Part shown: positions 1 through 64,000 of the stretch, piece after piece | Layout: every line of letters starts with the position of its first letter | Position numbering within the stretch: position 1 is the stretch's first letter | NCBI GenBank assembly: GCA_000002445.1 | Contig: CP000067.1 | Coordinates: forward strand, 832,001 to 896,000 | Source of the DNA: Trypanosoma brucei | Taxonomy: Eukaryota | Reading direction: 5' to 3' | Length of the DNA stretch: 64,000 nucleotides | Notes under the pieces: generated by a model | Databases searched by the model: none | What the model saw: the letters and a program-made list of their open reading frames with translations, nothing else | What the model was told of the DNA's origin: nothing | Position numbers and translations under genes: made by a program

Positions 1-1
1 C

Positions 2-1480
2 CTTCCAGTCAGTTTGTCTTATGATGAACTACTAGAAACGAAGTTGTATGCGGCGGAGCAGCTCGGGTTGTCAAAACCAAGGGAGAGTGTTGGAAACCTT
101 GTGCGTGCAAGTTCCGTGCTCAGCAGGAGGCATGGGAAGATTCATGTCCATGTTGCCGAACCCCTCTCATTGCGATCCTTCTGCCACAATCCAAGCCAAT
201 GCCCCGAGGGGTTTGAGCCGGTAACAGGAGGAGTTACAGCCGCAGCGCCTAACAAAAGTAGCGATGGCGAGGGAGCACGTAGTCCGTCCCATATCCCTAA
301 GCAGGTTTTAACGAACATCGCGTGGCACGTAACGCACACTCTACAAGACAATACAATCATTACGCCAACGGCATTGCTCGCTGCAGTTCTCGGAACCCTT
401 TCCCCTCCGGCAGGGTGCATGTCACTTCGGGAGGCGCAAGCTAAGATGTTGTGGCTCCGTGACCACATTATTAGGAGAAGAGCTCACGTCAGTGAAGATT
501 GTGTAAATAATAACGGTGAGGAACTTTCTCGCATGGCTCTCTTTCATCTTGCGGAGTTTGTAGAGACGCGGGTTGAAGCTGGTGAGACATGGGTGGCTAT
601 GCGCCAAGACAGCAGGGCTCCATTGGGCGTGGCCATCTGCAGCAACCAGTTAATCCATGTGTTTGTGGACGAAGGCGTTGTGGCGTTAGTAGCGCGTGCG
701 TCAGGGGAGCTCAGCGACAACAAAAAAACAGCGCGTGTGTCAACTGATCTCTTGAAGCGTGAATGTGAGCTGCTGCGCACGTTGCTCGCAGGGGAGTTTC
801 AGGACTACCTTCCTTGGTGCCCATATACATATGCATCATGGTTCAAATATGCTGTAACACGGCTACTCGCTCACGATGACATCCACAACGATGGGACAGT
901 TACTTTAGAAGGAGGCGGTTCCGCCGAAAGCACCAACAAGGTGAAAAAAGGTGGCACATATGCGGTTGCGAGTGAACCCCGCTTGCATGACAGCGAAGAT
1001 ATCGTGATTCACTTCACACGCCGGTTTCGATTCATTACCGGTATCCTCTATCCATTTGTAGAGTCCCTATATGTTGTCAGCGTTGCAGTGGCTGCCGTTG
1101 CTGAAACACATGTAGAACATCTGCTTCGTAGGAGACCACTGTTGTTGGCATGTCAGAAATGGGCCTTGGAACTATGCAATGAGAAGCGACTTGTTGTGCA
1201 TATACAATCCTGTGGAAGTGTTGCGCTGAAGAGTGCCTTCACCAGCATTATGGAATTCATTGGTCTCAAGTCGCGTACCGAAGAAAAGGACCTCGTGTAC
1301 ATCCTTCCAATACCACCAAATGGTCTGGAAACGCAATTGCAGCCAGTGACGGAGCAGTTGAAGAAGTTACTGCGCCCCCTCATAGAAGTAAAAGAGGAGG
1401 AAGAGCGAGAGGCGCGAAATCACATGGTTAACGTCTATAAAAAAATCCAAATGAGTTCCAAGCGGGCATCAAGGATGTAG
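2..1480 (+). CDS. 5'-truncated CDS (open to the window edge); C-terminal region of a probable glycerol-3-phosphate/dihydroxyacetone-phosphate acyltransferase-like protein
   Basis: ORF runs from window start to a stop at 1480 (488 codons) in coding-like composition. The product call is weak and rests on remembered resemblance to GNPAT/DHAPAT C-terminal regions. No catalytic H(X)4D motif is present because the N-terminus is missing. Confidence 0.5.
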   Translation, partial: LPVSLSYDELLETKLYAAEQLGLSKPRESVGNLVRASSVLSRRHGKIHVHVAEPLSLRSFCHNPSQCPEGFEPVTGGVTAAAPNKSSDGEGARSPSHIPKQVLTNIAWHVTHTLQDNTIITPTALLAAVLGTLSPPAGCMSLREAQAKMLWLRDHIIRRRAHVSEDCVNNNGEELSRMALFHLAEFVETRVEAGETWVAMRQDSRAPLGVAICSNQLIHVFVDEGVVALVARASGELSDNKKTARVSTDLLKRECELLRTLLAGEFQDYLPWCPYTYASWFKYAVTRLLAHDDIHNDGTVTLEGGGSAESTNKVKKGGTYAVASEPRLHDSEDIVIHFTRRFRFITGILYPFVESLYVVSVAVAAVAETHVEHLLRRRPLLLACQKWALELCNEKRLVVHIQSCGSVALKSAFTSIMEFIGLKSRTEEKDLVYILPIPPNGLETQLQPVTEQLKKLLRPLIEVKEEEEREARNHMVNVYKKIQMSSKRASRM

Positions 1481-1550
1481 GAAAGCATCAAGGAAATAAT
1501 ATTAATAATAATATAGAAAAAGAAGAAGGGGGGAAACGAGAAAAGAAAGC

Positions 1551-1586
1551 GAATGAATGAATTGAATGAATGAATGAATGAATGAA
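1551..1586. repeat. (GAAT)n tetranucleotide microsatellite
   Basis: gaatgaatgaattgaatgaatgaatgaatgaatgaa. Confidence 0.9.
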
Positions 1587-1892
1587 GTCCTCCGATGTGC
1601 TTCTCGCCGTGTGTTGGTGTTCAGTTAGTGTTTGCTTCTTTTTTTTAATTTATTTCCTCATATCATCTACATTACAACCATAATTTCATGATCCCTCCTT
1701 ATTATTATTGTTGTTGTTATCACTTTTTTTTCTTTTTTTGCAATCATTCATCCGATTGTTGTTGTGTCTATTTCTTGTTTGGCTTGTTTTTCTCTTTCTC
1801 TTTTTCTGTACCGTTCAGTGTGCATGTTTCACTTCCCGCAGCCAGTTTCTTTTTCATTTTTACTTTTTCCTTCCTTTCTTTTTGTTTTTCCG

Positions 1893-1893
<1 letters not shown>

Positions 1894-1955
<62 letters not shown>
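1894..1955. repeat. (TG)31 dinucleotide microsatellite
   Basis: Direct read of gtgtgt..., about 62 bp. Confidence 0.95.
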
Positions 1956-1956
<1 letters not shown>

Positions 1957-3157
1957 TTTGCATTTTCGGCCTTGTTATTCTTCTTTCATTTTGTTTTCAT
2001 ATCGTGCATGGCGTGTGACGGTACAGAAAGTCTTTTCATTTAACAAACTAGTCATTACTTAACAACACGTAACAAAAATATAAGATACGAAGTGGCCGAA
2101 GAGGGTTATGGCAGAGCAGATGGTCAACTTAAAGGGTATTTGTTCTTTTAATGTTGTTGTTGTTATGGTTATTGTTATTACGGTTGAAGTTTTAAGTTGG
2201 CGTTGTAAACTTCAAAGGGGAAATGTTGTTTGGTTAGCTTCATCTCACCCAGTATCAGTTCTAAGCATGTCGTCCAAACATCCGTGGGCCTATGGGTGAA
2301 AACATGAAATAAAAATAGCTAAGTAATATATGTATATTTGCTTATCTTTATTTACGTGTGCGTTTTTGTTTTGGTGGTGAGCTGGAGTAGATTGTCCAAC
2401 CCACACCTGAATTTCACTTGTGCTTATTTGACCTTACGCGGATTCGCACCCTTTTTTTTTTTCCTCTCCTCTTCTTTTCTCTCCGGGCAGTAAATATCGC
2501 ATGGATCATAGAAAGGGGGTCAAATATAATACAGCGGAAAAAAAGAAAGGAGTTCACTACGTTTTCGAATAAATAAGAAAAACGATAAAAACAATCGAAT
2601 GAAGAGAATAAACGAGTGGGACGCTAAATAAGTGGCCTGCTTCTGTTTGTTTCGTTCCGTTTTAGCTACTGCTTTTTTCTCATGTTACGGAAAGGCGTAG
2701 ACAAAAGAAGAAAAGAAAAAAAAAGAGAAGAGAAAAGAGGGAGGGAGGGACAGCTGCCTGGAGAGCACAAGTTGCAATTAGTTGTGTGGGCGTCTGTATG
2801 ATTTGGTTTGTCTCAGTCGCTACAGCGTTGTCGCATGTTGATTTTGTTTTATTTTGTTTTTTATGCATGTTTGAGTGCTCAGGCATTATTTCCTCGTAGT
2901 TTTCGGTAACTGTTCCGACATCTTCATTTTCTTGTTTCAACGTCGACTTCTGCTATTATTTACTTATTTTTTTTTATTTTATTTTATTTTTTGCCGCGTT
3001 AAGGTCACGTAGGTGCCAACCTTCACCCGTAGATCAGTAAGTCCTGTTATCCCAACGTAGGGGGGAGGAATCTTCTGGGTGGGTGGGGAAAACAAATAAT
3101 TAGTTATCTTTTAAACAAAGAGGAAACTTTCTTTTTTTCAAAAAAAAAAAAGAAAGG

Positions 3158-5848
3158 ATGCAGGGAGACACTAAAACTATGGGGAAAAAAAAAACAGTTT
3201 CAAGTTTGAATGAAACGCGAGAGCGCCGTCGTTTGGATATTGGGAAGGTACGAGACGTATGGAACACATTTCAAACCGCCATGTGGCATGTTTGTCTTCC
3301 TAATGAACTTGTCATGTGCTTCGATCCGCTGCTACGCTGCATCTTTGCGTTATATTATTTACCTCCTGTGGCATTAGTTGTGGCCATCACCCATAGCGCA
3401 TTGGCACGTATTGTTTGGGTGCTCGTTACTCCGGTTGCGCAGGAAATGGAAAAACAGCCATATGATGCCTCACGCATCGTAACACTTGCACTTGGGCTCT
3501 ATCAAATAATTATTTGCATGTTACCCTTCACCACGCTAAGTATTGCAGTGGCCACTTTAGGTCATAAGGCACTCAACTGCTTCATGGAAAGCATGGTGGA
3601 TAGTTGGTGTACGTATGAGCAGCGGGATTATCCACTTTTGGCAGCGCGCCTGCGTTTCATGATGGAGGACCGCTGGCGATGTTGTACCTTTCTTGTGGTG
3701 CTTTTCCTTCTTGGTACACTTGTGCTTTCAGGTTTTCATACCGACTTGCTCGTCGCATGGCCAGACCGCGAGGGCAATGTGGCATTAAATGTGTGGTTAA
3801 TCATTTTTATTGACTTAACATTCGTTGTAGTGTCGGCATTTACTTGTTCGCCGCCGGGGTTGCGGTTACTCAACTCAAAAAAAGACACAGCGGATGGAAA
3901 GGATGGATCATTTCTGGAATATTTCTTCGATACATGGTGGCGGAAACGTGTTTTCTATATCCGGTACGCCACGGGTTATATGGTGATTGCGCTCGGCGTG
4001 TTCACAACATATCATGATGGTCCATTGCGGGCGCTATCCATGCTGCTGGAGACTTTGATGTATTTACTCATACCTCACGTTATGGTGCACGCAGTGCTTT
4101 CAATTTCAATCGTAGCGGTTAACTTTCACCGCTCGGTGCGGTGGTTGTCCCACCACCGTGCGGCCGTGCCCCACACAATTGCCTTTATCCTACCTTACGA
4201 AGGAGTGCTGCTTTATTCCATGTATTACTTTAGGCACCACTGGATGACGGTGTGTTTGCTTGTGGGAGTCAGCGTTCTTCTAATATACCGCTCTATAGAC
4301 ATTGCGAGGGAATTTGAGGTGACAGAAGCCGGTTCCGTGCTTTGGAAACGGGAAGATGACGGAACCGTAGCGCCGCCAGATCTCGCTAAAGTGCTGGAAG
4401 AGGCGCACGAAAACAAATCACGGCACCTGAACACCGTAAGCCTTGGTGTATCAGGAGATATGGAACGGATGCGGTTAATATCGGATGGAAAGGAAATACC
4501 ACTGCAACGTGTGGTGATCGAACGAATCGGTGAGTCGAGGAGTCTTTCCAAAAAGGCAGTTTTCCTCGCGTACGCATTTCCGAGGGTGTTACACGCACAG
4601 AAACCGAACTATTTGGGTGGTAAGCATTTTCGGACGGGCCGGCTGCTGCTTCGTACGATTACGTCAATCCTCTTAACTTTCTTCGCCCTACTTGTGGCAG
4701 GTGTAATACTTCAGGCAGCTTTTCCAGAATTACGTAAATGGCCCGTCCGCTTACGGATATCGGAGGGGGGCGAAATTTTGACTATCGATCATATTGTGGT
4801 GCGCATGCATTTACTCTCTAGAAATGCAAGTGCAAATCCATTGTCGCCACCTGTTACCTCCGCCATGACGCCTGCACACGCCGCATTTCAATGGGGCAAT
4901 ACAACGGCGTTTAATACGGATTGGTATGCGTCGCTGTGCGCACGAGAGTTCCATGGCGCTTCAGTATGGGAAGTTTCATTACTTGCGCTGGCCACATACC
5001 TTTCAACTGAAGAGGAAGTGCGTCAAATGCTGCATTTTATGAATACACACATGGAGACAGACTGGATCATGCGCGAGCGTCATGGAATGGATTGCGTAGC
5101 CGTGGATTCTTCCACGAAGCCCACAGAATGGAATGGTTATTTCGACTTTTATAGTGCCAAACACGATCTCTCCGTGGTTGCCATTCGCGGAACCGATATG
5201 ACATCGGCTATTGATTTCCTTATCGACTTCAACATGTTTTTTGAGGTTGTTTTGTATCATCTCTTATCTAATTTCGTTCCTGGGGCAGGAATTTTACCCT
5301 CGCACCTAATCGCAGACTTGATTGGACTGGCTTCACTCCGGTCGGATGGAAACTTCCAGTACGGGACTTGGGAATCCCTCATTGCAGAGAGTAAAGCAGA
5401 TGATAAAAATAACAAACTCCAGTGCGTGAGTAATAACTATCGCCGTGACTTTTTTGCAGACGTTTATAATCACATCCGCTACATTGGCAGTAGGTCAAAG
5501 AGGCCGAAGCATGTTATCTTGACGGGCCACTCATTAGGTGGTGCCGTTGCCTCAATTGTTGGAGCCAAGATGGGAATTCAAGCTGTGGGTTTTGGAGCTC
5601 CGGGAATAACATTAGCGCGAAAAAAGTTCAACGTGGATTTGCGGAGTATTAACAAACACGTTGGGAATATCATATCCTCGCACGATATATTTCCCATGAT
5701 TGGTGGTAATGTTGGGGAGCAACATCGCATAGAGTGTCTGGCAACTACACGGGAACTTTGCCATGCCATGGAATTTCTCGTTGGAGCGCTATGGCGGTCA
5801 TGCGGGTCAATTCGCTCACGATTTCCCTCCATGGGCTCAGTTTTGTAA
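3158..5848 (+). CDS. Polytopic membrane protein with C-terminal class 3 (fungal-type) lipase domain
   Basis: 896-aa ORF. The N-terminal ~450 aa contain multiple hydrophobic helices. The C-terminus carries the GHSLGG nucleophile elbow (ILTGHSLGGAVASIVGA) typical of the lipase_3 family. Confidence 0.8.
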   Translation: MQGDTKTMGKKKTVSSLNETRERRRLDIGKVRDVWNTFQTAMWHVCLPNELVMCFDPLLRCIFALYYLPPVALVVAITHSALARIVWVLVTPVAQEMEKQPYDASRIVTLALGLYQIIICMLPFTTLSIAVATLGHKALNCFMESMVDSWCTYEQRDYPLLAARLRFMMEDRWRCCTFLVVLFLLGTLVLSGFHTDLLVAWPDREGNVALNVWLIIFIDLTFVVVSAFTCSPPGLRLLNSKKDTADGKDGSFLEYFFDTWWRKRVFYIRYATGYMVIALGVFTTYHDGPLRALSMLLETLMYLLIPHVMVHAVLSISIVAVNFHRSVRWLSHHRAAVPHTIAFILPYEGVLLYSMYYFRHHWMTVCLLVGVSVLLIYRSIDIAREFEVTEAGSVLWKREDDGTVAPPDLAKVLEEAHENKSRHLNTVSLGVSGDMERMRLISDGKEIPLQRVVIERIGESRSLSKKAVFLAYAFPRVLHAQKPNYLGGKHFRTGRLLLRTITSILLTFFALLVAGVILQAAFPELRKWPVRLRISEGGEILTIDHIVVRMHLLSRNASANPLSPPVTSAMTPAHAAFQWGNTTAFNTDWYASLCAREFHGASVWEVSLLALATYLSTEEEVRQMLHFMNTHMETDWIMRERHGMDCVAVDSSTKPTEWNGYFDFYSAKHDLSVVAIRGTDMTSAIDFLIDFNMFFEVVLYHLLSNFVPGAGILPSHLIADLIGLASLRSDGNFQYGTWESLIAESKADDKNNKLQCVSNNYRRDFFADVYNHIRYIGSRSKRPKHVILTGHSLGGAVASIVGAKMGIQAVGFGAPGITLARKKFNVDLRSINKHVGNIISSHDIFPMIGGNVGEQHRIECLATTRELCHAMEFLVGALWRSCGSIRSRFPSMGSVL

Positions 5849-7373
5849 CCTCCCGATACGTCACATTCAAGACAAACATGGAACTGGATTTGTGTTCGTA
5901 TTAGGCTCCCTTTGTTTTGTTTTGTTTTGTTTTTTCTTTTTTGTTTCCGTCGTTGACCTTTCAATGGGGAGGAGAGGAATGAAGGGCAAGTAGAAGAAAA
6001 GAAAACAGAGGGAGGAGAAAATATGCACCAATGGGAGTTGATTAATGGGATATGTGCAAGGTGAGAGGGAGGTGTTGAAAATAAAATAAATGAGCACAAG
6101 CGCGTGTGTTGAATAATTTCATAATTTTTTTTTCTTCGCTGTTGACTTGTTCATTTGTCTCTCTCTGTTGTATTAATCTACCTAATCGCTTTCCTTCACC
6201 TGTTCTTCAACACTTTTTTTTTTCTGATTCACCTGTTGTTAATGCTTCATTTTTATCCGCACGGCAACATGCTTTTCGGCAGCCGCCGTTGTGAAATTCA
6301 ATTCAACACGCACGTGCGATTATGCCCATTTGTAGTCATAACACCCACCTCATATTTCTTTTTTCTTCTTTTATTTATCATTCCAATTTTACAGTCGGGC
6401 GGAAGTAATGCGCTTCAAACCTGCTGAGTTGTTTTGTTTTGTTTTCTGGAATGTGTGTGTTTTGCGTCAACACGAAGAGGCCATCGCACAAACCCTTCAA
6501 CACACGTCCAACTCATCAAAAAGAAAATTATTAATAATAATAATAGTATTGGCAACAGTAATAATAATATTGTTATTAACGTTGATAACACGACGTGAGG
6601 AAGTGAACCGCACAGTTCTGCCCAACATTTAATTCAGTCTGGTGAAGGAAAGAATAAAAGGAAGGAGGAAACATATTCCTTTACTTCGGAGAAACACATC
6701 TGGGAACGGATTTCGTAGAATGTAAACACCACTCGAATTTGTCATGAAATTCCGTTTTAGCCCCTGATTCTCCTTTTTTTTTTTTTTATTTCTTTCTTTC
6801 TTCCTTTCTTTGTATATTCATCGCTTTTGTGATGCTTGTGTTTTCTTTTTTTTTTCTCTCTTTTTTTTCTGTCAGTGAGTTCACGTGAATAAGGGATTAT
6901 AGTCTCACTGGTGGGGAATGGTTTCATGTCTTGGCAGTAGTTACCGCACTTAAGTCTGTCGTTTCTTTTTTGTTGTTGTTGTTGTTGTTGTTGTGGAGTT
7001 GCCACCATTCGGCCGTGAGAGAAAAAAATCCTTGCGTAAAATCCATGCGAGATTTGGTGCTCGCTCCCTTTGTTGTTGTTGTTTTCCTTACTTTTACTCA
7101 CTTGTTCTGTTTTGCTTTGTCGTCCGCATAAAAGAAGAAAGGCAAACAGGACGAAGCACATTTTAACCTTCTGCTTTGGGGAACGTGGCTGTTCCCAGGG
7201 GGGATTTTATTGATTGATGTTGCTTGTTTTTGTGTTTTGCTTTCTTTTGCACATGCAATCCGTGAGTATGGCACATTCACAATAACATGAGGCTGAAAAC
7301 AGTGATGCCTTTACGTCCTTTACCTCATCTCTTTATTTAACTTCACACACATATCCGTCAATAAAAGGTTGGA

Positions 7374-8021
7374 ATGAGTACCACAGGAAGCTGGACAATT
7401 GAACGAAGCGATGGCGTCATCGTTAAAATTGATAAACCGAATGTCTCTTTTCGCTTCGGCCGCGGAAAGGAACTTCCTCCTGGACAGCAACTTAACGACA
7501 AGTACATCTCCCGGAATCACATCTCATTCGAGTGTAAATCATCTTCGCTTTTCGCAAAGCAAAGCGGCCGGAACCCAACATTTTATTCAGCAGCGTTCCG
7601 TCAAGTTCCGAGAGCCGGATTGGAGTTCCGGCCTGCCGATGCCAACAAAACTTCTGCCGCGCAACCCGATGGTTCCGGCAACAAAAATGAGGAAAATATT
7701 GTTTTCGTTCCATGTGGTAATGAAAAAACAAATCAAGTTGTGATAAGCAGCAGCGGGAATGAAATAGAACTGTGTACCCTTCACTTCCCAGAGGAGTTGA
7801 GACTCCCAAAACTTACGGTACGTTACACACCGCCACGCATAGAAAAGGTGGATCACATGCCAAGAGGTGTTCCCGCCGTTCCACTCGTTTTCCCTAAGGA
7901 TGATGATGATGATGATGACGATGACAATAACAACAACAACAACAGTCACGGCTCCACCCCGCCTGCTTGGCGCGGGATTCTTGACGCCGTTCTTCAATCC
8001 AATAAAGGCAGTGACAGTTAA
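7374..8021 (+). CDS. Small FHA-domain-like protein with poly-Asp/poly-Asn tract
   Basis: 215-aa ORF. The N-terminus has an FHA-like signature (FRFGRG ... ISRNHISF). A (GAT)n(AAC)n microsatellite at 7897-7945 encodes DDDDDDDDDNNNNNN. Confidence 0.5.
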   Translation: MSTTGSWTIERSDGVIVKIDKPNVSFRFGRGKELPPGQQLNDKYISRNHISFECKSSSLFAKQSGRNPTFYSAAFRQVPRAGLEFRPADANKTSAAQPDGSGNKNEENIVFVPCGNEKTNQVVISSSGNEIELCTLHFPEELRLPKLTVRYTPPRIEKVDHMPRGVPAVPLVFPKDDDDDDDDDNNNNNNSHGSTPPAWRGILDAVLQSNKGSDS

Positions 8022-8512
8022 CATAAGCGCAATTCATTTGGAGCGCGCAACAGGCCGTTGTGGTTTGGACGATGGTTTGAACCACCAATTTGATTAAAGT
8101 TAACTTAATTGAATGGAGAGGCGCATTGCCTCCACATAAGCAGATACGGAGGGCGCCTGAATTTACACGGCAAATAAACAGCCTTGAGGGTAATGCGGCG
8201 AGTTGAACAAACGCTGAAATTGATGCGCTTATTCGGTTGCGAGGAGTTGCGGTATATCTTGTGCGCATATGTTGGTGGTTGGTTGCATGTGAGTTTTAGC
8301 AATGCTGAACAAAAGTTGTCGTAGAGCTGCTGCTGAAATGTAACGAAAGGTGTGGCGATCATGTCGGTCATATATTGCTCCGACTGAGTTCGCATGTGTG
8401 CTTGTCAAATTGCTCTTCCCTTGTGAAGCTAAGCCGTGTATGCGTGTAAGAGCGGATCCTCTTGCTTCGACAACCTCTGCCGGTGACTTAACCCGCGATA
8501 CGTTGCTGCCTT

Positions 8513-8583
8513 TTTGTGGTTGTTGTTGTTGTTGCTGTTCTTTTTCTTGTTTTAAAAAAAAAAAAAAGAAAAAGGTATCTCAG
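8513..8583 (+). promoter_or_regulatory. Polypyrimidine tract plus AG, a putative trans-splice acceptor region for the UBC6-like gene
   Basis: tgttgttgttgttgctgttctttttcttgtttt followed by an A-run and AG, then ATG at 8584. This is the typical kinetoplastid splice-leader acceptor context. Confidence 0.4.
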
Positions 8584-9246
8584 ATGCCGGCGCCGCCAGC
8601 GGCATCCGGTGTGCGTCGCCTGCAGAAGGAGTTACGCGACATCACCCTGGACCCTCCACCGTATTGTAACGCTGCTCCTTCGTCGGAAAGCATTTTCACG
8701 TGGTATTTCACCCTCGATGGACTACCTCAGACGCCTTATGAAGGTGGTCGATATGTTGGGGAGCTGAGGTTCCCACCTGAATATCCGATGAAGGCACCCA
8801 AAATAATTATGCTGACGCCGAGTGGACGGTTTGTTATTAACAGTCCCATTTGCCTTACCATAACTGATTTTCATCCGGAAGAGTGGAGCCCAATGTGGGG
8901 GGTGCGGACAATAATCACTGGTTTGCTTTCATTCATGGTCAGTGAGGAAAGTGGGTTGGGCGGGATGACGGCAACTGCAGAGAGTCGAAGGGCTCTGGCT
9001 GCAGAAAGTCATCGCTATAATGTGGAGCGTGTGCCGGTATACAAGGAATTGTTCAACAGCGAGTACCAGAAAGATTTAAAAAAATTGAACGAGGAAGCAG
9101 AGGCATTGCGCAAGAACTGTGGTGACGTTAGCGAGCATTTGGGTAACAAAACCACCAACGCAGGCAGGGCGCAGCTGCGTGGAATCGTTGCTTCTATCGT
9201 TGTGTTGGTTGCCCTTGCTGTGGGGCTCTTAGTGCTTAGGAATTGA
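8584..9246 (+). CDS. Ubiquitin-conjugating enzyme E2, UBC6/UBE2J-like, tail-anchored
   Basis: Start chosen at Met79 of the 8350 ORF, immediately after a long polypyrimidine tract (8513-8580). UBC fold motifs are YEGGRY and TPSGRFVINSPICLTITDFHPEEWSPMWGVRTI (active Cys, and the HPN motif is absent as in UBC6). A C-terminal hydrophobic anchor is present (IVASIVVLVALAVGLLVL). Confidence 0.85.
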   Translation: MPAPPAASGVRRLQKELRDITLDPPPYCNAAPSSESIFTWYFTLDGLPQTPYEGGRYVGELRFPPEYPMKAPKIIMLTPSGRFVINSPICLTITDFHPEEWSPMWGVRTIITGLLSFMVSEESGLGGMTATAESRRALAAESHRYNVERVPVYKELFNSEYQKDLKKLNEEAEALRKNCGDVSEHLGNKTTNAGRAQLRGIVASIVVLVALAVGLLVLRN

Positions 9247-10079
9247 CGGGCTGTTGACTCCATCCTTATTCCCATCCCCACCCAAACGCGCACGATCACA
9301 ATTATTCGTATGAAATTCTCACAGGCAAAGCGTTCATTTCCGCCCACCTCCTCCGTTGAAAATTACCTTCCCACCCGAGCTTCAGTTGATGGCATTACCC
9401 TTCAACACACGCCTGCACTTGACGCCAACATTAACTTTATTACATGTAATCTCTTCTCCACACCATTAAATAGTAAATGTTAAGGAAATGCGCCTGGGAC
9501 AAATGCATATGATACTTTCATGCCTTTCGTTGGATCGCAACCCACTTTGACACTCAGTTGCGGCGTCGCCGAAGTGTTTCAAGAGGGTATTTTTTGTTCG
9601 CCGACTTCCTCTCGACCGTTCAAACTGACATGGGTTTCGGTCATTTCCCCTGTTTGCCGGATTCCGATGGATGTGAAGAAGTGCAATAAAGCGTTGCATT
9701 ATGGAGCAAGTGGAGAAATCACAGCGGTCTCTCAGTGTTGCTGAATTATTTCTGTTTCCCTCTCCCCGATCTAGGGCAACGGTGCAGTTCCAAAACAATA
9801 AAAAGGTCGGGACGCGAAAGTGGACAGAGAGTGCTCAAGGAACGCCATTGTGAGGTTTGACACACTTCACGTATGCGAATACCGGAATTCACACATGGCC
9901 CTCGACGGGCATCGGCTACACGGGCGCCATAGCGTTACGAATCCGTGGGGAGTCCAACTTTTTTGCTTCTGAAGCGCCGCATTCCTGTCACTTGAAATAG
10001 CAGTCCATCGTGAACTAAATGAGATCGTGCAAACACATTCCGGAAGCAACGGCCAGAAAAGGAACCTTACCGAGACCAC

Positions 10080-10800
10080 CTCCAAAACCATGAAAAAAAG
10101 GACATATTGCACACATTTGTTTTCCCCTTATTTTCCTTCCTGTCACTGTTCCTTTCCCAGCCCAGTTCCAGTTTCCCATGACAGCACGGGTCCAATACCT
10201 TCCTCTTTTATAATGAACAATGGGGCATTTGATGGAATGTTTGCAGCAGCACCGCAACACCCCGCCACACATTGCAGCCTCGTGAGGTGATGTTTGAACT
10301 CTGTTGGTATGGGGGTCATCCTCTCCCTGCCTTTCTGGTATTTTAGCATTGCTTTCTCAACCAACCCAATAAAAGAAAAAGCAAAGCAAGGCAAAGAGCA
10401 AAAAGAGACGAGCCGTCCACTGACTCACGTTTTAGTTGATGGGGATGTTACTCTCGATGTAATGAATAATGGATATGCTGCTTCATTAGTAACTAAAACA
10501 GCGACCCCTTTTCCTTTCATTCGTTTCCGTCCCAAATGTCACCACCTCAGGCCACACACACACGCACAATCTCAATCCCTCTTCCCCTTTCATCCGAACA
10601 TTAAAATTTCACGGCAGCAAAATTGAGGGAAACGGAGAAATGACGAAAACCTACGCCGATCGGGACTCGAACCCGAGACCTTCGCCGTGTTAAAGCGACG
10701 TCATAACCACCTAGACCATCAGCGCTTGCCCGCTCCGGCAATTTTTGTATCATTTCCTCAGTTCAATTGATTTAAACACGAAAACGACTGACGGTGGTGG
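10080..10800. repeat. Inverted repeat, left arm (721 bp): noncoding segment plus tRNA-Val plus the 3' 12 nt of tRNA-Leu
   Basis: By eye, this is the reverse complement of 29012-29733 at about 98% identity. The ORF-track 110-aa ORFs at 10294-10626 (+) and 29186-29518 (-) are identical. Boundaries were located by direct comparison. Confidence 0.85.
10652..10725 (-). tRNA. tRNA-Val(AAC)
   Basis: 74 nt. Acceptor stem GCGCTGA/TCGGCGT (two G-U pairs); anticodon arm TCGCT-TTAACAC-GGCGA; T-arm TCGGG-TTCGAGT-CCCGA; GG in the D-loop. A T4 run follows on the minus strand. An identical copy lies at 29087-29160. Confidence 0.9.
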
Positions 10801-10822
10801 GGTTCGAACCCACGCCCCTAGA

Positions 10823-10861
<39 letters not shown>

Positions 10862-10868
10862 CACCGCC
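10789..10868 (-). tRNA. tRNA-Leu(TAG), type II with long variable arm
   Basis: Acceptor stem GGCGGTG/CACCGTC; D-arm GCC-GAGTGGTCTAAG-GGC; anticodon arm CCAGA-TTTAGGC-TCTGG; T-arm GTGGG-TTCGAAC-CCCAC. A T4 run follows downstream. Confidence 0.85.
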
Positions 10869-10926
10869 ACCACCGCCGGTTTCGCGGGCGAATTTCTGTT
10901 ATAAACTTACTCCCGCAGTAAAAATA

Positions 10927-10999
10927 TGCGATCGGTGAGGCTCGAACTCACGACCTTGGGATTATGAAACCCACGCGCTGCCGACTGCGCCACGCTCGC
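10927..10999 (-). tRNA. tRNA-Met(CAT), elongator-type
   Basis: 73 nt with standard numbering. D-stem GCGC/GCGC; anticodon loop TTCATAA; T-arm GTGAG-TTCGAGC-CTCAC; G1:C72 and T54, so not initiator-like. A T5 run follows downstream. An identical copy lies at 28774-28846. Confidence 0.85.
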
Positions 11000-13900
11000 A
11001 GCAGCTTCCGTCACATTTCGGATTGCCTTTTAACGGCTGGAAATCAGTTTCCAACCAGCAGGCTCATTCTGTAAATTCGCGCTGGGAAGCTTACATCCGC
11101 TTCTTCTATGCGAACACAACAATATACTTTCAAAATAACTACTCACTGTGAAAGTATCATATTTTACTGTTTTTATGTCGTCCCACTGAAGGAGTTTGGT
11201 GTATACATGAAGCATCCGCCGCAACGACAGCTGAAATAACACCTTTTCTCCACGCGAACGCCATTGAATATGGGTTGCCTAGAGGACTGGACGGAACAAC
11301 GGGAAGTACGTGTACACGGCGTCTGGAGCTCGTAAAAAATTAAATGGAATAGTTATACTTGTATTTATTTCAACGGTTAAGAAGATTGATCGTTATGGTA
11401 AAAGTATGGAAAGAAGTAAAAATAAGGTAGCGTTGAATGAGGAGTCGTGAAGGGGATGAAAATGAAAGAATGCTCCAACTCGCAGACTTTATTCTCACTA
11501 ACTAGATCCGCTTTACCGTATATTTCAATGTAGTATAAGAGTGTTATTCTTCCGCGAGGTGAGTGTGAGATTTGTAAAGGTGAGCATCCCCTCACGCTGT
11601 TGGTACAGAGCCATCGGTGTCGGAAGCGGCTGCTGCCATATATCCGCGGAATGTGAATGACCTCCAGGAAACAGTAGAAGCCACCAGAAAGGAAGTAAAG
11701 TGAGATTTTCCCATGATAATCCTAGAATCAACGCTAGCCCTTGGTTTCTCACAAGTTTGTATCTTTTTTTTTCCTTTATCGTCTTGTTACGTTTTGCAAT
11801 TCACCCTTTTTTTTCGAGCCTCTCCTTAAACTTTTTTTTCAAGAACCTTTCTCGTTTCTTATTTAAATAATTATTAGAGTTTATATCCTGGATACCTTCA
11901 TGAAGTTCTTTTGCGTCCCTTTTTGAAACCTATGTGCATGGCACCGTTGTAATGTTTCACAAATCCTGTTGCATTCCATGCGATTGAGATTCATATCTTC
12001 CCTGGAGGCGTCAGAAATTGCAGAGTAATGGTGAGTTGAGTTTACCGTTAGGGGGAGGCCAAATGACTGTTCGCACCCTGTCATCAGGGAGACATGGCAG
12101 CTCACCGGCTGTTGGTTGTTGGGGTAACGGGGGAAGTGGAAACGATATTGGCTCCCTGATGTGGGAACCGATATCTTTGTTGTCCCTTGCACGCTCTTGC
12201 ATGTTCCCGTGGGCGTGTAGGGACAACTCCTGTTGTGGAGAAGACATCAGAGGCAACTGTAATTCACCTACTGGCGTATGGTAAGGGACTGTCTCTTCAA
12301 ATTTTTTGGGGGGAAAAAGGAAGGCTTCTTTTGCGTTTTGAAGGGGACATACATCCACGCGACGAAGAAGTGAAATGCAAAATGATGCCTGTATTTCCGG
12401 AACATTGATATAGCAAACCCTTCTAGGGGTTGACGAGTGTCAAAATCGGCAGAAAATAGCACAGGTAGAATGCAAGGCTCGTAACAAAATGGAAACTGGA
12501 AGAGTGTCAGTTAAACCGAAACTCGCTCAGGAGTAGTGGAACACACTCGTGTCAATATTTTTCTGTGGCCAAATCTGGAATCACCTGACCACTACTGGAA
12601 GGTTGCATGGAAGAGATAGTTTGAAGGTTTGCAGAAAGGCAATGGAGTAGCAATTCGACGAAGGAGGAAACTTAAATACCCCACATATCACGCGGAATGC
12701 TGCCTTGGAATAGGATTCCGCAGAATATGAGGGATAAATGTTATTGCCGCCTGAAGGAATAATAGTCACTTATAGGGATAGGGGTTTACGATGGGAATTA
12801 GGCAGTTCCTTCAGCTGTTGGAAGTTTTGAAGCAAATAGACAAGACAGCAAAAACAATGAACTTCCTGAGGAATCAGAGCAGGCAATGCAAAAGGCACTG
12901 ACCGAAGCGCAGAGTAGAACACGATACAAATGTAGATGGTGCGATTATTAGCGTGTTCATGTGTCGGGGCCCATTCTGCACACAAGGAACAAACACTCGG
13001 TGGAAGTTGGAATGAAAAAAGATACAAATGATAAAGCATCTCCGGCATCAAAGACAGCTCCAAAGACCCTCCAACGCTCGCAGTACAAAATGCGTGCAAC
13101 AAAGTGACCTCACTGAACTCATGCAGCGGAAAGGCGAATGCAAAATAGGAAAAAAAGCACAACACTGTAAAAAGTGGGTACTACTCATCTTCCCTAAAAC
13201 CGTCACAACACCCCTCCCCAGGAAGCGCTGCGTAGAGAAAGCGGTCGAAAATGCGGCAAACAGATGGTTGCCGTTTCGCATGCAACTGGCACGTTTCCAT
13301 GCAAGCTATTTCAACCAAAGGATTTGGAGCTAAACACAGAGGAGCGTCAACAGACTCAAGATAACTGTCAAAGGAATTCACACTGAAACGACCATGGGTT
13401 GGTTCAACACAAAAAAACACGCTCTTAATTAACTCTATAAGATTCTTTCGCATTCCACAGTTTCTCACGTCTCCACTGACTTGTTTCCTCTCTACGAAAA
13501 AGCAGCTCTACTTGTTTGCTACACGTATCTAAAGGGATACTGACACTTTTTTGAAACGTGTTCATCGCCTCATATCGCTTATCTTCAGACTGTTCCCACA
13601 AAGGAGCTGAAGAGCTTAATAAAAATAATAAAAATATGTTCGCATTCATACCATCAAACCCCAATAACGGAAAACATTGAAGAAAAGAATTTCCCTGCAG
13701 TTACTGATATAACATGAAGACCAACAAAAGAACTTACTCAACACTCCATAGATGGTATGTAATTAACATGCACCCAGAAACATACGCAGCCGATAGATAA
13801 TAGAAGGATCGAAATAAGTCCTCAAAATATATGCGATACAGCCTCCACTTTTTTTTTGACCTTCGCCTACGCACAAACCGCTATAAAATTGCTATGTTCC

Positions 13901-15179
13901 TTTTGAGTCGACAATTATTTTGCGTTTCTGTCAGCGCATATATCGATCTTTTCAAAAACTTTCAAACAATGCGTACAATCCTCCCCACCTAGGCAATTGC
14001 AACCAAATTTTACCAACCACCTTTACCACATATTTTGCCGAGAAAATACCCCGTGATTTGATTTTTCGTTAAATTTTTCGCCATGGAAAAGTGCATTTGT
14101 TGCTTTTCTTCGCTTCATTAATTTTACCACTTACTCTAGTAGTGTGTTTCAGGACCTCCAATAATTTGCTGCTATCGTTTATTTTGTTGGAGAATTTCTC
14201 TTCGCTAGATAAAACTTTACTGAAGGTTTTGAACGTTGTCAGTAAATCTGGCTTCTGCGGTGCACAAGCGCCGTATATTTATTTTTTTCATAAGTGCGTG
14301 CCTCAGAAATAGCACTTCCCTGGCTCAGTAATGGGACAACCACGCCCCTGTTGACTTTATTTTGAAGCTTTCTCTTACTACATCTCGGAGTAAGTTTCTT
14401 TCCCTCATGAGCTCATAAATTTCCACCACTGGTTCTTTCTCTTTTCTAGAGATGTCATTTTCACACGTCAAACCAGCTGTGATGACCTCAGATGTTCTAT
14501 TTTTTATTTTCAGTGTGGTCCCAAGGTCTCTTTCATGTAGTGAAGTTCCGGAATTGGTCTTTTATGGCTTTCATCTGTCTTTGTTCACTTCTTTTTTCAC
14601 TTTGTTTCTGCGAGTCACATATTCCAACCGTTGTCACTATGTTTTGTTAGCTCCTTGGTAGTATGTCTGTTCTGACCCACAGTAATCTGGCACTTCTTTC
14701 TTTCCATCCGTTCCATAGTGTTCATATAACCTCACCTTCGTCGTCGCAGACAAAACCATCATTTGCTCTTGATCACCTTCTTTGTACACGTAACGTTCTA
14801 TTTTCTCCCCCTTGCCATACACACGCAAATACGCAAAAATGGAGAGAAAAGTATACATCCTTGCAACCTGAACTCCCTTGTTTACCTATAACTTCAACAT
14901 AGTTCGGTCTTTTCTCGATCCACTGTATCCCCTTCTGAAAAAAAGACAAAGCATATGAGCGTACATGCTTCGTATCAAACGAAAACTCAAACTGAAGCAC
15001 GTGTGTGACCATGCATGCTCTCGCGTGATATTTAGTATCGTATACCTGTGCTACTAAGAAAATATAAAGATGCGCGCAAAGAGGAAAGGGGGTGTCTATG
15101 ACAATAGTGGCTCTGAAGATGAAGCTTAAAAAGGGAAGTAACACAAACGAGTGGAAACTGTATTCACACATTCTTGATA

Positions 15180-16109
15180 TTATACTGAAGACGCCATAAG
15201 ACTACTGAAAAGGGAATGGAGTTTGTCAGAGAGGGTGTCAATTCTGGAAGCACGTTCCGACAGCTTAGAAAGCATGACTTCAATTTCTGAGGATACATCA
15301 TTTATTTCTTTGAGGTGAGGAAGAAAAGACTTGAAAACTCTTGTTACGTTCACATCTTCTACCAGGCCGTATCTATTCGCAAGGACCTTGTCCCTACCCA
15401 AATTACCCCTTATTCCCCTGTGTTTGAAGATGTGTCCATGGGAAGTGGACACCGAATCAACTCTGTCAGCCAGTTTTCTTCCTCCAGTGCTATACGCCGT
15501 TCCATTGTGAAACCTCAAGTCGACGTGCTCGTCCCTGCTGCTGTCAAATTCGGTAATTATATCAGAAACGTCCCTTCCAGTTAAGGTTCCATCACACGTG
15601 ACTTGTATCCCATTATTCCTACAAAAGCCATGTGAATTATTCAGCATGCGCACTGCCTCCGATCCAACTCTGTACATCTCCTCCATTGTGGCTGCATACC
15701 TGGTTCCGGTTCTTACAACATCCATTGCCTTTTCCTCCATATAAGAAACACTAAGATCGAATTTCTTCCGTAAGTAGCTTTCACCTTCGAAAACACTCTC
15801 CATCTCATTTAATATTTCCTTCATTTTATCACCCTTCTCTTTTTTCATAAATGGTTTTCCGCGTAGGAATAATTCTCTCCACGCTGCATTCTGTTCTTCT
15901 GCCGAATACCTCTTCTCATACACCTCCTCTGCATGTACTCTAGTTCTTAAAAGTAGATCCTCCGTCACATTAATCATCCAATTAAGCTTCTTCACGACAC
16001 AGTCAATTTGTTTAAGGGTTGAGAGTGCTTCTTTATCAGTCTCCTGCATTCGAGAATCCACCAAGACAACAGAAATTGCAGCAAACACTACCGGAACTAT
16101 CCTCACCAT
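15180..16109 (-). CDS. Array gene B1: secreted-type ~310-aa protein of an unrecognised family, with signal peptide and no GPI-type C-terminus
   Basis: Start chosen at the internal Met (MVRIVPVVFAAISVVLV) of the 15180-16187 ORF, matching the signal-peptide starts of its paralogs. Conserved blocks are IDCVVKKLNWMINVTEDLLLRTRVHAEEVY and DKMKEILNEMESVFEGESYLRKKF. Confidence 0.7.
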   Translation of the reverse strand: MVRIVPVVFAAISVVLVDSRMQETDKEALSTLKQIDCVVKKLNWMINVTEDLLLRTRVHAEEVYEKRYSAEEQNAAWRELFLRGKPFMKKEKGDKMKEILNEMESVFEGESYLRKKFDLSVSYMEEKAMDVVRTGTRYAATMEEMYRVGSEAVRMLNNSHGFCRNNGIQVTCDGTLTGRDVSDIITEFDSSRDEHVDLRFHNGTAYSTGGRKLADRVDSVSTSHGHIFKHRGIRGNLGRDKVLANRYGLVEDVNVTRVFKSFLPHLKEINDVSSEIEVMLSKLSERASRIDTLSDKLHSLFSSLMASSV

Positions 16110-16254
16110 CCCAAGCACTTGTACCACGTAAAAGAGAACTACAGAAAAATACACGTTCTTTAAGAGAAGCACCACACACACACACACGCTAGTAGCGTGA
16201 AACTTACAATTGTAAAAATATTTTAGAAAATTACTAACATTTCCCCACCTATTT

Positions 16255-17439
16255 CTAAAACGGTACCAAGACGCACAAAAGCAACGCTACCCATGGTAGA
16301 GTTTGTTGAAACTTCACCACACCATTATTATCTTCACTATAATTATCATTCCATGGAGAATCCTTCGCGTTTCCTAATGTTTCCGTAAGTTCATTGGTCC
16401 TTTCCTTCATTTTAACAATACTTCTGACTTTTTCTTCAAGTTCCAGAAGCAACCTATCGAGTACAGCTCGTTGAGCTGTGATGGAGGTGTTTCCTGCAGA
16501 TATCTTTATGACGCTGGCACTCAGCAGATCGATTAGTTCCTGAAATTCTTCTCCAATAGAACTGAAGTTTGCCATAAGTCTGTCATTCTGTGTGTAAAAG
16601 AGGCCACCAGAAAGTTCATTGATAAAGGGCTTCTTCCCTTTTGTGTACGGCTGGTATGTCGTCGTGATATAGCATCCATAAACAGCATCGGCACCTTGAT
16701 CTCCTGCATTTCCCATAGTCAAACTGAGTTCTGTATTAAGAGGATTTTCATACTCAGCAAGGCCACCCTCGCTGTGCTGTGGTGGCTCAACTGTGCAGTC
16801 TCTGGGAACACTGCCGCGTTTACCACCTCTTATGCAATCGCCAGTTGCCCCTCCATCCACCACAAGACAGCAATTTCCATATCCTAGTGCTGCATGGTGG
16901 AAAACTTCCACCATATCCTTAATCCAGTACGCGTACGAGTCAGACATATTCAGAAGGTTCCACGATGGCAACCTCATAGCCCGCAGTGAAGTATTCATGT
17001 TTTTAATGCTTTTTTTTAACTCCAATAGTGACTCTTCCGTTTCAATCAACAACTTTGCCACCTCATTCACTCTTTTACCTCCATCTGGAATTACTTCTTT
17101 CAGAACATCCACTAAAATTGTTTTTGTTCGAACACGTGCACTGTAGTGAGCTACAATTTTTTCACAGTCTTCCACTATTTTCTCCCCGAATTTCATATTA
17201 TGTGTCACATTGTTCCTCAGTTCCCTCAGCTTCCTAACTATACTACAGATGGCATTTGCATCACTTTGTGTCAGTGCCTTGCCCTTACCCTTTTCATCAC
17301 CCTCCGGTCCACTGTTAGCACATGCCACCACCAGAAAACTAAACATAATCACCACTCCTCCAACTGAAATCATATTATCACCTTCATACACAAAACAAGC
17401 AAAAAGGAGCTTTGAAAGCATGTGCTTCTTATTCCCCAT
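16255..17439 (-). CDS. Array gene A1: ~395-aa predicted GPI-anchored surface glycoprotein of an unrecognised family
   Basis: N-terminal hydrophobic signal (an alternative start is Met23, MISVGGVVIMFSFLVVACA). Many NxS/T sites. Motif CCLVVDGGATGDC. Hydrophobic C-terminus LPWVALLLCVLVPF. The first ~135 codons are identical to A2 and A3. Confidence 0.75.
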   Translation of the reverse strand: MGNKKHMLSKLLFACFVYEGDNMISVGGVVIMFSFLVVACANSGPEGDEKGKGKALTQSDANAICSIVRKLRELRNNVTHNMKFGEKIVEDCEKIVAHYSARVRTKTILVDVLKEVIPDGGKRVNEVAKLLIETEESLLELKKSIKNMNTSLRAMRLPSWNLLNMSDSYAYWIKDMVEVFHHAALGYGNCCLVVDGGATGDCIRGGKRGSVPRDCTVEPPQHSEGGLAEYENPLNTELSLTMGNAGDQGADAVYGCYITTTYQPYTKGKKPFINELSGGLFYTQNDRLMANFSSIGEEFQELIDLLSASVIKISAGNTSITAQRAVLDRLLLELEEKVRSIVKMKERTNELTETLGNAKDSPWNDNYSEDNNGVVKFQQTLPWVALLLCVLVPF

Positions 17440-17728
17440 ATCATACTGTTATTCAAGTAAAGACAAATCTTCGCTGACACATTATCAAGGCACCCAAAAA
17501 CATGATATCGCAATGCGACCACACGTAGTCGGCCAGAAGCAGCAATAGCATATAAACACACATTCATATTTGCACATGCACATTCATTTCATGGTTATTG
17601 GACGGTTATTTTATGGTTATTTGCAAGAGGAGGGTGCAGTGAGAGTGTTAATACTGCTGACAGTTGTTGAGGCACAGGGTGTAAAAAGAGAAGGTGAGCG
17701 AAAGAGGCGTGTGTTCTCTTTTTCATTT

Positions 17729-18658
17729 TTAAGCTGTGGATATGGTGATGCTGCTGAAGATTGACTGGAGTTCCTTTTCGAGAGCGTCGATTCTGGAAGT
17801 TTGTTCCAACAGCTTGGAAGGCGTGGCTTCAATTTCGGAGATGATGTCGTTGATTTCTCTTAGAGGTGTGACAAACAACTTGAGAAGCTCTGATGCATTC
17901 ACCTTTTCTACCGAGCGAAGTTTATTCGTTTGGACGTTGTCTTTACCCAAATTGTTCCTTATTCCTCTGTGCTTGAGGACGAGCCCAAGGGAGGTGGACG
18001 CCGTATTGACTTTATCGGCCAATTTGTTTCCCCCATGGCTCTGAAACCCTCCACCGGTAAATGACAAGTCCATATAATCAGCGTCGCTGTCGAAATCGCC
18101 AACAATACCGGAAATATCTTTCCCAACAAAAGTTGTCCCGCACTTGACGTATGCACCATTATCCCCACAATAGCCATGCGACTTATTTACAATACATACT
18201 GCCTCTAATCCAACTCTGTACATCTCCACCATTGTGGCTGCATACCTGGTTCCGGTTCTTACAACATCCATCACCTTTTCCTCCAGATAAGAAACATTAA
18301 GGTTAAATTTCTTCCGTAAGTAGCTTTCACCTTCGAAAACACTCTCCATCTCATTTAATATTTCCTTCATTTTATCACCCTTCTGTTTTTTCATAAATGG
18401 TTTTACGTACACGAATAATCGTTCCCAGGCTGCGTATCTTTCCTCCGCCGAATACCTCTTCTCATACACCTCCTCTGCATGCACTCTAGTTCTTAAAAGT
18501 AGATCCTCCGTCACATTAATCATCCAATTAAGTTTCTTCACGACACAGTCAATTTGGTTAAGAGTTGTCAGTGACTCGTCGTTGTCCGCTTCTGGTGACA
18601 TGTTCTCTGCCAACACAACCCAAACTACAAAAAGCATCACTAGAAGTATCCTTATCAT
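17729..18658 (-). CDS. Array gene B2 (309 aa): signal peptide, no anchor signal
   Basis: MIRILLVMLFVVWVVLA signal. Conserved B-family blocks. C-terminus SIFSSITISTA is not hydrophobic. Confidence 0.75.
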   Translation of the reverse strand: MIRILLVMLFVVWVVLAENMSPEADNDESLTTLNQIDCVVKKLNWMINVTEDLLLRTRVHAEEVYEKRYSAEERYAAWERLFVYVKPFMKKQKGDKMKEILNEMESVFEGESYLRKKFNLNVSYLEEKVMDVVRTGTRYAATMVEMYRVGLEAVCIVNKSHGYCGDNGAYVKCGTTFVGKDISGIVGDFDSDADYMDLSFTGGGFQSHGGNKLADKVNTASTSLGLVLKHRGIRNNLGKDNVQTNKLRSVEKVNASELLKLFVTPLREINDIISEIEATPSKLLEQTSRIDALEKELQSIFSSITISTA

Positions 18659-18779
18659 CCTATAAACTTATTCCACACAAAATCGAACTACAGAAAATAA
18701 TGCCCCTTTCCGGAAAGAGACCACACCGCTAGTAACATGAAGCTGTTATTAAAAATATTTTATAAAATTACTCACTTTC

Positions 18780-19970
18780 TCAACTATTTCCAAATACAAA
18801 TGGGAGAAGAAGCAGAGCCACTCCTAGCAGAGTTTGCTGAACCCTTGCTACACTGTCACTCTCATTACTCTCTTTATCATTCCAATGAATATGTTTCACT
18901 ATTCCTAGTGTTTCTGTAAGTTCATTGGTTGTTTCCTTTTTTTCCAGAATATATCTGACTCTTTCTTCAAGTTCCAGAAGCAACCTATCGAGTACAGCTC
19001 GTTGAGCTGTGATGGAGGTGTTTCCTGCAGATATCTTTATGACGCTGGCACTCAGCAGATCGATTAGTTCCTGAAATTCTTCTCCAATAGAACTGAAGTT
19101 GGCAACGACGTTGTTATTCTGTGTGTAAAAGAGTCCTCCTGAAAGTTCATAAATGAGAGATTTCCTCCCCGAAGTGTAAGACTGATGTGTCGTCGTGATA
19201 TAGCAGCCATACTCCGAGTAGTTTCTGTAGTTTCCTGCATTTCCCATCGTTAAAGTGAGTCCTTCATCAAGAGGGTTTTTGTACTCAGCAAGGCTACCCT
19301 CGCTGCGCTGTAGCGGCTCAACTATGCAGTCTCTGGGAACACTGCCGCGTTTACCGTTCTTCATGCAATCGCCCGTTGCCCCTCCATCCACCACAAGACA
19401 ACAACTTAGAGTGCTAAGTGCCGCGTGGGCAAAACTCTCCACCGTGTCCTTAATCCAGTACGCGTACGAGTCAGACATATTCAGAAGGTTCCACGATGGC
19501 AACCTCATATATCCAAGCGACGAATGCATTTGCGCAACTAAATTTCTTAATTCATCTTTCAGTACTTTCATATCGCTCAAAAGCTTTATTATTTCAGTTA
19601 AAATTTCATCTTCTTCCGGAATTACTTCTTTCAAAACATCCACTAAAATTGTTTTTGTTTGAACACGTGCACTGTAGTGAGCTACAATTTTTTCACAGTC
19701 TTCCACTATTTTCTCCCCGAATTTCATATTATGTGTCACATTGTTCCTCAGTTCCCTCAGCTTCCTAACTATACTACAGATGGCATTTGCATCACTTTGT
19801 GTCAGTGCCTTGCCCTTACCCTTTTCATCACCCTCCGGTCCACTGTTAGCACATGCCACCACCAGAAAACTAAACATAATCACCACTCCTCCAACTGAAA
19901 TCATATTATCACCTTCATACACAAAACAAGCAAAAAGGAGCTTTGAAAGCATGTGCTTCTTATTCCCCAT
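18780..19970 (-). CDS. Array gene A2 (396 aa): predicted GPI-anchored surface glycoprotein
   Basis: The 5' ~400 nt are identical to A1 and A3. The central region is divergent. C-terminus LLGVALLLLPFVFGNS is hydrophobic. Confidence 0.75.
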   Translation of the reverse strand: MGNKKHMLSKLLFACFVYEGDNMISVGGVVIMFSFLVVACANSGPEGDEKGKGKALTQSDANAICSIVRKLRELRNNVTHNMKFGEKIVEDCEKIVAHYSARVQTKTILVDVLKEVIPEEDEILTEIIKLLSDMKVLKDELRNLVAQMHSSLGYMRLPSWNLLNMSDSYAYWIKDTVESFAHAALSTLSCCLVVDGGATGDCMKNGKRGSVPRDCIVEPLQRSEGSLAEYKNPLDEGLTLTMGNAGNYRNYSEYGCYITTTHQSYTSGRKSLIYELSGGLFYTQNNNVVANFSSIGEEFQELIDLLSASVIKISAGNTSITAQRAVLDRLLLELEERVRYILEKKETTNELTETLGIVKHIHWNDKESNESDSVARVQQTLLGVALLLLPFVFGNS

Positions 19971-20259
19971 ATCATACTGTTATTCAAGTAAAGACAAATC
20001 TTCGCTGACACATTATCAAGGCACCCAAAAACATGATATCGCAATGCGACCACACGTAGTCGGCCAGAAGCAGCAATAGCATATAAACACACATTCATAT
20101 TTGCACATGCATATTCATTTCGTGGTTATTGGACGGTTATTTTATGGTTATTTGCAAGAGGAGGGTGCAGTGAAAGTGTTAATACTGCTGACAGTTGTTG
20201 AGGCACAGGGTGTAAAAAGAGAAGGTGAGCGAAAGAGGCGTGTGTTCTCTTTTTCATTT

Positions 20260-21204
20260 TTAAGCTGTGGATATGGTGATGCTGCTGAAGATTGACTGGA
20301 GTTCCTTTTCGAGAGCGTCGATTCTGGAAGTTTGTTCCAACAGCTTGGAAGGTGTGGCTTCAATTTCGGAGATGATGTCGTTGATTTCTCTTAGAGGTGT
20401 AATAAAGGACTTGAATATCCTTGGTGAGTGAACAAACTCTACCAAGCCGTTTCCATTCGTGATGACCTTGGATTTACCCAAGTTACTTCTTATTCCTCTG
20501 TGCTTGATGATGTGCCCATAAGAGGTGGACGCCGCATTAACTTTATCGGCCAACTTGCTGCCTCCGTGTCCGCTCTGCGCTACTTTCTGTGTTTTCCTGT
20601 TTTGGAATGACAAGTCGATGTGTTCAGAGCTGTTTTCCAACACTCTAACGACGTCAGAAATGTCTTTCCCAACAAAAGTTGTCCCGCACTTGACGTATGC
20701 ACCATTATCCCCACAATAGCCATGCGACTTATTTACAATACATACTGCCTCTAATCCAACTCTGTACATCTCCACCATTGTGGCTGCATACCTGGTTCCG
20801 GTTCTTACAACATCCATCACCTTTTCCTCCAGATAAGAAACATTAAGGTTAAATTTCTTCCGTAAGTAGCTTTCACCTTCGAAAACACTCTCCATCTCAT
20901 TTAATATTTCCTTCATTTTATCACCCTTCTCTTTTCTCACAAAGTTTTTTACGTATACGTATAATTCTTTCCATGTTGTGAACCTTTCCTCTAGTGAATA
21001 CTTTTTCCCATACACCTCCTCTGCATGCACTCTAGTTCTTAAAAGTAGATCCTCCGTCACATTAATCATCCAATTAAGTTTCTTCACGACACAGTCGATT
21101 CTTTTTAGAGTAAAGCATGGTTCTCTATAACTCACCTGTGTTCTTCCAGCATATGGCAACACAAAGAAAACGACGGTAACGGTCACTTGACTTATCTTAA
21201 TCAT
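20260..21204 (-). CDS. Array gene B3 (314 aa): signal peptide, no anchor signal
   Basis: MIKISQVTVTVVFFVLPYA signal. Shares the IDCVVKKLNWMINV and DKMKEILNEMESVFEGESYLRKKF blocks. The C-terminus is identical to B2. Confidence 0.75.
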   Translation of the reverse strand: MIKISQVTVTVVFFVLPYAGRTQVSYREPCFTLKRIDCVVKKLNWMINVTEDLLLRTRVHAEEVYGKKYSLEERFTTWKELYVYVKNFVRKEKGDKMKEILNEMESVFEGESYLRKKFNLNVSYLEEKVMDVVRTGTRYAATMVEMYRVGLEAVCIVNKSHGYCGDNGAYVKCGTTFVGKDISDVVRVLENSSEHIDLSFQNRKTQKVAQSGHGGSKLADKVNAASTSYGHIIKHRGIRSNLGKSKVITNGNGLVEFVHSPRIFKSFITPLREINDIISEIEATPSKLLEQTSRIDALEKELQSIFSSITISTA

Positions 21205-21337
21205 TCCACACTCTTACTTCAGGAAAAACTAAGCCAGTTCGAAGAGCGTACCTTTTTTGGAAGGGCACATCGCTTACACGCTAGTAGTAATAAGCTGTCA
21301 ATTGCACAAATATTTTAGAAAATTACACACTTTCCAC

Positions 21338-22525
21338 CTATTTCCAAAATACAGAAAAGACGAAAAGAAGCAGAGCCACTTCTGATAGATTTGGTTTCTT
21401 GCTCATACCATCACTCTCATAACTCTCATTATCATACCAGGAAACATCTTCTATGCTTCCTAATCTTTTCGTAACATCCATGACTCTCTTTTTCCTTTTA
21501 AGGATATCTCCAACTTCTTCCTCAAACCTCAGTAACAAGCTGTGGAGTATAGTTCGTTGACCTGTGATAGATGTGTTCCACGTGAAAATGTCGCTGATAC
21601 TAGTGTTCAGTTGATCGATTAGTTCCTGAAATTCTTTTCCAACAGAACTGAAGTTGGCAACGACGTTGTTATTCTGTGTGTAAAAGAGTCCTCCTGAAAG
21701 TTCATTTATAAAGGATTTCTTTGTATTAAAGCCACCTGCGGTGCTTGTGATGTAGCAACCGTAACTATTTGGGGTTTTACCGTAGTTTCCTGAATTTCCC
21801 ATAGTCAAACTGAGTTCTGTATTAAGAGGATTTTCATACTCAGCAAGGCTACCCTCGCTGTGCTGTGGTGGCTCAACTATGCAGTCTCTGGGAACTATTC
21901 CTCGTTTTCGGTCAAAGGGACAATCTTCCATTGACCCTCCATCTACCACAAGACAGCAACTCCCGGGGCTAAACGCTGCATAGTGAAAAAAATCCACCAT
22001 ATCCTTAATCCAGTACGCATATGAGTCCGATATATTTACAAGGTTCCACGATGGCAACCTCATAGCCCGCAGTGAAGCATTCATGCTCGTAATTGTCTTC
22101 CCTAATCCATCCCTCAGTTCCCCCATCTTCTCCAGGATTCTTTCCATCCCACTGAAACTTGACTTTTCTTCTGCCATTACTTTCTCCAACACGCTCACCA
22201 GCATTTTCTTAGACATAACTTTCGCGCCGTAGTAACTTTTCACGTCTTCAGCCTCGTCCACTATTTTCTCCCCGAATTTCATATTATGTGTCACATTGTT
22301 CCTCAGCTCCCTCAGCTTCCTAACTATACTACAGATGGCATTTGCATCACTTTGTGTCAGTGCCTTGCCCTTACCCTTTTCATCACCCTCCGGTCCACTG
22401 TTAGCACATGCCACCACCAGAAAACTAAACATAATCACCACTCCTCCAACTGAAATCATATTATCACCTTCATACACAAAACAAGCAAAAAGGAGCTTTG
22501 AAAGCATGTGCTTCTTATTCCCCAT
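21338..22525 (-). CDS. Array gene A3 (395 aa): predicted GPI-anchored surface glycoprotein
   Basis: Same N-terminus as A1 and A2. Motif CCLVVDGGSMEDC. C-terminus LSEVALLLFVFSVFWK. Confidence 0.75.
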   Translation of the reverse strand: MGNKKHMLSKLLFACFVYEGDNMISVGGVVIMFSFLVVACANSGPEGDEKGKGKALTQSDANAICSIVRKLRELRNNVTHNMKFGEKIVDEAEDVKSYYGAKVMSKKMLVSVLEKVMAEEKSSFSGMERILEKMGELRDGLGKTITSMNASLRAMRLPSWNLVNISDSYAYWIKDMVDFFHYAAFSPGSCCLVVDGGSMEDCPFDRKRGIVPRDCIVEPPQHSEGSLAEYENPLNTELSLTMGNSGNYGKTPNSYGCYITSTAGGFNTKKSFINELSGGLFYTQNNNVVANFSSVGKEFQELIDQLNTSISDIFTWNTSITGQRTILHSLLLRFEEEVGDILKRKKRVMDVTKRLGSIEDVSWYDNESYESDGMSKKPNLSEVALLLFVFSVFWK

Positions 22526-22813
22526 ATCATACTGTTATTCAAGTAAAGACAAATCTTCGCTGACACATTATCAAGGCACCCAAAAACATGATATCGCAAT
22601 GCGACCACACGTAGTCGGCCAGAAGCAGCAATAGCATATAAACACACATTCATATTTGCACATGCATATTCATTTCATGGTTATTGGACGGTTATTTTAT
22701 GGTTATTTGCAAGAGGAGGGTGCAGTGAAAGTGTTAATACTGCTGATGCTTGTAATTAACATTGGCTCAAAAGGAATTATGTTCACGCATTTTTTTTATT
22801 ATACTGAAGACGC

Positions 22814-23740
22814 TCAAAGGCTGTTAAAGAGGGATTCAAGTTTCTTTTCGAGAATAGAAAACTTGTGAACACGTTCCGACAGCTTGGAAGGTGTGGCTTC
22901 AACTTCGGAGGTGAGATTACCGACTTCCCTTAGATGTGTGACAAACAACTTGAGAAGCTTCGCTGCACTCACGTGTTCTACCAAGTCGCGTTCATCCATG
23001 AGAACTCTGGCCTTTCCCAAACTATTACCTATTCCTCTGTGCTTGATGACACGTCCAAACGTGGTCGATACATTATGAACTCTATCAGCCAGCTTGTTTC
23101 CCCCTTTACTCCAGTGACCTCCGTTCTCAAACCTTAGATCTATATTTTCTTCAGTGCCGCTACCAAATTCAGCAACGATAATAGATAAATTTCCCCCAGA
23201 GAAGGCTCTCTCGCATGTAACATTGGCTTCATAAATTTCACAACTTTTTGGTACTTCTTTTCCAGAACGCACAGCTTCCAATCCAACTCTGTACATCTCC
23301 TCCATTGTGGCTGAATACCTGATACCGACTCTTACAATAGTCATCATTTTTTTTTCAAAGTAAGAAACATTAAGGTTAAAGTTTTTCTGCAAGTAGCTTT
23401 CAGTTTCAACGATTCTCTCCATCTCATTTAATATTTCCTTCATTTTATCACCCTTCTGTTTTTTCATAAATGGTTTTACGTACACGAATAATCGTTCCCA
23501 GGCTGCGTATCTTTCCTCCAGCAAATACTTCTTTTTATATACCTTTTCTGCATGCACTCTAGCTCTTAAAAGTAGATCCTCCGTCACATTAATCATCCAA
23601 TTAAGCTTCTTCACGACACAGTCAATTTGCTTAAGAGTTGAGAGAGATTCATCTCCGTGTGTTGTTTCCGCTATAACCCCCCAAAAAACAACTAGAACAA
23701 CTAAAGTGACAGCAAACACCACCTGAATCATCCTCATCAT
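22814..23740 (-). CDS. Array gene B4 (308 aa): signal peptide, no anchor signal
   Basis: MMRMIQVVFAVTLVVLVVFWGVIA signal. Conserved B blocks with a more divergent C-terminal half. Confidence 0.7.
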   Translation of the reverse strand: MMRMIQVVFAVTLVVLVVFWGVIAETTHGDESLSTLKQIDCVVKKLNWMINVTEDLLLRARVHAEKVYKKKYLLEERYAAWERLFVYVKPFMKKQKGDKMKEILNEMERIVETESYLQKNFNLNVSYFEKKMMTIVRVGIRYSATMEEMYRVGLEAVRSGKEVPKSCEIYEANVTCERAFSGGNLSIIVAEFGSGTEENIDLRFENGGHWSKGGNKLADRVHNVSTTFGRVIKHRGIGNSLGKARVLMDERDLVEHVSAAKLLKLFVTHLREVGNLTSEVEATPSKLSERVHKFSILEKKLESLFNSL

Positions 23741-23870
23741 ATGTACCTATTCCACGAAAAGCGAATCACAGGAAAACGTGTAGCCTTTAGTAAGGGTACA
23801 ACACACGCGGTAGTAGAACATAATTGTCGTCTGTATAAATATTTTAGATCACTTACTTCTCCACATACTT

Positions 23871-25019
23871 TTAGAAGAATACCAGGAAGAATAGAAACAG
23901 ACTCACCCCTCGGAGGGTTGGTTGCGTCCCCATACCATCGCTATTCCCACTCTCGTTACCAAACCATGGAATGTTCTTCGTGCTACCTAATGCTTCCGTA
24001 ATTGCTTTGTTCTTTTCTTTCTCAAGGACATGTCTGATTTCTTTCTTCAGCTTAAGTAGCAAACCATCGAGTACAGCTCGTTGTCTTGTAATTGATGTGT
24101 TCCACGCGGAAAAATTGTTTGTGACTCTTCTTAGCGGATCGATTAGCTCCTGAAATTCCTTTCCAACAAAAGTGAAGTTGGCCATAAGTCTGTTATTCTG
24201 TGTGTAAAAGAGGCCACCAGAAAGTTCATAAATGAGAGATTTTTTCCCCCTGCTGTAAGTGTCATTTGTTGTTGTGATGAAGCAGCCACATAGCGGGTAT
24301 TCGCCTTCGTCCCCTGCATTTCCCATCGTTAAAGTGAGTCCTTCATCAAGAGGGTTTTTGTACTCAGCAAGGCCACCCTCGCTGCGCTGTGGCGGGTAAA
24401 TAGTGCAATCCGTGGGGACACTGCCGCGTTTACCACCTCTTATGCAATCTCCCGTTGCCCCTCCATCCACCACAAGACAACAATTCCCGCTTCCGAATGC
24501 TGTCTGGGCAAAGAGTTCTACCATATCTTTCACCCAGTACGCATACGAGTCAGACATATTTGTGAGGTTCCACATTTGCACACTCATGCACCCGAGTGAA
24601 GCGTTCACATTCGTAATACTTCTTTTCAACACCTGGATCGGCTCCTCCATATCACTCAGCAGCTTTCCCATCACGCTCAACTTTTCTCCTTCTTCAGGAA
24701 TTAGTTTTCCCAAAACCTTCACTAACATTTTCTTTGCTTCAACACGTGTGCTGTAGTAAGTAGCAACGTTTTCGCCATTGTCCACGATTTTTTCACCCAA
24801 TTTCATATTACGCGTCACGTTATTTGCCAACTCCCTCAACTGTTTGACCACATTGCAAATGGCATCTGCATCACTTTGCGTCAGCGCCTTGCCCTTACCC
24901 TCGATGTCACCCTCCGCTTGACCGTAAGCACATACCACCACTAAACAAGCCACAACCATTCCCCTTTTGAGTGGCATCATATTATCCCCTCCTTCCAGAA
25001 ACGCAAGAAAGGCAAACAA
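23871..25019 (-). CDS. Array gene A4 (382 aa): divergent A-type predicted GPI-anchored surface glycoprotein
   Basis: Different signal peptide (MMPLKRGMVVACLVVVCAYG), but it shares ALTQSDADAICNVVKQLRELANNVT, CCLVVDGGATGDCIRGGKRGSVP and the ELSGGLFYTQNN blocks. C-terminus LRGVSLFLFFLVFF. Confidence 0.7.
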   Translation of the reverse strand: MFAFLAFLEGGDNMMPLKRGMVVACLVVVCAYGQAEGDIEGKGKALTQSDADAICNVVKQLRELANNVTRNMKLGEKIVDNGENVATYYSTRVEAKKMLVKVLGKLIPEEGEKLSVMGKLLSDMEEPIQVLKRSITNVNASLGCMSVQMWNLTNMSDSYAYWVKDMVELFAQTAFGSGNCCLVVDGGATGDCIRGGKRGSVPTDCTIYPPQRSEGGLAEYKNPLDEGLTLTMGNAGDEGEYPLCGCFITTTNDTYSRGKKSLIYELSGGLFYTQNNRLMANFTFVGKEFQELIDPLRRVTNNFSAWNTSITRQRAVLDGLLLKLKKEIRHVLEKEKNKAITEALGSTKNIPWFGNESGNSDGMGTQPTLRGVSLFLFFLVFF

Positions 25020-25092
25020 ATTGTGGATCCCTACGTGCGTATTCAGTCGGAGAACAGATCTTGATTACAATAAGTAGAACATTTGGGCTATA

Positions 25093-26325
25093 TTACGAAA
25101 ACACCAACAAAACAAAAATGCTCACCATTAAATCGAAATGGGCATCACCCTCCGTGTCAACATCCAAATTTTCTGCCTTGCCCCAGATATCTATGTTTCC
25201 TCCAAGTTTGTACTCAAGAAACATTTCCTCAGCGTCATGCTGTAAATCTTCCAACTCGTAAATATGGGAGTTTGCTTCACTTTCATACTTCTCCATGTCT
25301 TCCATGTTCTTTGTGGCATTGGTGAGACGATTGTGCCACGGTATGCCGCCATGGGATAAGGTGTGTTTGTAATTCACACACGTTGTTCCGGGTCTGTGGC
25401 CATCACATAGAAATGTTTCATTACTCGTATCATTCACGTGGCCAAATACGCCTTCCACCTGAAACTTGTCCTGCCTCATGTTAACAGATTTATCAAACTC
25501 CTCCAATGCAGCCTTTAACAGCTTTGAGTTGGATGCAATGTGCCTGTACACGCATCCGCGCTTTACCACTTGCCAAGCATCTTTGAGTGTCATTGATGAA
25601 TTAACCTCACATTTCTCTTCGGCCAAGGCGCACTCATTGCTCATGCCCGTCCACTTATTTTTTTCTGGTCGCCTCAAGTAGGTCCTGCAGGGCGAACTAT
25701 GCCCGTTGTAATAGTAGCTGCTGCTGTTCGCCTCGTCTTTCGCCTCTCCCACACATACACAAAAAAAGTCGTTAACAAGTGTTTTTCCAGTTTCATTACC
25801 GTTGCTTCCACAGCTTTCCAGAGCAGATTCATTGCTGTTGAACAGTAAACTTTTATTAGTTTCCATAATATCGTCAATGGGTCTGTTGGTCTTATGTGCC
25901 TCATCCACTAAATCACCATACACAGCTTTCATCATGCTCTCCTCAGCCTTACTGCTCTCCCGCATCGCCCTCTTTCTATTCCTGTCAATCTCTCCCTTCA
26001 CCGCTTTTGCTCTTTTGTATAGTTTCTCAATCCCTTCACGCGCCTTTTGGCTCACAGAAGTTTCTTTTCCGTTCGCTCTCGCCTCACTCACCATTACCTC
26101 GAACCTCTTCATAATCTCATCTTCCTTCTCACGGTTTCTAAATTCCGGCCTTGGCACCTTTGCTTGAGTGATCCTGTAAATCTTACAAAGGATCTCAAAC
26201 TCTCCGGTGTTGTGTTGGTAATCAGTAATGTTGAAAACACCCTTCTGTTGACCCTGACTTCCTCTTATTGATCCCCATAAAAGAGCAACCAACAATAGCA
26301 CCCCAGCGCAACCACGTCTCTTCAT
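25093..26325 (-). CDS. Gene C1 (410 aa): predicted GPI-anchored, Cys-containing, charged helical surface protein; paralog of C2
   Basis: Signal MKRRGCAGVLLLVALLWGSIRG. Motifs LVNDFFCVCVGE and CVNYKHTL are shared with C2. Multiple NxS/T sites. Hydrophobic C-terminus LMVSIFVLLVFS. Confidence 0.7.
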   Translation of the reverse strand: MKRRGCAGVLLLVALLWGSIRGSQGQQKGVFNITDYQHNTGEFEILCKIYRITQAKVPRPEFRNREKEDEIMKRFEVMVSEARANGKETSVSQKAREGIEKLYKRAKAVKGEIDRNRKRAMRESSKAEESMMKAVYGDLVDEAHKTNRPIDDIMETNKSLLFNSNESALESCGSNGNETGKTLVNDFFCVCVGEAKDEANSSSYYYNGHSSPCRTYLRRPEKNKWTGMSNECALAEEKCEVNSSMTLKDAWQVVKRGCVYRHIASNSKLLKAALEEFDKSVNMRQDKFQVEGVFGHVNDTSNETFLCDGHRPGTTCVNYKHTLSHGGIPWHNRLTNATKNMEDMEKYESEANSHIYELEDLQHDAEEMFLEYKLGGNIDIWGKAENLDVDTEGDAHFDLMVSIFVLLVFS

Positions 26326-26435
26326 AATTTCCTATTACAACCAAATGGGAAGCAAATATCAACAACATGCCACGCAGCAGCAGTCATTTAGGAAAATGCG
26401 GAAGCTGGGAAAAGCTAAAAATATAACACGGAAAG

Positions 26436-27767
26436 TTAAGCGACAAAGGCAGTCAGCGCCATCATTGCTAAAACAGTCAAAGATATTGAAAAGCCGGCCC
26501 CATCCTCTTCCACCTCGTTCACTTCACTCTCCATCATTAAGTGTTCCAAATTCAAGTTAATCTTTGCTGCTGCACTTTTCATATTCTCCGCTAATTTCCA
26601 CAGCCTTCCAAGCAAAACCTTTGCCTCCTTATTGTGCCTTTCCATTTCCACCAGGTACTTCTCCGCATCCAGCAACCTCAGCTGCCACTCAATTCCCTTC
26701 TGCGTCAGAAGTCTATACGCATAATTCACGCACATTTGGTCATTCTTCCCCGTGCATATGTTTTCGCTGCGGTCAAAAACACCCGTATGTATTTTTTTTG
26801 CTCTCCCAAACACGTAGGTCCGAAATCCCTCCGATTCTTTCATGTTCATGATTATATTCTCCCTCTGCCTTCCAAGAAGCTTATTGAACTCCCTCACTGC
26901 ATCTTGGATTTTTTCTGGCGTTATCAATTTCAAATTTTCATTTTTTGGACAGGCTTCATCCTTTATCTTAAACCAGCCGGGGCCAAAAGCCACATCACTT
27001 CCATCATACGACACATTTTTCCACAGTTTCTTTCTACCCGGCCCCTTGATACTTTTGTGACAAACGGTCTCATTATTCTCTTCTCCAACGCACAAGCAAA
27101 AAAAGTCCCCCACGAGCGAACGCCCAGCCATGGCATCCTCAGTCGAGGGATGATACCCAGCTCCGCACGTTTCCTCTGCGGAGTTTCCTATTAAAGTGTC
27201 TCCGGTGTGCACCGCAAACTTTTCAAACTCCTCCTTCTCCATCAGCCTCCCAGCATTCGCCCCATAAACGACTTGCGCCATTCTTTCGAGTGCAAATTTC
27301 CTTGACACATTCGCCAGGCGCCGTTCCTCTCTTATTCCACTCACGAGTATGGTTGCCTTTTCCGCTAGTTTTATTAACTTCTCATGTGTTACCCTCCACC
27401 GAATAATATCATTTGCACGATGCATACTCATCTTAGCGGCCCCACTATTGTTAACTGTTCCTTTCCTCCTTTCCATAGCTTCTTTATACAAGGAATCCTT
27501 CACGTATGTCGCTTTCACAAACATCTGTAGCCTGTCGATGATACTCGTTAGATTCGCAGGCTCTTCCATTATTTTCTCTGGTTCCCCCTCCGCCAACCTC
27601 AATATCTCACACATTTGGTTGAACTCTTTTTCATTCACTAACTTTGAATCCTCTCCACACACCAAGTGGAAGGCACCAAAGGCCGTTAACAAGAATGTCA
27701 CTATGATTTCCTTCATTATCAAAGCCCTGCTACAAACAAAAAGAAAGTAAAGGCACCAACAAGACAA
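26436..27767 (-). CDS. Gene C2 (443 aa): predicted GPI-anchored surface protein; paralog of C1
   Basis: The probable start is the internal MKEIIVTFLLTAFGAFHLVCG signal at 27716. Motifs LVGDFFCLCVGE and CVNYAYRL. Hydrophobic C-terminus SLTVLAMMALTAFVA. Confidence 0.7.
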   Translation of the reverse strand: MSCWCLYFLFVCSRALIMKEIIVTFLLTAFGAFHLVCGEDSKLVNEKEFNQMCEILRLAEGEPEKIMEEPANLTSIIDRLQMFVKATYVKDSLYKEAMERRKGTVNNSGAAKMSMHRANDIIRWRVTHEKLIKLAEKATILVSGIREERRLANVSRKFALERMAQVVYGANAGRLMEKEEFEKFAVHTGDTLIGNSAEETCGAGYHPSTEDAMAGRSLVGDFFCLCVGEENNETVCHKSIKGPGRKKLWKNVSYDGSDVAFGPGWFKIKDEACPKNENLKLITPEKIQDAVREFNKLLGRQRENIIMNMKESEGFRTYVFGRAKKIHTGVFDRSENICTGKNDQMCVNYAYRLLTQKGIEWQLRLLDAEKYLVEMERHNKEAKVLLGRLWKLAENMKSAAAKINLNLEHLMMESEVNEVEEDGAGFSISLTVLAMMALTAFVA

Positions 27768-28605
27768 TCCTCCAACCAGAAGATGCTCCTAATCGCAGAT
27801 AAAAGAGATCACTTTTGTAACGCAAGAAAAGCATCCAAAGCCACCAACCGAGCATCCCAACCGTCATACAAACGTATTTCCGAATGGCCAAACCACCGTA
27901 ATTTTAAAAATCTCTCACACATTCACGATTGAACACTATACGTGATAAAAAAAGCGTGCTCTGATTTAAGCCTTCCCAATGCATTGCTGAGCCCACGCAC
28001 GGCCCCTCTCAACCTTAACGCGCAGTTTTTCACGGAGTGAAACCAACCAAAAAAGCAAGCAGGTCACAGCTTTTTTAATGTCTTCACGCGCAGGCAGCTT
28101 ATATATAATTACTGCGGCAAAGAGAGGAACAGAGTAATGGAAAGTATTTAAAGGATCACAGACAAAAAGAAGCAGAACAAACCTGAACGTTATTCCGTGG
28201 TTACTGCCTTGTGGGGAAAGAGGGCCGCGGCATGGGAAAGCGCTTTAATTCAGGTCTCGGCGCCACACGGAACTGCAGAGGCTCACGCGCCAATGAGTGG
28301 CGACAAACCGACTGACAGCGATATCACACTTCTGAACTTCCTTTTCCTTTGTGGTGAGTGCCCTGAGGCTCATCCTCCGTTTTTCTCCTGAAGCTTCCCC
28401 GAATCAATTTTATCCTCCTTAACAGCGATGAAGCAGCGGAGTTATGCGCAATAGACAACCGCTGCGGGAGCGGCGAAACATTGAAATGTCCTCGACAGAG
28501 GATACTGGCACGGCAGCTGCAACGGTCGGCAAGTTCCAAAACTCATCGTCTTGGACCGTTCTCTCGAGTAACGTGCCCGTCGCCGCATCAAGCACGTTGA
28601 CCTCT

Positions 28606-28612
28606 AAAAAAA
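28606..28612 (-). terminator. RNA polymerase III T7 terminator for tRNA-Glu
   Basis: An A7 run on the plus strand immediately 3' of the minus-strand tRNA. Confidence 0.6.
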
Positions 28613-28614
28613 GT

Positions 28615-28686
28615 TTCCGGTGCCGGGGATCGAACCCGGGTCTAGCGGGTGAGAGCCGCTTGTTCTAGCCACTATACCACACCGGA
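28615..28686 (-). tRNA. tRNA-Glu(CTC)
   Basis: 72 nt. Acceptor stem TCCGGTG/CACCGGA; anticodon arm AGCGG-CTCTCAC-CCGCT; T-arm CCGGG-TTCGATC-CCCGG. A T7 run follows on the minus strand (28606-28612). Confidence 0.9.
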
Positions 28687-28773
28687 GATGCATCTCGTCA
28701 AATCTACACTTACGTTCTAAACCATAAGTTGTGATGCAGACGTTCATAATTTACTATCGAGCGGCCCCGCACC

Positions 28774-28846
28774 GCGAGCGTGGCGCAGTCGGCAGCGCGT
28801 GGGTTTCATAATCCCAAGGTCGTGAGTTCGAGCCTCACCGATCGCA
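28774..28846 (+). tRNA. tRNA-Met(CAT), elongator-type, second copy
   Basis: Sequence identical to the 10927-10999 copy, in opposite orientation. Divergent from tRNA-Glu, 87 bp away. T6 run at 28848-28853. Confidence 0.85.
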
Positions 28847-28847
28847 C

Positions 28848-28853
28848 TTTTTT
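28848..28853 (+). terminator. RNA polymerase III T6 terminator for tRNA-Met
   Basis: A T6 run begins 2 nt after the discriminator base. Confidence 0.6.
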
Positions 28854-28889
28854 GATTTCCACCTGCGAGTTTTTCAGCAGGAGAAAACC

Positions 28890-28970
28890 CGTCGACAGCA
28901 GGGTTCGAACCTGCGCGCGAGATCGCATTTGATTTCAAGTCAAACCCCGTAACCACTTGGGTATGTCGAC
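28890..28970 (-). tRNA. tRNA-Ser(TGA), type II
   Basis: 81 nt. Acceptor stem GTCGACA/TGTCGAC; anticodon arm TTTGA-CTTGAAA-TCAAA, which pairs perfectly; 13-nt variable arm; T-arm GCAGG-TTCGAAC-CCTGC. A T4 run follows downstream. Confidence 0.8.
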
Positions 28971-29011
28971 AACGGTTTACCCGACTATTTCAAACTAATA
29001 AAAAAACAGAT

Positions 29012-29733
29012 CCACCACCGTCAGTCGTTTTCGTGTTTAAATCAATTGAACTGAGGAAATGATACAAAAATTGCCGGAGCGGGCAAGCGCTGATGGTCTA
29101 GGTGGTTATGACGTCGCTTTAACACGGCGAAGGTCTCGGGTTCGAGTCCCGATCGGCGTAGGTTTTCGTCATTTCTCCGTTTCCCTCAATTTTGCTGCCG
29201 TGAAATTTTAATGTTCGGATGAAAGGGGAAGAGGGATTGAGATTGTGCGTGTGTGTGTGGCCTGAGGTGGTGACATTTGGGACGGAAACGAATGAAAGGA
29301 AAAGGGGTCGCTGTTTTAGTTACTAATGAAGCAGCATATCCATTATTCATTACATCGAGAGTAACATCCCCATCAACTAAAACGTGAGTCAGTGGACGGC
29401 TCGTCTCTTTTTGCTCTTTGCCTTGCTTTGCTTTTTCTTTTATTGGGTTGGTTGAGAAAGCAATGCTAAAATACCAGAAAGGCAGGGAGAGGATGACCCC
29501 CATACCAACAGAGTTCAAACATCACCTCACGAGGCTGCAATGTGTGGCGGGGTGTTGCGGTGCTGCTGCAAACATTCCATCAAATGCCCCACTGGTCATT
29601 ATAAAAGAGGAAGGTATTGGACCCGTGCTGTCATGGGAAACTGGAACTGGGCTGGGAAAGGAACAGTGACAGGAGGAAAAATAAGGGAAAACAAATGTGT
29701 GCAATATGTCCTTTTTTTTCATGGTTTTGGAGA
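29012..29733. repeat. Inverted repeat, right arm (722 bp), containing tRNA-Val and a 12-nt relic of the tRNA-Leu 3' end
   Basis: CCACCACCGTCA (T-stem plus acceptor 3' strand of tRNA-Leu) is retained at 29012-29023, but the rest of the gene is absent. Homology then continues through tRNA-Val to 29733. Confidence 0.85.
29087..29160 (+). tRNA. tRNA-Val(AAC), second copy inside the inverted repeat
   Basis: Identical to the 10652-10725 copy. A T4 run follows immediately. Confidence 0.9.
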
Positions 29734-30493
29734 AGAAGAGTGTTTGTGATAATACTGGAACCGTTGCACCACACCAAAGGGACACCGGCAGCAATATTAC
29801 ATGCTACGAAGGCTTTGCACACGCCTTGCGCTGTTCTAAACGCTACGCGCGCCCTTGACTTCAGGGAAGGGAATGGAAGGGGAAAATGAAGAAACGATCT
29901 TCCCAAAGTCAATTAAGCGTTACGCCCTCGGTCGCATCCATGAGCCTTTCACTCCAATTGCCAACAACAACGGCTAACAACATCCTCATTACGACATTGT
30001 ATTGCTTTGCCTTTTAGGGGAGAGAGTTGATTTTCTTCCCGCGTGCGCGAATAATGCACATCCGCGCGGAGGCATCTTTACCGTTCCAAAAGCAAAAAAA
30101 AAAGATGAGTAAAAGAGGAGACGAAAAGAATAGAAGCAGAAAAGTGAAGTTGGGGTGTGAAAAGGTGCTATGAACAAACTTCATCCACTTCAGCTGGCGC
30201 AGCGTGAAAAAATTTACATTCACCCCACGTGACTTCTCACTTTCTGTTGGCCAAATTATTGCATCCGGTTAGAAAGAAACCAGGTGTATCGCACACACGC
30301 GCTCGCACAAGAAACACGCAATCACCAACACGCGGCTACGCACACGTCACTCACGAAGAGAGCATCAGCTATTCAAAAAAAAAATAATAATAACAATAAT
30401 AATTAAATGGAGGATACGAACTTGAAGTCCACCGCCAGATCCCATCCTTTTAGTACCCAACCACACACACGGATTCACAAGCACACACTCTCC

Positions 30494-32662
30494 TTAGCTC
30501 TCCAGATAAGTGCGGAACTCTTTTGTCATGACAGGACGGTCGCCAAGTAAAAGCCAAAGCTCGTGCGCTGTAAGTGTCTCTTGTCTTGCCAAAAGGCCCG
30601 CCAGTGCACGCACCTCCCTAAGATATTGTTTTAATATGGACCGCGCCCTGTTGAGCGCCTCGGTGATGAGCTTGTGAACGGCCTCATCCACAATATCCTC
30701 CTTTAATGGTCCAAACGGTTTCTGAATGCTGTCTTCCTGGTCTAAGTTGTAACCAAAGTGACCAATATTCTCGGGATCCATCCCGTATGTGCAGACCACC
30801 TGTCGCGCCCTGTTTGTAGCATGCTGCACATCATCTGCAGCAGATGTTGAGACGTCCTTAAAGAAGTACTCCTCCGCTACGTAGCCTCCCAACTGTGCCA
30901 CCATACCTTGCATGAGTTGTTCCTGCGTCGAAATAAAAGCGGTTTGAGGCAACTTTTGGGTTACGCCGGAGCGATGCTGCCCACGAGGAAGGATAGTGGT
31001 TTTGATGACGGGATCGGTTTTCTCTTGAAACCAATGAAGAACGACCTTACCCGCTTCATGAAATGAAATGCGCTCCCGCTCTGCATCGCTCAGCTTCACT
31101 GCACTCTTCTCCAATCCAACTAGCACTCGGTCCACTGCTTGGTGGAAATGGCGTGTTGAGACGTATTCCTTTCCCTCCCTCGCGGCTTGGATAGCGGCCT
31201 CGTTGCAAATGTTAAATATATCCGCACCACTGCATCCAGGGGTAAGCGCGGCGACGGTTTCTGCGAAGCCCCGAATAGTTCCCGACGGCTCAAGCTTAAG
31301 TGGAGCCAAGTGAACCTCGGCGATGGCAACCCTATCCTTATGTGAAGGTTTTTCCAGCGTTATCTTTCGGTCGAAACGCCCGGAGCGCGTGAGGGCGTTG
31401 TCGAGAATGTCGGCACGATTAGTGGCTGCCAGTACCATTATTCCTGTGGAATCCTTGAAACCATCCATTTCAGAAAGAAACGCATTCAGCGTACCTCGCA
31501 GGCTCCCTCCGGAGTCGGATTTTCTTTTCCTCCCGAAGGCATCGATTTCATCCACAAAAACGACGCACGGCTTGCACTCGTGAGCTTGTTTGAAGAGTTC
31601 CCGAGCACGCTGCGCTCCAACGCCGACGTACACTTCCTCAAACTCACTTCCAGAACAACTGAGAAAAGGAACCATGGCCTCACCAGCAATGGCTTTCGCG
31701 AGAAGTGTTTTCCCCACACCAGGTGGCCCGTCAAGCAGAACGCCTTTGGGAAGTTTGGCCCCAAGTGCCTGGTAGCGGCTGGGGTTCTTCAAGAAATCAA
31801 TCACTTCAACCACCTCGTGTTTTGCCTCAGTTAACCCCGCCACATCACTTAGCCGAGTGGCAACGGAAAGTTCACGCTTGAATGAATAACTACTCTTCTC
31901 TGCCGTGAGGGATGCGAGCCTGGCCGATGTGTTAAATAAGGAATGCGTTAGGGCCAAAAGGGGCAGGAGACAAAGGAGTAACATAGGCACCCATGGGTAA
32001 TACGTTTGGATTCCAACGAGTATATCCTTGTTACTATCACATGAAGCTTCAAAAGCCCTGTAATCTACGAAGTTCCGTACGCCAAGAGCCTCGCCCTTTT
32101 GCCCACGGAAGACCGCCCTGTGTCCCGCCAAATCCACTTCCACAGTGGTATAGCCACTGATGTCCCCTTCTGCGCGCGAATGCAAAAAGTAAAAGCGCAC
32201 CGCCATCGTGACTCCAAACAAACACGAAAAGATGACCAACATCCGTACACGTCTCGCCTTGCGTGCCTTGGCTGAAATAATGGCTATGAGCATACGCTCG
32301 TCAGAAGACATTGCGTAGGCACGATTCACAGATTCCGAAGAAGGGCGTGAAAATGGAAGCCTCCGCAGTAACGACACCGAGTAAAATGCCTCAAAACCTT
32401 TGGGGTAGCGTTTCTCAGATGAGAGCCCCGGCGCGCGCCCGACAGCGGCATTGCTATCACTGGTGTTGGTATTGCTGGTATTGTTGTTGCTTCTGGACTT
32501 TGAGGAAACACCTCCTGCAACTGTTGCCTTCTCGCCCTCCTTCGGTGCGTCGGCCTTTCCGTCACTATTGCTGCCAGTTGCACAAAAACACTTGGATGTT
32601 TGAAGGGCCGCCGCGGCAAATGACAAGTGGGCTGATCGGGGTATCCTAAACATATTGTACAC
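30494..32662 (-). CDS. FtsH-family AAA+ membrane protein (mitochondrial-type) with a degenerate zinc-binding motif
   Basis: Two N-terminal TM helices. Walker A GPPGVGKT, Walker [10 protein letters not shown], second region of homology ATNRADILD. The protease-domain motif reads FHEAGKVV where canonical FtsH has HEAGH. Confidence 0.85.
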
Positions 32663-33212
32663 CCGCGCCCAGACACCTACGGGTGCAAAGAAAAGATAAA
32701 CTTAACTTATTTGCCCGCATGGCGGGGCATGGCGTGGCGTAAAACCGAAGGAAAGAGAAAAAGGAGACGAGTACACACGGAAGCCACATGGTGCAGGACG
32801 GAACCACACTCCACGTGGATCTGTTATAGACACGATCGTCAATTTACACCGAGGCGCAATAACATTTCTTTCTTTTTTAACGTGCATATATTCTGGTATT
32901 CACACGCAGAGTTGAAACCGGTAATAACACAATAATGACAGTAAACAAACACCGAAGTTTCTGGCGACCACCTGTGCGTGGAGAGCTTCGTTGGGAAGTG
33001 GAAGATTTAAAAAAAAAACATGCATCACTTATTTGACAAGAAGAAAAGTAAAGGGGCCCCGAAACGAAAATGGACCCAGTGAAGTCAACAGATCACAACA
33101 ACCAATATCATAATGTTCAGGATTATTATTCCATTAGAAGGCAGTCACCGGCCGAAACGAAGGGATGACGCAGACGCACGCACACCAATTAACAATCGTT
33201 CGATTATTTCAT

Positions 33213-35234
33213 TCACAACGCCCTCTGGCATGGAGATGAGCGAGTCACAAAACTCTCTATGCGCCGAGTTTGTTCATCAAGCTCCCTTGACTGTGCATAG
33301 AAGCGGCGCAACAGCTCTACAGCCCGCTCTGCCGACTTCCTCCTCTTTTCCTCCGTGGCTTCAAAAAATGCAAGGCGAATAAAATCATCGGCCATTTCTA
33401 CATGATCCGTCCCATAAAGCGTATTATCCAACTCCACCTTCTTTACGAGGTGCTCCACACATTTCCCATCATCTCTTAACCGGTTGAAAGCCTTTGCGAG
33501 GGCCATGTGGACTTTTGGAACCATAGTTTGAGGTGGCCTCGGCGGTGGGCACAAATGCTCCATTGTGAGGGCATAACTCTGCGAAAGGACATTTACCGCG
33601 GTCTCAAACTGACCCTCACGTATCAAACGACATCCTTTTTGGTACAAATCACTCGCCTGAATGTAATACGCCTTTTTCTCAGACGTGACGCTTTCATCCT
33701 TGTCATCACGGCAGGCGCTACACTCGCACAAGAAGCCACACCGCTCAACCAGCGAGCGGCGGCGAGTGTGGGCACTTACAGCTTTATACTTTGTCATGTT
33801 GTGATAAGCAATGGTGAGTTCCTCCCCTGCCTGAACAGAACGTATGGCACGGATACAGAGTTGCAAAGAACATCCAAGAGGGTTTCCCACAAATGATGCA
33901 AAACAGTTTGGTTGACATGAGTGACGGAAGCGCGCTGCAGTAACGTACACCGCCTTTCCCACTGGTATGGTGCGTGACTCATCGATAAGAGCCTCGCGTG
34001 TCTCCGTGTTAATGTTGATCTGCGTACCGGTATGAAACTTCAGCTCGAACGCAGAGAGCGTAACTTGACGTTGGGCTAATCGTAAGCGATCCGCACCATC
34101 CGCATCCGCGGCACCAAGCACCAGAGCTAATAAACTCACTGCTGTCTCATAACCCCCAATAACTGCTGCGGGATACAACTCACCTGTAAAGTTGCTGCGA
34201 AGGGGAAGCTCCTCACCACGCAATACCTGCTCCGATCGCAGCATTCGGCACGCCACCAACGCATCGACGGGACACAAATGAAAGAAGGCGTTAGTGGTTT
34301 CGTATTGCCCATCACGCTCCCAACTTGTGGCGGCGCAAACTTCACTGCAGAAAAGACCCCGAGCCGACTTGCCACGCGAGCGGTAAGCGGCACCCGAGTA
34401 GAGAAGCCGAGTAGCCTTTAAGCAAAAGCAACACCGCACCCCCCAATGATCATCATACAATGCGTAAGCAACAGGAACCTCCCTGATGATATCCCCGGGA
34501 TCCAAAGGACCCTTCGCCACAACACCACTCACTCCCGTCCCATATGAAATATTTGCAGAACCAGAAACAACGGTAGCGTTTCCGCAAACAACATTGCCAC
34601 TGGAACCATCGCAACATCCGTCACTCCTACCGGCGTGAAGAATTTTCTTCACAACCTCCTCTCCATTCGCACCTGATGCCTCCTCTCTGGAAGCCGCCTC
34701 CATATCCTTCGTGCCTTCCTCAATAAATCCCAAGCGCTGCAAACAGGAGCCGCGCCTCTGGAGAGCTTTCCAGTACGATGGCGTAAGTGTAAAGGCGGCA
34801 TGAGCATCGGCCAGTGCCTCTGTGATGCGACCTTGTGCCATGAACGCTGCACTGCGGTTATTAATAAGTGCTGCCAATGTATCATCTTCACTAGCTGACA
34901 TCATTCCGCGAGTATACATGAGGATGCATTCTTCCAATTTCTTGCAACTATATGCATCATTCCCCCGACTCTTCCACTCCAGCGCATCGGTGTCGTTAAC
35001 ATTACATGCATGACTTACCCCCGCCTCCAAACTCTTCAGTGCGTTCACAACACCGGCCTTATCTTCTGCTTCTCGCAAGTATTTTAATGTTTCCTCAACT
35101 GGTTTCAAACCACTTCCAGGAGGAAACTCTTTGGATAACGTTAATAACATATCCCTCCATGAACCCAACTGAGCTGCGGCCTCTCGTCTAGCGGCAGCCT
35201 GCGCCGCAACCTCAGGGGACACACCACCACTCAT
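33213..35234 (-). CDS. SET-domain protein with MYND-type zinc finger and TPR-like region (SMYD-like)
   Basis: RFRHSCQPNCFASF, ELTIAYHN and the CGFLCECSACRD post-SET region. A Cys-rich MYND-like segment (CCFCLKATR...CSEVCAATSW) is present. Confidence 0.75.
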   Translation of the reverse strand: MSGGVSPEVAAQAAARREAAAQLGSWRDMLLTLSKEFPPGSGLKPVEETLKYLREAEDKAGVVNALKSLEAGVSHACNVNDTDALEWKSRGNDAYSCKKLEECILMYTRGMMSASEDDTLAALINNRSAAFMAQGRITEALADAHAAFTLTPSYWKALQRRGSCLQRLGFIEEGTKDMEAASREEASGANGEEVVKKILHAGRSDGCCDGSSGNVVCGNATVVSGSANISYGTGVSGVVAKGPLDPGDIIREVPVAYALYDDHWGVRCCFCLKATRLLYSGAAYRSRGKSARGLFCSEVCAATSWERDGQYETTNAFFHLCPVDALVACRMLRSEQVLRGEELPLRSNFTGELYPAAVIGGYETAVSLLALVLGAADADGADRLRLAQRQVTLSAFELKFHTGTQININTETREALIDESRTIPVGKAVYVTAARFRHSCQPNCFASFVGNPLGCSLQLCIRAIRSVQAGEELTIAYHNMTKYKAVSAHTRRRSLVERCGFLCECSACRDDKDESVTSEKKAYYIQASDLYQKGCRLIREGQFETAVNVLSQSYALTMEHLCPPPRPPQTMVPKVHMALAKAFNRLRDDGKCVEHLVKKVELDNTLYGTDHVEMADDFIRLAFFEATEEKRRKSAERAVELLRRFYAQSRELDEQTRRIESFVTRSSPCQRAL

Positions 35235-35280
35235 TTCACTAAGCTTCCCGCTACTGCAATATATAAATTATACCAATACA

Positions 35281-35326
35281 CACAAACACACACACACATA
35301 TACACAGAAAGAGAGAGAGAGAGAAA
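35281..35326. repeat. Compound (CA)n/(GA)n microsatellite in the SET-UPRT intergenic region
   Basis: cacaaacacacacacacatatacacagaaagagagagagagag. Confidence 0.8.
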
Positions 35327-37335
35327 AAAAAAAACGGAGAAAAAAAAAAAGAGAAAAAGTGTGTGTCTCATTTTCGGAAGTCGCAGATAATTGAGGGACG
35401 TTACAAATGTCATGAGAAGTGGTAAAGTCAAATGAGCATCCCCATGCAATACTTTTAACGGAAAATAATAACAACGCGTACATTACACATACAAAACATA
35501 CACACACACACACACACTTACACATATACGCGCGCACGCACAGATACGTATACGTTTTAAATGTGGCACGACCCCACTCAGAACCTTTTTTTTTCCTTTG
35601 AAAAGGGAAAACGAAACAAAAAAAAAAGAGTAAAAAAATTTATGGGGAATGAAAAACCCGCACACGCAAGCCTTTTCACTTCTCCCCGTACGTGGCCTCA
35701 CACGCACAGAGATGAAATAAAATAAAATAAAGATGGAAATGGAAATAGAAATGGAAATGGAACTACTGCAGACTACGAAGTGCTGAAAGCCGAAAGAATA
35801 AAGGGAGGAGTGATGATGTCTCCACCATTCATTCTTTTTTTAATGTATATATTTTTTATATCTTTTTTTTCCCCCTTTTAAAAGAGAAAAAAAAAAAGAG
35901 GAGCACAATTCATATCACAATCCATTTCCCGGGGGCCCCACACCATAAGAAGTTCGTAGTTGATCATTCGGTTGCTCAGCGGCGTCGGCGATACAAATTA
36001 AAGGAAATTAAAACAAAGAAAGAAAAAGAAAAAGAAAAATAAGGAAAAAAGAAGAAACATGTCAGAAAAGAAGCAGGTTCTGCTTATGAGTATTATGACC
36101 TTCCACTATGCGTATATATTTATGTAAGTATATATGTAAGTGCGTGTGTGTGCTTGTGTGCATTTTTTTCTTTTCTTTTTCTTTTTTTTTTATTTTTTGT
36201 GTCCTGTTGTTGCTTGTCCGTTGTTGTACAGTTTCCCGTAATGATGTTGAGGGGGAAATAAATTATGAAAAGGAATTTAAAAAAAGAAAAAAAGAAAAAC
36301 GGGGGCAAAAAGAACTGGCGCGCGGTAACAGGAGACATAAACGTAAGGAAGGGGAAAGAAAGAGACGGAGAATGGAAATTAATAATAATAATAATAAACA
36401 GTCGCTCGTTGAACCTTTCGCACAACTAAACGTCATCACCACTTCTTTCTTGTTTCTTTTTATTTTGTTTTATTCACGTAAACAAAACTTTAAAAAAAAC
36501 GAAAAGAGAAGAGAAGAAAAAAGGAAAAAGAGGGAAAAACAAAAAAAAGGGGGGGAAGGAGTGGTAGCGCGTAATTTTTTTTAAAAAAAAAACTTTGGCT
36601 AACGGTCATGTCGGGCCTCACCGTAGTCACGGCCAAATAAAAAGAAAAAAAAACAATAAAAACAAGATAAACTTTTTTCTCTTCAATAAAGAAGAAAAAT
36701 AAAGAGGAGGAATGGAGTGAAGTGAAACTTATATCCATCTCTACGTTTTGGCCACTCGTTGAACACACTTTTTTTTTTGTTTAAAACACAGACACATAAA
36801 TGCCTACCACCTCCCTCTACAAATACACACATATATAAATAAACATATATGAATATATATATATATATGTATGTTAAATCTCACATGTGTGCAACTGCGT
36901 GCTGTAATCACTTCCACTCACACGTCAAAATTCCCACCATTCTCTTTTTTTTCCCCCTTTTTCGTTCCCCTTCCTTCTTTTGTTGTTTCCTTCATTGTCG
37001 TTTTGTTATCTTGTTATCTTGTCTTGTCTTGACTTGACTTGACTTATCATGTTTCTTTTTGTTGTTGTTTTTTTTTTGGGGGGGGGGGTTTCGTTTTTGT
37101 TTTCATTCTTTCCATTTTTTTTTAATTCTATTTTTTCTTTTTTCGTATTCTTTTTCTTTTTCTTAATTTCCTCTCTTTCCTAACAAAAACTCTTTTTTTC
37201 TATGTACAGAGGCAATATGCCATATCTTTCTTCTTTATATATATATATATATATATTTATTTATTTAATTTATTTTTTATTTATTGACCTCCACTTCAAT
37301 TTTTTTTTTTCACTTCGCTTCCCATTTGCGCTCGC

Positions 37336-38058
37336 TCATTCGCATGTGCCGAAGTATCGGTCGCCAAAATCCCCTAAACCGGGAACAATATATTTTCTTG
37401 AATCCAGTCCAGGATCTAGCGCAGCGGAGACGACATTAACATGTGGGAATGCAGTTAAATATCGACGAAGGCCCTCAGGGCAGGAAATGAGGTTGAGGAA
37501 AATAATATTCTCCTCTGGTACATTATATTCATTAATAAGTATCTCTGTTGCCTTAATAACACTACCACCGGTGGCAATCATCGGATCCAGCAGCAGCACA
37601 TGGCGCCCGCTCACATCACTGGGAATCTTGCTGTAATTAAAACGCTCATCAGGTGCCTTTTCCAAACTCTTCTCATCACGCTGAACGAGGATTTTTCCAA
37701 TACGAACACCTCGGCAAGTTTCCCGCAACACACGTTCCATAGCCTCGCCAGCACGTAAAATACTGATGCCAATTATTCCTTGTCCATCTGTCATACAACC
37801 CTGATATTTAGAACCTGTGGGTGTGATGACATCATATGGAATGGTGGGAATGAGATTAAGTGCCGCCTCCACAATGAGGCGAATGATACGCTCGCTGTAA
37901 AAAACAAAGTCGGTGCGACCCGTTTCTCTCTGTCGTATTATGGTGAAGAGATAATGAAGTTGATTCGTCTGAGGAAGCAGGTGGAAAGTCGGAAATTCCT
38001 TCAAGAGCGCTTCCTCCTGTTCATTGTAATTCCTTCCCGCGTTGTCGTGTAGAGCCAT
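37336..38058 (-). CDS. UPRT: Uracil phosphoribosyltransferase
   Basis: 240 aa. PRPP-binding motif LLLDPMIATGGS, and a C-terminal YIVPGLGDFGDRYFGT that is characteristic of UPRTases. Confidence 0.85.
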   Translation of the reverse strand: MALHDNAGRNYNEQEEALLKEFPTFHLLPQTNQLHYLFTIIRQRETGRTDFVFYSERIIRLIVEAALNLIPTIPYDVITPTGSKYQGCMTDGQGIIGISILRAGEAMERVLRETCRGVRIGKILVQRDEKSLEKAPDERFNYSKIPSDVSGRHVLLLDPMIATGGSVIKATEILINEYNVPEENIIFLNLISCPEGLRRYLTAFPHVNVVSAALDPGLDSRKYIVPGLGDFGDRYFGTCE

Positions 38059-38947
38059 ATTATAAAATATTCTTAAACTTACCTACTTACTTCTCTTTCC
38101 CTCTCTTTTTTTCCTTTTCTTCTTCTATCTTATTGATAAAGTGTCTCTACTTTCTTCACTTCCTCCTCCCTTCAAGTGCTTGTGGGACGCGTACCGTGAA
38201 ATTAATTACAAGCACAAGAAGGGAAAGATAAATTAAGGAAGGAAGGAAAGAAAGAAAAAATAGACAAACAACCAACTCCTGAAGTCGCTGTTGCAAATCA
38301 ACTGAAAGCGCGCTGTCCCCTTCCATAACTCATGTCTTCACACAAATGTTGCGAAGCTGCGGGTAACGGAAGCTCTCAAATGGAAATTTACATGGCGCAA
38401 ATTAAAATAATCCCGCACTATGCGAGTAAATGTTGAAAAAAAAAAAGCAACAACAACAGAGATAGAAACACACACAAGTACATACATACACACACACATA
38501 CACACACATTAATTCACCGTTCGCGTGAGCCCGACCAATGAAATAAAAGAAAAAAAAGCCTACGAGGTGCGGGTGAAAATACGCCTGCTAACAAATCAGA
38601 ATCCCAGCGGAATCAAGATGTGTCCCCCCCCCTAAAAAAAAAAAAAAAAGAGAAGAAGCGACAATAACTTTCCTTCTCTCTTACGTTCGTCTTAGTTGCG
38701 TGCCGGCATCTCTGTTATCTTTACTCCTGCTTTTCCTCTTTTTTCCTCATTTCCTTTTTCTTTTTCTTTTTGCTTGCCTCTTTCTCTTCTACTTTTCTGT
38801 TCTTCAGACCACAAACACAAACACAGATGCACATGTACATGTACACACGAACGTGTGCCACTGGAAACAAACAAAAGCAAAGAAAGAAAGAAAGAAAGGG
38901 GGGAAAAACAAAACAAAACATGATGCCGAAGGAAAGCTGTAAGAATT

Positions 38948-39532
38948 CTAACGATGATTTGAGAGAAAGTTCATGAAATCTTCCAAACTGATTTTCCCGT
39001 CGTTATCGAAATCTGCTGGGCGGATGAGGAGCGTCAACTCATTTGGTGACAAATCCCCAAATCCAATAGTTTTCATAATATCCGCCAGCACCACAACATC
39101 CACCGAACCGCTGCCCTGCGGATCATAAATTCGAAATGCTTCGCGTATGGGATCAAAACGCAAACTTCCGGCAACTGCTGGCGGCATGGCCGTCCGTGTG
39201 GTGTTGAAGTTGTCAATAATATTCCATAACGTGTCTACTGTAAAAGGGGCGCCACTCGCTTCATCAAGAAGGAATTTATACTCGGATGATGTCATATTGG
39301 GGTAAAATGCTGAAAGACGTTCCTTAAGTGTAGCCGGCTTTAGGCATTTATGGTTATGCAAATCAAAAAAAGCGAAGGCCGCTTCCACATCAGCACGGCT
39401 AAGTGTTACGTTTGGATCCTTCACAGCATTTGTCACAGATGAAGTGGAAGCATTTTTGCTGCTGTCGCCTACAGTTCGCGTAGAGGCTGAAGCAGGCATC
39501 GGTGGTGGGCTTTTAACTAAATGCAAATCCAA
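38948..39532 (-). CDS. EF-hand calcium-binding domain protein
   Basis: 194 aa. Canonical EF loop DFDNDGKISLEDF at the C-terminus, with additional degenerate EF-like segments. Confidence 0.6.
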   Translation of the reverse strand: MDLHLVKSPPPMPASASTRTVGDSSKNASTSSVTNAVKDPNVTLSRADVEAAFAFFDLHNHKCLKPATLKERLSAFYPNMTSSEYKFLLDEASGAPFTVDTLWNIIDNFNTTRTAMPPAVAGSLRFDPIREAFRIYDPQGSGSVDVVVLADIMKTIGFGDLSPNELTLLIRPADFDNDGKISLEDFMNFLSNHR

Positions 39533-40258
39533 ATAATCAAATGCACAACTAAAAAGTGTATGAAGCGTATGTAATCGCTCAAACTAAAGTCAACGCATGC
39601 TCACGTGAGAGGTGAAGACGAAAACACAGAAAAATGGAAAAGAGAGAAGGAAATAAAGCACCTGAAGTGAATCGATGCAGTCAAAAAAGTGTCTGTTCAA
39701 CATGCAGGAAACATATATATATATATATTGTAAACGCAGTTGAGCTGTGAGCACACCAACGGGCGTTTAAATTAAAAATAATTAAGAGAAAAATCAAAAA
39801 CGAATGGCAAAACGATGGAACGCAATAAAACTATAAATAGAAAAAATACTAGAAACGAAAAACAAATAAATAATAAGAACATGAGTAATAAGAATGATAA
39901 CAATAATGACAGAAACATCCGCGCGCACCGACAAAACAAAAAATGAACTGCAATGTGAAGAGAAGTTAACAAAGTTTCACAGATATCGCGCAGAACACAT
40001 TCCAGTGATGAGTGACACACCGTAGCTGCAGAAGACAGAGAAACACAAAATGCAGACACCCTTTGATGCAGAACAGTTGCCTTCGAGAAAAGGCAACAGG
40101 GAAGTCAACCAAAGGAAAAGAAGAAAACTATGTCCGCAAAACAAAACGAAGGGGGAAAACTTTAAAAAAAAAAAGATCCAACACACAGAACAAACGCCCG
40201 CACTGAAATTGGTCACTCGTACACACAAACAAATGTACATATGTGTACTAAACTCATT

Positions 40259-41569
40259 TTAGCGTGCACATCCCTCTTTGAAAGACGGCGGCGCCGGAAG
40301 GTGCCGCTGACGAAACGGCCCACAAACTGTTGTGGGCATTCTGTTGGCCAACATGAGGGCCATAACTTGTGCCCGTGTCTTTCGTTTGTTCATCCACACC
40401 ACTTCATTTTTCATCGCACCATCCACAACGTGGCCACTGAGCTCCGCGCGACGCTGAACCCGCCGTCTCACACTGGACTGGCGCACGCGCAATAAAGTGA
40501 TGATTGGGTCCAATTGGCGGCGATGGCGATTACAGATGAATCCCCAGTGATTGCGGCGTCCATAGCAACGGGGACACTTCAACTCTCCTTCCCACCGCGG
40601 CAAAAGGGCATTGACACTCGCAATTGCATCCTCCACCTCGAGCATTGTATCGGTTGATAGACATCTAAATCGACAGGTGTGAGGGAGCTCCCGTACCCTC
40701 TCAACCTCCACAATGTGTGCTGTGAGAAAATCGTGAACCAACGCTTCAGGAAGCCACAATTTGAATGTTATGCCGTTGTTTCCCGCGGCAGCACGCGGTA
40801 GAAGCGAAACAAAAAACATCGGACATTTCCACCCAATGGGCACGCGCCTCGGCACTTTATCCCCACGTTCCGTCCTCATTGGTGGCTCATCTAAACGACT
40901 TCCTTCAGGCGCAAAAGTGAGTTTCTCCCATAGCGCCTGTGCTTCGCCCGCCAGACTTCGCATGGCCGTGCGTTGAAAGTGCCGGAAGGGTAACCGACTC
41001 CCCCCCGTTCTGATATGCTCATGGAATATTCGAGAATAAACGGAACGGATTTCCTGAGGGCGAGGACAAACCATTCCAGCGAATGGCCCTCTGCTTCCCC
41101 CATGCCTCGCCGTATCGATCGTTTGGTTATAGTCGACGTGTGTGACATGTTGAGTGATGACAACCGGAGCGACTTCGAAACGACAAACACGACGTACCAT
41201 ACGGCATGCGGCACCGCCGCCGGCACTGGGGGGCTGAGAGCGCAACTTAATGGTTCGCCGCTCTTCGGCTGCAGGCGGGTGTCTACGGACGATCCAGGCG
41301 AGAGTGTGCCGCAGGCCGTAAGCTCCGCTGCAAAACTGCATGTGCAACTGACAGCCTTTGCAGTTGGGGCAGCGAATGCATGGTGAAACAAAGGGACGAG
41401 TCACAGGAAAGGAGAAGCATCTGTGAAGTGGACTAACGGCAGCTGCCATTTCACCAAGGGAAAAATAAATGCGCACCGAATCCGATGACGGGTGAGAACG
41501 GCTTTCTGGTCCAGCGTCTTCATTGAATGGAAGCGCCTCTTTGTTGTGAGTAGGGAAAGGCAAGTTCAT
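40259..41569 (-). CDS. Hypothetical protein with CxxC zinc-ribbon-like motifs
   Basis: 436-aa ORF, co-oriented with its neighbours. CIRCPNCKGC and KCPRCYG motifs. No family is recognised. Confidence 0.55.
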   Translation of the reverse strand: MNLPFPTHNKEALPFNEDAGPESRSHPSSDSVRIYFSLGEMAAAVSPLHRCFSFPVTRPFVSPCIRCPNCKGCQLHMQFCSGAYGLRHTLAWIVRRHPPAAEERRTIKLRSQPPSAGGGAACRMVRRVCRFEVAPVVITQHVTHVDYNQTIDTARHGGSRGPFAGMVCPRPQEIRSVYSRIFHEHIRTGGSRLPFRHFQRTAMRSLAGEAQALWEKLTFAPEGSRLDEPPMRTERGDKVPRRVPIGWKCPMFFVSLLPRAAAGNNGITFKLWLPEALVHDFLTAHIVEVERVRELPHTCRFRCLSTDTMLEVEDAIASVNALLPRWEGELKCPRCYGRRNHWGFICNRHRRQLDPIITLLRVRQSSVRRRVQRRAELSGHVVDGAMKNEVVWMNKRKTRAQVMALMLANRMPTTVCGPFRQRHLPAPPSFKEGCAR

Positions 41570-42913
41570 TTACCTTCTCTTGATCCGCTTCCTTCCGTTT
41601 CCTTCTCGCCTGTTTATGGCCAAACAATACGGAGCGGAAACAGTTTTTGCACTACATTCCGAAACCAAGAAGGGACCCACAAAGGTGGGGAGATAAAAAT
41701 GGAAAGAAGGTGTAAGTGGCTAATGATGATCAGACAACATTGCACGAAACCGCAGTTCAATGTCGTACTTTCATACCGTTCTTATTCAAAACCCCTCCAT
41801 TTTCCTCCCTCTCTAACCCTGACATTCTCAGTCGACTAGTTTTCCAGCAAAGCAAAATGAAGGGGAGAAAGCAACGCACCCCCAGGCAACTAGGACGTGA
41901 AAGAGGGCAATAAACATATGCATTCGCGTGGCCACAGAACGGTGGTACCCCCGCACATACACACACACACATACGCGTATGAAGACCACCCCGCCTCAGA
42001 TGTTTGCTTCACTTCGAAAACAAATCCATTGATGCGAGAAAAGAAGGTCATGTGCCACGCAAATGCAAGTCAAGGCAAGAAACACTGCGCACGTAGACTT
42101 TATTCTCTCAGTTTACTGCCCCACGCTCTCAACACCACATCCCCTATCCTTCTTTCCACGACTTCCAGTGATCTCCGCACCCCAGCATTATCCTGTACAT
42201 CACTGACAGCTTTGCGCCCCAGTGATTTTCCACTTCACTTTGCGCACTTTCGCATGTGCTCGCGCGCGAATGTGCAGGTCTGAATAAAAAGGCAGAGTGA
42301 GACAGTGTCGTTGTCTTTACCACAGAGGCATGAGATGTTCGCATGCGATTAGCTTTGGGTTTAACTTAGTTGTCCTTTCTGGACTTATATTTAGTGTGAG
42401 GACGTTCCACGATAACACCATTCAGTCAAGGTGCAAAAAAGGGGGGAAGGGATTGAAACAACTTGCCCTACGCATGTACCCAACCAAAACCCACGAGGCA
42501 TTGCAGGCGCTTGCCGTGCTTTTCATGTCCCGTCCGCGTCGCCCACAACTCAGTTATCTGACAGTGTGGCTGATCATCCAAAGAATATACGCATGCTTTG
42601 TTATAACCATCCCAATAGGCGTACACGTGTGGACCAACATCCACATATGTGTAAGAAAAAGTATAAGCTATATGTGTTTTGAACATTGACCCCCGTCGTC
42701 CTCCTCTTCTTTATACTCGCCCTCCACTTACCCACGCGCGCATTCACACATTCTTCCTTCGCTCCTTCCCGATTCATCAACCCATCAAAATGACTACCTA
42801 CTTCCCTCTTCCTCACACCTTTACTTACCGAACTTGCCGTTCATAAACACGCAAATATCCTCAAATCATCACCACAACCGAGGCGTCAGTCCCTCACGCA
42901 CTGAGTTAGCAAT

Positions 42914-44167
42914 CTACGCAGCTTCCCTCGTATCGACAGGCGGGCGCTGCAATACGAAGAAAGCACAGCGATACAACAGCTGCTTCATACTGCGATAGTT
43001 GTTGGTGTACGTGGTGTCGATCAGGATCGGGTCACGACGAACGACAAAGCCAAAACGCATAGCAACTGTCAGCACCTCGGAAAGGGAAAGTTCAATTGAA
43101 TCGCCTTCGGCGTTGCCAGCGAAGTGGTAAAGCAGTGGCCCGCAGTTCACCCAAATCCCGCCGGGCACAAGCAAGTTGTACAAAATCTTGATGTATTCCA
43201 CGATGTTATGAGCAGTGTCGATGAAGAAGCAAGTGACCACCGCGTTCCATTTCTTCAACTGACTCCCCTTGGCGTAAACCTCCGTAAAGTCCCCTGCAAC
43301 CATGGAGAGTTCACCGAAGGAATACGGCTGTTGGCTACGGCGCCCCACTTCCTCACTGGCGCACAGGTCAGGAATGTTTAGCTCCACAAACTGGTGATCC
43401 CGCTCCACCAAGTTGCACGTATTATCCACATAAGGAAAAATAGTGTGCTGACCGGGCGCCACGACATGATTCTGTATGTAATGAGCCGCAATGAGCATAT
43501 GATAACTGAACTCATTACCCTGTGCTGAAAACCCGCGAAGAGCGAGCTCCACCACGAGACGGCAAAGCCCCGCACCAGGAACGAGGATCTGAACACCTGA
43601 GCGGCGGGACACGTCGGGGAAATGCTCTTCCAACGTCTGAAGCATCGGCTTGTACACGGCATCCCGCTCTGCTGCTCCTTCGGCTGACCAGTCGCGAACA
43701 AACTGCCGAAGTGTGGAAAAGACCTTGTCAATATCAAGCGGCGTTGGCGGTGGAACCTCCTCAGGAGTTACGGTGGTGCCGTTTGGCCAGTACGCGTCAA
43801 ACAGGCCCTTCGAGGCATCGCAGATGCATTCAAAAAATTCGCTGTTGGCCTCTATGCACTTTGCGTACTTGCCGAACGTAGCCTCCAGGTCAATGCACAG
43901 TACCTCCCTGTATTCATTGTTGAATTTGTTGAAGCTCGCTAGCCGCGCCTCCCGTGAGCTCATCGCGTACTTTATATACTCACGGAACGCCTTGACGGTG
44001 CGCATGAAACTGATATGATCATCGCGCATCTCTCTATCCCCAGAAGGTGACTGGTCGGACCAAGGAAGCTGACCGTGTGGGGGGCATGCCGAATCGTAAC
44101 AGAAATCTAAGCCTGGATCGTGCGGATACGGTGGTGGCGGACCAGGGTAGCGGTCGTCACCAAGCAT
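42914..44167 (-). CDS. N2227-like (carnosine N-methyltransferase/UPF0586 family) SAM-dependent methyltransferase
   Basis: ILVPGAGLCRLVVELALRGF (the SAM-binding GxGxG-like region), and the HMLIAAHYI and VTCFFIDTAHN blocks typical of the N2227 family. Confidence 0.7.
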   Translation of the reverse strand: MLGDDRYPGPPPPYPHDPGLDFCYDSACPPHGQLPWSDQSPSGDREMRDDHISFMRTVKAFREYIKYAMSSREARLASFNKFNNEYREVLCIDLEATFGKYAKCIEANSEFFECICDASKGLFDAYWPNGTTVTPEEVPPPTPLDIDKVFSTLRQFVRDWSAEGAAERDAVYKPMLQTLEEHFPDVSRRSGVQILVPGAGLCRLVVELALRGFSAQGNEFSYHMLIAAHYIQNHVVAPGQHTIFPYVDNTCNLVERDHQFVELNIPDLCASEEVGRRSQQPYSFGELSMVAGDFTEVYAKGSQLKKWNAVVTCFFIDTAHNIVEYIKILYNLLVPGGIWVNCGPLLYHFAGNAEGDSIELSLSEVLTVAMRFGFVVRRDPILIDTTYTNNYRSMKQLLYRCAFFVLQRPPVDTREAA

Positions 44168-44268
44168 CGCTGTGAAAGTGTGCCTCCTTATCTAAACACG
44201 TATTTTCGTTCATGTTGGAATCCAACGCATTTCATTAAAGCGTTGTCAGTAAAAGACGTGGAACAGCA

Positions 44269-44270
<2 letters not shown>

Positions 44271-44298
<28 letters not shown>
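44271..44298. repeat. (CA)14 microsatellite
   Basis: Direct read of cacaca... Confidence 0.9.
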
Positions 44299-44301
<3 letters not shown>

Positions 44302-44619
44302 AAATAAGAAGTGAAGGTAAAGAGTTGAATTGTAGAGGATGCAAGCATGTGGGAAAAAGCGCGAAACCAAGTAGAAAGGGGGATTCAATGAGCAGAGGGG
44401 TCCGTGATGAATTCAGAGGTCCCTTGAACGTGAGATCACAATTGCATAACCAAACACCAACACATACACAGGCTGATTCAAGCCCAACAAGCTCCCGTCG
44501 CATTGCCCACAACCATACGGATGGGCCACCATCTCGTCACTCCTTTACCCTCTGTGCAGCATATACAAACAAAAAAGGCAATGACGACGGGGAAAGCCCA
44601 ACCTGCATACGCATGGAGC

Positions 44620-45987
44620 TCACATCATAACCCCCCACTGACGGAGGTTGACATAATCCTCAATGTCCCGCTTCAAACGATAGAGCGCCTCATGAACCGC
44701 ATCCATAGCTGTGACAAGCTTCAGGCGAGGGGCCTCCTGCCTTTCGAACCAATTACGTAGTTCTTCGTTCAGCTCCCTCGTAAAGCGGTCCCCTTGAGTC
44801 TGACTCCACCCCCGCACTTCCTCACTTACTTCCTCCAACCGCTTTAGACGGTCGTGAATTTTCGTGTACTCACTCCGGAGAATCCCATAACGCTCTTGGG
44901 CTGTGGAAAGTTGTTCAGGGCTCATAATCGACATTGGGGGCAAGCTTTTGCCTGCTGACGCCCTCGCATTCTTTGCGGCGTCTTGCAGTTGCTTAAGCGC
45001 CTCCGCCGCCGCCGACGGCATCTCCCACGGTTCCTTCGTGAGGTCAGCATCGTTCCATCGAATGTAGCTCTGACTCATTGAAGTAAACATGACAACGTCG
45101 CCCTTTGCGGCAATACTCACAGCATTTTGTGCAGAGGACTTGAAACCCGAAGCACTGGGCTCCGCACCGTTCCCTTTATCTTCGTCGTCGTCACTGCCAC
45201 TGTTGTCATCCACATCATCGCGACCACGTTTACTCCTTGAGCTTCCTAATCCAGCCATAATACCTTTCGAGCACGCCGCAAGCAAAACGTCGCGGTCCGC
45301 GTACAAAGAAAAGCGATCCACAAGTACCTTATTATGAGCAATCTTCTGAAGGGCTCGATCGGCCACCTGCTGCTTAACAGCTTTGGAGTCATAACTCTCC
45401 ACGTCCACTAATTCGTAACCTGCTGCGGTGAGCTCGTACTGTCCGCGGCCGTTCATCGTGGTGAAGGCGTTCAGAACAGCCTTCAAGACTTTACCATCCT
45501 CCGAGGAGAAAAACCGCATAAGCTCACCACTTTCACGTGGGAGCGGGGCGAGATAGTGTACGATCCTCACAACCAAGGGTCGGTACTTGGTCAGTACCTC
45601 CGTAACGTTCATGATTGGAGGATTTAATGAACCATCCGATTGAACTGGAGCGGGGGCGTTCTCCTCAACTGTGGTATCCGCAAGGTCCTTCACCCGATGC
45701 ACTTCACTGCGGGTAATCCTACCGATGCGCGGAACACAAGCGGACCCACCCTCGCCCGTCCTCTGGTGACGAAACGACACCGGTTGAAGCTCTTTTCCAT
45801 CCGGCTTTGCATCCAACTCACACCTCCAGCTGCAGCAGTTGATGTCATCGTGGAAAACAACAACGCTGTCACCTTCCCAGTGGAGTTCGACCGCGCCGCC
45901 CCGAATGGCATCAATGAGGTCTTCGGGAAGGGTTCCAACCGCAGCTACCTTCATGACACCCCACACTGTATCTAACGCCAACCACAC
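44620..45987 (-). CDS. Conserved hypothetical protein with acidic D/E-rich stretch
   Basis: 455-aa ORF in the same orientation as its neighbours. It has an acidic stretch RDDVDDNSGSDDDEDKGN. No family is recognised. Confidence 0.55.
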   Translation of the reverse strand: MWLALDTVWGVMKVAAVGTLPEDLIDAIRGGAVELHWEGDSVVVFHDDINCCSWRCELDAKPDGKELQPVSFRHQRTGEGGSACVPRIGRITRSEVHRVKDLADTTVEENAPAPVQSDGSLNPPIMNVTEVLTKYRPLVVRIVHYLAPLPRESGELMRFFSSEDGKVLKAVLNAFTTMNGRGQYELTAAGYELVDVESYDSKAVKQQVADRALQKIAHNKVLVDRFSLYADRDVLLAACSKGIMAGLGSSRSKRGRDDVDDNSGSDDDEDKGNGAEPSASGFKSSAQNAVSIAAKGDVVMFTSMSQSYIRWNDADLTKEPWEMPSAAAEALKQLQDAAKNARASAGKSLPPMSIMSPEQLSTAQERYGILRSEYTKIHDRLKRLEEVSEEVRGWSQTQGDRFTRELNEELRNWFERQEAPRLKLVTAMDAVHEALYRLKRDIEDYVNLRQWGVMM

Positions 45988-46427
45988 CTGGCCGTTTGAG
46001 TACTCTCTCCTTCCTCCCCCACACCACTCGGCTCGTGGCTGCGCAAATTTATTAGCAGTGAAGACACAAAAAGGAGCGGAGGAAAAGGGTCAAGCGCGAG
46101 GATAATTTGAAAGAAAAAACGAAATTGAGCAAGAGAAAACATCTCTTCGCATGCTACTAGAGTGTCTCATGTGGAGTGGAGGGAGCAGATGACAGCTACA
46201 GTTAATCGCTTTGCCACCACAGAGTGGGGCTTACACACCTCAGGCACACGCACACAAATCACGAACTGAGTCAATTGTTGAAGATAATAATAATAAATAA
46301 AAGTGGTGATAGTGATAAGAATAATAATAATAATAGTGTCCTTTCTCCTTCCCATCGTGCAGGCAATCCGCGAGCGGCGCTCACCCCACTCCCAACTCTA
46401 GGGAAGCCGCTAGTGCAGAGGCCCTCC

Positions 46428-47384
46428 TCAGCCCTTCAATTCGTCGCCGCTCAGCACCCTCATTAGCTGTCGCCTACAATCATCATCTTCTAAGAGCTGA
46501 CTCTGCCACTGCGAAAGGCACCCCGGTTTCTCCTCCTGCAGTACCGCACGAACAGCTGACAAATTCTTAGCCGCAAGTGACAAAAGGGCCCGGGCAACCA
46601 CAACTTGGACCTCATCGTCGTCACTGTCAATCACCGCAGCTATGCGCTGCGTTAAGTCCGGTACGTCGACGGTCACAACCTCAGCAAGATATGACAGGAA
46701 GAACAACACACGCTTAACTATCTTATCGTTGCTGCGCGAACCGATACTGTCCACATCGAGAAAGCCCTTGATGATGTCGACACCATCTGCACGAGCAAAT
46801 AGCTGTGCATTCGGTGCATAATCACGACACAGACAGCTACATGCGTGGAGCAAAGCAGCAATAACGGCGGGATCTTCTTCCTTCATCAGCATGGGGACCA
46901 GTACACTTTGCCATTGTATTTCCTCAAAGCATTTCTGTGCACGTTCATTGAGCTGCGCAGCGTGAGCAACAACCATCGCAGCAGCCTGCCGTATCTCCGC
47001 GCTCCCAGCGGCCAGCTTTCGCTTATGCATGAAATCCAGGATAATCCGGTGACCGCCACCGAGGACGAACTCGACAGCCCAGTTGGTGTCCTCAACCATG
47101 TCGCTCAACTCTTCCAAATGCTCCAAACAGACATCCTCAGAAAGGCCCTCACCCGCTACGGCATCCAATATGCGCCTTATTTTCCTCTCCGGCTGCTCCA
47201 CGGATGCTAGTGCTTCCCTCAACCATTGCATTTCCTCCGGACTACGCTTCGGGAGGTTACTTTCACCGCTACTCGCTTTCGGCCCATTGTCCAGTCGCGT
47301 ACAAAAGTCGAGTAACGCTGTGTTTATGCACGTGTTGCTTGACATGTGTGCTTCCGAGCCTGTATGAATTGCGTATATGTACAA
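46428..47384 (-). CDS. Armadillo-repeat Hsp70 nucleotide-exchange-factor-like protein (Fes1/HspBP1-like)
   Basis: ARM/HEAT-like repeat pattern with an N-terminal Fes1-like segment (PEEMQWLREAL). The true start is possibly the internal MSSNTCIN at 47345. Confidence 0.55.
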   Translation of the reverse strand: MYIYAIHTGSEAHMSSNTCINTALLDFCTRLDNGPKASSGESNLPKRSPEEMQWLREALASVEQPERKIRRILDAVAGEGLSEDVCLEHLEELSDMVEDTNWAVEFVLGGGHRIILDFMHKRKLAAGSAEIRQAAAMVVAHAAQLNERAQKCFEEIQWQSVLVPMLMKEEDPAVIAALLHACSCLCRDYAPNAQLFARADGVDIIKGFLDVDSIGSRSNDKIVKRVLFFLSYLAEVVTVDVPDLTQRIAAVIDSDDDEVQVVVARALLSLAAKNLSAVRAVLQEEKPGCLSQWQSQLLEDDDCRRQLMRVLSGDELKG

Positions 47385-47883
47385 TCACCTACTCGAACGA
47401 CCTTCCAGGCTTTACAAATTACAATAAAGGCACCAATTACTTTTCGCCTTCGCTGCCCTCAGAGATGGGTAGTTGTCTCACAAGTTATTTACCTCTTGAC
47501 GAACAGAAATGTAATTTCTTAATGTTGTGAAAGCGGAAGATCTATTTCACAACGTCAGGCGGCAAACAACAAAACACGCAAGGAAAAAAGGGAGTGTGAG
47601 ACGCGGGAAATACATGTGGTAATCAAGTGAATGGAAAGGGTAGAAAAAGCCGGGCCCAGCAGCAGTAACAAAAAAAATGACGTTACCAATGGCAGCACGA
47701 GTATCGAAAGGGTAGCAGGAAAGCCAGCCCTGCTCGCACAACTGCATAACTTTATGGCGACTCCGGTGAGCCACCTGAGCATGTACACAAATCATTTAAC
47801 AAACAGAAGTATAGCAAAGCAAAGAAATAGGGTTAAAAGCCCCCTCGCCCCCACATCGCCAGAGTGGTAAAAGCCGCAACGGC

Positions 47884-47907
47884 ACACACACACACACACA
47901 CACACAC
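47884..47907. repeat. (CA)12 microsatellite
   Basis: Direct read of cacaca... Confidence 0.9.
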
Positions 47908-48013
47908 AAGCTGTCATTTATCATTTGGCGCCCCTCATGGGCAGGGCACACCTCAGCCTGGCGCGGCCACGTTCTCACCGAAAGCACGTTCCAACGCTAC
48001 CATCTGTTACTAA

Positions 48014-51000
48014 TTACCGCTTTGACCGTTGCTCCACGACCCGTGCCTCCGCCTCCCGGCGTTCCCTTGCAGCGTTCTCTTGATGCAACCGTTCCGCTTC
48101 AGCGGCCTCCGCAGCAGCCGCACGCGCCCTACGGCGCTCTTCCACAATTCTTTTGTGTTCCTCTTCTCGCTCCCTCTCCCTTTCGGCCTCGCGGGCACGC
48201 TCCTCCTCCTCCTCCTTTCGTCGCTGCTCGGCTACGGCCTGCCGCCGCTGCTCTCGTGCTGCCTCGATGGCGTCTATTGTTTCTTTTGTAATTCCCGCGG
48301 GTGCGCTCACCACCAGAGTGTTAGGGCCTCCAGGAGTTATGGTTGTGTCCGAGCTGGAGGAATAGGGTATTGCTGTCAGTTGCCGCTGTTGTTCCTCTCC
48401 GAAGAGGTTATACCCCAGTGAGTCGTTAATATTCATGTGTAACTTGTTGCCCATTAGCTGATGGTAAGCCTTACGTAAAACTGCCACCATCTCTGTTTTC
48501 ATTGGGCTCAGTAGCACTATGTCCTCGACAGGCTCGTAAGGTTCCCCACTCACGCAGTTCGGACAAACCCTCACATCTTTGCCACCTGCAAGTAGCATGG
48601 GCAACGGCCGAGAAAACGGCAAGCAGTTCTTTAAACAACACAGACGACCGCACCCGGGGCAGTTCTGTTTCTTCGTCGCAGGCGTTAGCTTGCATCCACA
48701 GCATTCACAGGAACGTGTTGATTTGATCGGAGTGCATATAACAGTTCTGTAAGGGACAGATGGTTGATAAGTGTGAATTACAAGGACGGTGTCAGCATGC
48801 TTTGTTACAGAGAGCCCTGAGAGTAAACGAAGATCGATACGCTTCTGCAAGACAAACTGCACAGTCGAGCTAGCCGGAATGGGGGCAGAACCCGTGACCT
48901 TCTTTTTCGGCCCCTTCTCGGCTGGCGGAGGTAACGACTTGATCCGCTCGGTGAACAGGTACAGAGCCATATCTGTTACAATAAGAATATCCGTTTCAAT
49001 CAATGCCTGTTGGTGGTCGTACACACGCTCAACAGTGGCAGTGAAAAGAATCCTCCGCTGTTGCATCTCCCGCGGGCATTCCCATTGGCTCTGCTCGAGA
49101 ATGTAATTGTAATAATACTTCTTTCCACCATCGCTCCAATACTCTTTCCACGCACCCCCCACGGGGTCGTAATCGACAATGGGATGCATAGGCGCCAGCT
49201 GAGTACGATAGTCTAAATATTCACCAAGGTAAGGACGAAAAACACTGTCTGCCCGCCGCACTTTTGACGCCTTGGTATACATTCTCCCCATACCTGCCTT
49301 CAATAAAATGCCGTGCTTGTTCTGCAGGTACCGCCGCCACGCACGTTGGATCTTGTACACTATATCACTGAGTGCGGCGTCGCGAAGTTCCTCGAGGATG
49401 GACAAATGTTGTGGTTGTCGGATGAACAACTTTTGCTGTCCAAGCTGCCAAGACCCATCCGGCAGACGGCCACCAACCTGTTTAAGAATGGCGGCACATG
49501 CGTCGCGATCAGAGCCTTTGAACGGGCGGGGAAACGTCGCTGAACTGAGGTACTTAAAGCGCTTGATAAACTTATCAAAGTGTTTTCGGTAGCTGTAACC
49601 GGCCCGCCTCACGCGTAGATTTTCCAGAAGCCCCAAGTACTTCACCTGATGTTGCACCCTCGCCTCGTCAATGAAATCAGCCCTCTTCTCGTCATTGGAT
49701 TTGATAGTACGCAGATAATGAGGATTACACGCCATGAGCGTCTTGACAAGGTGACCGGCCTGCTGACGTATCTTTGACCCCGCAGTTGTTGACCGTTTCT
49801 TCCTCCCCCCGGCACCCGAAACGGCAGCACTTTCCGCCTCCGCCGCCTCATTGAGTGTCTCTGCAAGAATATCTAGTATAAAACGGTTTGTCACGGAGCG
49901 GAGGAGTCCAATGAGATCGGGACTGAGTGTGTCTTTATTCCGGTTCGTAAAACCGTCAGCGTCATAGTGCACATCACCTGCATAGTGTTTGACAAAGAAA
50001 CCTCGCTCCGTCCTGTTGAAATGACGGTTTCCCGCGTGCACGGCGTCTAGCTTGTCAAGCATCTTAATATCAGCAACAGACTCCTTCTCCTTCGCCATCG
50101 TGGCGCACACATCGTCGAAGATTGGGAAGAGTCCCGGTGGTTGCATCCCTTCAATAAGATCACAGACAACTTTGTTGTTAAAATACTTGATTTCCTCCCA
50201 AGGTATCTTCTCTCGCACGTACTCTTCTTGTTCGACCTTCAGAGTTAGCTCGATGAATATCTGCTGTAACTTTTCATTGACGTAGTTGATACAAAACTGT
50301 TCAAACCCATTCTTGTTGAATACCTCAAATCCATAAATGTCGAGAACACCCAACATCAAATCATACTGCTTCTTCCCTAGCGCAGTGTTCACAGAATCCA
50401 CTACAAAATCGAAGAGATAATGGTAGAGTGTCTTCGCCATTGCGTCCCTCGTGTTGCGGCATTGCTGCGCATCCAATGGAACGTCCACCACCTCATTGGC
50501 GCCCATGGCAAGTCGTCGCTTAGTGAACGCCTTCTCCATTGCTGCCGCGTCTGCTCCGAGTAATCCAGCGCAGAATTCCAACTCGTCACGGTTCGATACA
50601 ACGAGGGTGTTTGAGTCACCTCCCGCGGCAGACGCTGAAGAGGGGGGCCCAAACTGCAGCTCGCCTAAATGCAGGATGAGAGAAAGAGTTTCAAAAATGG
50701 CCTGCTGCTTTTCAGGCGTAAGCATCAAAGTTTCCATCGAGGTGAGCATCTCCTCCCAGCCCCTCACATCATCAATGCCACTGCGGTCATGCACTCCACC
50801 TTGGTTGAGGTACGCAAAGTTACCCGGGTCCCGCAGCCTAAGCTTCTCGCGGAGCTCCGGTTTGGCCCCGCAGCACATTTGATAAAACACATGGAAGTTG
50901 CGCTCTCCCTTCTGTTGACTAACAACACGTGACTTCTCTAGAAGGAAGTTTGACAAGCGGCCGCCAATAGGACCACCCATCTGATCGAAAAAAATTTCAA

Positions 51001-51517
51001 AGAACTTCCCGAAACGAGAGCTGTTGTCGTTTCTCACTGTCTTCGCATTTCCAAACGCCTCTAGTACAGGATTAGAGGCTAAAATGATGTGCTTCACCCT
51101 CTGCATCTCCTCTGTATCCCCCGAAACGGCGGAAATGTACCGCATGATGTGTTTAGAGGCCTCCGTCTTCCCCGCACCCGACTCACCCGAAATGATAACA
51201 CATTGATTCTCTCCATCAGACACCATGGTGCGGTATGTCTCCTCTGCGAGACCGAAGATGTGTGGCCCACCGTAGCTGCCGCTGCCCTCGCCTTTTCCGC
51301 CGTTTCGGAAGTATGCTACACACTCATCGCTGTAAAGATTAGGAATGTTCTTGAATGGGTTCACACTCAGCAAAACAGAACCGATACTCGTGTATATCAA
51401 ATCTTTACTGTGACGTAACTTGAGGTTCTCCATGATGGCTTTGTCTGAGAGCTGCGGGAGGAGCACGAGGTCCTCCACCCCAACCATCGGCTGTTTATTA
51501 AGGTCCAGATGCGCCAT
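48014..51517 (-). CDS. MYO1: Class I-like myosin heavy chain with WW-like and FYVE-like zinc-finger tail
   Basis: 1167 aa. P-loop GESGAGKT and the LEAFGNAKT and switch-II (DIYGFE) motifs. WW-like YYYNYILEQSQWECP. Cys-rich segment CECCGCK...CPGCGRLCC...VCPNC. C-terminal E/R-rich coiled region. Confidence 0.9.
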   Translation of the reverse strand: MAHLDLNKQPMVGVEDLVLLPQLSDKAIMENLKLRHSKDLIYTSIGSVLLSVNPFKNIPNLYSDECVAYFRNGGKGEGSGSYGGPHIFGLAEETYRTMVSDGENQCVIISGESGAGKTEASKHIMRYISAVSGDTEEMQRVKHIILASNPVLEAFGNAKTVRNDNSSRFGKFFEIFFDQMGGPIGGRLSNFLLEKSRVVSQQKGERNFHVFYQMCCGAKPELREKLRLRDPGNFAYLNQGGVHDRSGIDDVRGWEEMLTSMETLMLTPEKQQAIFETLSLILHLGELQFGPPSSASAAGGDSNTLVVSNRDELEFCAGLLGADAAAMEKAFTKRRLAMGANEVVDVPLDAQQCRNTRDAMAKTLYHYLFDFVVDSVNTALGKKQYDLMLGVLDIYGFEVFNKNGFEQFCINYVNEKLQQIFIELTLKVEQEEYVREKIPWEEIKYFNNKVVCDLIEGMQPPGLFPIFDDVCATMAKEKESVADIKMLDKLDAVHAGNRHFNRTERGFFVKHYAGDVHYDADGFTNRNKDTLSPDLIGLLRSVTNRFILDILAETLNEAAEAESAAVSGAGGRKKRSTTAGSKIRQQAGHLVKTLMACNPHYLRTIKSNDEKRADFIDEARVQHQVKYLGLLENLRVRRAGYSYRKHFDKFIKRFKYLSSATFPRPFKGSDRDACAAILKQVGGRLPDGSWQLGQQKLFIRQPQHLSILEELRDAALSDIVYKIQRAWRRYLQNKHGILLKAGMGRMYTKASKVRRADSVFRPYLGEYLDYRTQLAPMHPIVDYDPVGGAWKEYWSDGGKKYYYNYILEQSQWECPREMQQRRILFTATVERVYDHQQALIETDILIVTDMALYLFTERIKSLPPPAEKGPKKKVTGSAPIPASSTVQFVLQKRIDLRLLSGLSVTKHADTVLVIHTYQPSVPYRTVICTPIKSTRSCECCGCKLTPATKKQNCPGCGRLCCLKNCLPFSRPLPMLLAGGKDVRVCPNCVSGEPYEPVEDIVLLSPMKTEMVAVLRKAYHQLMGNKLHMNINDSLGYNLFGEEQQRQLTAIPYSSSSDTTITPGGPNTLVVSAPAGITKETIDAIEAAREQRRQAVAEQRRKEEEEERAREAEREREREEEHKRIVEERRRARAAAAEAAEAERLHQENAARERREAEARVVEQRSKR

Positions 51518-52010
51518 TATAACGATTTTTGTTTTATATCATCAACTGGGATATTTATGTATTATTCCCACCTAACCCCTTCCTTTTTACGCTTTTTATG
51601 TGTTCAGGGGCCTAGCAACCTTACCCTTCGCCATCATCACAGTAAGCGCACACACGAAGTAATATAAATAAATAAATAGTGAAAACAGCAAAGGATATGG
51701 CTGGGTACAATAGGAGGTGAATGGGTAAAGGGGTTTCAGAGTCGATGAAAGGAAAAAAAAGAAAAAAAACAGAGAAAATGTTAATCAATTTTTCTTTTTG
51801 GTCACTGTCAATGTTACAGTTGATTCACAGATTTCAGAGAGGGACCTAAAACGGACTCCCCCCTGCACAGCGAAAGGAAAAAAAAACTTCATAACTCTGC
51901 GTAAATTTCAAATGAAGAAGGCTTCGCAGCAACGGTGCGGCAAGCAACCAACACATACACTTACACAAAAACCAAAAGCGGCACTCTTCCAGACTGCGTG
52001 TTGCATTGAC

Positions 52011-54038
52011 CTATTGCCAGCAGCGAGCCGCCGTGTGGAAAACTTTCTGGTGAAACATCCAAACATCAGATACAGGATTGTACATAACAATGTCCCGCAG
52101 TGCCTCACTGCGCAGGCTGGAGTAATCGTACCCCTCCCGCTGTCCGGCCTCGAAAGGAAACTTCGCGAGATTAATGACGGCCTCGCGAAGAGACGGGTCC
52201 TTCGACCACGCAGCCTCCAACTGTCGCATGGCCTTGACAAGCTTCTGATTAGTATATGCGCTTGCCGACATCCTCCCGTGCTGCACCGTAGCAAAAAGTT
52301 CATCAATGTCGTTGCTGTTGGTCCCAGCGACTTCGACGAAGTTGAGAAATTCTAGCGGATCGATCATGTGGTTTGTGTAGCGGAAGGCCTCTCCCACGGA
52401 GAAGTTAGGTATCAAATGGAAGTCCAGACGGGGAAGGGCAGTCATCGCAAGCGTCAGACTTTCGATGGGCACCTCAATCACAACGTGGCAGAGCCTGCGG
52501 TCGCATGCAAGAGCCACAAGCTCATTGTAAACACGCATCAACGAGCTTCCTTCGCACAACTTAACTACAAACAACGGCGACACGCCATTCATTGCCTTTT
52601 TGGCGCGTTCTGAGGCATCAACAATGAAGTCAAGTAAATCACCGCATGCCTCGATATTTTGTACACCCAACGATTTCACTATCGAGCGGACAGGGTCTTC
52701 GTTCGCGCGAATGTCAACGAGGACAGCCGCCATCTTCTCCTTACGAATGGCCGAACGAACCAAAGAACTCTTGCCACAGCCGTGAAACCCGGAGAAGACA
52801 ATGATTCGTGGGTGCGTGACGTCCTGTTGGCGCAGTATCTGCCGCACCCGCTGCTCTTCGGCCTCACGTGGAACGGTCCCTTTGATGGGATGCCGCACAG
52901 TTCGCTGAGAAAGTGTGTTTGCCGCGATTGCCAGCTGGTAGGACCGCTGCTGTTTCGTGTAGTTCTTGAAGTTCCACCCAAAGACAGACATAACACCAAG
53001 TACTGCCACACATGCACTGAACACGCCGCTGTACTTTGTGAGGACATAACGCAACTCCTTCTCTTTCATGCGTTCCTTGATCTCCTCACGCCGGTGACGG
53101 TGCTGGTCGCGCTCCCATTCAGACTTCTCCAAAACACTCATGCGAACCGATTTGTTAAGGTGCGAGAGGCAGTGCACATCTGCACTTTCTAAAAGGTACA
53201 ACTTGTCCGCTCGCCAGCCACGGTGGTAGAGAATGCATGATGTGCTCTCTTGGTCAGACCGTCGGTCCACACCCGCTGACTTTACCCACTCCAAAACTTC
53301 CTGAAACTTCTCGTTGGAGATGAATTTTGACCTCCCTTCGGAGAGCATGATCACTTCGCGGGGCACCGCAAGATCAAACCGGTCATCATCCAACAATACA
53401 CCAAATGTTCCATTACCATTAACCTTAGCCACCAAACCACCAATTATAGTACCACCACCATTTGAATAGGGACAGAAGGGTCCGGCAGTAACCGGAGCGG
53501 TGGTGCCGCCACCTCCTCCTCCTCCTCCCCCTCCTCCTACCGCCGCCCCGGCTGACCCCTCTGCTCCTCCCACTGGTTGCTGCTCAACACCTTCCCCTTT
53601 AGGGGACGAAAGATTAACTGGTGCTGTTATCTCATTGCCACTTGTATTGGATGTGTTTGAGTGATTCAACACATCTGGAGCTGTAGAATCCTTTGGGGTC
53701 GGGGCCTCCTTGCGGCAGGAGACGTACACTCGTGATCCAACCTCAATAACAGGTGAAAGCGCAATCTCCTTGAAGAAGACAGCATAGACGGACTCTGATA
53801 TTTGTGCTGTTATGTGGCCAATAGCAATGGGCTCGTCGGTGCTCGCCGTCTCAGAATTGCGAAAGTACGCAGCAACGCCAAGACCCTGCAAACTCATTTG
53901 CGTCGCCGCGTCACGGCTGCAGTCTGCGGTGGATGTTGAGATCCCCACATCCGATGAGGAAGGTTTTGACGCAGTTGGAGGCGTCCTGCTCGCCGAGGCC
54001 GAAGCGATCCGCATTACACGCCATGTCCGCCGCCACAT
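52011..54038 (-). CDS. Hypothetical P-loop NTPase-like protein with poly-Gly tract and a TM segment
   Basis: 675 aa. Walker A-like FSGFHGCGKSSLV. A GGGGGGGGGGG run. One hydrophobic helix (VFSACVAVLGVMSVFGW). Confidence 0.6.
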   Translation of the reverse strand: MWRRTWRVMRIASASASRTPPTASKPSSSDVGISTSTADCSRDAATQMSLQGLGVAAYFRNSETASTDEPIAIGHITAQISESVYAVFFKEIALSPVIEVGSRVYVSCRKEAPTPKDSTAPDVLNHSNTSNTSGNEITAPVNLSSPKGEGVEQQPVGGAEGSAGAAVGGGGGGGGGGGTTAPVTAGPFCPYSNGGGTIIGGLVAKVNGNGTFGVLLDDDRFDLAVPREVIMLSEGRSKFISNEKFQEVLEWVKSAGVDRRSDQESTSCILYHRGWRADKLYLLESADVHCLSHLNKSVRMSVLEKSEWERDQHRHRREEIKERMKEKELRYVLTKYSGVFSACVAVLGVMSVFGWNFKNYTKQQRSYQLAIAANTLSQRTVRHPIKGTVPREAEEQRVRQILRQQDVTHPRIIVFSGFHGCGKSSLVRSAIRKEKMAAVLVDIRANEDPVRSIVKSLGVQNIEACGDLLDFIVDASERAKKAMNGVSPLFVVKLCEGSSLMRVYNELVALACDRRLCHVVIEVPIESLTLAMTALPRLDFHLIPNFSVGEAFRYTNHMIDPLEFLNFVEVAGTNSNDIDELFATVQHGRMSASAYTNQKLVKAMRQLEAAWSKDPSLREAVINLAKFPFEAGQREGYDYSSLRSEALRDIVMYNPVSDVWMFHQKVFHTAARCWQ

Positions 54039-54657
54039 ATTCTGCCCCCGCTCTTAATACACACCCAAGCGTACGTGTGGAAATACACGGTGCACGTGAG
54101 GATAAGCAAGACTGTTGGGGCAGGTAAATAAAAAAAAAACTCCCCTCAATTCCTCGTTGGCCACCGTGTCGTGCTTGCGCTGTAGCGTCGGGTCTTCAGT
54201 CTCGTTTCTCCCCCTTTCTCCCCTGTGCTTTCGTTTGTTTGAAAAGTAAAATAAAACGAGACAAGAAAAGGGGCGACGGTACAACGGACACCAAATGGGA
54301 AAAGAAGAACAGACGAACGACAAGAACACAGCGTGAAGACGAGGCACGGTTACGTTTGCGCAACACTTAAACCCCAGCACAGCAAAAAAAGAAAAGAAAG
54401 AAAGTGCCAATTATTTTCTTTCTTACATTACTCCCTGCTATCCAGAAAAAACGCTGACTGCGTACAGAATAGGAAAATAAGAAAGGGAGACGGTGTGCTG
54501 GGGAGCGTAGGAAGAGCAACGCTCCTCGATTAATTAAACGCAAAAGAGGGGGGTGAAAAGCGAAAAAGCAAGGATGAAAAAAAAAATGCTCGATTAAACA
54601 TTTTCACGCATTTGTAAATAGTAGCGGTCATCCTTACACCCTTGCTCAGCACGCCAG

Positions 54658-56475
54658 CTATCGGCGAGGGCGCTTCGACAACCGATGAGGTGCCCCCTCG
54701 TAATCACTGTAGCGAGAAGAACGCGGCACTCCATGATGCGTATGTGAAGGCGGGTGATGATGAGGATGATGACTGGGCGAATGATGACGCGGGGTCGGAG
54801 AATACGACGAATGATTACTGGAGTAATATTGGTGGTTAGAAGGAGAGGAGTGGGACTGAGAATAGGGATTCCGTGACTCATGCCTGGATGTAGGCGCACT
54901 GCGTCCCACAGTAGTCCCTTCTGTTAAGCGTGGGTTCGAGGTTACGGTGGGGCGCGGCTGCTCAACCACCTCAATCTTCCACGACGGAGCGAGGGTGCGA
55001 GCCGCACTGGCTATGTCACTCGCCACAGCTTTCCAGTGTTCCTCATCGGACTTGTCTTCTGGTTTACTGCGATTTTGGGCTCTACACACGCGGCACATCG
55101 CGGACACTGCCCGTAACACCCGCAATGCACTGAGCATAGTTTGTTGCTGCTCATCACTCATGTTCCAGAAATCATAATCTTTCTCCTTGCCCCCAGGCCC
55201 ACTATGATTGTCCCGTCGAGACTTCTTTTCGCAAAACGGTCCAAAGGATTCTATCTGGTTGTGGGAATCGCTCAGCACAGGTAACATCACGTTGGAAACA
55301 TCCACCAGCTCTTGTAGCAGCTCCCGCATCTCATCTGCACCCGCGCACACACAAGATAAGATGCGGAGGGTAAGGTTGAACACACACTCCACGAGGGGTA
55401 AATGGCAATCAAGTGCAGCGGCTTCATTCCTAATCGCCAGAAGCGGTGCGCAAAGCTTTCGCACCTCGCTAATGCTCACACATCCAGGAACGGCGGTTAC
55501 GATACCACTCAACTTCACGAGAGAGCGAAGGATGGAAACAACCAGTGTAGACTCTTCTTGGGTCATCTTTATGCAAGGCCATGGCCCCTTAGCGTCTTGC
55601 TGTTTATCGTCCTTATTTTCTGCACCGACGATGTCCAGCAGTCCCACGGTCGTGGATACAACAAATGAATTAGGAACATGCGTCCTGACGATCTCACGGT
55701 GTAGCATGCTGAAAGCATGAACAACTTGCAGGGCGCCTTGTAAAGTCCGAAGGCTGCTCATGCTACTCAGCGATCCACTCGAGAGGAGAGTACTACAGGC
55801 CTTCTCACACAACAATGAGCCAAATCCCGAGAAATTCTCCCGTAGCAGTCTCTCGATATCGCGCGCGCAATCGGCGTGCTGTGACGCGTTGCCAGAAAGG
55901 ACAAGCCACTCCTCAAAAGCACGCTTTAACAAATCTGAGGCGGAGGAGTTCGTCAAGATGGCTTTACACAGAGGCAAGGACTGTGGCAACTGCGATGCGC
56001 AGAACTGCACAATTTTACTATAGCATTCTTTGGGAAGTACGAGTAACGCCTTCAGTGCAGCACGCCAGTCCTCCTGATGCTTGCTGTCACCCGCTGACTC
56101 TCCTTGTTTTCTAACTGTTGCCAATAGCCATTGTAGCAACACGTCACAGACCGATTCTCCATGTGCCTTAACATCCGAATCTCCCTCCAACAGTCCCGGG
56201 AGCAACTCCAACAGGAGGGTGCGGTGAGCACACGAGAGGGCGGCATCGGCAAGCGCATCGTGGAGGAGTTGCAATATATCGTTCCACTCGCTTGGCCACA
56301 CCACCGCAGCTCTCACAAGAGCCTTCAGGGCCTCCTGCGTGTTGCTACCTAACTGCGGAATATCAACTAGCGCAGACTTTAGACGCTGAACTGCCTGTAA
56401 AAGTGATTCGTCTGCAGAGGTTTCCCCCGTTGATTGATATCCATTCACAAGATCAATAATCTCCCGAATATCCAT
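54658..56475 (-). CDS. Hypothetical helical-repeat protein with His/Ser/Pro/Tyr-rich C-terminal tail
   Basis: 605-aa ORF. Leucine-rich helical body. Tail reads ...SYSPTPRHHSPSHHPHHHPPSHTHH...KRPRR. Confidence 0.6.
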   Translation of the reverse strand: MDIREIIDLVNGYQSTGETSADESLLQAVQRLKSALVDIPQLGSNTQEALKALVRAAVVWPSEWNDILQLLHDALADAALSCAHRTLLLELLPGLLEGDSDVKAHGESVCDVLLQWLLATVRKQGESAGDSKHQEDWRAALKALLVLPKECYSKIVQFCASQLPQSLPLCKAILTNSSASDLLKRAFEEWLVLSGNASQHADCARDIERLLRENFSGFGSLLCEKACSTLLSSGSLSSMSSLRTLQGALQVVHAFSMLHREIVRTHVPNSFVVSTTVGLLDIVGAENKDDKQQDAKGPWPCIKMTQEESTLVVSILRSLVKLSGIVTAVPGCVSISEVRKLCAPLLAIRNEAAALDCHLPLVECVFNLTLRILSCVCAGADEMRELLQELVDVSNVMLPVLSDSHNQIESFGPFCEKKSRRDNHSGPGGKEKDYDFWNMSDEQQQTMLSALRVLRAVSAMCRVCRAQNRSKPEDKSDEEHWKAVASDIASAARTLAPSWKIEVVEQPRPTVTSNPRLTEGTTVGRSAPTSRHESRNPYSQSHSSPSNHQYYSSNHSSYSPTPRHHSPSHHPHHHPPSHTHHGVPRSSRYSDYEGAPHRLSKRPRR

Positions 56476-57457
56476 CTACGATCACCTCTTTTCATCCAAA
56501 GCAAATAATAATAATAATAATAATAAGGTATGAACAACAGAATTAAAGGAACCGATAGAGATTCGAGCGAGAAGGAAGGGTTTAAAAAAAAAACATGTAC
56601 TGCCAAAACAGGCGCATGCGCGCGGCAACGAGTAAGTGCGAAAACACAGCTACAGAGTTGGCGGAGTGGGAGGCACGAAGAAATAAAACGGTGATCCACC
56701 TATCGGAAGTAAAACTAAAGGAAAAAATACACAGCCTTACAACATACTAGGTGCCCTTCCATCATGAGCGTTTCACACAACCTACTCATTACTGTTTGCT
56801 TTATTAGTATTAATGCGTCCCAGATGACCGCTGCAATGGTTCCGCCCCCTCAAAAAAAAAAAAAAAATCGTGCGGGCAACACAACACCACCAACACACAT
56901 ACACACTCACAGTCACCTGGTTTTTTTTCGCGGAAACGTGAAGGCGAAAAGTCACGCACTGTTTTCACCGACGACCCGCAAGTAATTTCAGCTGACAAAC
57001 ACCTGTGACGGGTTTTCCTCCGTCAGCGTCATATATTTATATTCGCGGGGCCCTCCACACCGTCGACAGCAAATCGAAAGAGGAAAGGCTCCCGCACCAG
57101 GCGACAAAACTGAGTGGTCGTGCGTGACCGAAATATAAAGGGAAATAGCAGATGTGAAAGCAACAGGTGTCAGTCCATTCTGGCGCTTGCGCTGTTCCAC
57201 ATCCGCAACTGTGCACAGGACAGGAAAGGAAACAAGACAGGAGGGTGATGAAAATAGAGGAAGGGCATGACCTGAACATCAGACTCTAACATACCACCAG
57301 CACGGTGAGCGTGTGTGCGGCTATGAGCGCGAAGTGGCATGTTGATGTACTGCATCATTTCAAGTGCCCAATTCACACCACCACCTCCTCCTCCTCATCC
57401 CTCGAACCCCTCCTTGAAAGCCCCCTCTCCCAAACTCCCGTGCAAAGTTTACCTGGG

Positions 57458-59791
57458 TCAGCTAATGCATATGATAGAACGATCCTTCACAGTCCAAAGA
57501 TCAGGACGTTGTTGCATCACCTGAAGAGCCCCGCCCGCCACATCGTACACCACAATGTCTAGCGAAGCAGCTTCGAAGGCTCTCCTCATGAGCGAGGCTG
57601 CAATGAGCGATCGATAACCTGTGGCGCAATAAACAACGATCTTGCGAATCCCCCGACATCCTGGCCGGCACTTGAGACCGGATGCAAGCGCGGCTTCGTA
57701 CATTCTATCAAGTATAATGCGTCCAAGCTCAGGGGAAGGCCAGCCGCCACAATGCACGTCTGCCTCTGGTGTCAGTTGCTGCGCTACTAAATCCAGGGCA
57801 GTTATGTGGCACAGGTCTCCCAAGGAAAGAAACACGCTACGCGTGTGCGAACCATTCCTGAACTCGTAAGGAGTCCGGCAGTCCAAGACAAGCGTGTCCT
57901 CTGCTGGTTCGATGAACTGCAATTTCTGATAGCAGTCAAGCCGCGACTGCGCAGAAGCGGTTGAATCGAATACCCATGTGAGGTGTCGCGGTAGATGCCG
58001 TGAGTCAACGGTCGCCGGAAGACTTGTTGTTACGTCCACACGGTTAAATACCTCCTTTTCCTGCCCGTCCACCGCGTGGACGCCACAAGGAGGGCACAGC
58101 TCCTGCAAAGTGAAGGTTTCAACGGAGGCACCTGGTGAAATCAGCTCCAGACGTTGACGCGCCAAGTGGCACTGCCTCTCGTTTGCACAGACAACAACTA
58201 CTGGCTGGAGGGGCTTCAACATGCACTGCAACCACAGCTCCGCCTTCTTCACACCGTAAGCTGCAGCAGGAAAGGTCATGGGAACGTTTACAGACCCCTT
58301 TAAATGCATTGTCACGTGATCCGCTGCACTGCGTATGTCCACAACAACAGGACCCGGGCAAGGGGAGGTAAGGGCGCAAGCCGGTGGCGGTAACAGACGG
58401 CGCCTTAGGAGTCCCTCCCCGCTTCCACCAAATGCAGATGGAACAGAAAGTAAATTCCATTCTCGAACATGCGAGACCAACAACGGCTTTGGTAACCGCG
58501 GGCGATCAAGCATGTGCTGGGCATATTTCTCAGGGTCTAAGATTTTGTCCATTACCGTGCGAGAGTGTTTCATCCTCTTCATATCCCCGATATGTACGGC
58601 CCAGTAAAGATCCAACTGGTGCGTAACATTACTGTAACCTCCGTGCGAAGGGAAGACAACAACGTGATCCCATGGCTGCACATGACCCGCGGCAGGATCA
58701 GGAAAGAAATACGCATCCCAAACTCGCTCCCTGAGAAAGCGCCGTGCCACCTCAGGGGCCGGCATTGCGCTTGTGTGTTGGAGATCCCCTTGAGGCTCGA
58801 GGGGAAGTGGAAAATCACCGAAGAATTCGTAACGAGGCACAGCATCTGTCCCCATCACAGTGCCCGTGAAGAGGGCGAGCAACTGTGCATCCAGGTGAAG
58901 TTCAACGACAAGACACTCCGGTGAAAAAGAAGGAACCGATATGCACCGCAAGTGTAGGCGTGAACTTAAATGGAGTGACAACCCGTCAGAGCAACCGTAC
59001 CCCGTCGACACAAAAGGCGTACCGCTCAGTAACTTTGCGGTTGGGTGATGCTCAAGTAGAGCCGCGTGCCCCATAGCAATATCGACGAAGCAGTGAGTGA
59101 GTACAATTCCGACCAACTGAACCTGCAGAAAGGCCAGATCCTCCTCGTAGCATGAAACATCCACCTGGGGGTCAATAATGGCAGCCGCTCGCTTGGAAAG
59201 ATCCGCCACAAGGAAGGATGCTGTACGTGTGGCTTCGTGCACATAGTGACGAAGCACGAATGGTACATCGTCAGGTGAAATATTCGGTTGGCAGTTGTGC
59301 AGTAACGCCAGTGGAAGAAAGTGATAGGACATAAACCTCTCAAGTTTTTCTACAGCGTCAGGGACCTCCTTGTCGTGTAGGCGGTGCACGACAATTATTC
59401 GTTTCTCAGCGACAACCGCACAACGCGGAGCGGTTATGAGCGGCTCACCTCGTCCTCGCTTGACCCCGCCATTTCTGCCGCGCAACGCACCGTCGCCCCC
59501 CACAACTGCTGTTGCTCCTGCCATCTCAGTCACTCCTTCCTTCAACCTTCCGTCATCAGCGACGGCCGCCGACTCCACGCACGAGTCATCATCGCCAAAC
59601 AGCTGGCTTTCCTCCATAACTGGGGCAATAAGCGTGGTAACCAGTCGCAATATTGGGGCGTAGCGATTGCGGTACTGCCGGAGGCGCCGCGTCACATCAG
59701 CGCAACGATTGTCGACAAGTGCTCCCGCCACCTCTAACAGTACCGGCTTAAACCGGGAGCCGTTCGCCCTCCCCGCTTCAGAAACCATCAC
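57458..59791 (-). CDS. Rhodanese-domain fusion protein (sulfurtransferase-like)
   Basis: 777 aa. C-terminal rhodanese active-site loop VVYCATGYRS. An additional central rhodanese-like segment, and an N-terminal region with His-rich possible metallo-hydrolase-like motifs. Confidence 0.6.
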   Translation of the reverse strand: MMVSEAGRANGSRFKPVLLEVAGALVDNRCADVTRRLRQYRNRYAPILRLVTTLIAPVMEESQLFGDDDSCVESAAVADDGRLKEGVTEMAGATAVVGGDGALRGRNGGVKRGRGEPLITAPRCAVVAEKRIIVVHRLHDKEVPDAVEKLERFMSYHFLPLALLHNCQPNISPDDVPFVLRHYVHEATRTASFLVADLSKRAAAIIDPQVDVSCYEEDLAFLQVQLVGIVLTHCFVDIAMGHAALLEHHPTAKLLSGTPFVSTGYGCSDGLSLHLSSRLHLRCISVPSFSPECLVVELHLDAQLLALFTGTVMGTDAVPRYEFFGDFPLPLEPQGDLQHTSAMPAPEVARRFLRERVWDAYFFPDPAAGHVQPWDHVVVFPSHGGYSNVTHQLDLYWAVHIGDMKRMKHSRTVMDKILDPEKYAQHMLDRPRLPKPLLVSHVREWNLLSVPSAFGGSGEGLLRRRLLPPPACALTSPCPGPVVVDIRSAADHVTMHLKGSVNVPMTFPAAAYGVKKAELWLQCMLKPLQPVVVVCANERQCHLARQRLELISPGASVETFTLQELCPPCGVHAVDGQEKEVFNRVDVTTSLPATVDSRHLPRHLTWVFDSTASAQSRLDCYQKLQFIEPAEDTLVLDCRTPYEFRNGSHTRSVFLSLGDLCHITALDLVAQQLTPEADVHCGGWPSPELGRIILDRMYEAALASGLKCRPGCRGIRKIVVYCATGYRSLIAASLMRRAFEAASLDIVVYDVAGGALQVMQQRPDLWTVKDRSIICIS

Positions 59792-60240
59792 AACGCTTAT
59801 TACACTTCCTTTCCCGTACCTTCACCAATGGTGTAAATCAGTATAAACAGGTCAACCGAGTTGCGTTTGGAAGAGATAAGGGGGGTATCAGGCCCAAAGT
59901 TCTCTTTTAGTGGGTTTTCCAAAATGCATCAGACACCAACACATTTCAAAATAAAAAAACGTCAGAGGGAGAAATTTTATGTGCTTGGAATAAAATAGGG
60001 ACCTATTAGGTCTAACTCTAACCACATGCAGGGCATCAACTCAGGAGAGAGTTAAAAACAATAAACAGGCAGTAGTGAGCGGCAGCTGGTACCCTCCTAC
60101 AAAATCATATCTTCTGTCAACGGGGAAAAGTTAAAAAAAACGGCCCAAATGCAATATCCAACACACCTTTTACCCCTCAAGAGAGCGCGGGCCACTTGAC
60201 TTGTATGGGAAATTTTCTTCCGTGTGAGTTTATGTTTATG

Positions 60241-60289
60241 CACACACACACACACACACATCTATATATATATATATATATATATACTT
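60241..60289. repeat. Compound (CA)n(TA)n microsatellite
   Basis: cacacacacacacacacacatctatatatatatatatatatatatatac. Confidence 0.9.
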
Positions 60290-60336
60290 TCACCTTTCTT
60301 CATTCCCAACTTTTCATTACGTTGCTCTAATCATCC

Positions 60337-62148
60337 CTAAAATTTTGCACTATCTCCCCTATCCCCCTGAGAGTTCTGATCTGTAGCAGGGTCCTTAGGC
60401 GTACACATGCCATCTACTTCGGCAAACACTCGGCGCCCAGCAGCCACACCAGTTGACTGACTGGATGCAATGCTTCCGCGCCGAAGCAACCGACGCGCCT
60501 TGTCTAATATCCGAGCAGCAACCTCTAGGGCGGCGTGAGTGTAACGGACGTCCAGTAGCAAATTAGTCTCATCCTCCCCTACTTGCGAATCCAGTGGTGG
60601 AGTATCCCCTACAACCCACTGCGACATAACTTGGGGGACATGTGGGGGAAGTTGAAAGAAGCAAAGCGCATCACGTGCCGTCGGCCTGGACGTCGGTTCC
60701 GCGTGCATCAGCTCAGCAACGAAGGCGGTAAGACGCTTCGAGTAGCCACGACGCTCAAGGAGATGCAGCGGAGGGTGCTGGCGCAGTTCGAGAAAGCCCG
60801 CGCCATGGTGGGGCAGGGGTTCACCTGACATAAGCTCAAAAAGTGAAATGCCGAAGGAAAACATGTCCCCTTCCTTGAGGTAACGTTTTTGGTTGAGCAT
60901 ATCCATGCACAGGTACCTACAATCACCCTCTTCCACACTAACCACACTAAGTTGGGTTGGGAAGCTCAGCGGCCCCGCGTCGGCCATGCTGTTGTTGTTC
61001 ACACCGGCCGTTGAGGAAGGAGCACTGAACAAGTTCCCGGTTTTCGCACCCGCAGCTGCAAAAGTTTTTCGGGGAAAACCATCATCATCCACAAAGACGC
61101 TGCACCCGAAATCACTAAGTTTATAATCCCCTGCCTCGTCTATCAGTACATTATCCGGCTTAAAATCCACATGCACAATGTTGGCGCTATGCAGAGCATC
61201 CAATGCTAGGGCCATGTGTCCGAAAAACACAAACAACTCACGTTCATCCCACACCTCACCGCGCTGCCGTCGTTGCTCCGCCCGCTCCGCCACGGATCCT
61301 CCCGAGCAATATTCTAACTGCAAGAACACCTGCGGCGCGTGACCCTCCTCCCACGAATCTAACAGTTGCACAACGTGCGGAAACCCTTTCGTGATGCTCA
61401 TCACAGCCCTCTCCCGCGCGAAACGTTGCCGTTGCTCCCGGCTCGCATTTGGTGGCGACGTCTTCACCGCAACAAGTGCACCCGTACCGGTTTCTTCATA
61501 AAGCGTTACCCTGCCGAAGGAACCAAAACCAAGCTCCTTCACCTCCTTGTAGTCAGTCAGAATGCGACGGTTGAAGATATTGGAAAATTCCGACTCCGCC
61601 TGAGAGTACTCCGGTTGATCTGGAGAATAGGGCATAAAAGGAAAACTGCTACCGACACGTGCCATCCAGTCACGCTGCGGGGAGTTCGGAGCTGAGTTCA
61701 TCAACGACATACCGCCGGTAGCTAAAGGCCCAAGGTGGGGGCGCAAGCAAGACCGCGTGGCCTCAGATGTACTACACTCAGGTGGTGGAAAAGGAACGGT
61801 ATCACTGGGATCGTCTAACCGCAGTGCGCTGAACTGTGAAAGCTCGCTGGATGGACGTTTTCTCGACGCCAAGTTACAGCGCCGGTCAGGTGCAGCACCA
61901 CGTTTGTGGGAGGCACCGCCACTAAGATACGTAATCGTCTGACCACCGCGTTCTTCATGTCTCGTACGGCGTTGTTTTGCAGGTGTTTCTGGTGCCCTCG
62001 GAAGCGCCCACGAGTTGAGGCGCTGCTGTGGGGGAACGGGTGTACACTGGCCATCCCGGGCAGTGCTGAAGTTAGTGTTGCTGTTACTTCCTTCTGCGGC
62101 CGTAAAGGGAACGACGGAGCCATCATTCCCCCCTTTAGGCGCCAACAT
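60337..62148 (-). CDS. WEE1: Wee1-like protein kinase
   Basis: 603 aa. GFGSFGRV glycine loop, VAVK, HVDFKPDNVL catalytic loop (an HxD variant, as in Wee1), DFG, and a long activation-segment insert. Confidence 0.85.
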   Translation of the reverse strand: MLAPKGGNDGSVVPFTAAEGSNSNTNFSTARDGQCTPVPPQQRLNSWALPRAPETPAKQRRTRHEERGGQTITYLSGGASHKRGAAPDRRCNLASRKRPSSELSQFSALRLDDPSDTVPFPPPECSTSEATRSCLRPHLGPLATGGMSLMNSAPNSPQRDWMARVGSSFPFMPYSPDQPEYSQAESEFSNIFNRRILTDYKEVKELGFGSFGRVTLYEETGTGALVAVKTSPPNASREQRQRFARERAVMSITKGFPHVVQLLDSWEEGHAPQVFLQLEYCSGGSVAERAEQRRQRGEVWDERELFVFFGHMALALDALHSANIVHVDFKPDNVLIDEAGDYKLSDFGCSVFVDDDGFPRKTFAAAGAKTGNLFSAPSSTAGVNNNSMADAGPLSFPTQLSVVSVEEGDCRYLCMDMLNQKRYLKEGDMFSFGISLFELMSGEPLPHHGAGFLELRQHPPLHLLERRGYSKRLTAFVAELMHAEPTSRPTARDALCFFQLPPHVPQVMSQWVVGDTPPLDSQVGEDETNLLLDVRYTHAALEVAARILDKARRLLRRGSIASSQSTGVAAGRRVFAEVDGMCTPKDPATDQNSQGDRGDSAKF

Positions 62149-62903
62149 TTGAGGTCGGCGGACAGAGTCGGATCCTCACAGCACCTCCTTTCAATAGCCA
62201 AATCTTCTCTCCCCTTGCAGATGTATGTATGTTTATATATTCAATTTATGAATGTATGCTAATATTGGTACTTTTGGCTTCGTAGCCTCTCTATGTGACA
62301 CACACACGCACGAAAGAGGTGGTATTCCGTGTGCACAGGTGTGCTGCCTATACTCCTGCACGCGCCGAAAAGAGTGCAAAAAGAAAATAATTTTTAAAAA
62401 ATATTGGTACAGTGCTAAAGCCAAGATGTACTTATCTGCGCTCACGTACACATACACAGATATGTGAGCATGGACACACCTGTAATTACTACTTTGGTCC
62501 GTTGCAGAGCTGCTTTTCTCTCCCATAAACAACACCCGACATGGACAAACACATTCACTCCTCCTCAACGTTATCGTCTTAATTCGCTCGCTTTCACCCA
62601 GTCTCCGAAACAATCGAGCAGTGCGTCGCCTCGCTCCACACCACACATCCCCTTCCCCGTGCAGCCTGAAAGCAAATCCACTTTCTTGCTATTAAGCATG
62701 AATTACTTGGTTAGCACCTTGACGCCGAAGGGTAATCCCACTTCAACAAGCAAGGTGTAACGACCACACACTTACAGTTACGCCCGGCCTGCACGATCAG
62801 ATGCGTTGGCCTTTCGGTGCTGCGCAGCCTTCAGATACGACCCAAAGAGCCCGTTACAACACCCACCTCCCCAAGCGCTGCAAGTACGTAATCTTCCGAC
62901 TTT

Positions 62904-63233
62904 TTAACGACTAAGTTCCTTTCTCGCCTGCTGGGTCATCATTTCCACGCGTGCTTTCTCAAACATGTCCCTTTGGTATTGTTCATACAGTTGGCTGAAT
63001 TGAGCGAACCCGTTCTTACCATACGCGCTGTACAGTAGAGCAAACTCTTCCACGCATGCCCTCTCCCCGCTGTCCAAACCCAAACCATTTTTATCACCAG
63101 CTCCACCGTTAAGGGGAACGACACATTTCTGGAACGCGCGGCGAATGATGTCCTGGCGTGACACTTGATGGGCGCGGTATTGTTCACCTGAAATGGTGTC
63201 GTTTGCGAAAGCCATGGATTGGTCCTGACCCAT
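62904..63233 (-). CDS. Small conserved hypothetical protein (109 aa), possibly small-Tim-like
   Basis: Co-oriented ORF with coding-like composition. A two-helix pattern with spaced Cys (KCVVPL ... ERACVEEF). The assignment is weak. Confidence 0.4.
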   Translation of the reverse strand: MGQDQSMAFANDTISGEQYRAHQVSRQDIIRRAFQKCVVPLNGGAGDKNGLGLDSGERACVEEFALLYSAYGKNGFAQFSQLYEQYQRDMFEKARVEMMTQQARKELSR

Positions 63234-64000
63234 CTTGCGTTTGGTATGGCCGACAAAACGCCTGTATTCCTTTTCAGGCTACTTTTAGGTGGTTGATCGG
63301 TTGTTAAAGACATTGACGAAGTCATCAGTGGAATAACAATGGCGAAGGAAAGAGCAAGAAGCGTAAAATTAATGGTTCGTTTCCTCGTACCCATTCCCTT
63401 TCGTTCTCTCCACAAAACACACATGCACACATGCGCACGCGCACACCTCCACAACGAGTAAAGATTTTTTTTTTACAAAACATACAAGAGTTCACACTCT
63501 AACTGTGTTCGTACAAGTGGCTCACTTTGTATAACAAAGAACACATGATATCAAGAAGACAACAAAAGATCGTAACGAAGAAAAGGAGGGAGGGAAGGGC
63601 TCCCGCAACGTCAACAAATGTATACTACCAACAATCATAGCAGCGTCGCGGAAACCGTTTCCGGCATTACATCTTTGACAACTATCACATGTAACCGCAT
63701 CCCACAACTGAAGAGTGATATTTGCCGCACCACTTTGGCCCTCACCCAAACCACTGAACAGATGAGCAGAACACGCGCCTCTTGTATATATCCATATATA
63801 GATATACACATATGCGCAAGAGGGCTGTGGACTTCCCATCCCACCCCCGTTTCCAGCTACCCTTTGTCTTTTCGTCAGTCGCTAACGAACTCCAGTTCCA
63901 GCAGTACTTCATGCACACTGCAAGCACCTGTCGACCCGCGGGTACACACGGCAACGGATGCCCCAGCCGGTAGCAGCAAGTAGTCTGAGAAGGTCCACGT

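Follow-up and report, generated by a model that had tools for sequence, protein, structure and literature searches.

A surface-gene island specific to Trypanozoon very probably colonized a convergent strand-switch region on Trypanosoma brucei chromosome 4

A window of 64,000 nucleotides from chromosome 4 of T. brucei brucei TREU927 was analyzed. The 21.2 kb between the stop codon of a ubiquitin-conjugating enzyme E2 gene and the stop codon of an FtsH gene (positions 9247-30493) are very probably occupied by a Trypanozoon-specific surface-gene island that colonized a convergent strand-switch region and then evolved by birth and death. Ten protein genes lie in the interval, every one on the - strand, along with 7 tRNA genes in two clusters (ARAGORN, Rfam). 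Eight of the protein genes form four tandem S/L pairs and the other two carry a VSG_B domain. Together with tandem and inverted repeats, this is the content that the original prediction had described as secreted or GPI-type genes, tRNAs and repeats. The features are as follows.

8584..9246, + strand: UBC6-like ubiquitin-conjugating enzyme E2 (Pfam UQ_con, E = 2e-18)
10078..10800: left arm of the inverted repeat, tRNA-Val plus ~570 nt on its outer side
10652..11000, - strand: E2-side tRNA cluster (ARAGORN; Rfam tRNA, 55-61 bits)
10652-10725, - strand: tRNA-Val(AAC), E2-side cluster
10788-10869, - strand: tRNA-Leu(TAG), E2-side cluster
10926-11000, - strand: tRNA-Met(CAT), E2-side cluster
11001..15179: 4.2 kb 3' of the last array gene without a credible ORF, only short overlapping ORFs
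15180..25019, - strand: four tandem S/L pairs with a period of 2524-2555 nt, presumably Tb927.4.3200-.3270 by consecutive numbering
15180-16187, 17729-18658, 20260-21204 and 22814-23740, - strand: S genes, putative signal peptide (by eye), no hydrophobic tail
16255-17439, 18780-19970, 21338-22525 and 23871-25019, - strand: L genes, 'ESAG11-related', hydrophobic C-terminal tail
25093..26325, - strand: V1, ESAG2-like VSG_B-domain gene (Pfam VSG_B, E = 5.8e-27), presumably Tb927.4.3280
26436..27716, - strand: V2, VSG_B-domain, putatively GPI-type gene of 426 aa (Pfam VSG_B, E = 4.5e-36), presumably Tb927.4.3290
28615..29160, mixed strands: FtsH-side tRNA cluster (ARAGORN; Rfam)
28615-28686, - strand: tRNA-Glu(CTC), FtsH-side cluster
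28774-28847, + strand: tRNA-Met(CAT), FtsH-side cluster
28889-28971, - strand: tRNA-Ser(TGA), FtsH-side cluster
29087-29160, + strand: tRNA-Val(AAC), FtsH-side cluster
29012..29735: right arm of the inverted repeat, tRNA-Val plus, at the inner edge, 13 nt left over from the 3' end of tRNA-Leu
30494..32653, - strand: mitochondrial FtsH/AFG3-type metalloprotease (Pfam AAA and Peptidase_M41)

The conserved eukaryotic flanks that had been predicted are borne out, with GPAT, a lipase-like protein, FHA and E2 on the left and FtsH, SET, UPRT, EF-hand, CARME, myosin and a kinase on the right. The E2 gene is annotated as such in both TREU927 and DAL972, is the final gene of the + strand polycistron, and has an orthologue convergent to FtsH in T. 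theileri. FtsH orthologues are present across trypanosomatids, and the island lies downstream of FtsH on the same strand. The strand-switch region is convergent, with + strand genes stopping at 9246 and - strand genes running from 15180, and the island thus has the strand-switch location of the arrays described by Jackson 2013 (PMC3605285). The 4.2-kb spacer at 11001..15179 is a convergent termination zone. Its 11001-12836 portion is 88-96% conserved with DAL972 and the remainder has diverged. No decayed copies of island genes were found in the spacer by tblastn, and conservation of the spacer in other species was not found.

The S products (309-335 aa) appear to be of the secreted type and the L products (382-396 aa) of the GPI type. 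Inspection of the translations by eye shows hydrophobic N-termini in all 10 island proteins and hydrophobic C-terminal tails in the L, V1 and V2 proteins. The array paralogues stand in tandem and are 52-78% identical at the amino acid level. Judged from the sequences, the array copies appear to diverge fast yet to remain under purifying selection, with a dN/dS of about 0.2-0.6 (0.21-0.59) at a dS of 0.3-1.2. A block of ~450 nt covering the spacer and the L 5' end is 99-100% identical among units that are otherwise 50-85% identical. No relatives of the S family outside Trypanozoon were found among 1.84 billion representatives, and the L family search returned T. brucei-group proteins only. Neither S nor L matched a Pfam family, permissive Pfam scans gave nothing consistent, and PDB sequence searches with S and L profiles returned coiled-coil noise only. 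Homology between S and L, as paralogous subunits of the ESAG6/ESAG7 type, was not supported by profile-profile comparison (hhalign probability 1.6%, E = 0.031). AlphaFold models of L (pLDDT 37.9, 6-sequence alignment) and S (pLDDT 39.6, single sequence) were too poor for fold comparison.

Both VSG_B-domain genes are members of PF13206, scoring 95.3 bits (V1) and 125.2 bits (V2) against a gathering cut-off of 25. V1 is annotated as ESAG or ESAG2 protein, putative, and is broken in DAL972, where it is split into ORFs of 223 aa and 183 aa. The 426-aa V2 product is recorded for TREU927, DAL972 and T. equiperdum, and Tb927.4.3290 is among the predicted GPI proteins of Savage 2012 (PMC3378594).

A possible but doubtful origin is the transposition of a piece of a telomeric bloodstream expression site, with the ESAG2-ESAG11(-ESAG1) order retained and the pair amplified in place. 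V1 (ESAG2-like) is followed directly by L4 (ESAG11-related) on the same strand at a distance of 73-112 nt, as in the conserved expression-site order ...ESAG3, ESAG2, ESAG11, ESAG1 (Hertz-Fowler 2008, PMC2567434). [quoted passage not shown] Against this origin, the ESAG11-related label of L is the source annotation, the similarity of L to ESAG11 is by database annotation only, and the L1 search returned just six proteins of the array type; two carry the label 'ESAG11-related' and none is named ESAG11, so L and ESAG11 are only distantly related. S is not recognizable as ESAG1, and its failure to match any Pfam family counts against this origin as well. The ESAG sister clades are chromosome-internal (Jackson 2013), which points to a core-to-expression-site direction. 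The island also differs from the expression-site block in being core-chromosomal rather than telomeric and in the fourfold amplification of the L/S pair.

The same junction was compared in other trypanosomatids. The T. theileri locus reads FtsH(+) Val- Met- Glu+ Met+ Ser- Leu+ E2(-) over 3,677 nt with no protein gene between. In L. donovani FtsH is followed by Val- Ile+ Met+ Leu- Ser+ and then by the convergent lipase-like gene, over ~2 kb. The predicted lineage-specific insertion is upheld by this synteny, since both junctions contain tRNAs only. T. vivax has Val- Ser+ right after FtsH, on a contig that ends 1.8 kb past FtsH, and the T. congolense FtsH orthologue is TCIL3000_4_2990. The orthologue search for E2 yielded none from either T. 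congolense or T. vivax. No homologues of the island proteins were detected by tblastn in the T. theileri, T. cruzi, T. vivax, T. grayi, T. rangeli and Leishmania loci.

Written in the FtsH orientation, the T. brucei order is Val- Ser+ Met- Glu+ / island / Met+ Leu+ Val+. A 17.6-kb block (11001-28614) parts tRNA-Glu from tRNA-Met, where the T. theileri gap is 117 nt. Because non-coding DNA cannot be aligned between species, only tRNA order defines the insertion point, and that order has itself been rearranged, with Ser moved and flipped. The insertion can be dated no more closely than to some time after the T. theileri/T. cruzi lineages had branched off. The 'tRNA-marked boundary' of the original prediction holds insofar as tRNA genes stand at both edges; the boundary is not a single tRNA but an ancestral cluster at a convergent strand-switch region, with the island inside it.

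In T. cruzi the junction is also occupied by surface genes. The tRNA cluster is intact beside E2, with GP63 genes and a reverse-transcriptase fragment beyond it and downstream of FtsH as well, the GP63 genes pointing in the same direction as FtsH. The T. cruzi insertion differs from that of T. brucei in consisting of GP63 and in lying between FtsH and tRNA-Val. It is a synteny break with FtsH and E2 on separate contigs, unlike the bounded T. brucei island, and the GP63-bearing break is an independent event at this junction.

An island ancestral to trypanosomes, with separate losses in T. theileri and in Leishmania and a replacement in T. cruzi, is very unlikely. Several independent clean losses would be required, both complete outgroup junctions hold tRNAs only, and S and L lack detectable relatives outside Trypanozoon. 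The VSG_B genes are an African-trypanosome family, which also counts against an ancestral island. On the other side, the draft contigs of T. vivax, T. grayi and T. rangeli stop 0.3-2.1 kb past FtsH or E2, where repetitive DNA may lie, and a T. congolense homologue of V2 has been reported (Savage 2012, PMC3378594).

Copy number varies among T. brucei strains, in agreement with the predicted expansion: TREU927 has 4 pairs, T. b. equiperdum 3 (3 S genes, 2 L genes and one L fragment) and DAL972 2. Identity between TREU927 and DAL972 falls from 99-100% in the flanks through 93-98% in the outer island to 58-79% in the array. The array copies of TREU927 are 67-78% identical to those of DAL972, compared with 99.5% for the flanks. 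One equiperdum S copy is a chimera of the two S types of DAL972. Differential retention from a larger ancestral array fits the strain divergence equally well as rapid evolution. Jackson 2010 lists no shared isoforms for this array (Table 2, PMC2854126), and Carnes 2015 (PMC4288722) reports that T. evansi lacks the array or has it in disrupted form and that the Lister 427 annotation does not include it.

The whole complex of tRNAs and island is bracketed by the inverted repeat. The repeat search detected 680 nt at 99% identity, and alignment stretches the arms to ~720 nt. DAL972 carries the same 720-nt inverted repeat at 98%. The left arm of TREU927 is 99.2% identical to its right arm and 95.8-95.9% identical to either DAL972 arm. 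Arm identity within a genome (99.2% and 98.1%) exceeds that between the TREU927 and DAL972 genomes (95.4-96.1%). The arms evolve in concert, homogenized by recombination, and it is this concerted evolution that suggests that they recombine.

Repeats of these kinds can confuse assembly, and an artefact would mean that the tRNA genes, the 720-nt inverted repeat and the 2.5-kb units had been collapsed or misjoined. Carnes 2015 (PMC4288722) warns that the flanking tRNA genes might mislead assembly, and the copy numbers of assembled tandem arrays can be arbitrary (Jackson 2010, PMC2854126). An artefact is nonetheless extremely improbable. FtsH, the four tRNAs, V2, V1 and the L/S pairs have identical order and orientation in three independent assemblies (TREU927, DAL972 and T. 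b. equiperdum), the units are too diverged over most of their length to collapse, and both TREU927 and DAL972 carry the inverted repeat.

The island had been predicted to be compositionally distinct, and this is true of its coding sequence only. Mean coding GC is 0.430 in the island, 0.494 in the left flank and 0.519 in the right flank (Mann-Whitney p = 2e-5 for island versus flanks, where the island genes are paralogues and thus not independent), and GC3 is 0.457 compared with 0.499 (left) and 0.537 (right). Intergenic GC covers the same range in the island (0.28-0.47) as in the flanks (0.34-0.48), and the bulk GC of 9247-30493 (0.436) barely differs from that of the left flank (0.448), with 0.492 in the right flank. 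The right flank has an AT-rich stretch of its own at 35-40 kb. GC1 and GC2 drop as much as GC3 in the island, which points to amino acid composition as the source. The GC difference reflects the amino acid and codon make-up of surface-protein genes and not foreign DNA. The predicted long pyrimidine and purine runs are absent: 9247-30493 contains zero homopurine or homopyrimidine runs of at least 20 nt, where the 31 in the flanks predict ~15 for such an interval. No tandem microsatellites were found in the interval. Horizontal transfer of foreign DNA, which the lower coding GC (0.43 versus 0.49-0.52) and the tRNA genes at both ends might suggest by analogy with bacterial tRNA-linked genomic islands, is effectively refuted by trypanosome-specific gene content (VSG_B and Trypanozoon-only families), by flank-like intergenic GC with GC1 and GC2 falling like GC3, by the absence of integrase, transposase and reverse transcriptase among the interval ORFs and Pfam matches, and by flanking repeats that are inverted, not direct.

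The favored explanation is colonization of the strand-switch region by a Trypanozoon-specific island, and it would proceed as follows. The trypanosomatid ancestor would have had a small tRNA cluster (Val, Met, Glu, Met, Ser, Leu) at the junction where the GPAT...E2 polycistron meets the ...SET-FtsH polycistron. In T. brucei ~17.6 kb (11001-28614) now lie between tRNA-Glu and the second tRNA-Met, made up of V2, V1, four L/S pairs and the 4.2-kb spacer, with the genes oriented as FtsH. Unequal crossing-over among the 2.5-kb units would alter copy number and gene conversion would give rise to mosaics, while the copies would diverge quickly under purifying selection and individual copies decay. 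An inverted duplication of 720 nt, comprising the FtsH 3' flank and tRNA-Val, now brackets the complex, its arms being homogenized by recombination. The literature and the layout suggest that transcription of the FtsH polycistron continues beyond the tRNA cluster and takes in the island genes as its last part, and the literature suggests that their expression is low and bloodstream-biased. Jensen 2009 described the array, which lacks Pol II start-site chromatin, and reported a modest signal for this cluster. Polycistron ends may be tolerated landing sites because insertion there does not interrupt housekeeping transcription, and tRNA clusters and inverted repeats may make the site recombination-prone.

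It is improbable, though worth stating, that the island is an invertible cassette, in which a crossover between the arms would flip the whole 18-kb tRNA and island segment. The possible inversion at the locus in T. evansi remarked on by Carnes 2015 (PMC4288722) accords with this idea. In T. cruzi tRNA-Glu is flipped between inverted tRNA-Met copies relative to T. theileri, and this difference in orientation shows that flips of this kind have occurred at the site. If the segment does flip, transcription of the surface genes would pass from the FtsH polycistron to the E2 polycistron, whose tail they would then form. The convergent, symmetric layout would leave both orientations transcribable, and strains or clones might differ in island orientation and hence in array expression.

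Earlier publications (Jensen 2009, Jackson 2010 and 2013, Carnes 2015) already cover the array, the way it varies between strains and the tendency of such families to lie at strand switches. T. brucei-specific surface families sit in tandem at strand-switch regions (Jackson 2013, PMC3605285), and the island resembles Fam1 and Fam4-7 of that study as tandem hypothetical proteins, putatively of signal-peptide/GPI type, beside a strand-switch region that are absent from other species and differ in copy number between TREU927 and DAL972. It differs from those families in mixing three unrelated families (S, L and VSG_B) and in lying inside a tRNA cluster bracketed by a 720-nt inverted repeat. It is also like the core 'VSG/ESAG islands' of Jackson 2010 (PMC2854126) as a strain-variable VSG/ESAG-related cluster with a collinear core around it, whereas those conserved islands usually hold orthologous sequences and the array core here is 58-79% identical between strains. 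The likeness to bacterial tRNA-linked islands, which extends to reduced GC, surface genes of an accessory kind and edges marked by tRNA genes, is superficial; the T. brucei island has no integrase and no direct repeats, and its genes are native to a eukaryote with polycistronic transcription.

The present analysis adds the precise place of the insertion within the ancestral order of tRNAs, the inverted repeat that brackets the complex and whose arms evolve in concert, and the independent break that carries GP63 genes at this junction in T. cruzi. As a clean, bounded case, the locus illustrates lineage-specific surface genes joining the conserved core, and the site of addition is the end of a polycistron within a tRNA cluster that is probably recombination-prone. 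Few parts of the T. brucei core differ as much between strains as the array does (58-79% identity compared with 99.5% in the flanks), and this divergence makes it a candidate for differences in host interaction between subspecies.

The interval between the stop codons of the UBC6-like ubiquitin-conjugating enzyme (E2) and FtsH metalloprotease genes (9247-30493) has the gene content and coordinates that the original prediction described for a surface-gene island. Plus strand genes end at E2 and all genes from 15180 on lie on the minus strand, thus the interval is a convergent strand-switch region. S and L denote the two genes of each tandem pair in the TREU927 layout:

8584-9246, plus strand: UBC6-like E2, the final plus strand gene
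10078-10800 and 29012-29735, inverted: arms of a ~720-nt repeat, 99% identical, comprising tRNA-Val and ~570 nt on its outer side
10652-11000, all minus strand: tRNA-Val, tRNA-Leu and tRNA-Met, the left tRNA cluster
from 15180, minus strand: four tandem S/L units with a period of 2.52-2.56 kb
about 17130-17580, 19660-20110 and 22215-22665: near-identical ~450-nt block
25093-26325, minus strand: V1, VSG_B domain
26436-27716, minus strand: V2, VSG_B domain
28615-29160: tRNA-Glu (minus), tRNA-Met (plus), tRNA-Ser (minus) and tRNA-Val (plus), the FtsH-side tRNA cluster
30494-32653, minus strand: FtsH

The left tRNA cluster and the array are separated by 4.2 kb without a credible ORF. Rfam analysis of the whole window returned seven tRNAs and nothing else, with no rRNA anywhere. 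Intergenic spacers in the array (15180-27767) are unusually short (67-352 nt) and contain only weak pyrimidine tracts; the S ORF starts 121-145 nt past the L stop codon in each unit. One 394-aa array protein is 100% identical to a TREU927 protein and eight further proteins of the window have exact counterparts in T. brucei brucei TREU927, which places the window on chromosome 4 of this reference strain. The pair was described as Tb927.4.3200 (hypothetical) and Tb927.4.3210 (ESAG11-related), present four times as Tb927.4.3200-.3270 (Carnes 2015, PMC4288722), and from the consecutive numbering we infer that V1 is Tb927.4.3280 and V2 is Tb927.4.3290.

S proteins (308-335 aa) have a signal peptide-like N-terminus and lack a hydrophobic tail, and L proteins (382-396 aa) have a hydrophobic C-terminal tail; the ESAG11-related label of L is the source annotation. 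No domains were detected in S, and its 2 matches among 1.84 billion representatives both belong to Trypanozoon, the T. brucei group. The search with L likewise returned T. brucei-group proteins only, and island proteins had 0 matches in the non-brucei loci. An analogy of S and L to ESAG6/7 was unsupported, and homology between S and L was not demonstrable. The dN/dS ratios of 0.21-0.59 at dS 0.3-1.2 show that S and L are both real coding genes and old paralogues, and argue against the suggestion that the hypothetical ORFs might be 3' UTRs only (Jensen 2009).

The predicted AT-richness of the island holds for coding sequence, where GC is 0.430 compared to 0.494 and 0.519 in the flanks. Intergenic GC is no different and the bulk contrast was overstated: GC is 0.448 over the entire left flank and 0.436 over the interval, a marginal difference, and the right flank has an AT-rich stretch of its own at 35-40 kb. 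GC1, GC2 and GC3 are all lower in island coding sequence, and because all three drop, the difference points to amino acid composition with a modest codon effect. The long purine and pyrimidine runs ascribed to the island are absent, with 0 runs of at least 20 nt in 9247-30493 and 31 in the flanks. Apart from these runs and the bulk GC contrast, the earlier observation is real. The SET-UPRT gap (35235-37335), within the flank called GC-rich, is 2.1 kb of very AT-rich DNA (GC 0.34) containing a lone 158-aa plus strand ORF (36108-36584) and a 39-nt purine run.

FtsH and E2 orthologues were traced to contigs to locate the junction in other species:

T. theileri: FtsH(+), tRNAs Val(-), Met(-), Glu(+), Met(+), Ser(-), Leu(+), E2(-); 3,677 nt with no protein genes between
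L. donovani: FtsH, tRNAs Val(-), Ile(+), Met(+), Leu(-), Ser(+), a convergent lipase-like gene, GPAT; about 2 kb
T. vivax: FtsH, tRNAs Val(-), Ser(+), contig end
T. brucei, in FtsH orientation: tRNAs Val(-), Ser(+), Met(-), Glu(+), island, tRNAs Met(+), Leu(+), Val(+), E2(-)

The tRNA-Glu and tRNA-Met genes, spaced by 117 nt in T. theileri and 81 nt in T. cruzi, are parted by 17.6 kb (11001-28614) in T. brucei. This comparison shows an ancestral tRNA cluster at the convergent junction with a lineage-restricted 17.6-kb block inside it. Synteny with the T. theileri and L. donovani junctions thus supports the predicted lineage-specific insertion or expansion at a tRNA-marked boundary.

The six-tRNA cluster of T. 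cruzi is whole and adjoins E2, and FtsH and E2 are on separate contigs, which in one assembly measure 520 kb and 72 kb. GP63 genes with the same direction as FtsH are located both downstream of FtsH and past the tRNA cluster; on the E2 side, the sequence past the cluster also includes a reverse-transcriptase fragment. The intact cluster, the GP63 genes and the FtsH/E2 split mean that the same junction was broken independently in T. cruzi, at another point and with another surface family. A long stretch of low-complexity or repeat sequence downstream of T. cruzi E2, between the reverse-transcriptase fragment and GP63, is indicated by three ORFs of >1000 aa (locus 15810-19165) that overlap one another in different frames and on both strands. 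The tRNA-Glu between two inverted tRNA-Met genes has opposite orientations in T. theileri (locus 14166-14724) and T. cruzi (locus 11518-11897), which suggests a small inversion via the inverted tRNA-Met copies of the ancestral cluster. An additional T. theileri tRNA-Met (locus 16962-17034) lies between E2 and an FHA gene, with 99% complementarity to the tRNA-Met at 14610-14695. Draft contigs of T. vivax, T. grayi and T. rangeli all stop 0.3-2.1 kb past FtsH or E2, a hint that the junction may be repetitive or hard to assemble there too.

Besides the ~720-nt inverted repeat, TREU927 has a further inverted pair of 80 nt that corresponds to the two tRNA-Met genes. The ~720-nt structure recurs in the T. 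b. gambiense strain DAL972 (98%). Arm identity is 99.2% and 98.1% within genomes and 95.4-96.1% between them; arms closer within than between genomes are therefore being homogenised, a pattern that shows concerted evolution of the bracketing repeat. A tRNA-Val(-) directly after FtsH is common to Leishmania, T. theileri and T. vivax; judged by position, the copy beside FtsH is thus ancestral and the one beside E2 derived. However, the left arm ends 13 nt inside tRNA-Leu (10788-10800), and the right arm (29012-29024) carries the same 13 nt of the tRNA-Leu 3' end with the gene itself absent, a remnant that is hard to reconcile with an ancestral FtsH-side arm. The island has the same orientation in TREU927, DAL972 and T. 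b. equiperdum; a possible inversion was reported in T. evansi by authors who could not exclude an artefact (Carnes 2015, PMC4288722). Identical 110-aa ORFs in both arms (10294-10626, plus; 29186-29518, minus) and overlapping ORFs of 83-90 aa are most likely by-products of duplication, not genes.

The DAL972 island occupies the same site and contains two S/L pairs and a broken V1. This V1 (locus 6130-7363), unannotated there, is split into ORFs of 223 and 183 aa despite about 98.8% nucleotide identity over most of the gene, and the ESAG2-like gene is likely a pseudogene in DAL972. The T. b. equiperdum island contains V2, V1, three S, two L and one L fragment. TREU927 and DAL972 share 99-100% identity in flanking genes, 93-98% inward of each stop codon and 58-79% in the array. 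TREU927 S/L copies have ≤78% nucleotide identity to every DAL972 or equiperdum copy, and identity of DAL972 with equiperdum copies reaches 97-100%; the array was listed with zero shared isoforms (Jackson 2010, PMC2854126). Three units share the ~450-nt block (S-to-L spacer and first ~100 codons of L) at 99-100% identity, compared to 50-85% in the rest of their sequence, which indicates local gene conversion or a strongly constrained element. Both DAL972 S types are combined in one chimeric equiperdum S copy, and the array units are mosaics. Comparison of the three assemblies thus shows copy-number change, mosaicism and probable pseudogene formation.

V1 followed by L reproduces the conserved succession of ESAG2 and ESAG11 in expression sites (Hertz-Fowler 2008, PMC2567434), which suggests a segmental link between island and expression sites, in either direction. 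The island itself has been described (Jackson 2013, PMC3605285; Jensen 2009; Carnes 2015, PMC4288722; Jackson 2010, PMC2854126), and the details added here are incremental. Its genes would be transcribed at the end of the FtsH polycistron, beyond the tRNAs, consistent with an array that lacks start-site chromatin and has modest mRNA levels (Jensen 2009). Insertions may be tolerated at polycistron ends, and tRNA genes and inverted repeats would promote recombination.

What the first reader, a model, noticed from the sequence alone, without database searches (positions are those of the whole stretch)
10080..29733. A 721-bp inverted repeat of about 98% identity, carrying tRNA-Val, brackets the entire 19-kb surface-gene island; its breakpoint lies inside tRNA-Leu
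The arms 10080-10800 and 29012-29733 are reverse complements. The left arm ends within an intact tRNA-Leu(TAG), whereas the right arm retains only the last 12 nt of that tRNA (CCACCACCGTCA). This shows that a segment was copied with a breakpoint inside a tRNA gene. Inverted repeats of this size and identity can mediate inversion (flip-flop) of the intervening segment, which would reverse the array relative to the flanking transcription units. The high identity suggests ongoing homogenisation.
Basis: seen in the sequence. Interest (0 to 1): 0.7.

Follow-up and report, generated by a model that had tools for sequence, protein, structure and literature searches.

The report
Self-homogenising inverted repeat around trypanosome surface-gene island
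On Trypanosoma brucei chromosome 4, two mirror-image 721-bp copies of a stretch carrying tRNA-Val flank an 18-kb block of parasite-specific surface-protein genes and keep overwriting each other, which is a real and tidy case of a known kind of genome structure, with no evidence yet that the block flips.

Summary
Arms 10080-10800 and 29012-29732 are reverse complements, 721 nt each, with 4 mismatches and 2 one-base indels (99.2%). Homology stops 12 nt inside tRNA-Leu(TAG).

The window is T. brucei TREU927 chromosome 4. The repeat sits in a convergent strand-switch region between a ubiquitin-conjugating (UBC) E2 gene and an FtsH-like protease gene.

T. b. gambiense DAL972 has the same repeat, the same boundaries and the same island orientation. 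A four-arm comparison gives 28 columns where both arms of one subspecies differ from both arms of the other, and none that preserve orthology. Between subspecies the arms diverge 4.1-4.6%, like neutral DNA. The high identity therefore comes from ongoing gene conversion, not constraint.

Outgroups (T. theileri, T. cruzi, T. rangeli, T. vivax, L. donovani) show one ancient tRNA cluster here with a single Val next to FtsH. The second Val arm and the island are additions in the T. brucei lineage. The 12-nt Leu fragment sits exactly where Leu lies next to Ser-Met-Glu in T. cruzi and T. rangeli, so it is more likely a deletion scar than a copying breakpoint.

Flip-flop inversion is plausible but not shown. 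This is a new member of a known kind, of moderate-to-low interest.

The parts
10080..10800 (.). Left arm of the inverted repeat, on the UBC E2 gene side (721 nt): about 570 nt non-coding, tRNA-Val, a 63-nt spacer and the last 12 nt of tRNA-Leu
   Evidence: All six differences from the other arm lie in the outer 141 nt; the inner 580 nt are identical.
29012..29732 (.). Right arm of the inverted repeat, on the FtsH-like protease gene side (721 nt), reverse complement of the left arm
10652..10725 (-). tRNA-Val(AAC), copy in the left arm
   Evidence: ARAGORN; Rfam 55.4 bits. It is one of only two Val-AAC genes in T. brucei, both on chr 4 (PMC2695483).
29087..29160 (+). tRNA-Val(AAC), copy in the right arm
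   Evidence: Its position next to the FtsH-like gene is shared with T. vivax, T. theileri and L. donovani.
10789..10868 (-). Intact tRNA-Leu(TAG), the only copy in the genome; its 3'-terminal 12 nt form the inner end of the left arm
   Evidence: 60.6 bits. Single-copy status from Table 1 of PMC2695483.
29012..29023 (+). 12-nt relic of the 3' end of tRNA-Leu (CCACCACCGTCA) at the inner end of the right arm
   Evidence: It has the same position and orientation relative to Ser-Met-Glu as the full Leu gene in T. cruzi and T. rangeli.
10927..10999 (-). Elongator tRNA-Met, left copy, just inside the left arm
   Evidence: It forms an inverted pair with 28774-28846 (pair I2).
28774..28846 (+). Elongator tRNA-Met, right copy
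   Evidence: An inverted Met pair flanking Glu is also present in T. theileri and T. cruzi.
28890..28970 (-). tRNA-Ser(TGA), single copy in the genome; it occupies the slot between Val and Met where the left side has Leu
28615..28686 (-). tRNA-Glu(CTC), the innermost tRNA on the FtsH-like gene side
25093..27767 (-). Two genes with a VSG_B domain (ESAG2 / VSG-related type), the first genes of the island
   Evidence: Pfam PF13206, E = 5.8e-27 and 4.5e-36
15180..25019 (-). Four tandem ~2.53-2.55-kb units, each with one ~395-aa ESAG11-related gene and one ~310-aa gene
   Evidence: T. b. gambiense has only two units.
11001..15179 (.). Interval of about 4 kb between the array and the left tRNA cluster, without long ORFs or recognisable pseudogenes
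   Evidence: Only partly alignable to T. b. gambiense: 11026-12836 matches at 92.9% and 11001-12836 differs by 6.7% substitutions; no match was found for 12837-14844.
8584..9246 (+). Ubiquitin-conjugating enzyme E2 gene, the last gene of the + strand transcription unit
   Evidence: PF00179; 100% match to the TREU927 protein
30494..32653 (-). Mitochondrial FtsH-like AAA/M41 protease gene, the last conserved gene of the - strand transcription unit before the repeat
   Evidence: PF00004 and PF01434; orthologues found across trypanosomatids

Best explanation
The repeat is a genuine inverted segmental duplication inside an ancient tRNA gene cluster. That cluster marks the convergent strand-switch region between the ubiquitin-conjugating E2 (UBC) gene and the FtsH-like protease gene on T. 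brucei chromosome 4.

Ancestrally there was one cluster with a single tRNA-Val next to the FtsH-like gene. In the T. brucei lineage the segment [about 570 bp + Val + spacer + Leu] was copied in inverted orientation to the UBC end of the cluster. A T. brucei-specific island of surface-protein genes (VSG_B-type, ESAG11-related and a ~310-aa family) lies between Glu and the second Met.

The original Leu then lost its 5' 68 nt. This left a 12-nt relic, which now sets the inner limit of homology. The copied Leu is the only functional one.

Since then the arms have been kept nearly identical by repeated intrachromosomal gene conversion, not by selection on their sequence.

Shown here: the structure, its presence in two subspecies, concerted evolution, the single-Val ancestral state, and the absence of the island from outgroups at this site.

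Inferred: the order of events, that the relic is a deletion scar, and any function. Possible functions are a doubled Val-AAC gene dose and two identical tRNA-bearing boundary modules facing the two converging transcription units. Because conversion is frequent, occasional crossover should invert the island, but this has not been observed.
For: Structure.

Same repeat, boundaries and orientation in T. b. gambiense DAL972, with no assembly gaps.

Concerted evolution: 28 concerted, 0 orthologous and 2 crossed columns. Differing alignment columns between arms are 6 (TREU927) and 21 (DAL972) within a genome, against 39-44 between subspecies.

Neutral rate: substitution divergence between subspecies is 4.1-4.6% in the arms, 1.7-6.7% in neighbouring unique non-coding DNA and 0.4-0.6% in flanking coding sequence. 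The 110-aa ORF in the arm is frameshifted in DAL972. Rfam finds only the tRNAs.

Ancestral state:
- T. theileri: FtsH> Val(-) Met(-) Glu(+) Met(+) Ser(-) Leu(+) <UBC, with no island.
- T. cruzi: the same order with one Val.
- T. rangeli, UBC side: Leu Ser Met Glu.
- T. vivax and L. donovani: Val directly after FtsH.

Relic position: the T. brucei Ser-Met-Glu block is collinear with the T. rangeli block that follows Leu (E = 1.6e-62).

Literature: T. brucei has exactly two Val-AAC genes, both on chr 4, and one Leu-TAG gene (PMC2695483). Lineage-specific surface-gene arrays at strand-switch regions are a known T. brucei feature (PMC3605285; PMC2837033; PMC2854126).
Against: The order of events is a parsimony argument from five outgroup loci, three of them cut by contig ends (T. 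vivax, T. rangeli, T. grayi).

Spacer sequences give no significant support for either the deletion-scar or the copy-breakpoint reading (p = 0.80 and 0.05).

The ~570-bp non-tRNA part of the arm matches nothing in any outgroup, so its original side cannot be fixed.

T. vivax has Val(-) Ser(+) with no visible Leu relic. This either pushes the events back to the salivarian ancestor or needs an independent loss.

No functional data (chromatin marks, transcription, small RNAs) could be examined.
Confidence: 0.72

Rival explanations
1. Flip-flop segment. Homologous recombination between the arms repeatedly inverts the 18-kb interval, so both orientations coexist in T. brucei populations. Because the island lies between two converging transcription units, each flip would make it co-directional with the other unit and would swap the Leu-Met and Ser-Met-Glu tRNA groups.
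For: The arms are 721 nt at 99.2% identity and demonstrably exchange sequence. Some conversion events are expected to resolve as crossovers (inference). One linked 2-site variant (AACAA / ACCAG, window 10217/10220 and 29595/29592) sits on opposite arms in TREU927 and DAL972, as two flips with different crossover points would produce. At this locus the Glu gene between the inverted Met genes has opposite orientation in T. theileri and T. cruzi. The T. brucei Ser-Met-Glu block is inverted relative to its flanks compared with T. cruzi, T. rangeli and T. theileri.
Against: Both available assemblies have the same orientation. The crossed variant can also arise from conversion in both directions followed by allelic recombination, or from heterozygosity in a consensus assembly. 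The outgroup differences can be explained by one ancient inversion in the non-salivarian lineage. No population or long-read data could be reached with these tools.
Confidence: 0.2
2. Selected boundary or terminator module. The two arms are kept identical because each acts as the same RNA polymerase II stop or insulator: about 570 bp plus a head-on tRNA-Val. Together they seal the island off from both converging transcription units and allow its separate, stage-specific expression.
For: Read from each flanking gene, both units meet the same sequence in the same order, with tRNA-Val antisense to the incoming polymerase. tRNA genes at convergent strand-switch regions are linked to Pol II termination in trypanosomatids (PMC2695483). 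ESAG2/ESAG11 clusters at such regions are co-regulated and upregulated in bloodstream forms (PMC2837033).
Against: Outside the tRNA, the arm sequence changes between subspecies as fast as neutral DNA (4.1-4.6%). This argues against sequence-level constraint. Outgroups manage with other tRNAs (Leu) at the UBC end. No chromatin or transcription data were examined.
Confidence: 0.15
3. Source of double-stranded RNA. Read-through transcripts that contain both arms fold back and feed the RNAi pathway, as for the seven long inverted repeats already described in T. brucei.
For: All seven long, near-identical inverted repeats found in TREU927 (422 bp to 10 kb) yield siRNAs (PMC3447711). This repeat has similar length and identity.
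Against: It is not among those seven, none of which is on chr 4. The arms are 18 kb apart with seven Pol III genes in or just inside them, so a single transcript spanning both is unlikely. No small-RNA data could be checked.
Confidence: 0.08
4. Assembly artefact: a collapsed or mis-joined contig at a repeat.
For: None found. The only caveat is that DAL972 contigs were ordered and oriented against TREU927 (PMC2854126).
Against: The two arms differ at six positions and carry different inner neighbours (Leu versus Ser). The window and the DAL972 locus have no N runs. DAL972 arms carry their own 28 lineage-specific changes on both arms. Both Val genes are annotated in the published tRNA catalogue.
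Confidence: 0.02

Closest known systems
Long near-identical inverted repeats of the T. brucei core genome (IR1-IR7 of Tschudi et al. 2012, PMC3447711)
   Same: Same organism; hundreds to thousands of bp; at least 99% identity between arms; both arms on one chromosome. The authors also remarked on the puzzlingly high identity.
   Different: This one is on chr 4 and not in their list. Its spacer is 18.2 kb, whereas their loci span about 3.6-12 kb in total. It carries tRNA genes. siRNA production has not been tested. Here the identity is explained by demonstrated concerted evolution.
Inversions mediated by inverted segmental duplications through non-allelic homologous recombination, such as the FLNA-EMD region of the mammalian X chromosome (recalled from memory, not checked here)
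   Same: Inverted duplicates with concerted evolution flank a gene-bearing segment.
   Different: In those cases both orientations are documented within and between species. Here both genomes examined share one orientation.
tRNA gene clusters at convergent strand-switch regions of trypanosomatids (L. major chr34-I / T. brucei chr04-III synteny, PMC2695483)
   Same: This is that locus. The cluster is conserved from Leishmania to Trypanosoma between the same flanking genes.
   Different: In T. brucei the cluster has been split by an 18-kb island, and its Val end has been duplicated in mirror image. Neither point is described in that paper.
T. brucei-specific surface-gene arrays and VSG/ESAG 'islands' at strand-switch regions (PMC3605285, PMC2854126, PMC2837033)
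   Same: Lineage-specific tandem arrays of VSG_B-type and ESAG11-related genes at a strand-switch region, with copy number differing between T. b. brucei and T. b. gambiense.
   Different: Those descriptions do not mention flanking inverted repeats or tRNA duplication.
Bacterial genomic islands integrated at tRNA genes
   Same: An island next to a tRNA gene, with a short copy of the tRNA 3' end at the far side.
   Different: That class has a direct repeat and an integrase. Here the fragment is inverted, is part of a 721-nt repeat, lies in a eukaryote, and no recombinase gene is present. The resemblance is superficial only.

Membership tests
T. brucei long inverted repeats (Tschudi et al. 2012) | Two inverted copies of at least ~400 bp at ~99-100% identity on one chromosome | tested here: met
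   721 nt, 99.2%
T. brucei long inverted repeats (Tschudi et al. 2012) | Listed among the seven repeats found by their genome-wide survey | tested here: not met
   Their Table 3 lists chr 2, 2, 7, 7, 8, 10 and 11 only
T. brucei long inverted repeats (Tschudi et al. 2012) | Dicer-dependent 22-25-nt siRNAs arise from the arms and spacer | not testable with these tools
   No small-RNA read data available
Segment invertible by recombination between inverted duplications (flip-flop) | High-identity inverted arms flanking the segment | tested here: met
Segment invertible by recombination between inverted duplications (flip-flop) | Sequence exchange between arms (concerted evolution) | tested here: met
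   28 concerted versus 0 orthologous columns
Segment invertible by recombination between inverted duplications (flip-flop) | Both orientations observed among individuals, strains or close species | tested here: not met
   TREU927 and DAL972 have the same orientation. Only two genomes were compared, and DAL972 was ordered against TREU927. Inversion relative to distant species is ambiguous.
tRNA cluster at a trypanosomatid convergent strand-switch region | tRNA genes lying between two converging polycistronic units | tested here: met
   + strand genes run to 9246 and - strand genes from 15180 onward; tRNAs lie at 10.65-11.0 kb and 28.6-29.2 kb
tRNA cluster at a trypanosomatid convergent strand-switch region | Conserved position between the same flanking genes in other trypanosomatids | tested here: met
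   T. theileri, T. cruzi, T. rangeli, T. vivax and L. donovani. Synteny with L. major chr34-I is stated in PMC2695483.
tRNA cluster at a trypanosomatid convergent strand-switch region | Pol II termination with H3.V, H4.V or base J enrichment at the site | not testable with these tools
   No ChIP or transcription data
T. brucei-specific surface-gene island at a strand-switch region | Genes absent from the syntenic site in other trypanosomatids | tested here: met
   T. theileri has only tRNAs between the two flanking genes. T. cruzi has GP63 and a retroelement there instead. L. donovani has only tRNAs.
T. brucei-specific surface-gene island at a strand-switch region | Members of VSG/ESAG-related surface families in tandem, with copy number varying between subspecies | tested here: met
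   VSG_B domain. Orthologues are named ESAG11-related. Four units in TREU927 against two in DAL972. Signal peptides and GPI signals were judged only by eye from the hydrophobic ends.
Integrase-mediated genomic island at a tRNA gene | Direct repeat of the tRNA 3' end at both island borders | tested here: not met
   The 12-nt copy is inverted and is the tip of a 721-nt inverted repeat
Integrase-mediated genomic island at a tRNA gene | Integrase or recombinase gene within the island | tested here: not met
   All ORFs of at least 150 aa in 10.8-29.0 kb belong to the three surface families. Pfam on representatives finds only VSG_B.

The most novel reading that the evidence does not exclude
The two arms form a recombinational switch. 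Crossover between them flips the 18-kb surface-gene island between the ends of two converging transcription units, in some cells or strains. This would change which unit, or which boundary chromatin, controls the ESAG-like and VSG-related genes, and would make a heritable, reversible expression polymorphism outside the telomeric expression sites. Ongoing gene conversion would be the by-product that keeps the switch working.
Probability: 0.06. Interest if true: 0.75.

Novelty: new member of a known kind. Interest (0 to 1): 0.35.

Why it matters
The repeat gives a clean, dated example of concerted evolution between inverted repeats in a trypanosome core chromosome. This answers, for this locus, the question Tschudi et al. 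raised about why such repeats stay nearly identical.

It also shows how a lineage-specific surface-gene island became embedded in an ancient tRNA cluster at a transcription-termination zone.

The locus holds both Val-AAC genes, both elongator Met genes and the only Leu-TAG and Ser-TGA genes of T. brucei. Rearrangements here are therefore constrained by translation needs.

If the island does invert in populations, it would be a simple marker of mitotic or meiotic recombination and a possible source of expression variation. None of this changes current understanding of trypanosome biology.

Tried and rejected
- Hidden RNA gene in the ~570-bp non-tRNA part of the arm. Rfam at gathering and at E <= 1 finds only the tRNAs, plus a sub-threshold tRNA-like hit on Leu.
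- Protein-coding arm. The 110-aa ORF has a TTG start, is frameshifted in DAL972 and carries many amino-acid changes.
- Decayed island genes in 11.0-15.2 kb. tblastn with the island proteins finds nothing beyond the end of the last gene.
- Other copies of the arm in the 64-kb window. None.
- Origin of the arm's non-tRNA part. Sensitive blastn against the intergenic DNA of T. vivax, T. theileri, T. rangeli, T. grayi and L. donovani matches only the tRNA genes and the Ser-Met-Glu block.
- Spacer homology, to decide between deletion scar and copy breakpoint. Not significant.
- T. grayi loci. Contigs end within 300 bp of the flanking genes, so they are uninformative.
- T. congolense. The orthologue is known but no contig is held.
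- Exact-sequence lookup of the UBC E2 protein found nothing.
- Literature on strain inversions at this locus. Nothing found. The H3.V/base J paper has no chr 4 entry in its main text.
- The bacterial-type tRNA integration model was rejected: inverted rather than direct repeat, and no integrase.

Full report
**1. What the window is**

The 394-aa ORF at 16255-17439 (-) is 100% identical to a hypothetical protein of Trypanosoma brucei brucei TREU927, on a 1,590,432-bp record. Its T. b. gambiense relatives are named 'ESAG11-related'. The gambiense counterpart lies on FN554967.1. The two tRNA-Val(AAC) genes found here match the published names Tb_04_tRNA_Val_1 and _2. The locus is therefore on chromosome 4.

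Genes on the + strand end with a ubiquitin-conjugating enzyme E2 gene (UBC) at 8584-9246. All long ORFs from 15180 to 63454 are on the - strand. The finding thus lies in a convergent strand-switch region.

**2. The observation**

The repeat is real.
- Ungapped detection gives 680 nt at 99%.
- Gapped alignment gives 10080-10800 against 29732-29012: 721 nt each, with four mismatches and two single-base indels, or 99.2%.
- All six differences lie in the outer 141 nt. The inner 580 nt are identical.

ARAGORN and Rfam agree on seven tRNA genes.
- Left group: Val(AAC), Leu(TAG) and elongator Met, all on the - strand.
- Right group: Glu(CTC) -, Met +, Ser(TGA) - and Val(AAC) +.

Homology stops at 10800, 12 nt inside the 3' end of the intact Leu gene (10789-10868). 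The right arm ends with only those 12 nt, CCACCACCGTCA, at 29012-29023.

Between the arms lie:
- the inner tRNA genes;
- about 4 kb without long ORFs or recognisable pseudogenes;
- four tandem units of ~2.53-2.55 kb, each with an ESAG11-related gene and a ~310-aa gene;
- two genes with the VSG_B domain.

**3. Is it an artefact?**

This is unlikely.
- The arms differ from each other and have different inner neighbours.
- Neither the window nor the gambiense locus has N runs.
- T. b. gambiense DAL972 has the same repeat: L002 arms 2726-3445 and 16828-17547, 720 nt at 98%. It has the same tRNA order and the same orientation of the island relative to the flanking genes.

One caveat applies to the orientation. 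DAL972 contigs were ordered and oriented against TREU927 (PMC2854126).

**4. Homogenisation**

I aligned the four arms, two per subspecies, and classified the variable columns within the arm.

| Pattern | Columns |
|---|---|
| Both TREU927 arms share one state, both DAL972 arms another | 28 |
| Arms on the same side agree across subspecies (orthology kept) | 0 |
| Crossed (each state on opposite sides in the two subspecies) | 2 |

Arms within one genome differ at 6 alignment columns (TREU927) or 21 (DAL972). Arms from different subspecies differ at 39-44 columns.

Between subspecies the arms differ by 4.1-4.6% substitutions. Adjacent unique non-coding DNA differs by 1.7-6.7%, and the flanking coding sequences by 0.4-0.6%.

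The arm sequence therefore drifts at about the neutral rate, yet the two copies in each genome stay together. This is the signature of gene conversion, not purifying selection. Three further results fit a non-coding arm: the 110-aa ORF in the arm is frameshifted in DAL972, Rfam finds nothing but the tRNAs, and no other copy of the arm exists in the window.

**5. Ancestral state**

I used the FtsH-like protease and the UBC E2 protein as anchors and fetched the syntenic loci. All orders below are written reading away from the FtsH-like gene ('FtsH>') toward UBC ('<UBC').

| Species | Order |
|---|---|
| T. theileri | FtsH> Val(-) Met(-) Glu(+) Met(+) Ser(-) Leu(+) <UBC; no protein-coding genes between |
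| T. cruzi | Same tRNA order with Glu flipped; one Val; GP63 genes and a retroelement between Val and FtsH |
| T. rangeli | UBC side: Leu, Ser, Met, Glu, then contig end |
| T. vivax | FtsH> Val(-) Ser(+), then contig end |
| L. donovani | FtsH> Val(-) Ile(+) Met(+) Leu(-) Ser(+) <lipase-like gene |
| T. brucei | FtsH> [~570 bp] Val(-) Leu-relic(-) Ser(+) Met(-) Glu(+) {island} Met(+) Leu(+) Val(+) [~570 bp] <UBC |

Four conclusions follow.
- (a) The tRNA cluster at this strand-switch region is ancient. Published synteny of L. major chr34-I with T. brucei chr04-III agrees.
- (b) A single Val next to the FtsH-like gene is ancestral.
- (c) The Val arm at the UBC end and the island are additions in the T. 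brucei lineage.
- (d) This site attracts lineage-specific surface genes: GP63 in T. cruzi, and VSG/ESAG-like genes in T. brucei.

**6. The boundary inside tRNA-Leu**

In T. cruzi and T. rangeli, reading from UBC, the order is Leu(-) Ser(+) Met(-) Glu(+). In T. brucei, reading from the FtsH-like gene, the Leu relic(-) is followed by Ser(+) Met(-) Glu(+). The Ser-Met-Glu block, spacers included, aligns collinearly with the T. rangeli block: 72.6% over 427 nt, E = 1.6e-62. The relic therefore sits exactly where a full Leu gene sits in relatives. The Leu-Ser pair in Leishmania has the same orientation relative to the FtsH-like gene.

The most economical history has four parts.
- The ancestor had FtsH> Val(-) Leu(-) Ser(+) Met(-) Glu(+) Met(+) <UBC.
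- The non-salivarian clade inverted the Leu-to-Met block.
- The T. brucei lineage made one inverted copy of [~570 bp + Val + spacer + Leu] at the UBC end.
- The original Leu then lost 68 nt.

T. brucei has only one Leu-TAG gene, which explains why exactly one copy survived.

Under this history the 'breakpoint' is a deletion scar that now limits conversion tracts. The arm holding the fragment is the original, not the copy.

Two other histories need about four steps each. One is outward growth of a palindrome from the inverted Met pair. The other is duplication of the Val arm followed by a flip of the whole cluster and a further conversion. Neither is excluded.

Spacer comparisons do not discriminate between them. 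I put roughly 60% on the scar reading.

**7. Inversion**

No direct evidence was obtainable. The two assemblies agree in orientation.

Three indirect points bear on it.
- A linked two-site variant (AACAA / ACCAG) lies on opposite arms in the two subspecies. Two flips with different crossover points would produce this. So would conversion in both directions followed by allelic recombination, or heterozygosity in a consensus assembly.
- The Glu gene between the inverted Met genes has opposite orientations in T. theileri and T. cruzi. The Met repeat in T. theileri extends to 136 nt. Small-scale flipping between inverted repeats may therefore have happened at this locus.
- Because conversion between the arms is frequent, some crossovers are expected (inference).

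An inversion would make the island co-directional with the UBC unit and would swap the inner tRNA groups. The junction sequences would stay unchanged, so an inversion might be nearly neutral. I rate the presence of both orientations in natural populations at about 0.2-0.3, and a regulatory switch at about 0.06.

**8. Possible function**

The two arms carry the only two Val-AAC genes of T. brucei. T. cruzi has one per haplotype, and L. major has two on different chromosomes. Retention of the duplicate may therefore reflect tRNA dosage.

Read from either flanking gene, polymerase meets the same ~570 bp and then a head-on tRNA-Val. tRNA genes at convergent regions are associated with Pol II termination. 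ESAG2/ESAG11 clusters at such regions are co-regulated. A boundary role is plausible. It is not supported by sequence conservation of the arms and could not be tested.

The repeat is not among the seven siRNA-producing inverted repeats reported for TREU927.

**9. Comparison and verdict**

This is a further, apparently undescribed, long near-identical inverted repeat of the T. brucei core genome. It lies in a known syntenic tRNA cluster and surrounds a known type of lineage-specific surface-gene island.

It behaves like inverted segmental duplications elsewhere that evolve in concert. It is not a bacterial-type tRNA integration: the repeat is inverted and there is no integrase.

- Novelty: new member of a known kind.
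- Interest: 0.35. The concerted-evolution result and the reconstruction are neat and testable, but would not surprise a specialist.

Noticed in passing
window 15180-25019; L002 7374-12175: The tandem array has four ~2.5-kb units in TREU927 but only two in T. b. gambiense DAL972. Units within TREU927 are 65-96% identical, so this is diversification and not only a change in gene dose.
   Followed up: partly
L002 6130-7360 (orthologue of window 25093-26325): The second VSG_B-domain gene is split over two reading frames near residue 221 in DAL972. It is a pseudogene or a sequencing error there, and no gene was called for it.
   Followed up: partly
L004/L005 12139-22139; L012/L013 12200-20678 (T. 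cruzi): At the same strand-switch region T. cruzi carries GP63 (Peptidase_M8) genes or fragments and a reverse-transcriptase fragment between tRNA-Val and the FtsH-like gene. This is an independent insertion of a surface-gene island at the same site.
   Followed up: partly
L006 14166-14724 (T. theileri) versus L012 11518-11897 (T. cruzi): tRNA-Glu lies between two inverted elongator tRNA-Met genes and has opposite orientation in the two species. In T. theileri the Met repeat extends to 136 nt at 88%. This looks like a small flip between inverted repeats.
   Followed up: partly
window 10652-11000 and 28615-29160: By the published tRNA catalogue, this one locus holds both Val-AAC genes, both elongator Met genes and the only Leu-TAG and Ser-TGA genes of T. 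brucei.
   Followed up: yes
window 9247-12836 and 27768-30493 versus L002: Non-coding DNA of this strand-switch region differs by 1.7-6.7% between T. b. brucei and T. b. gambiense, against 0.4-0.6% in the flanking coding sequences. It is a fast-evolving interstitial region.
   Followed up: partly
window 1899-1982 and 35464-35547: Long (GT)n and (CA)n-like dinucleotide tracts were reported as weak inverted matches. They are simple-sequence repeats and unrelated to the finding.
   Followed up: no
window 17729-18658, 20260-21204, 22814-23740, 15180-16187: The ~310-aa family that alternates with the ESAG11-related genes has no Pfam match. Its N-terminus is hydrophobic but its C-terminus is not, so it may be secreted rather than GPI-anchored. 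Its family identity was not established.
   Followed up: no

Follow-up and report, generated by a model that had tools for sequence, protein, structure and literature searches.

A two-gene array within a tRNA-flanked island

The window analysed here, a 64-kb stretch of T. b. brucei TREU927 chromosome 4, contains a minus-strand array of two genes, A and B. Four units are present, each consisting of an A gene followed by a B gene, and all eight ORFs in the ORF listing are present and intact (Table 1). No additional A or B copies occur elsewhere in the window. The original prediction of a strict alternation between a GPI-type A gene and a B gene without GPI signal thus describes the array correctly, as does its fixed unit of ~2.5 kb: the four units measure 2494-2555 bp, and 121-145 nt separate the A stop codon from the B ATG in every unit.

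The listed ORFs encode 382-396 aa for A and 308-335 aa for B. The true A starts are probably at an invariant Met23 (17373 in A1, 19904 in A2, 22459 in A3 and 24980 in A4), and B1 probably starts at the ATG at 16109. The NCBI model of A4 (P0004) is 369 aa long. The limits first quoted for the array, 15180 and 25019, are mechanical ORF limits derived from GTG and TTG codons, so that B1 and A4 were slightly overstated.

Table 1. Features of the array and its island (window positions; Tb927 numbers of single genes are presumptive assignments).
Feature	Position	Strand	Remarks
Left arm, 722-bp inverted repeat	10080..10800	.	99.2% identity; contains tRNA-Val(AAC)
Left second inverted arm, 80 bp	10920-10999		tRNA-Met(CAT)
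B1 (Tb927.4.3200)	15180..16109	-	Fam4; probable start ATG at 16109; mechanical ORF from GTG at 16187
A1 (XP_844471; Tb927.4.3210)	16255..17373	-	Fam3; probable start at invariant Met23; ORF ATG at 17439
B2 (XP_844472)	17729..18658	-	Fam4; B protein used for the structure model
A2	18780..19904	-	Fam3; probable start at invariant Met23; ORF ATG at 19970
B3	20260..21204	-	Fam4
A3	21338..22459	-	Fam3; probable start at invariant Met23; ORF ATG at 22525
B4 (Tb927.4.3260)	22814..23740	-	Fam4; putative signal peptide, no anchor
A4 (Tb927.4.3270)	23871..24980	-	Fam3, ESAG11-related; putative signal peptide and GPI-type tail; mechanical ORF to TTG at 25019
VSG-related gene (Pfam VSG_B)	25093-26325	-	Upstream of array, same island
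VSG-related gene (Pfam VSG_B)	26436-27767	-	Upstream of array, same island
Right second inverted arm, 80 bp	28774-28853		tRNA-Met(CAT)
Right arm, 722-bp inverted repeat	29012..29732	.	99.2% identity to left arm

The array is part of a chromosome-internal island that lies between tRNA clusters at a convergent strand-switch region, with housekeeping genes outside. A 722-bp inverted repeat that carries tRNA genes brackets the island, which is a new observation, and a second, shorter pair of inverted arms corresponds to tRNA-Met. The two VSG-related genes of the island are 24% identical to each other and have spacers of 110-112 nt. Jensen 2009 placed the cluster "between rRNA and tRNA clusters"; in the 64-kb window, Rfam detected tRNAs only and no rRNA.

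A and B are members of described families

Signal peptides and GPI signals were judged by inspection of hydrophobicity and motifs. On this basis, A begins with a hydrophobic segment (a leader from Met23) and ends in candidate omega sites of the SDG, SDS or NNG type, followed by a 7-9-residue spacer and a 12-16-residue hydrophobic tail. Each A protein contains 6-9 N-x-S/T sequons and a cysteine motif that reads CCLVVDGGATGDC in A1, A2 and A4 and CCLVVDGGSMEDC in A3. B has an N-terminal hydrophobic segment only, no C-terminal tail, and 4-6 N-x-S/T sequons. All B copies share the hydrophobic leader, an invariant NVT sequon and three invariant cysteines, an odd number.

The genes had been thought to represent an unrecognised family, which proved incorrect. 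Among TREU927 proteins, XP_844471 matches A1 and XP_844472 matches B with 100% identity, and XP_844477 of TREU927 chromosome 4 matches A4. The array is the annotated Tb927.4.3200-.3270 of this strain (gene IDs taken from Jackson 2013 Table S1 and Carnes 2015). By identity to these genes, A belongs to Fam3 (Tb927.4.3210 and.3270) and B to Fam4 of the cell-surface phylome of Jackson 2013, whose Table S1 lists as examples "Tb927.4.3270 ESAG11-related protein" (Fam3; SP+, GPI+) and "Tb927.4.3260 hypothetical protein" (Fam4; SP+, GPI-). Fam4 was described there as having "no similarity to known proteins". Our inspection agrees with both entries: A is T. brucei-restricted and carries an apparent signal peptide and C-terminal GPI signal, and B, with four TREU927 members, has an apparent signal peptide and no GPI signal. 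In an exhaustive search, a B profile matched only T. brucei copies among 1.84 billion representatives.

The fourfold tandem of the two-gene repeat already appears in Carnes 2015, Jensen 2009, Jackson 2013 and Jackson 2010, which has it as array 22 with a unit of 2515 bp, PHI p<0.001 and a minimum of 9-10 breakpoints. With an annotation, family assignments and four papers that treat it, the locus is not a discovery of this work.

T. b. gambiense orthologues of A are annotated "ESAG11-related". A profile search with A retrieved six A-type proteins only and no ESAG11-named protein, so that any A-ESAG11 relationship would be remote; the link itself rests on annotation by others. A also differs from ESAG11 in that its copies are chromosome-internal and not in a telomeric expression site, and the ESAG11 localised by Gadelha 2015 is another gene, Tb927.1.5110. 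Neither A nor B has a Pfam match, to a trypanosome family or otherwise, at E<=1, whereas the neighbouring genes match VSG_B at 1e-27 to 1e-36. PDB sequence searches with the A and B profiles gave coiled-coil noise only.

Selection, gene conversion and copy number

By their substitution rates, A and B are both shown to evolve as constrained protein-coding genes, with dN/dS of 0.30-0.48 for A and 0.34-0.59 for B at dS of 0.29-0.97. No 30-codon window had dN/dS >1, and we therefore rejected positive selection on exposed regions. The original prediction would have been refuted had the B genes been untranslated pseudogenes; they are intact and under purifying selection. Along the unit, blocks of 98-100% identity alternate with blocks of 46-63%, a sequence pattern that shows patch-wise homogenisation of the array by gene conversion.

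We found two A-B pairs in T. b. gambiense and three in GCA_003543875.1. Alternation is preserved in both, which bears out the proposal that the pair is duplicated as a unit. The B ORFs are intact throughout (4/4 in TREU927, 2/2 in T. b. gambiense and 3/3 in GCA_003543875.1), and one A copy is frameshifted in GCA_003543875.1. According to Carnes 2015, the array is absent or disrupted in T. evansi STIB805, and the Lister 427 annotation does not include it. Growth and shrinkage by unequal crossing-over of the whole unit most likely produced the 0, 2, 3 or 4 pairs per strain.

Expression and coding status of B

The published transcript signal of the array is low in bloodstream and procyclic forms. 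Values in Jackson 2013 Table S1 are low and non-stage-specific (365-1538 for Fam3, 265-915 for Fam4), and the array signal in Jensen 2009 is <3000. The published supplements that we searched yielded no proteomic, spliced-leader-site or tsetse-stage data on the array genes: there are no expression, spliced-leader or proteomic entries for Tb927.4.32xx in Gadelha 2015, Nilsson 2010, Silvester 2018 or a 2026 pangenome preprint, and Savage 2016 lists only the neighbour Tb927.4.3290 and no array gene. Mentions of ESAG11 in other transcriptome papers concern other loci.

Jensen 2009 suggested that each B ORF belongs to the 3' UTR of the A gene upstream of it, in which case only A would be made as protein. 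This would fit the short distance from A stop to B ATG, the short polypyrimidine tracts (7-9 nt), the co-varying microarray signals of neighbouring genes (Jensen 2009) and the lack of spliced-leader-site data for B in the supplements searched. However, the neighbouring VSG-related genes have equally short spacers, and a TTTT(T)C(C)TG..AG element precedes the B ATG by 12-35 nt in 4/4 diverged A-to-B spacers. Moreover, every B ORF is intact in the three genomes, dN/dS remains at 0.34-0.59 despite dS of up to 0.9, the leader, NVT sequon and three cysteines are conserved, and a 6-sequence alignment suffices for AF2 to give B a fold typical of the lineage. Since B is under purifying selection, it is not merely a 3' UTR of A, and we regard the UTR reading as highly improbable. 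To judge by these sequence features, Fam4 B behaves as a genuine constrained coding gene, a point that is new here.

The low signal also bears on whether the entire island might be a functionless relic, almost silent in transcription and on its way out of the T. brucei lineage. No other T. brucei-specific family in Jackson 2013 Table S1 has transcript values as low, and Jensen 2009 described the cluster as lacking Pol II start-site chromatin, with a modest signal that may be background. The missing or disrupted array in STIB805, its absence from the Lister 427 annotation, the two pairs left in T. b. gambiense and the frameshifted A copy of GCA_003543875.1 point the same way. Against this, the eight TREU927 ORFs are intact and their dN/dS is well below 1 at substantial dS, which is not expected of long-silent DNA; ongoing gene conversion keeps blocks identical; and the transcript values cover bloodstream and procyclic forms, with tsetse stages and in vivo tissue forms outside them. 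A functionless relic thus seems quite unlikely to us.

Predicted structures of B and A

The AlphaFold model of B2, which came from the 6-sequence alignment, is a three-helix bundle (pLDDT 72.2, pTM 0.67) forming an elongated ectodomain, with a variable insert of about 104 residues between helices 2 and 3. In Foldseek, its best PDB matches are HpHbR, factor H receptor, ISG65 and MISP, and ESAG6/ESAG7 chains occupy ranks 6, 7 and 11; scores are modest, with E-values of 6.7e-3 and weaker and TM-scores of 0.3-0.48. Long helical bundles draw generic structural matches. B is predicted to have the trypanosome-surface three-helix-bundle fold common to HpHbR, GARP/FHR, ISG65, MISP, VSG and ESAG6/7. What the model adds to the description of Fam4 is this predicted fold, that of known trypanosome ligand receptors. 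The original prediction saw no obvious similarity to ISG, BARP or VSG proteins; this is true of the sequences only, since the predicted fold of B is the shared three-helix bundle. Unlike HpHbR, factor H receptor (GARP), ISG65 and MISP, to which it has no sequence-level similarity in Pfam or PDB searches, B is predicted to lack an anchor and to carry the large helix 2-3 insert.

The low-confidence model of A has a helix-turn-helix-insert-helix layout, as in B. Overlaying the secondary structures of A and B gave a best offset of +30, at which agreement reaches 78%; by the Cys and NVT landmarks, the two are offset by 27 and 29.

Relationship of A and B

The original prediction noted no obvious similarity between A and B, and profile comparison agrees. 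The hhalign P was 0.04 with the full alignments and 0.17 when the mature regions were compared, neither significant. The A-B score of 17.4 was equalled or exceeded in 11/60 column shuffles, and reversed B scores 24.7. Homology by sequence was therefore rejected, the score lying inside the column-shuffle, block-shuffle and reversed nulls.

We considered whether, as the original prediction suggested, A and B together form a GPI-anchored/anchor-less heterodimeric receptor like the ESAG6/ESAG7 transferrin receptor, with the pair kept because both subunits are needed. As in ESAG6/ESAG7 (Fam15), GPI+ and GPI- genes stand in adjacent tandem pairs, an adjacency kept in all units and all strains examined, and both partners are helical-bundle secretory glycoproteins, for A and B by prediction. 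The very similar expression patterns of neighbouring genes (Jensen 2009), the predicted receptor-type fold of B without an anchor of its own, the helix layout it is predicted to share with A, its odd number of invariant cysteines and the ESAG6/ESAG7 chains among its structural matches are likewise consistent with pairing. However, Jackson 2013 describes ESAG6 and ESAG7 as nearly identical paralogues, and between A and B no relationship is detectable. The transferrin receptor genes lie at the expression-site promoter, whereas the A/B array lies in a tRNA-flanked internal island, away from telomeric VSG expression sites. When a two-gene unit undergoes unequal crossing-over, both genes are also co-duplicated automatically, and Jackson 2010 lists other paired arrays, for example adenosine transporter plus iron-ascorbate oxidoreductase. 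Because two genes are interleaved in other arrays of T. brucei as well, alternation alone proves little. With the array missing in STIB805 and not annotated in Lister 427, any such receptor would be dispensable. By analogy to ESAG6/ESAG7, a heterodimer is conceivable, and we consider it unlikely.

A more specific version, which we consider very doubtful, would make A and B very old, sequence-diverged three-helix-bundle paralogues that form a GPI-anchored/soluble heterodimer, a second two-subunit receptor of non-VSG type, in which strain-variable copy number and mosaic heads tune the binding of host or vector ligands.

Biological interpretation

On the reading that we consider probable, this strain-variable Fam3/Fam4 two-gene array was shaped by unequal crossing-over and gene conversion, and its constrained genes belong to an accessory surface island. 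The strain-variable array, the low published transcript signal and the two-gene periodic arrays of other genes in T. brucei argue against a core function. B would be a secretory-pathway glycoprotein without a membrane anchor, its predicted elongated three-helix-bundle ectodomain having the N-terminus at the membrane-distal end. Its GPI signal, together with the shared layout of the low-confidence model, would place A on the plasma membrane. B may be released, or held at the surface via a partner, possibly A. The genes of the island would be dispensable, strain-variable accessory surface genes with presumably no more than weak transcription in culture, in bloodstream and procyclic forms alike. 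The most likely role of their products would be to bind a ligand of the host or vector, or to shield against it, under conditions other than those sampled so far.

The constrained coding of B and its predicted receptor fold narrow the question of what the array does: the pair may reasonably, if with low priority, be considered as a candidate accessory receptor or shield of the cell surface. The differences in pair number between T. brucei strains suggest that the function is not essential and is possibly host- or vector-specific. If A and B were paired, African trypanosomes would have just two known heterodimeric surface receptors, this one included.

An alternating array of two known gene families

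The array consists of eight minus-strand open reading frames (ORFs), identified by ORF listing, in which A and B genes strictly alternate in the transcription order A4, B4, A3, B3, A2, B2, A1, B1. This agrees with the arrangement described in the original prediction from sequence, as does the unit length of 2494-2555 bp (expected ~2.5 kb). The predicted outer limits were approximately right and slightly generous, because the ORFs had been extended to GTG and TTG codons. Coordinates are collected in the table.

Positions in the window of the array, its flanking elements and neighboring genes
Feature	Position	Strand	Remarks
Inverted repeat, 722 bp	10080-10800 and 29012-29732		99.2% identity; contains tRNA-Val(AAC)
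Inverted repeat, 80 bp	10920-10999 and 28774-28853		tRNA-Met(CAT)
Interval between left tRNA cluster and B1	11000-15180		~4 kb without sizeable ORFs
A-B array	15180-25019	minus	eight ORFs
(GT)n microsatellite	16110-16254		A1-to-B1 spacer
N-terminal extensions annotated on A1-A3	17374-17439, 19905-19970, 22460-22525		22 residues
B2	17729-18658	minus	
VSG-related gene	25093-26325	minus	Pfam VSG_B; C-terminal hydrophobic tail
VSG-related gene	26436-27767	minus	Pfam VSG_B; C-terminal hydrophobic tail

As mechanical ORFs, the A proteins span 382-396 aa and share 58-76% identity, six invariant mature cysteines, the motif CCLVVDGG(A/S)xxDC and 6-9 N-glycosylation sequons. Their hydrophobic leader starts at an invariant Met23, and their C-termini carry SDG/SDS/NNG-type sites followed by a short hydrophobic tail, together a predicted GPI-signal pattern. 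The 22-residue N-terminal extension annotated on A1-A3, MGNKKHMLSKLLFACFVYEGDN, is probably 5' UTR: it contains a polypyrimidine tract with an AG behind it, Met23 is conserved without exception among the six A proteins, and A4 as well as one copy from T. b. gambiense begin at that residue. The B proteins (308-314 aa, B1 having 309 aa counted from ATG; 60-75% identity) contain 4-6 sequons, and an N-terminal hydrophobic segment is their sole hydrophobic feature. The original description of A, with signal peptide, sequons, motif and GPI-type tail, and of B without an anchor was accurate. Cysteines C38, C164 and C173 are invariant in B (for example in B2). A fourth, C155, is confined to B2, B3 and the copies from T. 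b. gambiense; B1 and B4 consequently carry an odd number of cysteines and may have a free thiol.

A1 and B2 are 100% identical to the T. brucei brucei TREU927 hypothetical proteins XP_844471 and XP_844472, and the remaining homologues are T. brucei-group proteins only; T. b. gambiense orthologues of A carry the name "ESAG11-related protein". The families had been taken for unrecognised, which is wrong, since four papers already describe the locus. A is Fam3 ("Tb927.4.3270 ESAG11-related protein"; SP+, GPI+, 7 members) and B is Fam4 ("Tb927.4.3260 hypothetical protein"; SP+, GPI-, 4 members), both T. brucei-specific (Jackson 2013 Table S1, PMC3605285). Jensen 2009 (PMC2771046) had noticed the interspersed hypothetical ORFs and ESAG11-related genes, with modest signal and without Pol II start-site chromatin at the cluster. 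In Jackson 2010 (PMC2854126) the locus is analysed as tandem array 22, with a unit of 2515 sites, PHI p<0.001 and a minimum of 9-10 recombination breakpoints; no isoforms are common to different subspecies. According to Carnes 2015, the repeat is for the most part absent or disrupted in T. evansi STIB805, the annotation of T. b. gambiense includes only four of the genes and that of Lister 427 none, and the region has tRNA genes on its flanks. The locus and both families are therefore already known, and our additions are modest, namely Fam4's coding status and predicted fold, the architectural match of A and B, and the inverted repeats bracketing the island.

B as a coding gene

Paralogues compared by the Nei-Gojobori method gave dN/dS of 0.30-0.48 for A and 0.34-0.59 for B (dS 0.29-0.97). 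With dN/dS below 1, and no 30-codon window above 1, both genes evolve under protein-level constraint. The A-to-B spacers are diverged and only 121-145 nt long, and 12-35 nt before the B ATG all four keep the element TTTT(T)C(C)TG..AG, which could plausibly serve as a minimal trans-splice acceptor. Jensen 2009 (PMC2771046) raised the possibility that these hypothetical ORFs are 3' UTRs belonging to the ESAG11-related genes. The constraint on B, the conserved candidate acceptor and the equally short spacers between the adjoining VSG-related genes (110-112 nt) argue against this reading, and likewise against the B genes being pseudogenes, a possibility raised with the original prediction. The A1-to-B1 spacer also holds a (GT)n microsatellite, gtgtgtgtgtgtgtg, which the other copies lack.

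Predicted fold of B and its relation to A

Neither A nor B matched any Pfam family or PDB sequence; the same Pfam search assigned the two genes upstream of A4 to VSG_B at 1e-27 and 1e-36. An exhaustive search of 1.84 billion representatives with a B profile returned T. brucei copies only. AF2, run on a six-sequence B alignment, gave a usable model (pLDDT 72.2, pTM 0.67) with helices at 28-88, 91-158 and 263-308 and an irregular segment at 159-262. In Foldseek, the best nine of 350,542 chains were trypanosome receptors without exception; their probabilities were 0.9-1.0, their E-values and TM-scores modest. B is thus predicted, at fold level only, to belong to the trypanosome surface three-helix-bundle class.

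A and B had been judged not obviously similar, and hhalign bears this out: their alignment is co-linear and non-significant (P 0.04-0.17), scoring inside column-shuffled and block-shuffled nulls and below reversed B. The fit between their predicted secondary-structure maps peaks at one offset, +30, where agreement reaches 78%; the figure for all offsets is 58 +/- 11%. Element lengths are nearly equal (helix 1 ~60 residues, helix 2 ~65, insert ~104), and the helix-1-start cysteine and an invariant NVT sequon lie at A/B offsets of 27 and 29, in line with +30. This match is compatible with, and at most suggestive of, ancient paralogy or a common superfamily plan.

A mosaic array in a variable island

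The four-unit alignment is strongly mosaic, in agreement with the published recombination tests. Several units are 98-100% identical over the initial ~200-300 nt of A and over the 355-nt B-to-A spacer; identity falls to 46-63% in the A-to-B spacer and the mid-regions of both genes. Copy number ranges from 0 to 4 pairs, with two in T. b. gambiense (A-B-A-B at the syntenic DAL972 locus), three in the T. brucei-group assembly GCA_003543875.1 (one A frameshifted) and four in TREU927. Alternation is preserved throughout, confirming the A-B pair as the duplication unit, as originally proposed. In GCA_003543875.1, the frameshift splits the middle A (12562-13739 of the corresponding region) into two ORFs of 199 and 207 aa; this copy is a pseudogene, or else the assembly is wrong here.

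Together with two VSG-related genes directly upstream of A4, the array forms an ~18-kb island with tRNA clusters on both sides, bracketed by the 722-bp and 80-bp inverted repeats and with housekeeping genes beyond. The repeats probably offer a substrate through which the island could be inverted or lost; an inversion is suspected in T. evansi (Carnes 2015). The VSG-related genes share only 24% identity, and one is probably Tb927.4.3290. Savage 2012 gives that gene as a predicted GPI protein which T. brucei shares with T. congolense alone, and its RPKM in tsetse stages is very low (Savage 2016). The interval left of B1 contained no ORF >132 aa and no Rfam match, and AT skew around 12-14 kb is opposite to its surroundings.

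Do A and B form a complex?

The nearest structural relatives act as monomers. This speaks against an A-B complex of any kind, as do the dispensability of the array and the lack of detectable paralogy between A and B. Pointing the other way are the conserved adjacency, the matching predicted architectures, and B itself, which has a predicted receptor fold, no anchor and an odd number of invariant cysteines. Co-duplication has a trivial explanation, since unequal crossing-over would produce it for any unit of two genes; other arrays contain paired sub-entries, such as adenosine transporter and iron-ascorbate oxidoreductase (Jackson 2010, PMC2854126). On balance we consider a complex unlikely, and the full reading, a second heterodimeric receptor after ESAG6/ESAG7, more doubtful still. 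Microarray values for Fam3/Fam4 are low and without stage specificity (Jackson 2013, PMC3605285; Jensen 2009, PMC2771046), and our literature and supplement search found no protein-level or stage-specific data for the array genes. In the best-supported reading, the array would be an accessory island that is dispensable and varies between strains, and that encodes two glycoproteins of predicted three-helix-bundle type, one of them GPI-anchored and the other anchor-less.

Follow-up and report, generated by a model that had tools for sequence, protein, structure and literature searches.

Recent recombination between ancient paralogues probably explains the mosaic of a two-gene tandem array in Trypanosoma brucei

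In this study, a tandem array of two-gene units on chromosome 4 of Trypanosoma brucei brucei TREU927 was found to be a genuine mosaic, far beyond chance. The reading to which we give a probability of roughly 85% is that ancient, divergent paralogues were made identical in patches by recent gene conversion or unequal exchange, and that the variable cores are the unconverted segments, with no measurable positive selection. This evolutionary picture is already in the literature, so our finding mainly confirms it: Jackson 2010 reported recombination in the array, and Carnes 2015 and Jackson 2013 the repeat and its families. Added here are a tract map, estimates of dN/dS, the prediction that the B product adopts a three-helix-bundle receptor fold, and a hint of distant paralogy between A and B.

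The window (the whole stretch of 64,000 nucleotides that was analysed, contig CP000067.1, positions 832,001 to 896,000; coordinates below count from its first letter) contains four tandem A/B units, all on the minus strand, seen as four A and four B ORFs in the ORF list and by tblastn. A tblastn search of the whole window found no further A/B remnants or pseudogenes. The array is the known chromosome-internal "4x repeat" of Carnes 2015, Tb927.4.3200-.3270; the S7 legend of that paper describes a 4x tandem of a hypothetical gene and an ESAG11-related gene with tRNA genes on either side. This agrees with the window, in which tRNA clusters flank the array at 10652-11000 and 28615-29160. The array forms the terminal part of a transcription unit running into a convergent strand-switch region. 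A1 and B1 match annotated TREU927 chromosome 4 proteins with 100% identity and coverage, the remaining copies are separate TREU927 entries, and the TREU927 family copies in the databases comprise the four array genes and ESAG11 genes at low similarity only. The true start of A1 is likely Met23 (17373), not the long-ORF ATG at 17439. A Pfam scan of A and B returned no family, VSG_B matches being confined to the two genes upstream of the array. B0 belongs to the array yet lies outside the interval 16255-25019 considered in the earlier note. A numbering from B0 = Tb927.4.3220 to A4 = Tb927.4.3290 was rejected, since Tb927.4.3290 carries a VSG-domain annotation; the numbering in Table 1 follows Carnes 2015.

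Table 1. Array genes, neighbouring genes and segments discussed in the text (window coordinates; gene numbers inferred)
Feature	Position	Strand	Description	Basis
B0 (Tb927.4.3200)	15180..16109	-	Fam4 gene; 309 aa from ATG 16109; mechanical ORF from GTG 16187	ORF list, alignment, tblastn; numbering after Carnes 2015
A1 (Tb927.4.3210)	16255..17439	-	Fam3, ESAG11-related; predicted GPI anchor; 394 aa	100% TREU927 protein match; ESAG11 match by family profile, E 4e-8
Most divergent A core	16990..17130	-	codons ~104-150 (~45 codons), equivalents in A2-A4; pS 0.53-0.63, pN 0.33-0.40
Largest conversion tract	17130..17869	-	B1 3' end, B-A spacer and A1 5' end; near-identical to 19661-20400 (B2 3' end, spacer, A2 5' end); 451-bp exact core
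B1 (Tb927.4.3220)	17729..18658	-	Fam4; 309 aa; has a signal peptide but lacks an anchor signal; three-helix-bundle fold predicted
A2 (Tb927.4.3230)	18780..19970	-	Fam3; 396 aa	ORF list, protein match, alignment
B2 (Tb927.4.3240)	20260..21204	-	Fam4; 314 aa	ORF list, protein match, alignment
A3 (Tb927.4.3250)	21338..22525	-	Fam3; 395 aa	ORF list, protein match, alignment
B3 (Tb927.4.3260)	22814..23740	-	Fam4; 308 aa	ORF list, protein match, alignment; Fam4 example in Jackson 2013 Table S1
A4 (Tb927.4.3270)	23871..24983	-	most divergent copy; annotated protein 369 aa; mechanical ORF from TTG reaches 25019	Fam3 example in Jackson 2013 Table S1
Two VSG_B-domain (VSG-related) genes	25093-26325 and 26436-27767	-	immediately upstream of array, same strand	Pfam

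The units are 61-80% identical overall (53-76% between paralogous proteins), and exact tracts of 105-451 bp are embedded in this background. Divergence is not uniform along the genes, and the sliding identity profile along the units is a mosaic. The 451-bp tract joins A1 to A2 (17130-17580 = 19661-20111), and one of 359 bp joins A1 to A3 (17222-17580 = 22308-22666); when one mismatch is allowed per end, the latter extends to about 17171-17642 (= 22257-22728). The earlier note had made A1, A2 and A3 identical over their first ~135 codons. The shared block is real but shorter: counted from ATG 17439, A1 equals A2 for 103 codons and A3 for 73 (about 90 with one mismatch), and the rest is non-coding upstream sequence. 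An identical C-terminal block in A1 and A2, given as 16441-16560 = 18990-19110, is also present, but its A2 coordinates deviate by 10-28 bp; the exact tract covers 139 bp in the C-terminal third (16431-16569, minus strand, = 18962-19100). B1 shares 268 bp with B2 (18117-18384, minus strand, = 20663-20930), overlapped by a 105-bp tract shared with B3 (18342-18446 = 23415-23519), and an exact tract of 178 bp covers a B 3' end and spacer (17644-17821 = 20175-20352). Inside the identical tracts there are zero synonymous differences, some tracts extend into non-coding spacers, and the pairs of units joined differ from tract to tract.

Permutation supports the mosaic of 100%-identical blocks that had been claimed. 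With 214 parsimony-informative sites, 138 adjacent pairs carried the same split (75.2 +/- 6.7 expected; 10,000 permutations, maximum 102; p<1e-4), and the site patterns 12/34, 13/24 and 14/23 were clustered along the alignment. Counted in polymorphic sites, the longest stretches of pairwise identity were 129, 92, 90, 56, 54 and 27, against 99.9th permutation percentiles of 12-21 (p<0.0002); the 139-bp A1/A2 tract, for example, holds 56 consecutive identical polymorphic sites (p<0.0002). This incongruence agrees with the published tests of the same locus, array 22 (Tb927.4.3220) in Table 2 of Jackson 2010: PHI p<0.001, and 10 breakpoints by LRT and at least 9 by GARD over 2515 aligned sites. 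In that survey, mosaics were detected in 31 of 35 variable arrays.

Between the tracts, the central ~120 A codons had been described as highly variable. The three core peptides quoted for this region are correct and a divergent core exists, but its most divergent part is smaller (Table 1); a conserved block and then more variable patches lie downstream. Judged from the secondary structure of a low-confidence model, this core falls at the predicted turn between helices 1 and 2. In B, a conserved N-terminal scaffold and a variable C-terminal half were recovered by alignment at codons ~30-150 and ~150-310, respectively, but the signal peptide is variable. The A cores show the highest pN and the highest pN/pS within the genes, about 0.6 (0.57-0.66), and the variable half of B 0.37-0.68. 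Whole-gene dS between units is 0.29-0.97 (pairwise ~0.3-1.0). The dN/dS values, 0.30-0.59 for whole genes and 0.16-0.3 in conserved blocks, are crude estimates from Nei-Gojobori window counts, with saturated synonymous sites and a recombinant alignment, and could miss site-specific positive selection. In closest-pair windows, the same counts gave no significant dN>dS. Because synonymous sites in the cores are as saturated as non-synonymous ones, the cores are old; a view of them as fast-evolving was rejected. They represent old divergence under relaxed purifying selection, and diversifying selection, which the earlier note had offered beside gene conversion, is not supported.

A comparison across strains, also proposed there, gave unit numbers of 4, 3 and 2 in three assemblies, T. 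b. gambiense DAL972 having 2 and a related assembly 3; A and B alternate strictly in all three. The T. b. gambiense units share an exact tract of 586 bp in the 3' half of A and the spacer, a region in which the TREU927 units are not identical to one another. Between TREU927 and T. b. gambiense the flanks are 99-100% identical and the array 63-70%, identity collapsing at the boundary at 25093 in the identity profile, and the best cross-subspecies protein identity is 67%. Seen along the chromosome, the array is a 12-kb island of 63-76% identity amid 99-100% identical sequence. Two core types are common to both subspecies: an A3-like type (T3~G1, 86%) and an A2-like type (T2~G2, 78%). Jackson 2010 lists 0 isoforms of array 22 common to T. 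b. brucei and T. b. gambiense. Where Carnes 2015 treats the repeat, it is described as varying or absent among Trypanozoon strains.

Segmental gene conversion is strongly supported because the tracts lack synonymous change, some extend into intergenic DNA, the pairs differ, and the T. b. gambiense tract is independent. Three marks of concerted evolution were found: tracts identical at synonymous and non-coding sites, incongruence beyond chance, and lineage-specific events. The units are ancient paralogues (pairwise dS 0.3-1.0), far older than the split of the T. brucei subspecies. By analogy with other trypanosome arrays, misaligned neighbouring units probably recombine homologously and repeatedly overwrite patches of 50-750 bp, by short-tract ectopic gene conversion and/or unequal crossing-over, which would produce tracts of 100% identity within 50-70% identical sequence. 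The same recombination would alter the number of units and yield strain-specific mosaics, and the "hypervariable cores" are probably the segments that escaped recent conversion and evolve under relaxed purifying selection. Four units per genome are too few to tell gene conversion from repeated unequal crossovers. The tracts themselves homogenise the copies, which is concerted evolution, although strain-specific mosaics also arise by recombination; the suggested recombination-driven antigen or receptor diversification is therefore a possible consequence only.

We consider it very unlikely that diversifying selection made the cores while strong purifying selection kept the other blocks identical, with no recombination. 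The pN and pN/pS of the A cores would fit, as would the prediction that this blood parasite displays or secretes the products as glycoproteins, but core pS of up to 0.63 marks the cores as old. A few small windows do reach pN/pS of at least 1, B codons 81-120 among them (0.5-1.5 synonymous and 9-10.5 non-synonymous differences); the windows above 1, however, rest on at most one synonymous change and are not significant. Protein-level purifying selection cannot create tracts that are free of synonymous differences and run through spacers, and the tracts group different pairs of units. Selection as the sole cause is largely refuted.

An assembly artefact, in which reads of different repeat units were merged into chimeric units with falsely identical stretches, is more improbable still. 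Tandem repeats of 2.5 kb are difficult to assemble, TREU927 is a Sanger/BAC assembly, assembled copy number can be arbitrary (a warning given in Jackson 2010), and the number of units differs between DAL972 and the related assembly. However, the tract boundaries are pair-specific, each unit has unique flanking sequence, and all ORFs are in frame across the tract junctions. The independently produced assemblies L003 and L002 both show a mosaic of the same kind at another position, which argues against the artefact only indirectly, and Carnes 2015, in its treatment of the region, reports the 4x repeat in Tb927 with TREU927 Illumina reads mapped for comparison. Hardly any weight, equally, falls on recent unit duplications that are now degenerating, with variable regions relaxed or pseudogenised. 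Transcript tag counts for A/B are low in bloodstream and procyclic forms alike (Jackson 2013), a frameshift splits one A copy in assembly L002, and Carnes 2015 gives the locus as missing or disrupted in T. evansi and as unannotated in Lister 427. Against decay, the variable regions are neither frameshifted nor degenerate: all eight TREU927 ORFs are intact, with no internal stops, as are the four DAL972 ORFs in 2 units. Cysteines and N-glycosylation sequons are invariant between copies and between subspecies, and the dN/dS values given above are below 1, lowest in the conserved blocks. Recent patchwise recombination between old paralogues remains the preferred reading.

From its sequence, A is predicted to be an ESAG11-related, GPI-anchored glycoprotein with a signal peptide (Fam3). 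In the alignment, every A copy has a hydrophobic segment at both the N and the C terminus, and the A-family profile matches ESAG11 (P0014) of T. b. gambiense (E 4e-8, profile positions 49-284), with only about 21-22% identity. B lacks a hydrophobic C-terminal tail and is predicted to be a secreted, anchorless helical protein with a signal peptide (Fam4). The B model suggests an elongated three-helix bundle resembling HpHbR, the factor H receptor and ISG65, the fold of a class of trypanosome surface receptors to which GARP and MISP also belong. The AlphaFold model of A1 (6-sequence alignment) was unusable at pLDDT 37.8 and was left out of the fold search; its long helices (58-116, 121-156, 162-183) form a suggestive pattern at most. 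A search of PDB chain sequences with the A and B family profiles returned only weak coiled-coil or designed-protein noise. An hhalign comparison of A plus ESAG11 with B gave E 9e-4 over 210 collinear columns, and a local rerun scored 31.8, whereas the best of 2 reversed and 30 shuffled controls reached 27.2; this hints at distant paralogy of the two genes.

The products are probably located at the surface, and the diversity of paralogues may serve ligand or host-range breadth, or antigenic breadth. Given the predicted receptor-like fold of B and the strict anchored/anchorless pairing, the idea of a host-ligand receptor can be tested; if true, the extreme divergence between strains would matter for host range and for immune evasion. 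A more specific proposal is that A and B are distant paralogues forming a heterodimeric surface receptor, in which the GPI-anchored, ESAG11-like A would hold the anchorless three-helix-bundle B, much as in the ESAG6/7 transferrin receptor. The array would then be a small recombining repertoire of receptor variants, in which balancing selection for breadth of ligands or host range would maintain ancient core types while the scaffolds are reshuffled by gene conversion. We regard this as unlikely. The main text of a recent preprint on a complement-receptor screen does not include the A/B genes.

In sum, the evolution of a trypanosome surface-gene array is cleanly illustrated by this locus: patch-homogenised ancient paralogues, turnover of copy number, and no isoform common to the subspecies. 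The Jackson 2010 and Carnes 2015 entries for it (a table and a figure legend) come without a tract map, dN/dS, the independent T. b. gambiense tract or product structure, and the main text of Jackson 2007 does not carry the array identifiers. In the cell-surface phylome of Jackson 2013 (Table S1), A fits Fam3, which has a signal peptide, a GPI signal and a relationship to ESAG11, and B fits Fam4, with signal peptide, no GPI, four members and a position adjoining a strand-switch region. That work keeps the two families apart; in this array they are strictly interleaved, and they may be distant paralogues.

In the ISG65 array on chromosome 2, BARP, GRESAG4 and ESAG6/7, likewise tandem or multi-copy surface genes, mosaics and strain-specific isoforms arise by gene conversion. 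In contrast to these, the present array has a two-gene repeat unit, unusually divergent paralogues, and no unit with a clear orthologue in the sister subspecies. With the ESAG6/ESAG7 transferrin receptor it shares, by prediction, the arrangement of adjacent anchored and anchorless genes; however, ESAG6/7 are genes of telomeric expression sites whose products have a VSG-like fold, and B is predicted to be nearer to HpHbR, the factor H receptor and ISG65. Segmental gene conversion of VSGs also makes mosaic surface-protein genes through homologous recombination between diverged paralogues, but VSG variation depends on a vast silent archive, one active telomeric expression site and antibody selection during infection. 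The archive and the telomeric site, hallmarks of programmed antigenic variation, are absent from this locus, whose four co-oriented units lie in the housekeeping chromosome core between tRNA clusters. Chromosome-internal and co-transcribed, the array points to homogenisation on a germline scale rather than switching within an infection.

Two ORF types alternate strictly in the array, and the ORF listing of the window gives eight ORFs from 15180 to 25019, all on the minus strand. In protein searches, A1 and B1 were 100% identical to T. brucei brucei TREU927 entries named 'hypothetical protein, conserved', and the other A and B copies matched distinct TREU927 entries. T. b. gambiense homologues of A carry the name 'ESAG11-related'. 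The four 2.5-kb units, each an A/B gene pair, were aligned in gene orientation and compared by sliding window; identity between units fell from 100% to 35-60%. Besides the longer exact tracts listed in the table, several tracts of 50-88 bp link further pairs of units, some of them with unit 4. The biggest block (~740 bp) takes in the B 3' end, the B-A spacer and the opening 80-100 codons of A. The unit alignment and the exact tracts confirm the mosaic of identical blocks and divergent segments that the earlier note had described from the sequence alone. Its coordinates are roughly right, except for the C-terminal block, whose second coordinate pair is off by 10-28 bp. Its '135 identical codons' in A1-A3 take in non-coding upstream sequence, and the divergent A core, put at 120 codons, truly covers ~45 (~104-150).

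Coordinates of the array, its identical tracts and its surroundings (positions in the window)
Feature	Position	Strand or identity	Basis
A-type ORFs, ~395 aa	16255-17439, 18780-19970, 21338-22525, 23871-25019	minus	ORF listing
B-type ORFs, ~310 aa	15180-16187, 17729-18658, 20260-21204, 22814-23740	minus	ORF listing
Two VSG_B genes directly upstream of the array	25093-26325, 26436-27767		Pfam
Exact tract, 451 bp, A1/A2	17130-17580 = 19661-20111		
Exact tract, 359 bp, A1/A3	17222-17580 = 22308-22666		
Exact tract, 178 bp	17644-17821 = 20175-20352		
Exact tract, 139 bp, A1/A2	16431-16569 = 18962-19100		
Exact tract, 268 bp, B1/B2	18117-18384 = 20663-20930		
Exact tract, 105 bp, B1/B3	18342-18446 = 23415-23519		
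TREU927 vs compared assemblies: housekeeping genes upstream		99-100%	
TREU927 vs compared assemblies: two VSG-related genes		94-99%	
TREU927 vs compared assemblies: last VSG-related gene's stop codon through array	from 25093	63-70%	
TREU927 vs compared assemblies: patchy identity	14845 to 12836	70-76%	
TREU927 vs compared assemblies: identity regained	at 12836	~93%	
Divergence island, TREU927 / T. b. gambiense, ~12.3 kb	12836-25093		
Inverted repeat, 722 bp, with tRNA-Val(AAC)	10080-10800 and 29012-29732	99.2%	
tRNA clusters	10652-11000 and 28615-29160		

Site patterns along the alignment are incongruent. The 214 parsimony-informative sites fall into three possible splits that cluster strongly in space, with 138 adjacent same-split pairs against 75.2 +/- 6.7 expected (maximum 102 in 10,000 permutations). 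A GENECONV-style test, based on the longest stretches of polymorphic sites at which two units agree, gave runs of 129, 92, 90, 56, 54, 27, 22 and 16 sites. Each of them exceeded all 5,000 permutations, for which the 99.9th percentiles were 9-21 sites. The grouping of units changes by tract (1=2=3, 1=2, 2=3, 2=4, 1=4, 1=3), which excludes a single tree with variable rates as the source. Under the sample identifier Tb927.4.3220, Jackson (2010) recorded for this chromosome 4 array three annotated copies in T. b. brucei and two in T. b. gambiense, zero isoforms common to both subspecies, PHI p<0.001, and, over 2515 sites, 10 breakpoints by LRT and at least 9 by GARD; this length agrees with the 2.5-kb unit. 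That the array is a recombinant mosaic was thus already published, as a table row only. The locus, the families and the mosaic are all in the literature, and little here is new.

The units are ancient and divergent, the identical tracts are recent and lineage-specific, and copy number differs between genomes. T. b. gambiense DAL972 chromosome 4 has the same flanks with only two A/B units, and three are present in the T. brucei-complex assembly GCA_003543875.1 (L002). No T. b. gambiense orthologue was found for any TREU927 unit, the top protein identity being 67% for A and B alike; genome-wide identity between the subspecies is 99.2% (Jackson 2010). In the A core, TREU927 unit 3 and gambiense unit 1 are 86% identical, and unit 2 and gambiense unit 2 are 78% identical, indicating that the core types are older than the subspecies. 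The two gambiense units have in common an exact 586-bp tract of their own (478 bp in L002) across the A 3' half and spacer, a region in which the TREU927 units compared are not identical to one another. This gambiense-only location indicates that conversion acted independently in both lineages.

Other differences between the genomes were observed. The middle A of L002 consists of two overlapping ORFs (L002 12562-13161 and 13116-13739, spanning 12562-13739) and may be a genuine pseudogene broken by a frameshift, or the break may come from an indel error in long reads. Apart from this break, L002 units 2 and 3 are near-identical for over 2.5 kb, pointing to a unit duplicated very recently. In T. 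equiperdum OVI, a 214-aa fragment on a 2.1-kb contig matches the A C-terminal half in the A-family profile (E 7e-93); it is nearest the A3 type by eye, yet is a further distinct isoform, adding evidence that each strain has its own unit set. The island of extreme divergence has sharp edges, with 94-100% identity just outside and 95.5% in the adjoining 25101-25500, and the non-coding DNA downstream of the array has diverged as much as the array genes. Both TREU927 and L002 (8758-9990) have an intact copy of the 410-aa VSG_B gene beside the array. Its DAL972 counterpart (L003, the chromosome 4 region, about 8650-10000) aligns at ~95-98% as DNA and contains no ORF of at least 250 aa and no called gene; this copy may be a pseudogene or reflect sequencing error.

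The earlier note had offered segmental gene conversion or diversifying selection. Inside the tracts pS = pN = 0, and some tracts run on through spacers, so protein-level purifying selection is no explanation for them; together with the incongruent site patterns, these tracts support segmental conversion or unequal exchange. Diversifying selection in the variable regions is not supported at this resolution. Nei-Gojobori counts over all unit pairs gave whole-gene dS of 0.29-0.97 and dN/dS of 0.30-0.59; pN/pS was ~0.6 in the A core (codons 106-150; pS 0.53-0.63, pN 0.33-0.40) and 0.37-0.68 in the variable half of B (pS 0.44-0.80). The variable regions are thus also variable at silent sites, which indicates that they are old rather than fast. 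When the closest pair was scored per 40-codon window, T. b. gambiense copies included, to sidestep saturation, ratios were 0.2-0.7, and the few windows at or above 1 each rested on at most one synonymous change. The ORFs are intact and constrained: none of the eight has an internal stop, and the cysteines and several N-glycosylation sequons are unchanged across copies and subspecies in the alignment. Decay of the variable regions was rejected on these grounds.

The locus belongs to described gene families. Fam3, exemplified by Tb927.4.3270, is ESAG11-related, with a signal peptide, a GPI anchor and 7 members; Fam4, exemplified by Tb927.4.3260, has a signal peptide without a GPI anchor and 4 members (Jackson 2013, PMC3605285, Table S1). 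Fam4-7 form tandem arrays adjoining strand-switch regions (Jackson 2013, PMC3605285). In this window the last plus-strand gene ends near 9.2 kb and the first minus-strand gene lies at 15.2 kb, which places the array right beside a convergent strand-switch region. We infer the gene numbers B0=.3200, A1=.3210, B1=.3220, A2=.3230, B2=.3240, A3=.3250, B3=.3260 and A4=.3270, an order consistent with Tb927.4.3290 being annotated as a VSG-domain protein. Carnes (2015) names the region Tb927.4.3200-.3270, places tRNA genes on its flanks, and describes it as absent or disrupted in T. evansi STIB805 and as holding four genes in DAL972; Lister 427 has no genes annotated there. The inverted repeat, adjoined by one tRNA cluster on each side, brackets a ~18-kb segment holding the two VSG-related genes, the A/B array and the convergent strand-switch region. 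It could mediate inversion; for T. evansi, Carnes (2015) raises the possibility that this region is inverted, or else an artefact of assembly.

A had no Pfam match and no PDB sequence match. Its family profile matches ESAG11 (E 4e-8), confirming the 'ESAG11-related' annotation. The AlphaFold model of A is unusable (pLDDT 37.8) and indicates just three long N-terminal helices, a Cys-rich middle and two C-terminal helices. In profile-profile comparison, A (with ESAG11) aligned with B at E 9e-4 over 210 collinear columns; a local rerun scored 31.8 over 168 columns, against 20.7 and 27.2 for reversed controls and at most 24.0 for 30 block-shuffled ones. The alignment, of 168-210 columns, starts at the signal peptide, extends into the Cys-containing middle region and beats all 32 controls. 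This suggests that A and B, and thus Fam3 and Fam4, may be distant paralogues. Predicted anchored A and anchorless B alternate strictly in every assembly compared, which invites the hypothesis of a putative ESAG6/7-like heterodimer. Published transcript tags are low in bloodstream and procyclic forms alike.

In sum, neighbouring units may misalign and recombine homologously to produce the tracts, by short-tract gene conversion or by unequal exchange between sister chromatids or homologues. Such recombination would also yield unit gain and loss and strain-specific mosaics. Core diversity may be kept either because conversion is rare there, low identity inhibiting recombination, or because conversion is selected against. 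The locus stays of interest for what its paired A/B products do and for how extremely the subspecies diverge at this one place. Homologous recombination between misaligned units is the accepted account for other trypanosome arrays (Jackson 2007, 2010).

Follow-up and report, generated by a model that had tools for sequence, protein, structure and literature searches.

Two divergent ESAG2-related genes within Trypanosoma brucei chromosome 4 and their probable descent from b-type VSGs

Organization of the locus

The window analyzed was a 64,000-nucleotide stretch of T. brucei TREU927 chromosome 4 (approximately positions 832,001–896,000). The ORF listing confirmed two intact minus-strand open reading frames, C1 and C2, where a preliminary description of the sequence had placed them. 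C1 (25093..26325, minus strand; 410 aa) was an exact match to XP_844478, annotated as "ESAG protein, putative", and corresponds by gene order to Tb927.4.3280. C2 (26436..27716, minus strand; 426 aa) was an exact match to Tb927.4.3290 (XP_844479, UniProt Q584A6), which has been placed at chromosome 4 complement(858436..859716) (Kabani 2009 supplement). The initial length of C1 was correct, whereas that of C2 (443 aa, ending at 27767) was an artefact of the ORF caller, because the frame had been read from a TTG codon upstream of the annotated ATG at 27716; the extension (27717..27767, minus strand) lies outside the annotated protein.

The next gene of the array, A1 (23871..24980, minus strand; 369 aa), encodes a GPI-type protein that carries the motif CCLVVDGG, is 100% identical to XP_844477 and, by gene order, is Tb927.4.3270. 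The rest of the tandem array consists of B1, A2, B2, A3, B3, A4 and B4 (15180..23740, minus strand), the A genes belonging to Fam3 and the B genes to Fam4. Its right boundary (28615..29732) is a tRNA cluster (Glu, Met, Ser, Val) with one arm of a 0.72-kb inverted repeat, and its left boundary (10080..11000) is a second tRNA cluster (Val, Leu, Met) with the other arm, which is 99.2% identical to positions 29012–29732. Two relationships considered for the B proteins were rejected. As truncated paralogues of A, comparable to ESAG7 and ESAG6, they reached an hhalign probability of only 0.25%. As divergent ESAG1 proteins completing an ESAG2-11-1 cassette, they reached 0.26% against a chromosome 11 ESAG1 fragment, and the B proteins had no matches to Pfam ESAG1. 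The B and A proteins could be aligned collinearly from a common N-terminal C-V-V-K-x-L...N-V-T pattern; this alignment was not significant.

C1 and C2 are located at approximately 857–860 kb of chromosome 4 and are flanked by the housekeeping genes FtsH, SET and UPRTase. In the strict sense an ESAG resides in a telomeric bloodstream expression site, and the two genes are chromosome-internal. Because they lie between housekeeping genes, we refer to them as genes related to ESAG2 rather than as ESAG2 proper.

Sequence features of C1 and C2

The two proteins were 24% identical over 342 columns (BLASTP, E=2e-15), which bears out their original description as divergent paralogues. Motif search and family alignment also located both conserved segments recognized at the outset. 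The first reads DFFCVCVGE in C1 (aa 186–194; 25744..25770, minus strand) and DFFCLCVGE in C2 (aa 204–212; 27081..27107, minus strand), and its residues D, F, F, C, C, V, G and E were invariant in 17 family members. The second, CVNY, occurs at aa 316–319 of C1 (25369..25380, minus strand) and aa 329–332 of C2 (26721..26732, minus strand), inside a longer segment, C-x-G-x(4,5)-C-V-x-Y...I-(P/E)-W, which is common to the class B VSG615 and is covered by the profile alignment to its structure (8ok8, E=3.7e-6).

The proposed architecture, with signal peptides, hydrophobic C-termini and charged, helical N-terminal halves, held up as well. Strongly hydrophobic 11-residue windows were found at the extreme N- and C-termini of both proteins, and the sole internal one, at aa 201 of C2, fell on the DFFCLCV motif. 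Charged residues made up 32–39% of the N-terminal third, and the AF2 model of C2 contained long helices at residues 56–87, 98–151 and 343–384. Both proteins begin with a signal peptide that looks cleavable, carry several N-glycosylation sequons and end in a short hydrophobic GPI signal; for Tb927.4.3290, both the signal peptide and GPI anchoring have been predicted, with positive results from BigPI, FragAnchor and SignalP (Savage et al. 2012). C1 and C2 are thus GPI-type surface proteins, the anchor being predicted from sequence. Neither had a Pfam match to a VSG C-terminal domain at E<=1.

Membership in the ESAG2 family and relationship to class B VSGs

Pfam VSG_B (PF13206) matched C1 with 95.3 bits (E=5.8e-27) and C2 with 125.2 bits (E=4.5e-36), far above its curated cut-off of 25 bits. 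C1 was 42–47% identical to ESAG2/GRESAG2 proteins over 91–100% of its length (E=1e-96 to 1e-106). C2 was 47% identical to the product of a chromosome 11 gene annotated "ESAG2" and only 25–28% identical to ESAG2 proper, from which the chromosome 11 counterpart is similarly distant (21–24%). The word-indexed homologue search with C2 returned its orthologue only, and this chromosome 11 paralogue was found through locus context. DFFC[VL]CVGE and CV[NS]Y were invariant in all 17 aligned family members, C1 and C2 included, and are therefore the ESAG2 signature; seven cysteines, including both of the C-x-C in DFFCxCVGE, were likewise invariant in 17 of 17. Like C1 and C2, the ESAG2/GRESAG2 proteins (Fam13) combine a VSG_B domain, a signal peptide and a GPI signal without a VSG C-terminal domain, and they share the segments LxxDFFCxCVGE and C-x-G-x(4,5)-C-V-x-Y...IPW and the seven cysteines. 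They differ in their telomeric position and, with regard to C1, in a variable K/E-rich insert after CVGEA that C1 lacks; C1 also branches outside the clade of ESAG2 proteins that are 68–94% identical to one another. In the identity matrix and the neighbor-joining tree, C1 was the sister lineage of ESAG2 proper and C2 grouped with the chromosome 11 "ESAG2". C1 and C2 are, on sequence evidence, two old lineages of the ESAG2 family. The preliminary description had been unable to place them in any named family; they clearly belong to one that is already well characterized, known as ESAG2, as Pfam VSG_B PF13206 and as Fam13 of the cell-surface phylome, an outcome that this description had itself named as counting against its reading.

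The expectation of a VSG-like fold was borne out by the Pfam matches and by two further lines of evidence. Searches of the PDB with the single sequences of C1 and C2 were uninformative, and it was only with a profile of the ESAG2 family that VSG615 was reached (E=3.7e-6). In a Foldseek search of the PDB with the C2 model, the first 14 matches were all class B VSGs (VSG615, VSG3 and VSG11; probability 0.89–1.00), with target-normalized TM scores of 0.41–0.61 and 8ok8, 6elc and 8onh at the top. The model, a three-helix bundle with a cysteine-bearing insert, had a mean pLDDT of 55.5, a low to moderate confidence, and was poor in the region of the motif.

Class B VSGs (VSG3/6ELC, VSG615/8OK8 and VSG11/8ONH) and T. 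congolense VSGs therefore share with C1 and C2 the PF13206 N-terminal domain family and the predicted fold, and a GeneDB note already describes Tb927.4.3290 as 'similar to T. congolense VSG BENat 1' (Kabani 2009 supplement). Unlike VSGs, the two proteins lack the C-terminal domain and their genes lack both flanking hallmarks: the canonical 3'UTR 16-mer was absent from C1 and C2 within 2 mismatches, and between 9 and 31 kb of the window there were no tandem repeats, and so no upstream 70-bp repeats. Since the genes are single-copy and syntenic, lie outside the subtelomeres and encode proteins that are 96% identical between subspecies, their products are not variant antigens. ESAG2 has been reported to derive from a b-type VSG (PMC3605285). 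Taken together, C1 and C2 are very likely chromosome-internal members of the ESAG2 family, that is, non-variant surface glycoproteins descended from b-type VSGs. Both genes were already annotated and the VSG ancestry of the family had been published, so this assignment, while real, is ordinary and adds little by itself.

Relationship to the neighboring A proteins

Fam3 of the cell-surface phylome is labelled 'ESAG11-related', with Tb927.4.3270 as its example (Table S1). Consistent with this label, the Fam3 profile found the chromosome 11 ESAG11 (E=6.7e-8), which reads WCCLVKG at the position aligned to CCLV of the A proteins. The A proteins are thus ESAG11/Fam3 proteins, and CCLV is the ESAG11 signature.

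The cysteine motif of C1 and C2 had been thought to be echoed in CCLVVDGG, and an alternative reading would unite C1, C2 and the A proteins in one family on the basis of this shared motif. Several features agree with it: all of these proteins have signal peptides, are GPI-type and are predicted to form long helices, the C and A genes are adjacent and co-oriented, ESAG2 and ESAG11 have both been termed 'VSG-related' (PMC11298655), and the segment of the PAG-like protein aligned to CCLVVDGG is DIFFCIAG, which resembles DFFCLCVG. However, the cysteines of CCLVVDGG are adjacent and do not form a C-x-C, and ungapped sliding of one motif along the other produced no more than 3 identities in 9 positions. 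Among 8-mers common to C and A anywhere, the best had 5 identities, a level reached by 91–98% of shuffled sequences. The resemblance is thus not above chance, and with a profile-profile probability of 0.2% for the C family against the A family (hhalign), a single family appears unlikely.

The A profile did match PAG-like relatives of a-type VSGs (hhalign, 82% probability, E=1e-5), while the negative controls, B and C against PAG-like proteins, gave 0.17–0.18%. In an exhaustive search of representatives, this profile recovered Fam3 and ESAG11 only and no ISG or VSG, and in the PDB it matched designed helical bundles only. A low-confidence model of an A protein was a long three-helix bundle, whose likeness to HpHbR, FHR and GARP was no better than that to tektins or BAR domains. 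Of the idea that C1, C2 and A belong to one superfamily of helical-bundle surface proteins, then, the motif argument and direct profile similarity fell away, and what survives is indirect, C being b-type VSG-like and A matching a-type relatives. A common superfamily is plausible only at the deep level where the a-type and b-type VSG folds meet.

Expression, selection and possible mode of action

Little was found on the expression of the two genes. The part of the Lister 427 bloodstream surface-proteome table that was consulted passes from 04.3150 to 04.3540 without any Tb427.04.32xx entry. On the microarray, changes at the probe for Tb927.4.3290 were all non-significant (adjusted P 0.22–0.39), and the expression supplements searched contained no significant stage signal for this gene and nothing for 3260–3280. 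The lack of C1 and C2 in that part of the proteome of cultured bloodstream cells would fit proteins of a tsetse stage (epimastigote or metacyclic), and enrichment in salivary-gland stages is seen for further VSG-like or helical-bundle families that lie inside chromosomes at strand-switch regions (Fam1 Tb927.6.1310; Tb927.7.360-440). Nevertheless, every characterized relative is bloodstream-enriched, including ESAG2, the ESAG2/ESAG11 clusters on chromosomes 11 and 1 (the former 41–90-fold higher in bloodstream forms; PMC2837033) and Tb927.11.14620, and Tb927.4.3290 was listed among the candidates of Savage et al. with no stage profile reported. We consider a tsetse-stage role improbable.

With regard to selection, dN/dS between subspecies was 0.22–0.25 (0.25 for C1 against T. 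b. equiperdum), indicating purifying selection on both genes. The reading frames were intact in T. b. brucei, T. equiperdum and T. b. equiperdum, and that of C2 also in T. b. gambiense. In T. b. gambiense DAL972, however, C1 carried a frameshift near codon 221 and so, barring an assembly error, is dispensable there. This frameshift, the missing entries in the partial surface proteome, a synonymous divergence four to five times that of the neighboring FtsH gene and a position beside a convergent strand switch, at which transcription terminates, would suit functionless genes in decay, the remains of an ESAG2-ESAG11 cassette of which a copy had reached the end of a transcription unit. The intact frames, the purifying selection and the retention of every family-invariant cysteine and motif make such decay improbable as well.

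As non-variant members of the ESAG2 family, mature C1 and C2 would be attached by GPI anchors to the cell-body membrane in bloodstream forms, ESAG2 having been localized to this membrane (PMC4587319). Because they are shorter than a VSG, they would sit within or under the VSG coat. By analogy with other VSG-derived invariant proteins (TfR, SRA and TgsGP), they would probably use the membrane-distal insert to bind a component of the host or of the coat; such a ligand-binding role is extrapolated purely from relatives.

A recurrent three-gene module

C2, C1 and the ESAG11-related A1 form a three-gene module on chromosome 4, and the order C2-type, ESAG2-type, ESAG11-type recurs on chromosome 11. 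In T. b. gambiense, the chromosome 11 locus (L001) contains two PAG-like genes, a gene for a 488-aa VSG_B protein, a gene for a 455-aa ESAG2 and then ESAG11. The 455-aa ESAG2 was 45% identical to C1. The 488-aa protein (L001 8400–9866; 55.4 kDa, 6 sequons) was 47% identical to C2 (E=1e-111) and 26% identical to C1, and we take it to be the orthologue of Tb927.11.14620 (old ID Tb11.01.6230) on the basis of gene order, mass and sequon count. It has eight cysteines in common with C2, as well as identical VGDFFCLCVGE and MCVNYA segments, and its gene, like that of C2, precedes a second VSG_B gene and then an ESAG11-type gene. It differs from C2 in its greater length, with an acidic stretch added to the C-terminus ahead of the GPI signal, and in that expression of Tb927.11.14620 in bloodstream forms has been demonstrated: it is a surface GPI glycoprotein with poly-LacNAc, termed essential by the authors (PMC11236118). 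The ESAG2-ESAG11 order of the module also mirrors that of bloodstream expression sites, whose conserved order is ESAG3, ESAG2, ESAG11, ESAG1 (PMC2567434), so that ESAG2, like C1, is followed by an ESAG11-type gene.

The transferrin receptor ESAG6/ESAG7 is, like C1 and C2, a tandem pair of divergent VSG-derived paralogues and provides a precedent for a VSG fold turned into an invariant receptor. In contrast to C1 and C2, which are b-type, 24% identical and both GPI-type, its subunits are a-type and approximately 89% identical (genetic distance p=0.114), and one of them has no GPI anchor. By analogy, C2-type and ESAG2-type proteins could be subunits of a hetero-oligomeric invariant surface receptor with b-type folds, possibly with the ESAG11-type protein as a co-evolving partner; this is a speculative proposal, to which we give very little credence at present.

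Implications for the ESAG2 family

The annotation "ESAG2" covers two ancient lineages of genes, the C2-type and the ESAG2-type, which are approximately 25% identical and travel together with an ESAG11-type gene. For the ESAG11/Fam3 family, whose profile matched the a-type VSG-like PAG proteins, the published suggestion was a different one, an origin from ISGs. ESAG2 is abundant, glycosylated and reportedly essential, and it is an orphan in function. The non-telomeric, single-copy relatives on chromosomes 4 and 11 lend themselves to genetic work more readily than the multi-copy genes of the expression sites, and a hetero-oligomeric receptor, if it were true, would give ESAG2 a testable molecular role.

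C1 and C2 are ESAG2-family proteins of b-type VSG descent

The two minus-strand genes heading the array, C1 (25093–26325) and C2 (26436–27716), are intact ORFs that had been annotated before and belong to a known family. C1 encodes 410 aa and matches XP_844478/AAZ10919 (“ESAG protein, putative”) exactly; C2 encodes 426 aa from its ATG and exactly matches XP_844479/Q584A6 (“hypothetical protein, conserved”). A preliminary description recognized the C2 ORF correctly, but its length of 443 aa and end at 27767 reflect an alternative upstream TTG start, and the catalogued protein has 426 aa. Q584A6 is Tb927.4.3290, listed in a microarray annotation table as chr4 complement(858436..859716), which places the window at about chr4:832,001–896,000. 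From gene order, C1 is presumably Tb927.4.3280. Gene order and published examples also assigned A1 (23871–24980) to Tb927.4.3270, a Fam3 example described as “ESAG11-related”, B1 (22814–23740) to Tb927.4.3260, a Fam4 example, and the AAA/M41 peptidase ORF (30494–32662) to Tb927.4.3300, a mitochondrial zinc metallopeptidase.

We found that both proteins scored far above the curated cut-off (25 bits) of Pfam VSG_B (PF13206), C1 with 95 bits (E=5.8e-27) and C2 with 125 bits (E=4.5e-36). A homologue search with C1 returned ESAG2/GRESAG2 proteins only, at 42–47% identity over nearly full length. C1 and C2 are paralogues, as had been described (24% identity over 342 columns, E=2e-15), and both carry DFFC[VL]CVGE and CVNY where these had been placed. 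When C1 and C2 were aligned with their orthologues from T. equiperdum and with 13 ESAG2 proteins, every sequence shared seven cysteines as well as D-F-F-C-x-C-V-G-E and C-V-x-Y; DFFCxCVGE and CVxY are therefore a signature of the ESAG2 family. The family profile matched class B VSG615 (8OK8, E=3.7e-6) through C-x-G-x(4,5)-C-V-x-Y...IPW together with the final long helix. When the AF2 model of C2 (mean pLDDT 55.5; helical core blocks 70–88) was compared with PDB using Foldseek, the first 14 matches were all class B VSGs (VSG615, VSG3, VSG11; probability 0.89–1.00, target-normalised TM 0.41–0.61). ESAG2 has been reported to derive from b-type VSG and was grouped with T. congolense VSGs as Fam13 (PMC3605285). 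The family identity of C1 and C2 is secure, and both are certainly b-type.

The earlier observations on these two sequences were largely correct. Their N-terminal third is 32–39% charged, strongly hydrophobic windows are confined to the two termini save one on the C2 motif, and the C2 model contains long helices at 56–87, 98–151 and 343–384. For Tb927.4.3290, Savage et al. 2012 predicted both a signal peptide and GPI anchoring. Since Pfam detected no VSG C-terminal domain, the 3′UTR 16-mer of VSG genes and the 70-bp repeats were looked for and absent, and the setting is the housekeeping chromosome core, C1 and C2 are not strictly VSG genes.

Relationship of the A proteins to C1 and C2

It had also been suggested that the CCLVVDGG motif of the A proteins echoes the C motif, and that all belong to one superfamily of helical bundles. 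The fold class was partly right and the motif link was wrong. The CCLVVDGG cysteines are adjacent, ungapped alignment to the C motif gave 3/9 identities at best, the best common 8-mers had 5 identities, a level reached by 91–98% of shuffles, and profile-profile comparison of A with the C/ESAG2 family yielded a probability of 0.2%. The A genes belong to Fam3 (“ESAG11-related”), and an exhaustive A profile search recovered nothing beyond Fam3 and ESAG11 (E=6.7e-8); ESAG11 has WCCLVKG at the position aligned to the CC motif. The Fam3+ESAG11 profile matched two PAG-like a-type VSG relatives from the T. b. gambiense chromosome 11 locus L001 (hhalign 82%, E=1.1e-5), which themselves match Pfam Trypan_glycop (4e-12). 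The 146 matched columns (A1 aa 23–187; L001 5895–7148) begin at the mature N terminus, which has a conserved cysteine, take in both long helices and extend to the CC motif. There, CCLVVDGG is paired with the PAG segment DIFFCIAG. Control comparisons (A vs B, C vs B, C vs PAG-like and B vs PAG-like, n=4) gave 0.17–0.25%. A is plausibly an a-type-VSG/PAG-like bundle, which differs from the proposal of the phylome authors that ESAG11 is of ISG origin. A and C could have a common origin only at the depth where a-type joins b-type, and these comparisons gave no direct sign of it; what ties C to A is physical linkage, not a common motif.

In A1 (aa 40–58) and B1 (aa 38–56) alike, the first helix opens with C-x-V-(V/K)-x-L, and an N-V-T sequon comes about 8–10 residues on. 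The two proteins align collinearly over 171 columns with an hhalign probability of 0.25%, so this pattern was not taken as evidence of homology.

Two ESAG2 lineages and a recurring gene trio

L001 contains, in order, two PAG-like genes, a 488-aa VSG_B protein, a 455-aa ESAG2, a 368-aa ESAG11 and an ESAG1 fragment, followed by convergent genes. C2 shares 47% identity with the 488-aa protein (E=1e-111). C1 reaches only 26% with this protein and 45% with the 455-aa ESAG2. Thus, a trio of C2-type, ESAG2-type and ESAG11-type genes is present on both chromosomes 4 and 11, each time adjoining a convergent strand-switch region. The identity matrix and NJ tree of the family showed two deep clades, one consisting of C2 and the 488-aa protein, and the other uniting C1 with its sister group, a tight ESAG2 clade (68–94% identical members). 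A word-indexed homologue search with C2 had found one protein only and missed this 47%-identical paralogue, which was in the gene-position collection; negatives from that search are therefore weak evidence. The conserved expression-site order is ...ESAG3, ESAG2, ESAG11, ESAG1 (PMC2567434).

The calculated mass of the 488-aa protein is 55.4 kDa, its sequence contains exactly 6 sequons, and its gene sits where Tb11.01.6230 does; the neighbouring 6210 corresponds to Tb927.11.14600. From these features we infer that it is Tb927.11.14620, an “ESAG2” of 56 kDa with 6 N-glycan sites and giant poly-LacNAc glycans that runs at >100 kDa and has been described as essential and as a GPI glycoprotein of the surface (PMC11236118). 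The chromosome 11 cluster Tb11.01.6210–6250 (“two copies of ESAG2, one ESAG11, PAG2 and PAG4”) is 41–90-fold upregulated in bloodstream forms (PMC2837033). Tagged ESAG11 localized to cell body and flagellum, and tagged ESAG2 to the cell-body membrane, flagellar pocket excluded (PMC4587319). A later paper (PMC6120623) cites that study for a flagellar-pocket location of ESAG2; the sources disagree.

Array surroundings and copy number

The array, which is specific to T. brucei and consists of four A/B pairs plus C1 and C2, is bracketed as a whole by a 0.72-kb inverted repeat containing tRNA-Val(AAC) (10080–10800 and 29012–29732, 99.2% identical) and an inverted tRNA-Met pair (10920–10999 and 28774–28853, 97.5%). 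In T. b. gambiense, a shorter array lies inside the same inverted pair (98%). The repeat may be a trace of how the array came to be inserted, or it may bound a small transcription unit with a tRNA cluster on either side. Array copy number differs between subspecies, with four A/B (Fam3/Fam4) pairs in TREU927 (15180–25019) and two in T. b. gambiense (syntenic locus L003, 10001–14802). Spacers are only 110–130 bp (C2/C1 26326–26435, C1/A1 24981–25092, A1/B1 23741–23870), and a chromosome 11 spacer measures 11 bp (L001 8389–8399). Such spacers are very short for separate trans-splicing and polyadenylation signals, and UTRs must therefore overlap adjoining coding sequence.

Divergence and proposed role of C1 and C2

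C1/C2 dN/dS values of 0.22–0.25 (vs T. b. equiperdum and T. b. gambiense) indicate purifying selection. The C1 orthologue on T. b. gambiense DAL972 chromosome 4 (L003 8757–9990, 97% DNA identity) lacks a called gene and has a frameshift near codon 221 (tblastn, two frames), either a gambiense pseudogene or an assembly error; C2 beside it is intact. Synonymous divergence between subspecies was 0.074–0.082 for C1/C2 (25093–27716) and 0.016–0.020 for the adjacent FtsH gene (30494–32662). This four- to fivefold higher silent change in the surface genes could stem from gene conversion involving paralogues, from old alleles or from a locally raised mutation rate. Regulation of the Tb927.4.3290 microarray probe was not significant, and the part of the surface proteome consulted has no Tb427.04.32xx entry.

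Minor by-products of this analysis are the recurring three-gene module, the division of “ESAG2” into two lineages and the profile signal linking ESAG11/Fam3 to PAG-like proteins. In the best-supported account, C1 and C2 would both be functional, low-abundance, GPI-anchored, N-glycosylated proteins of b-type-VSG fold; embedded in the coat of what we infer to be the bloodstream form, they would bind a partner molecule, a putative ligand.
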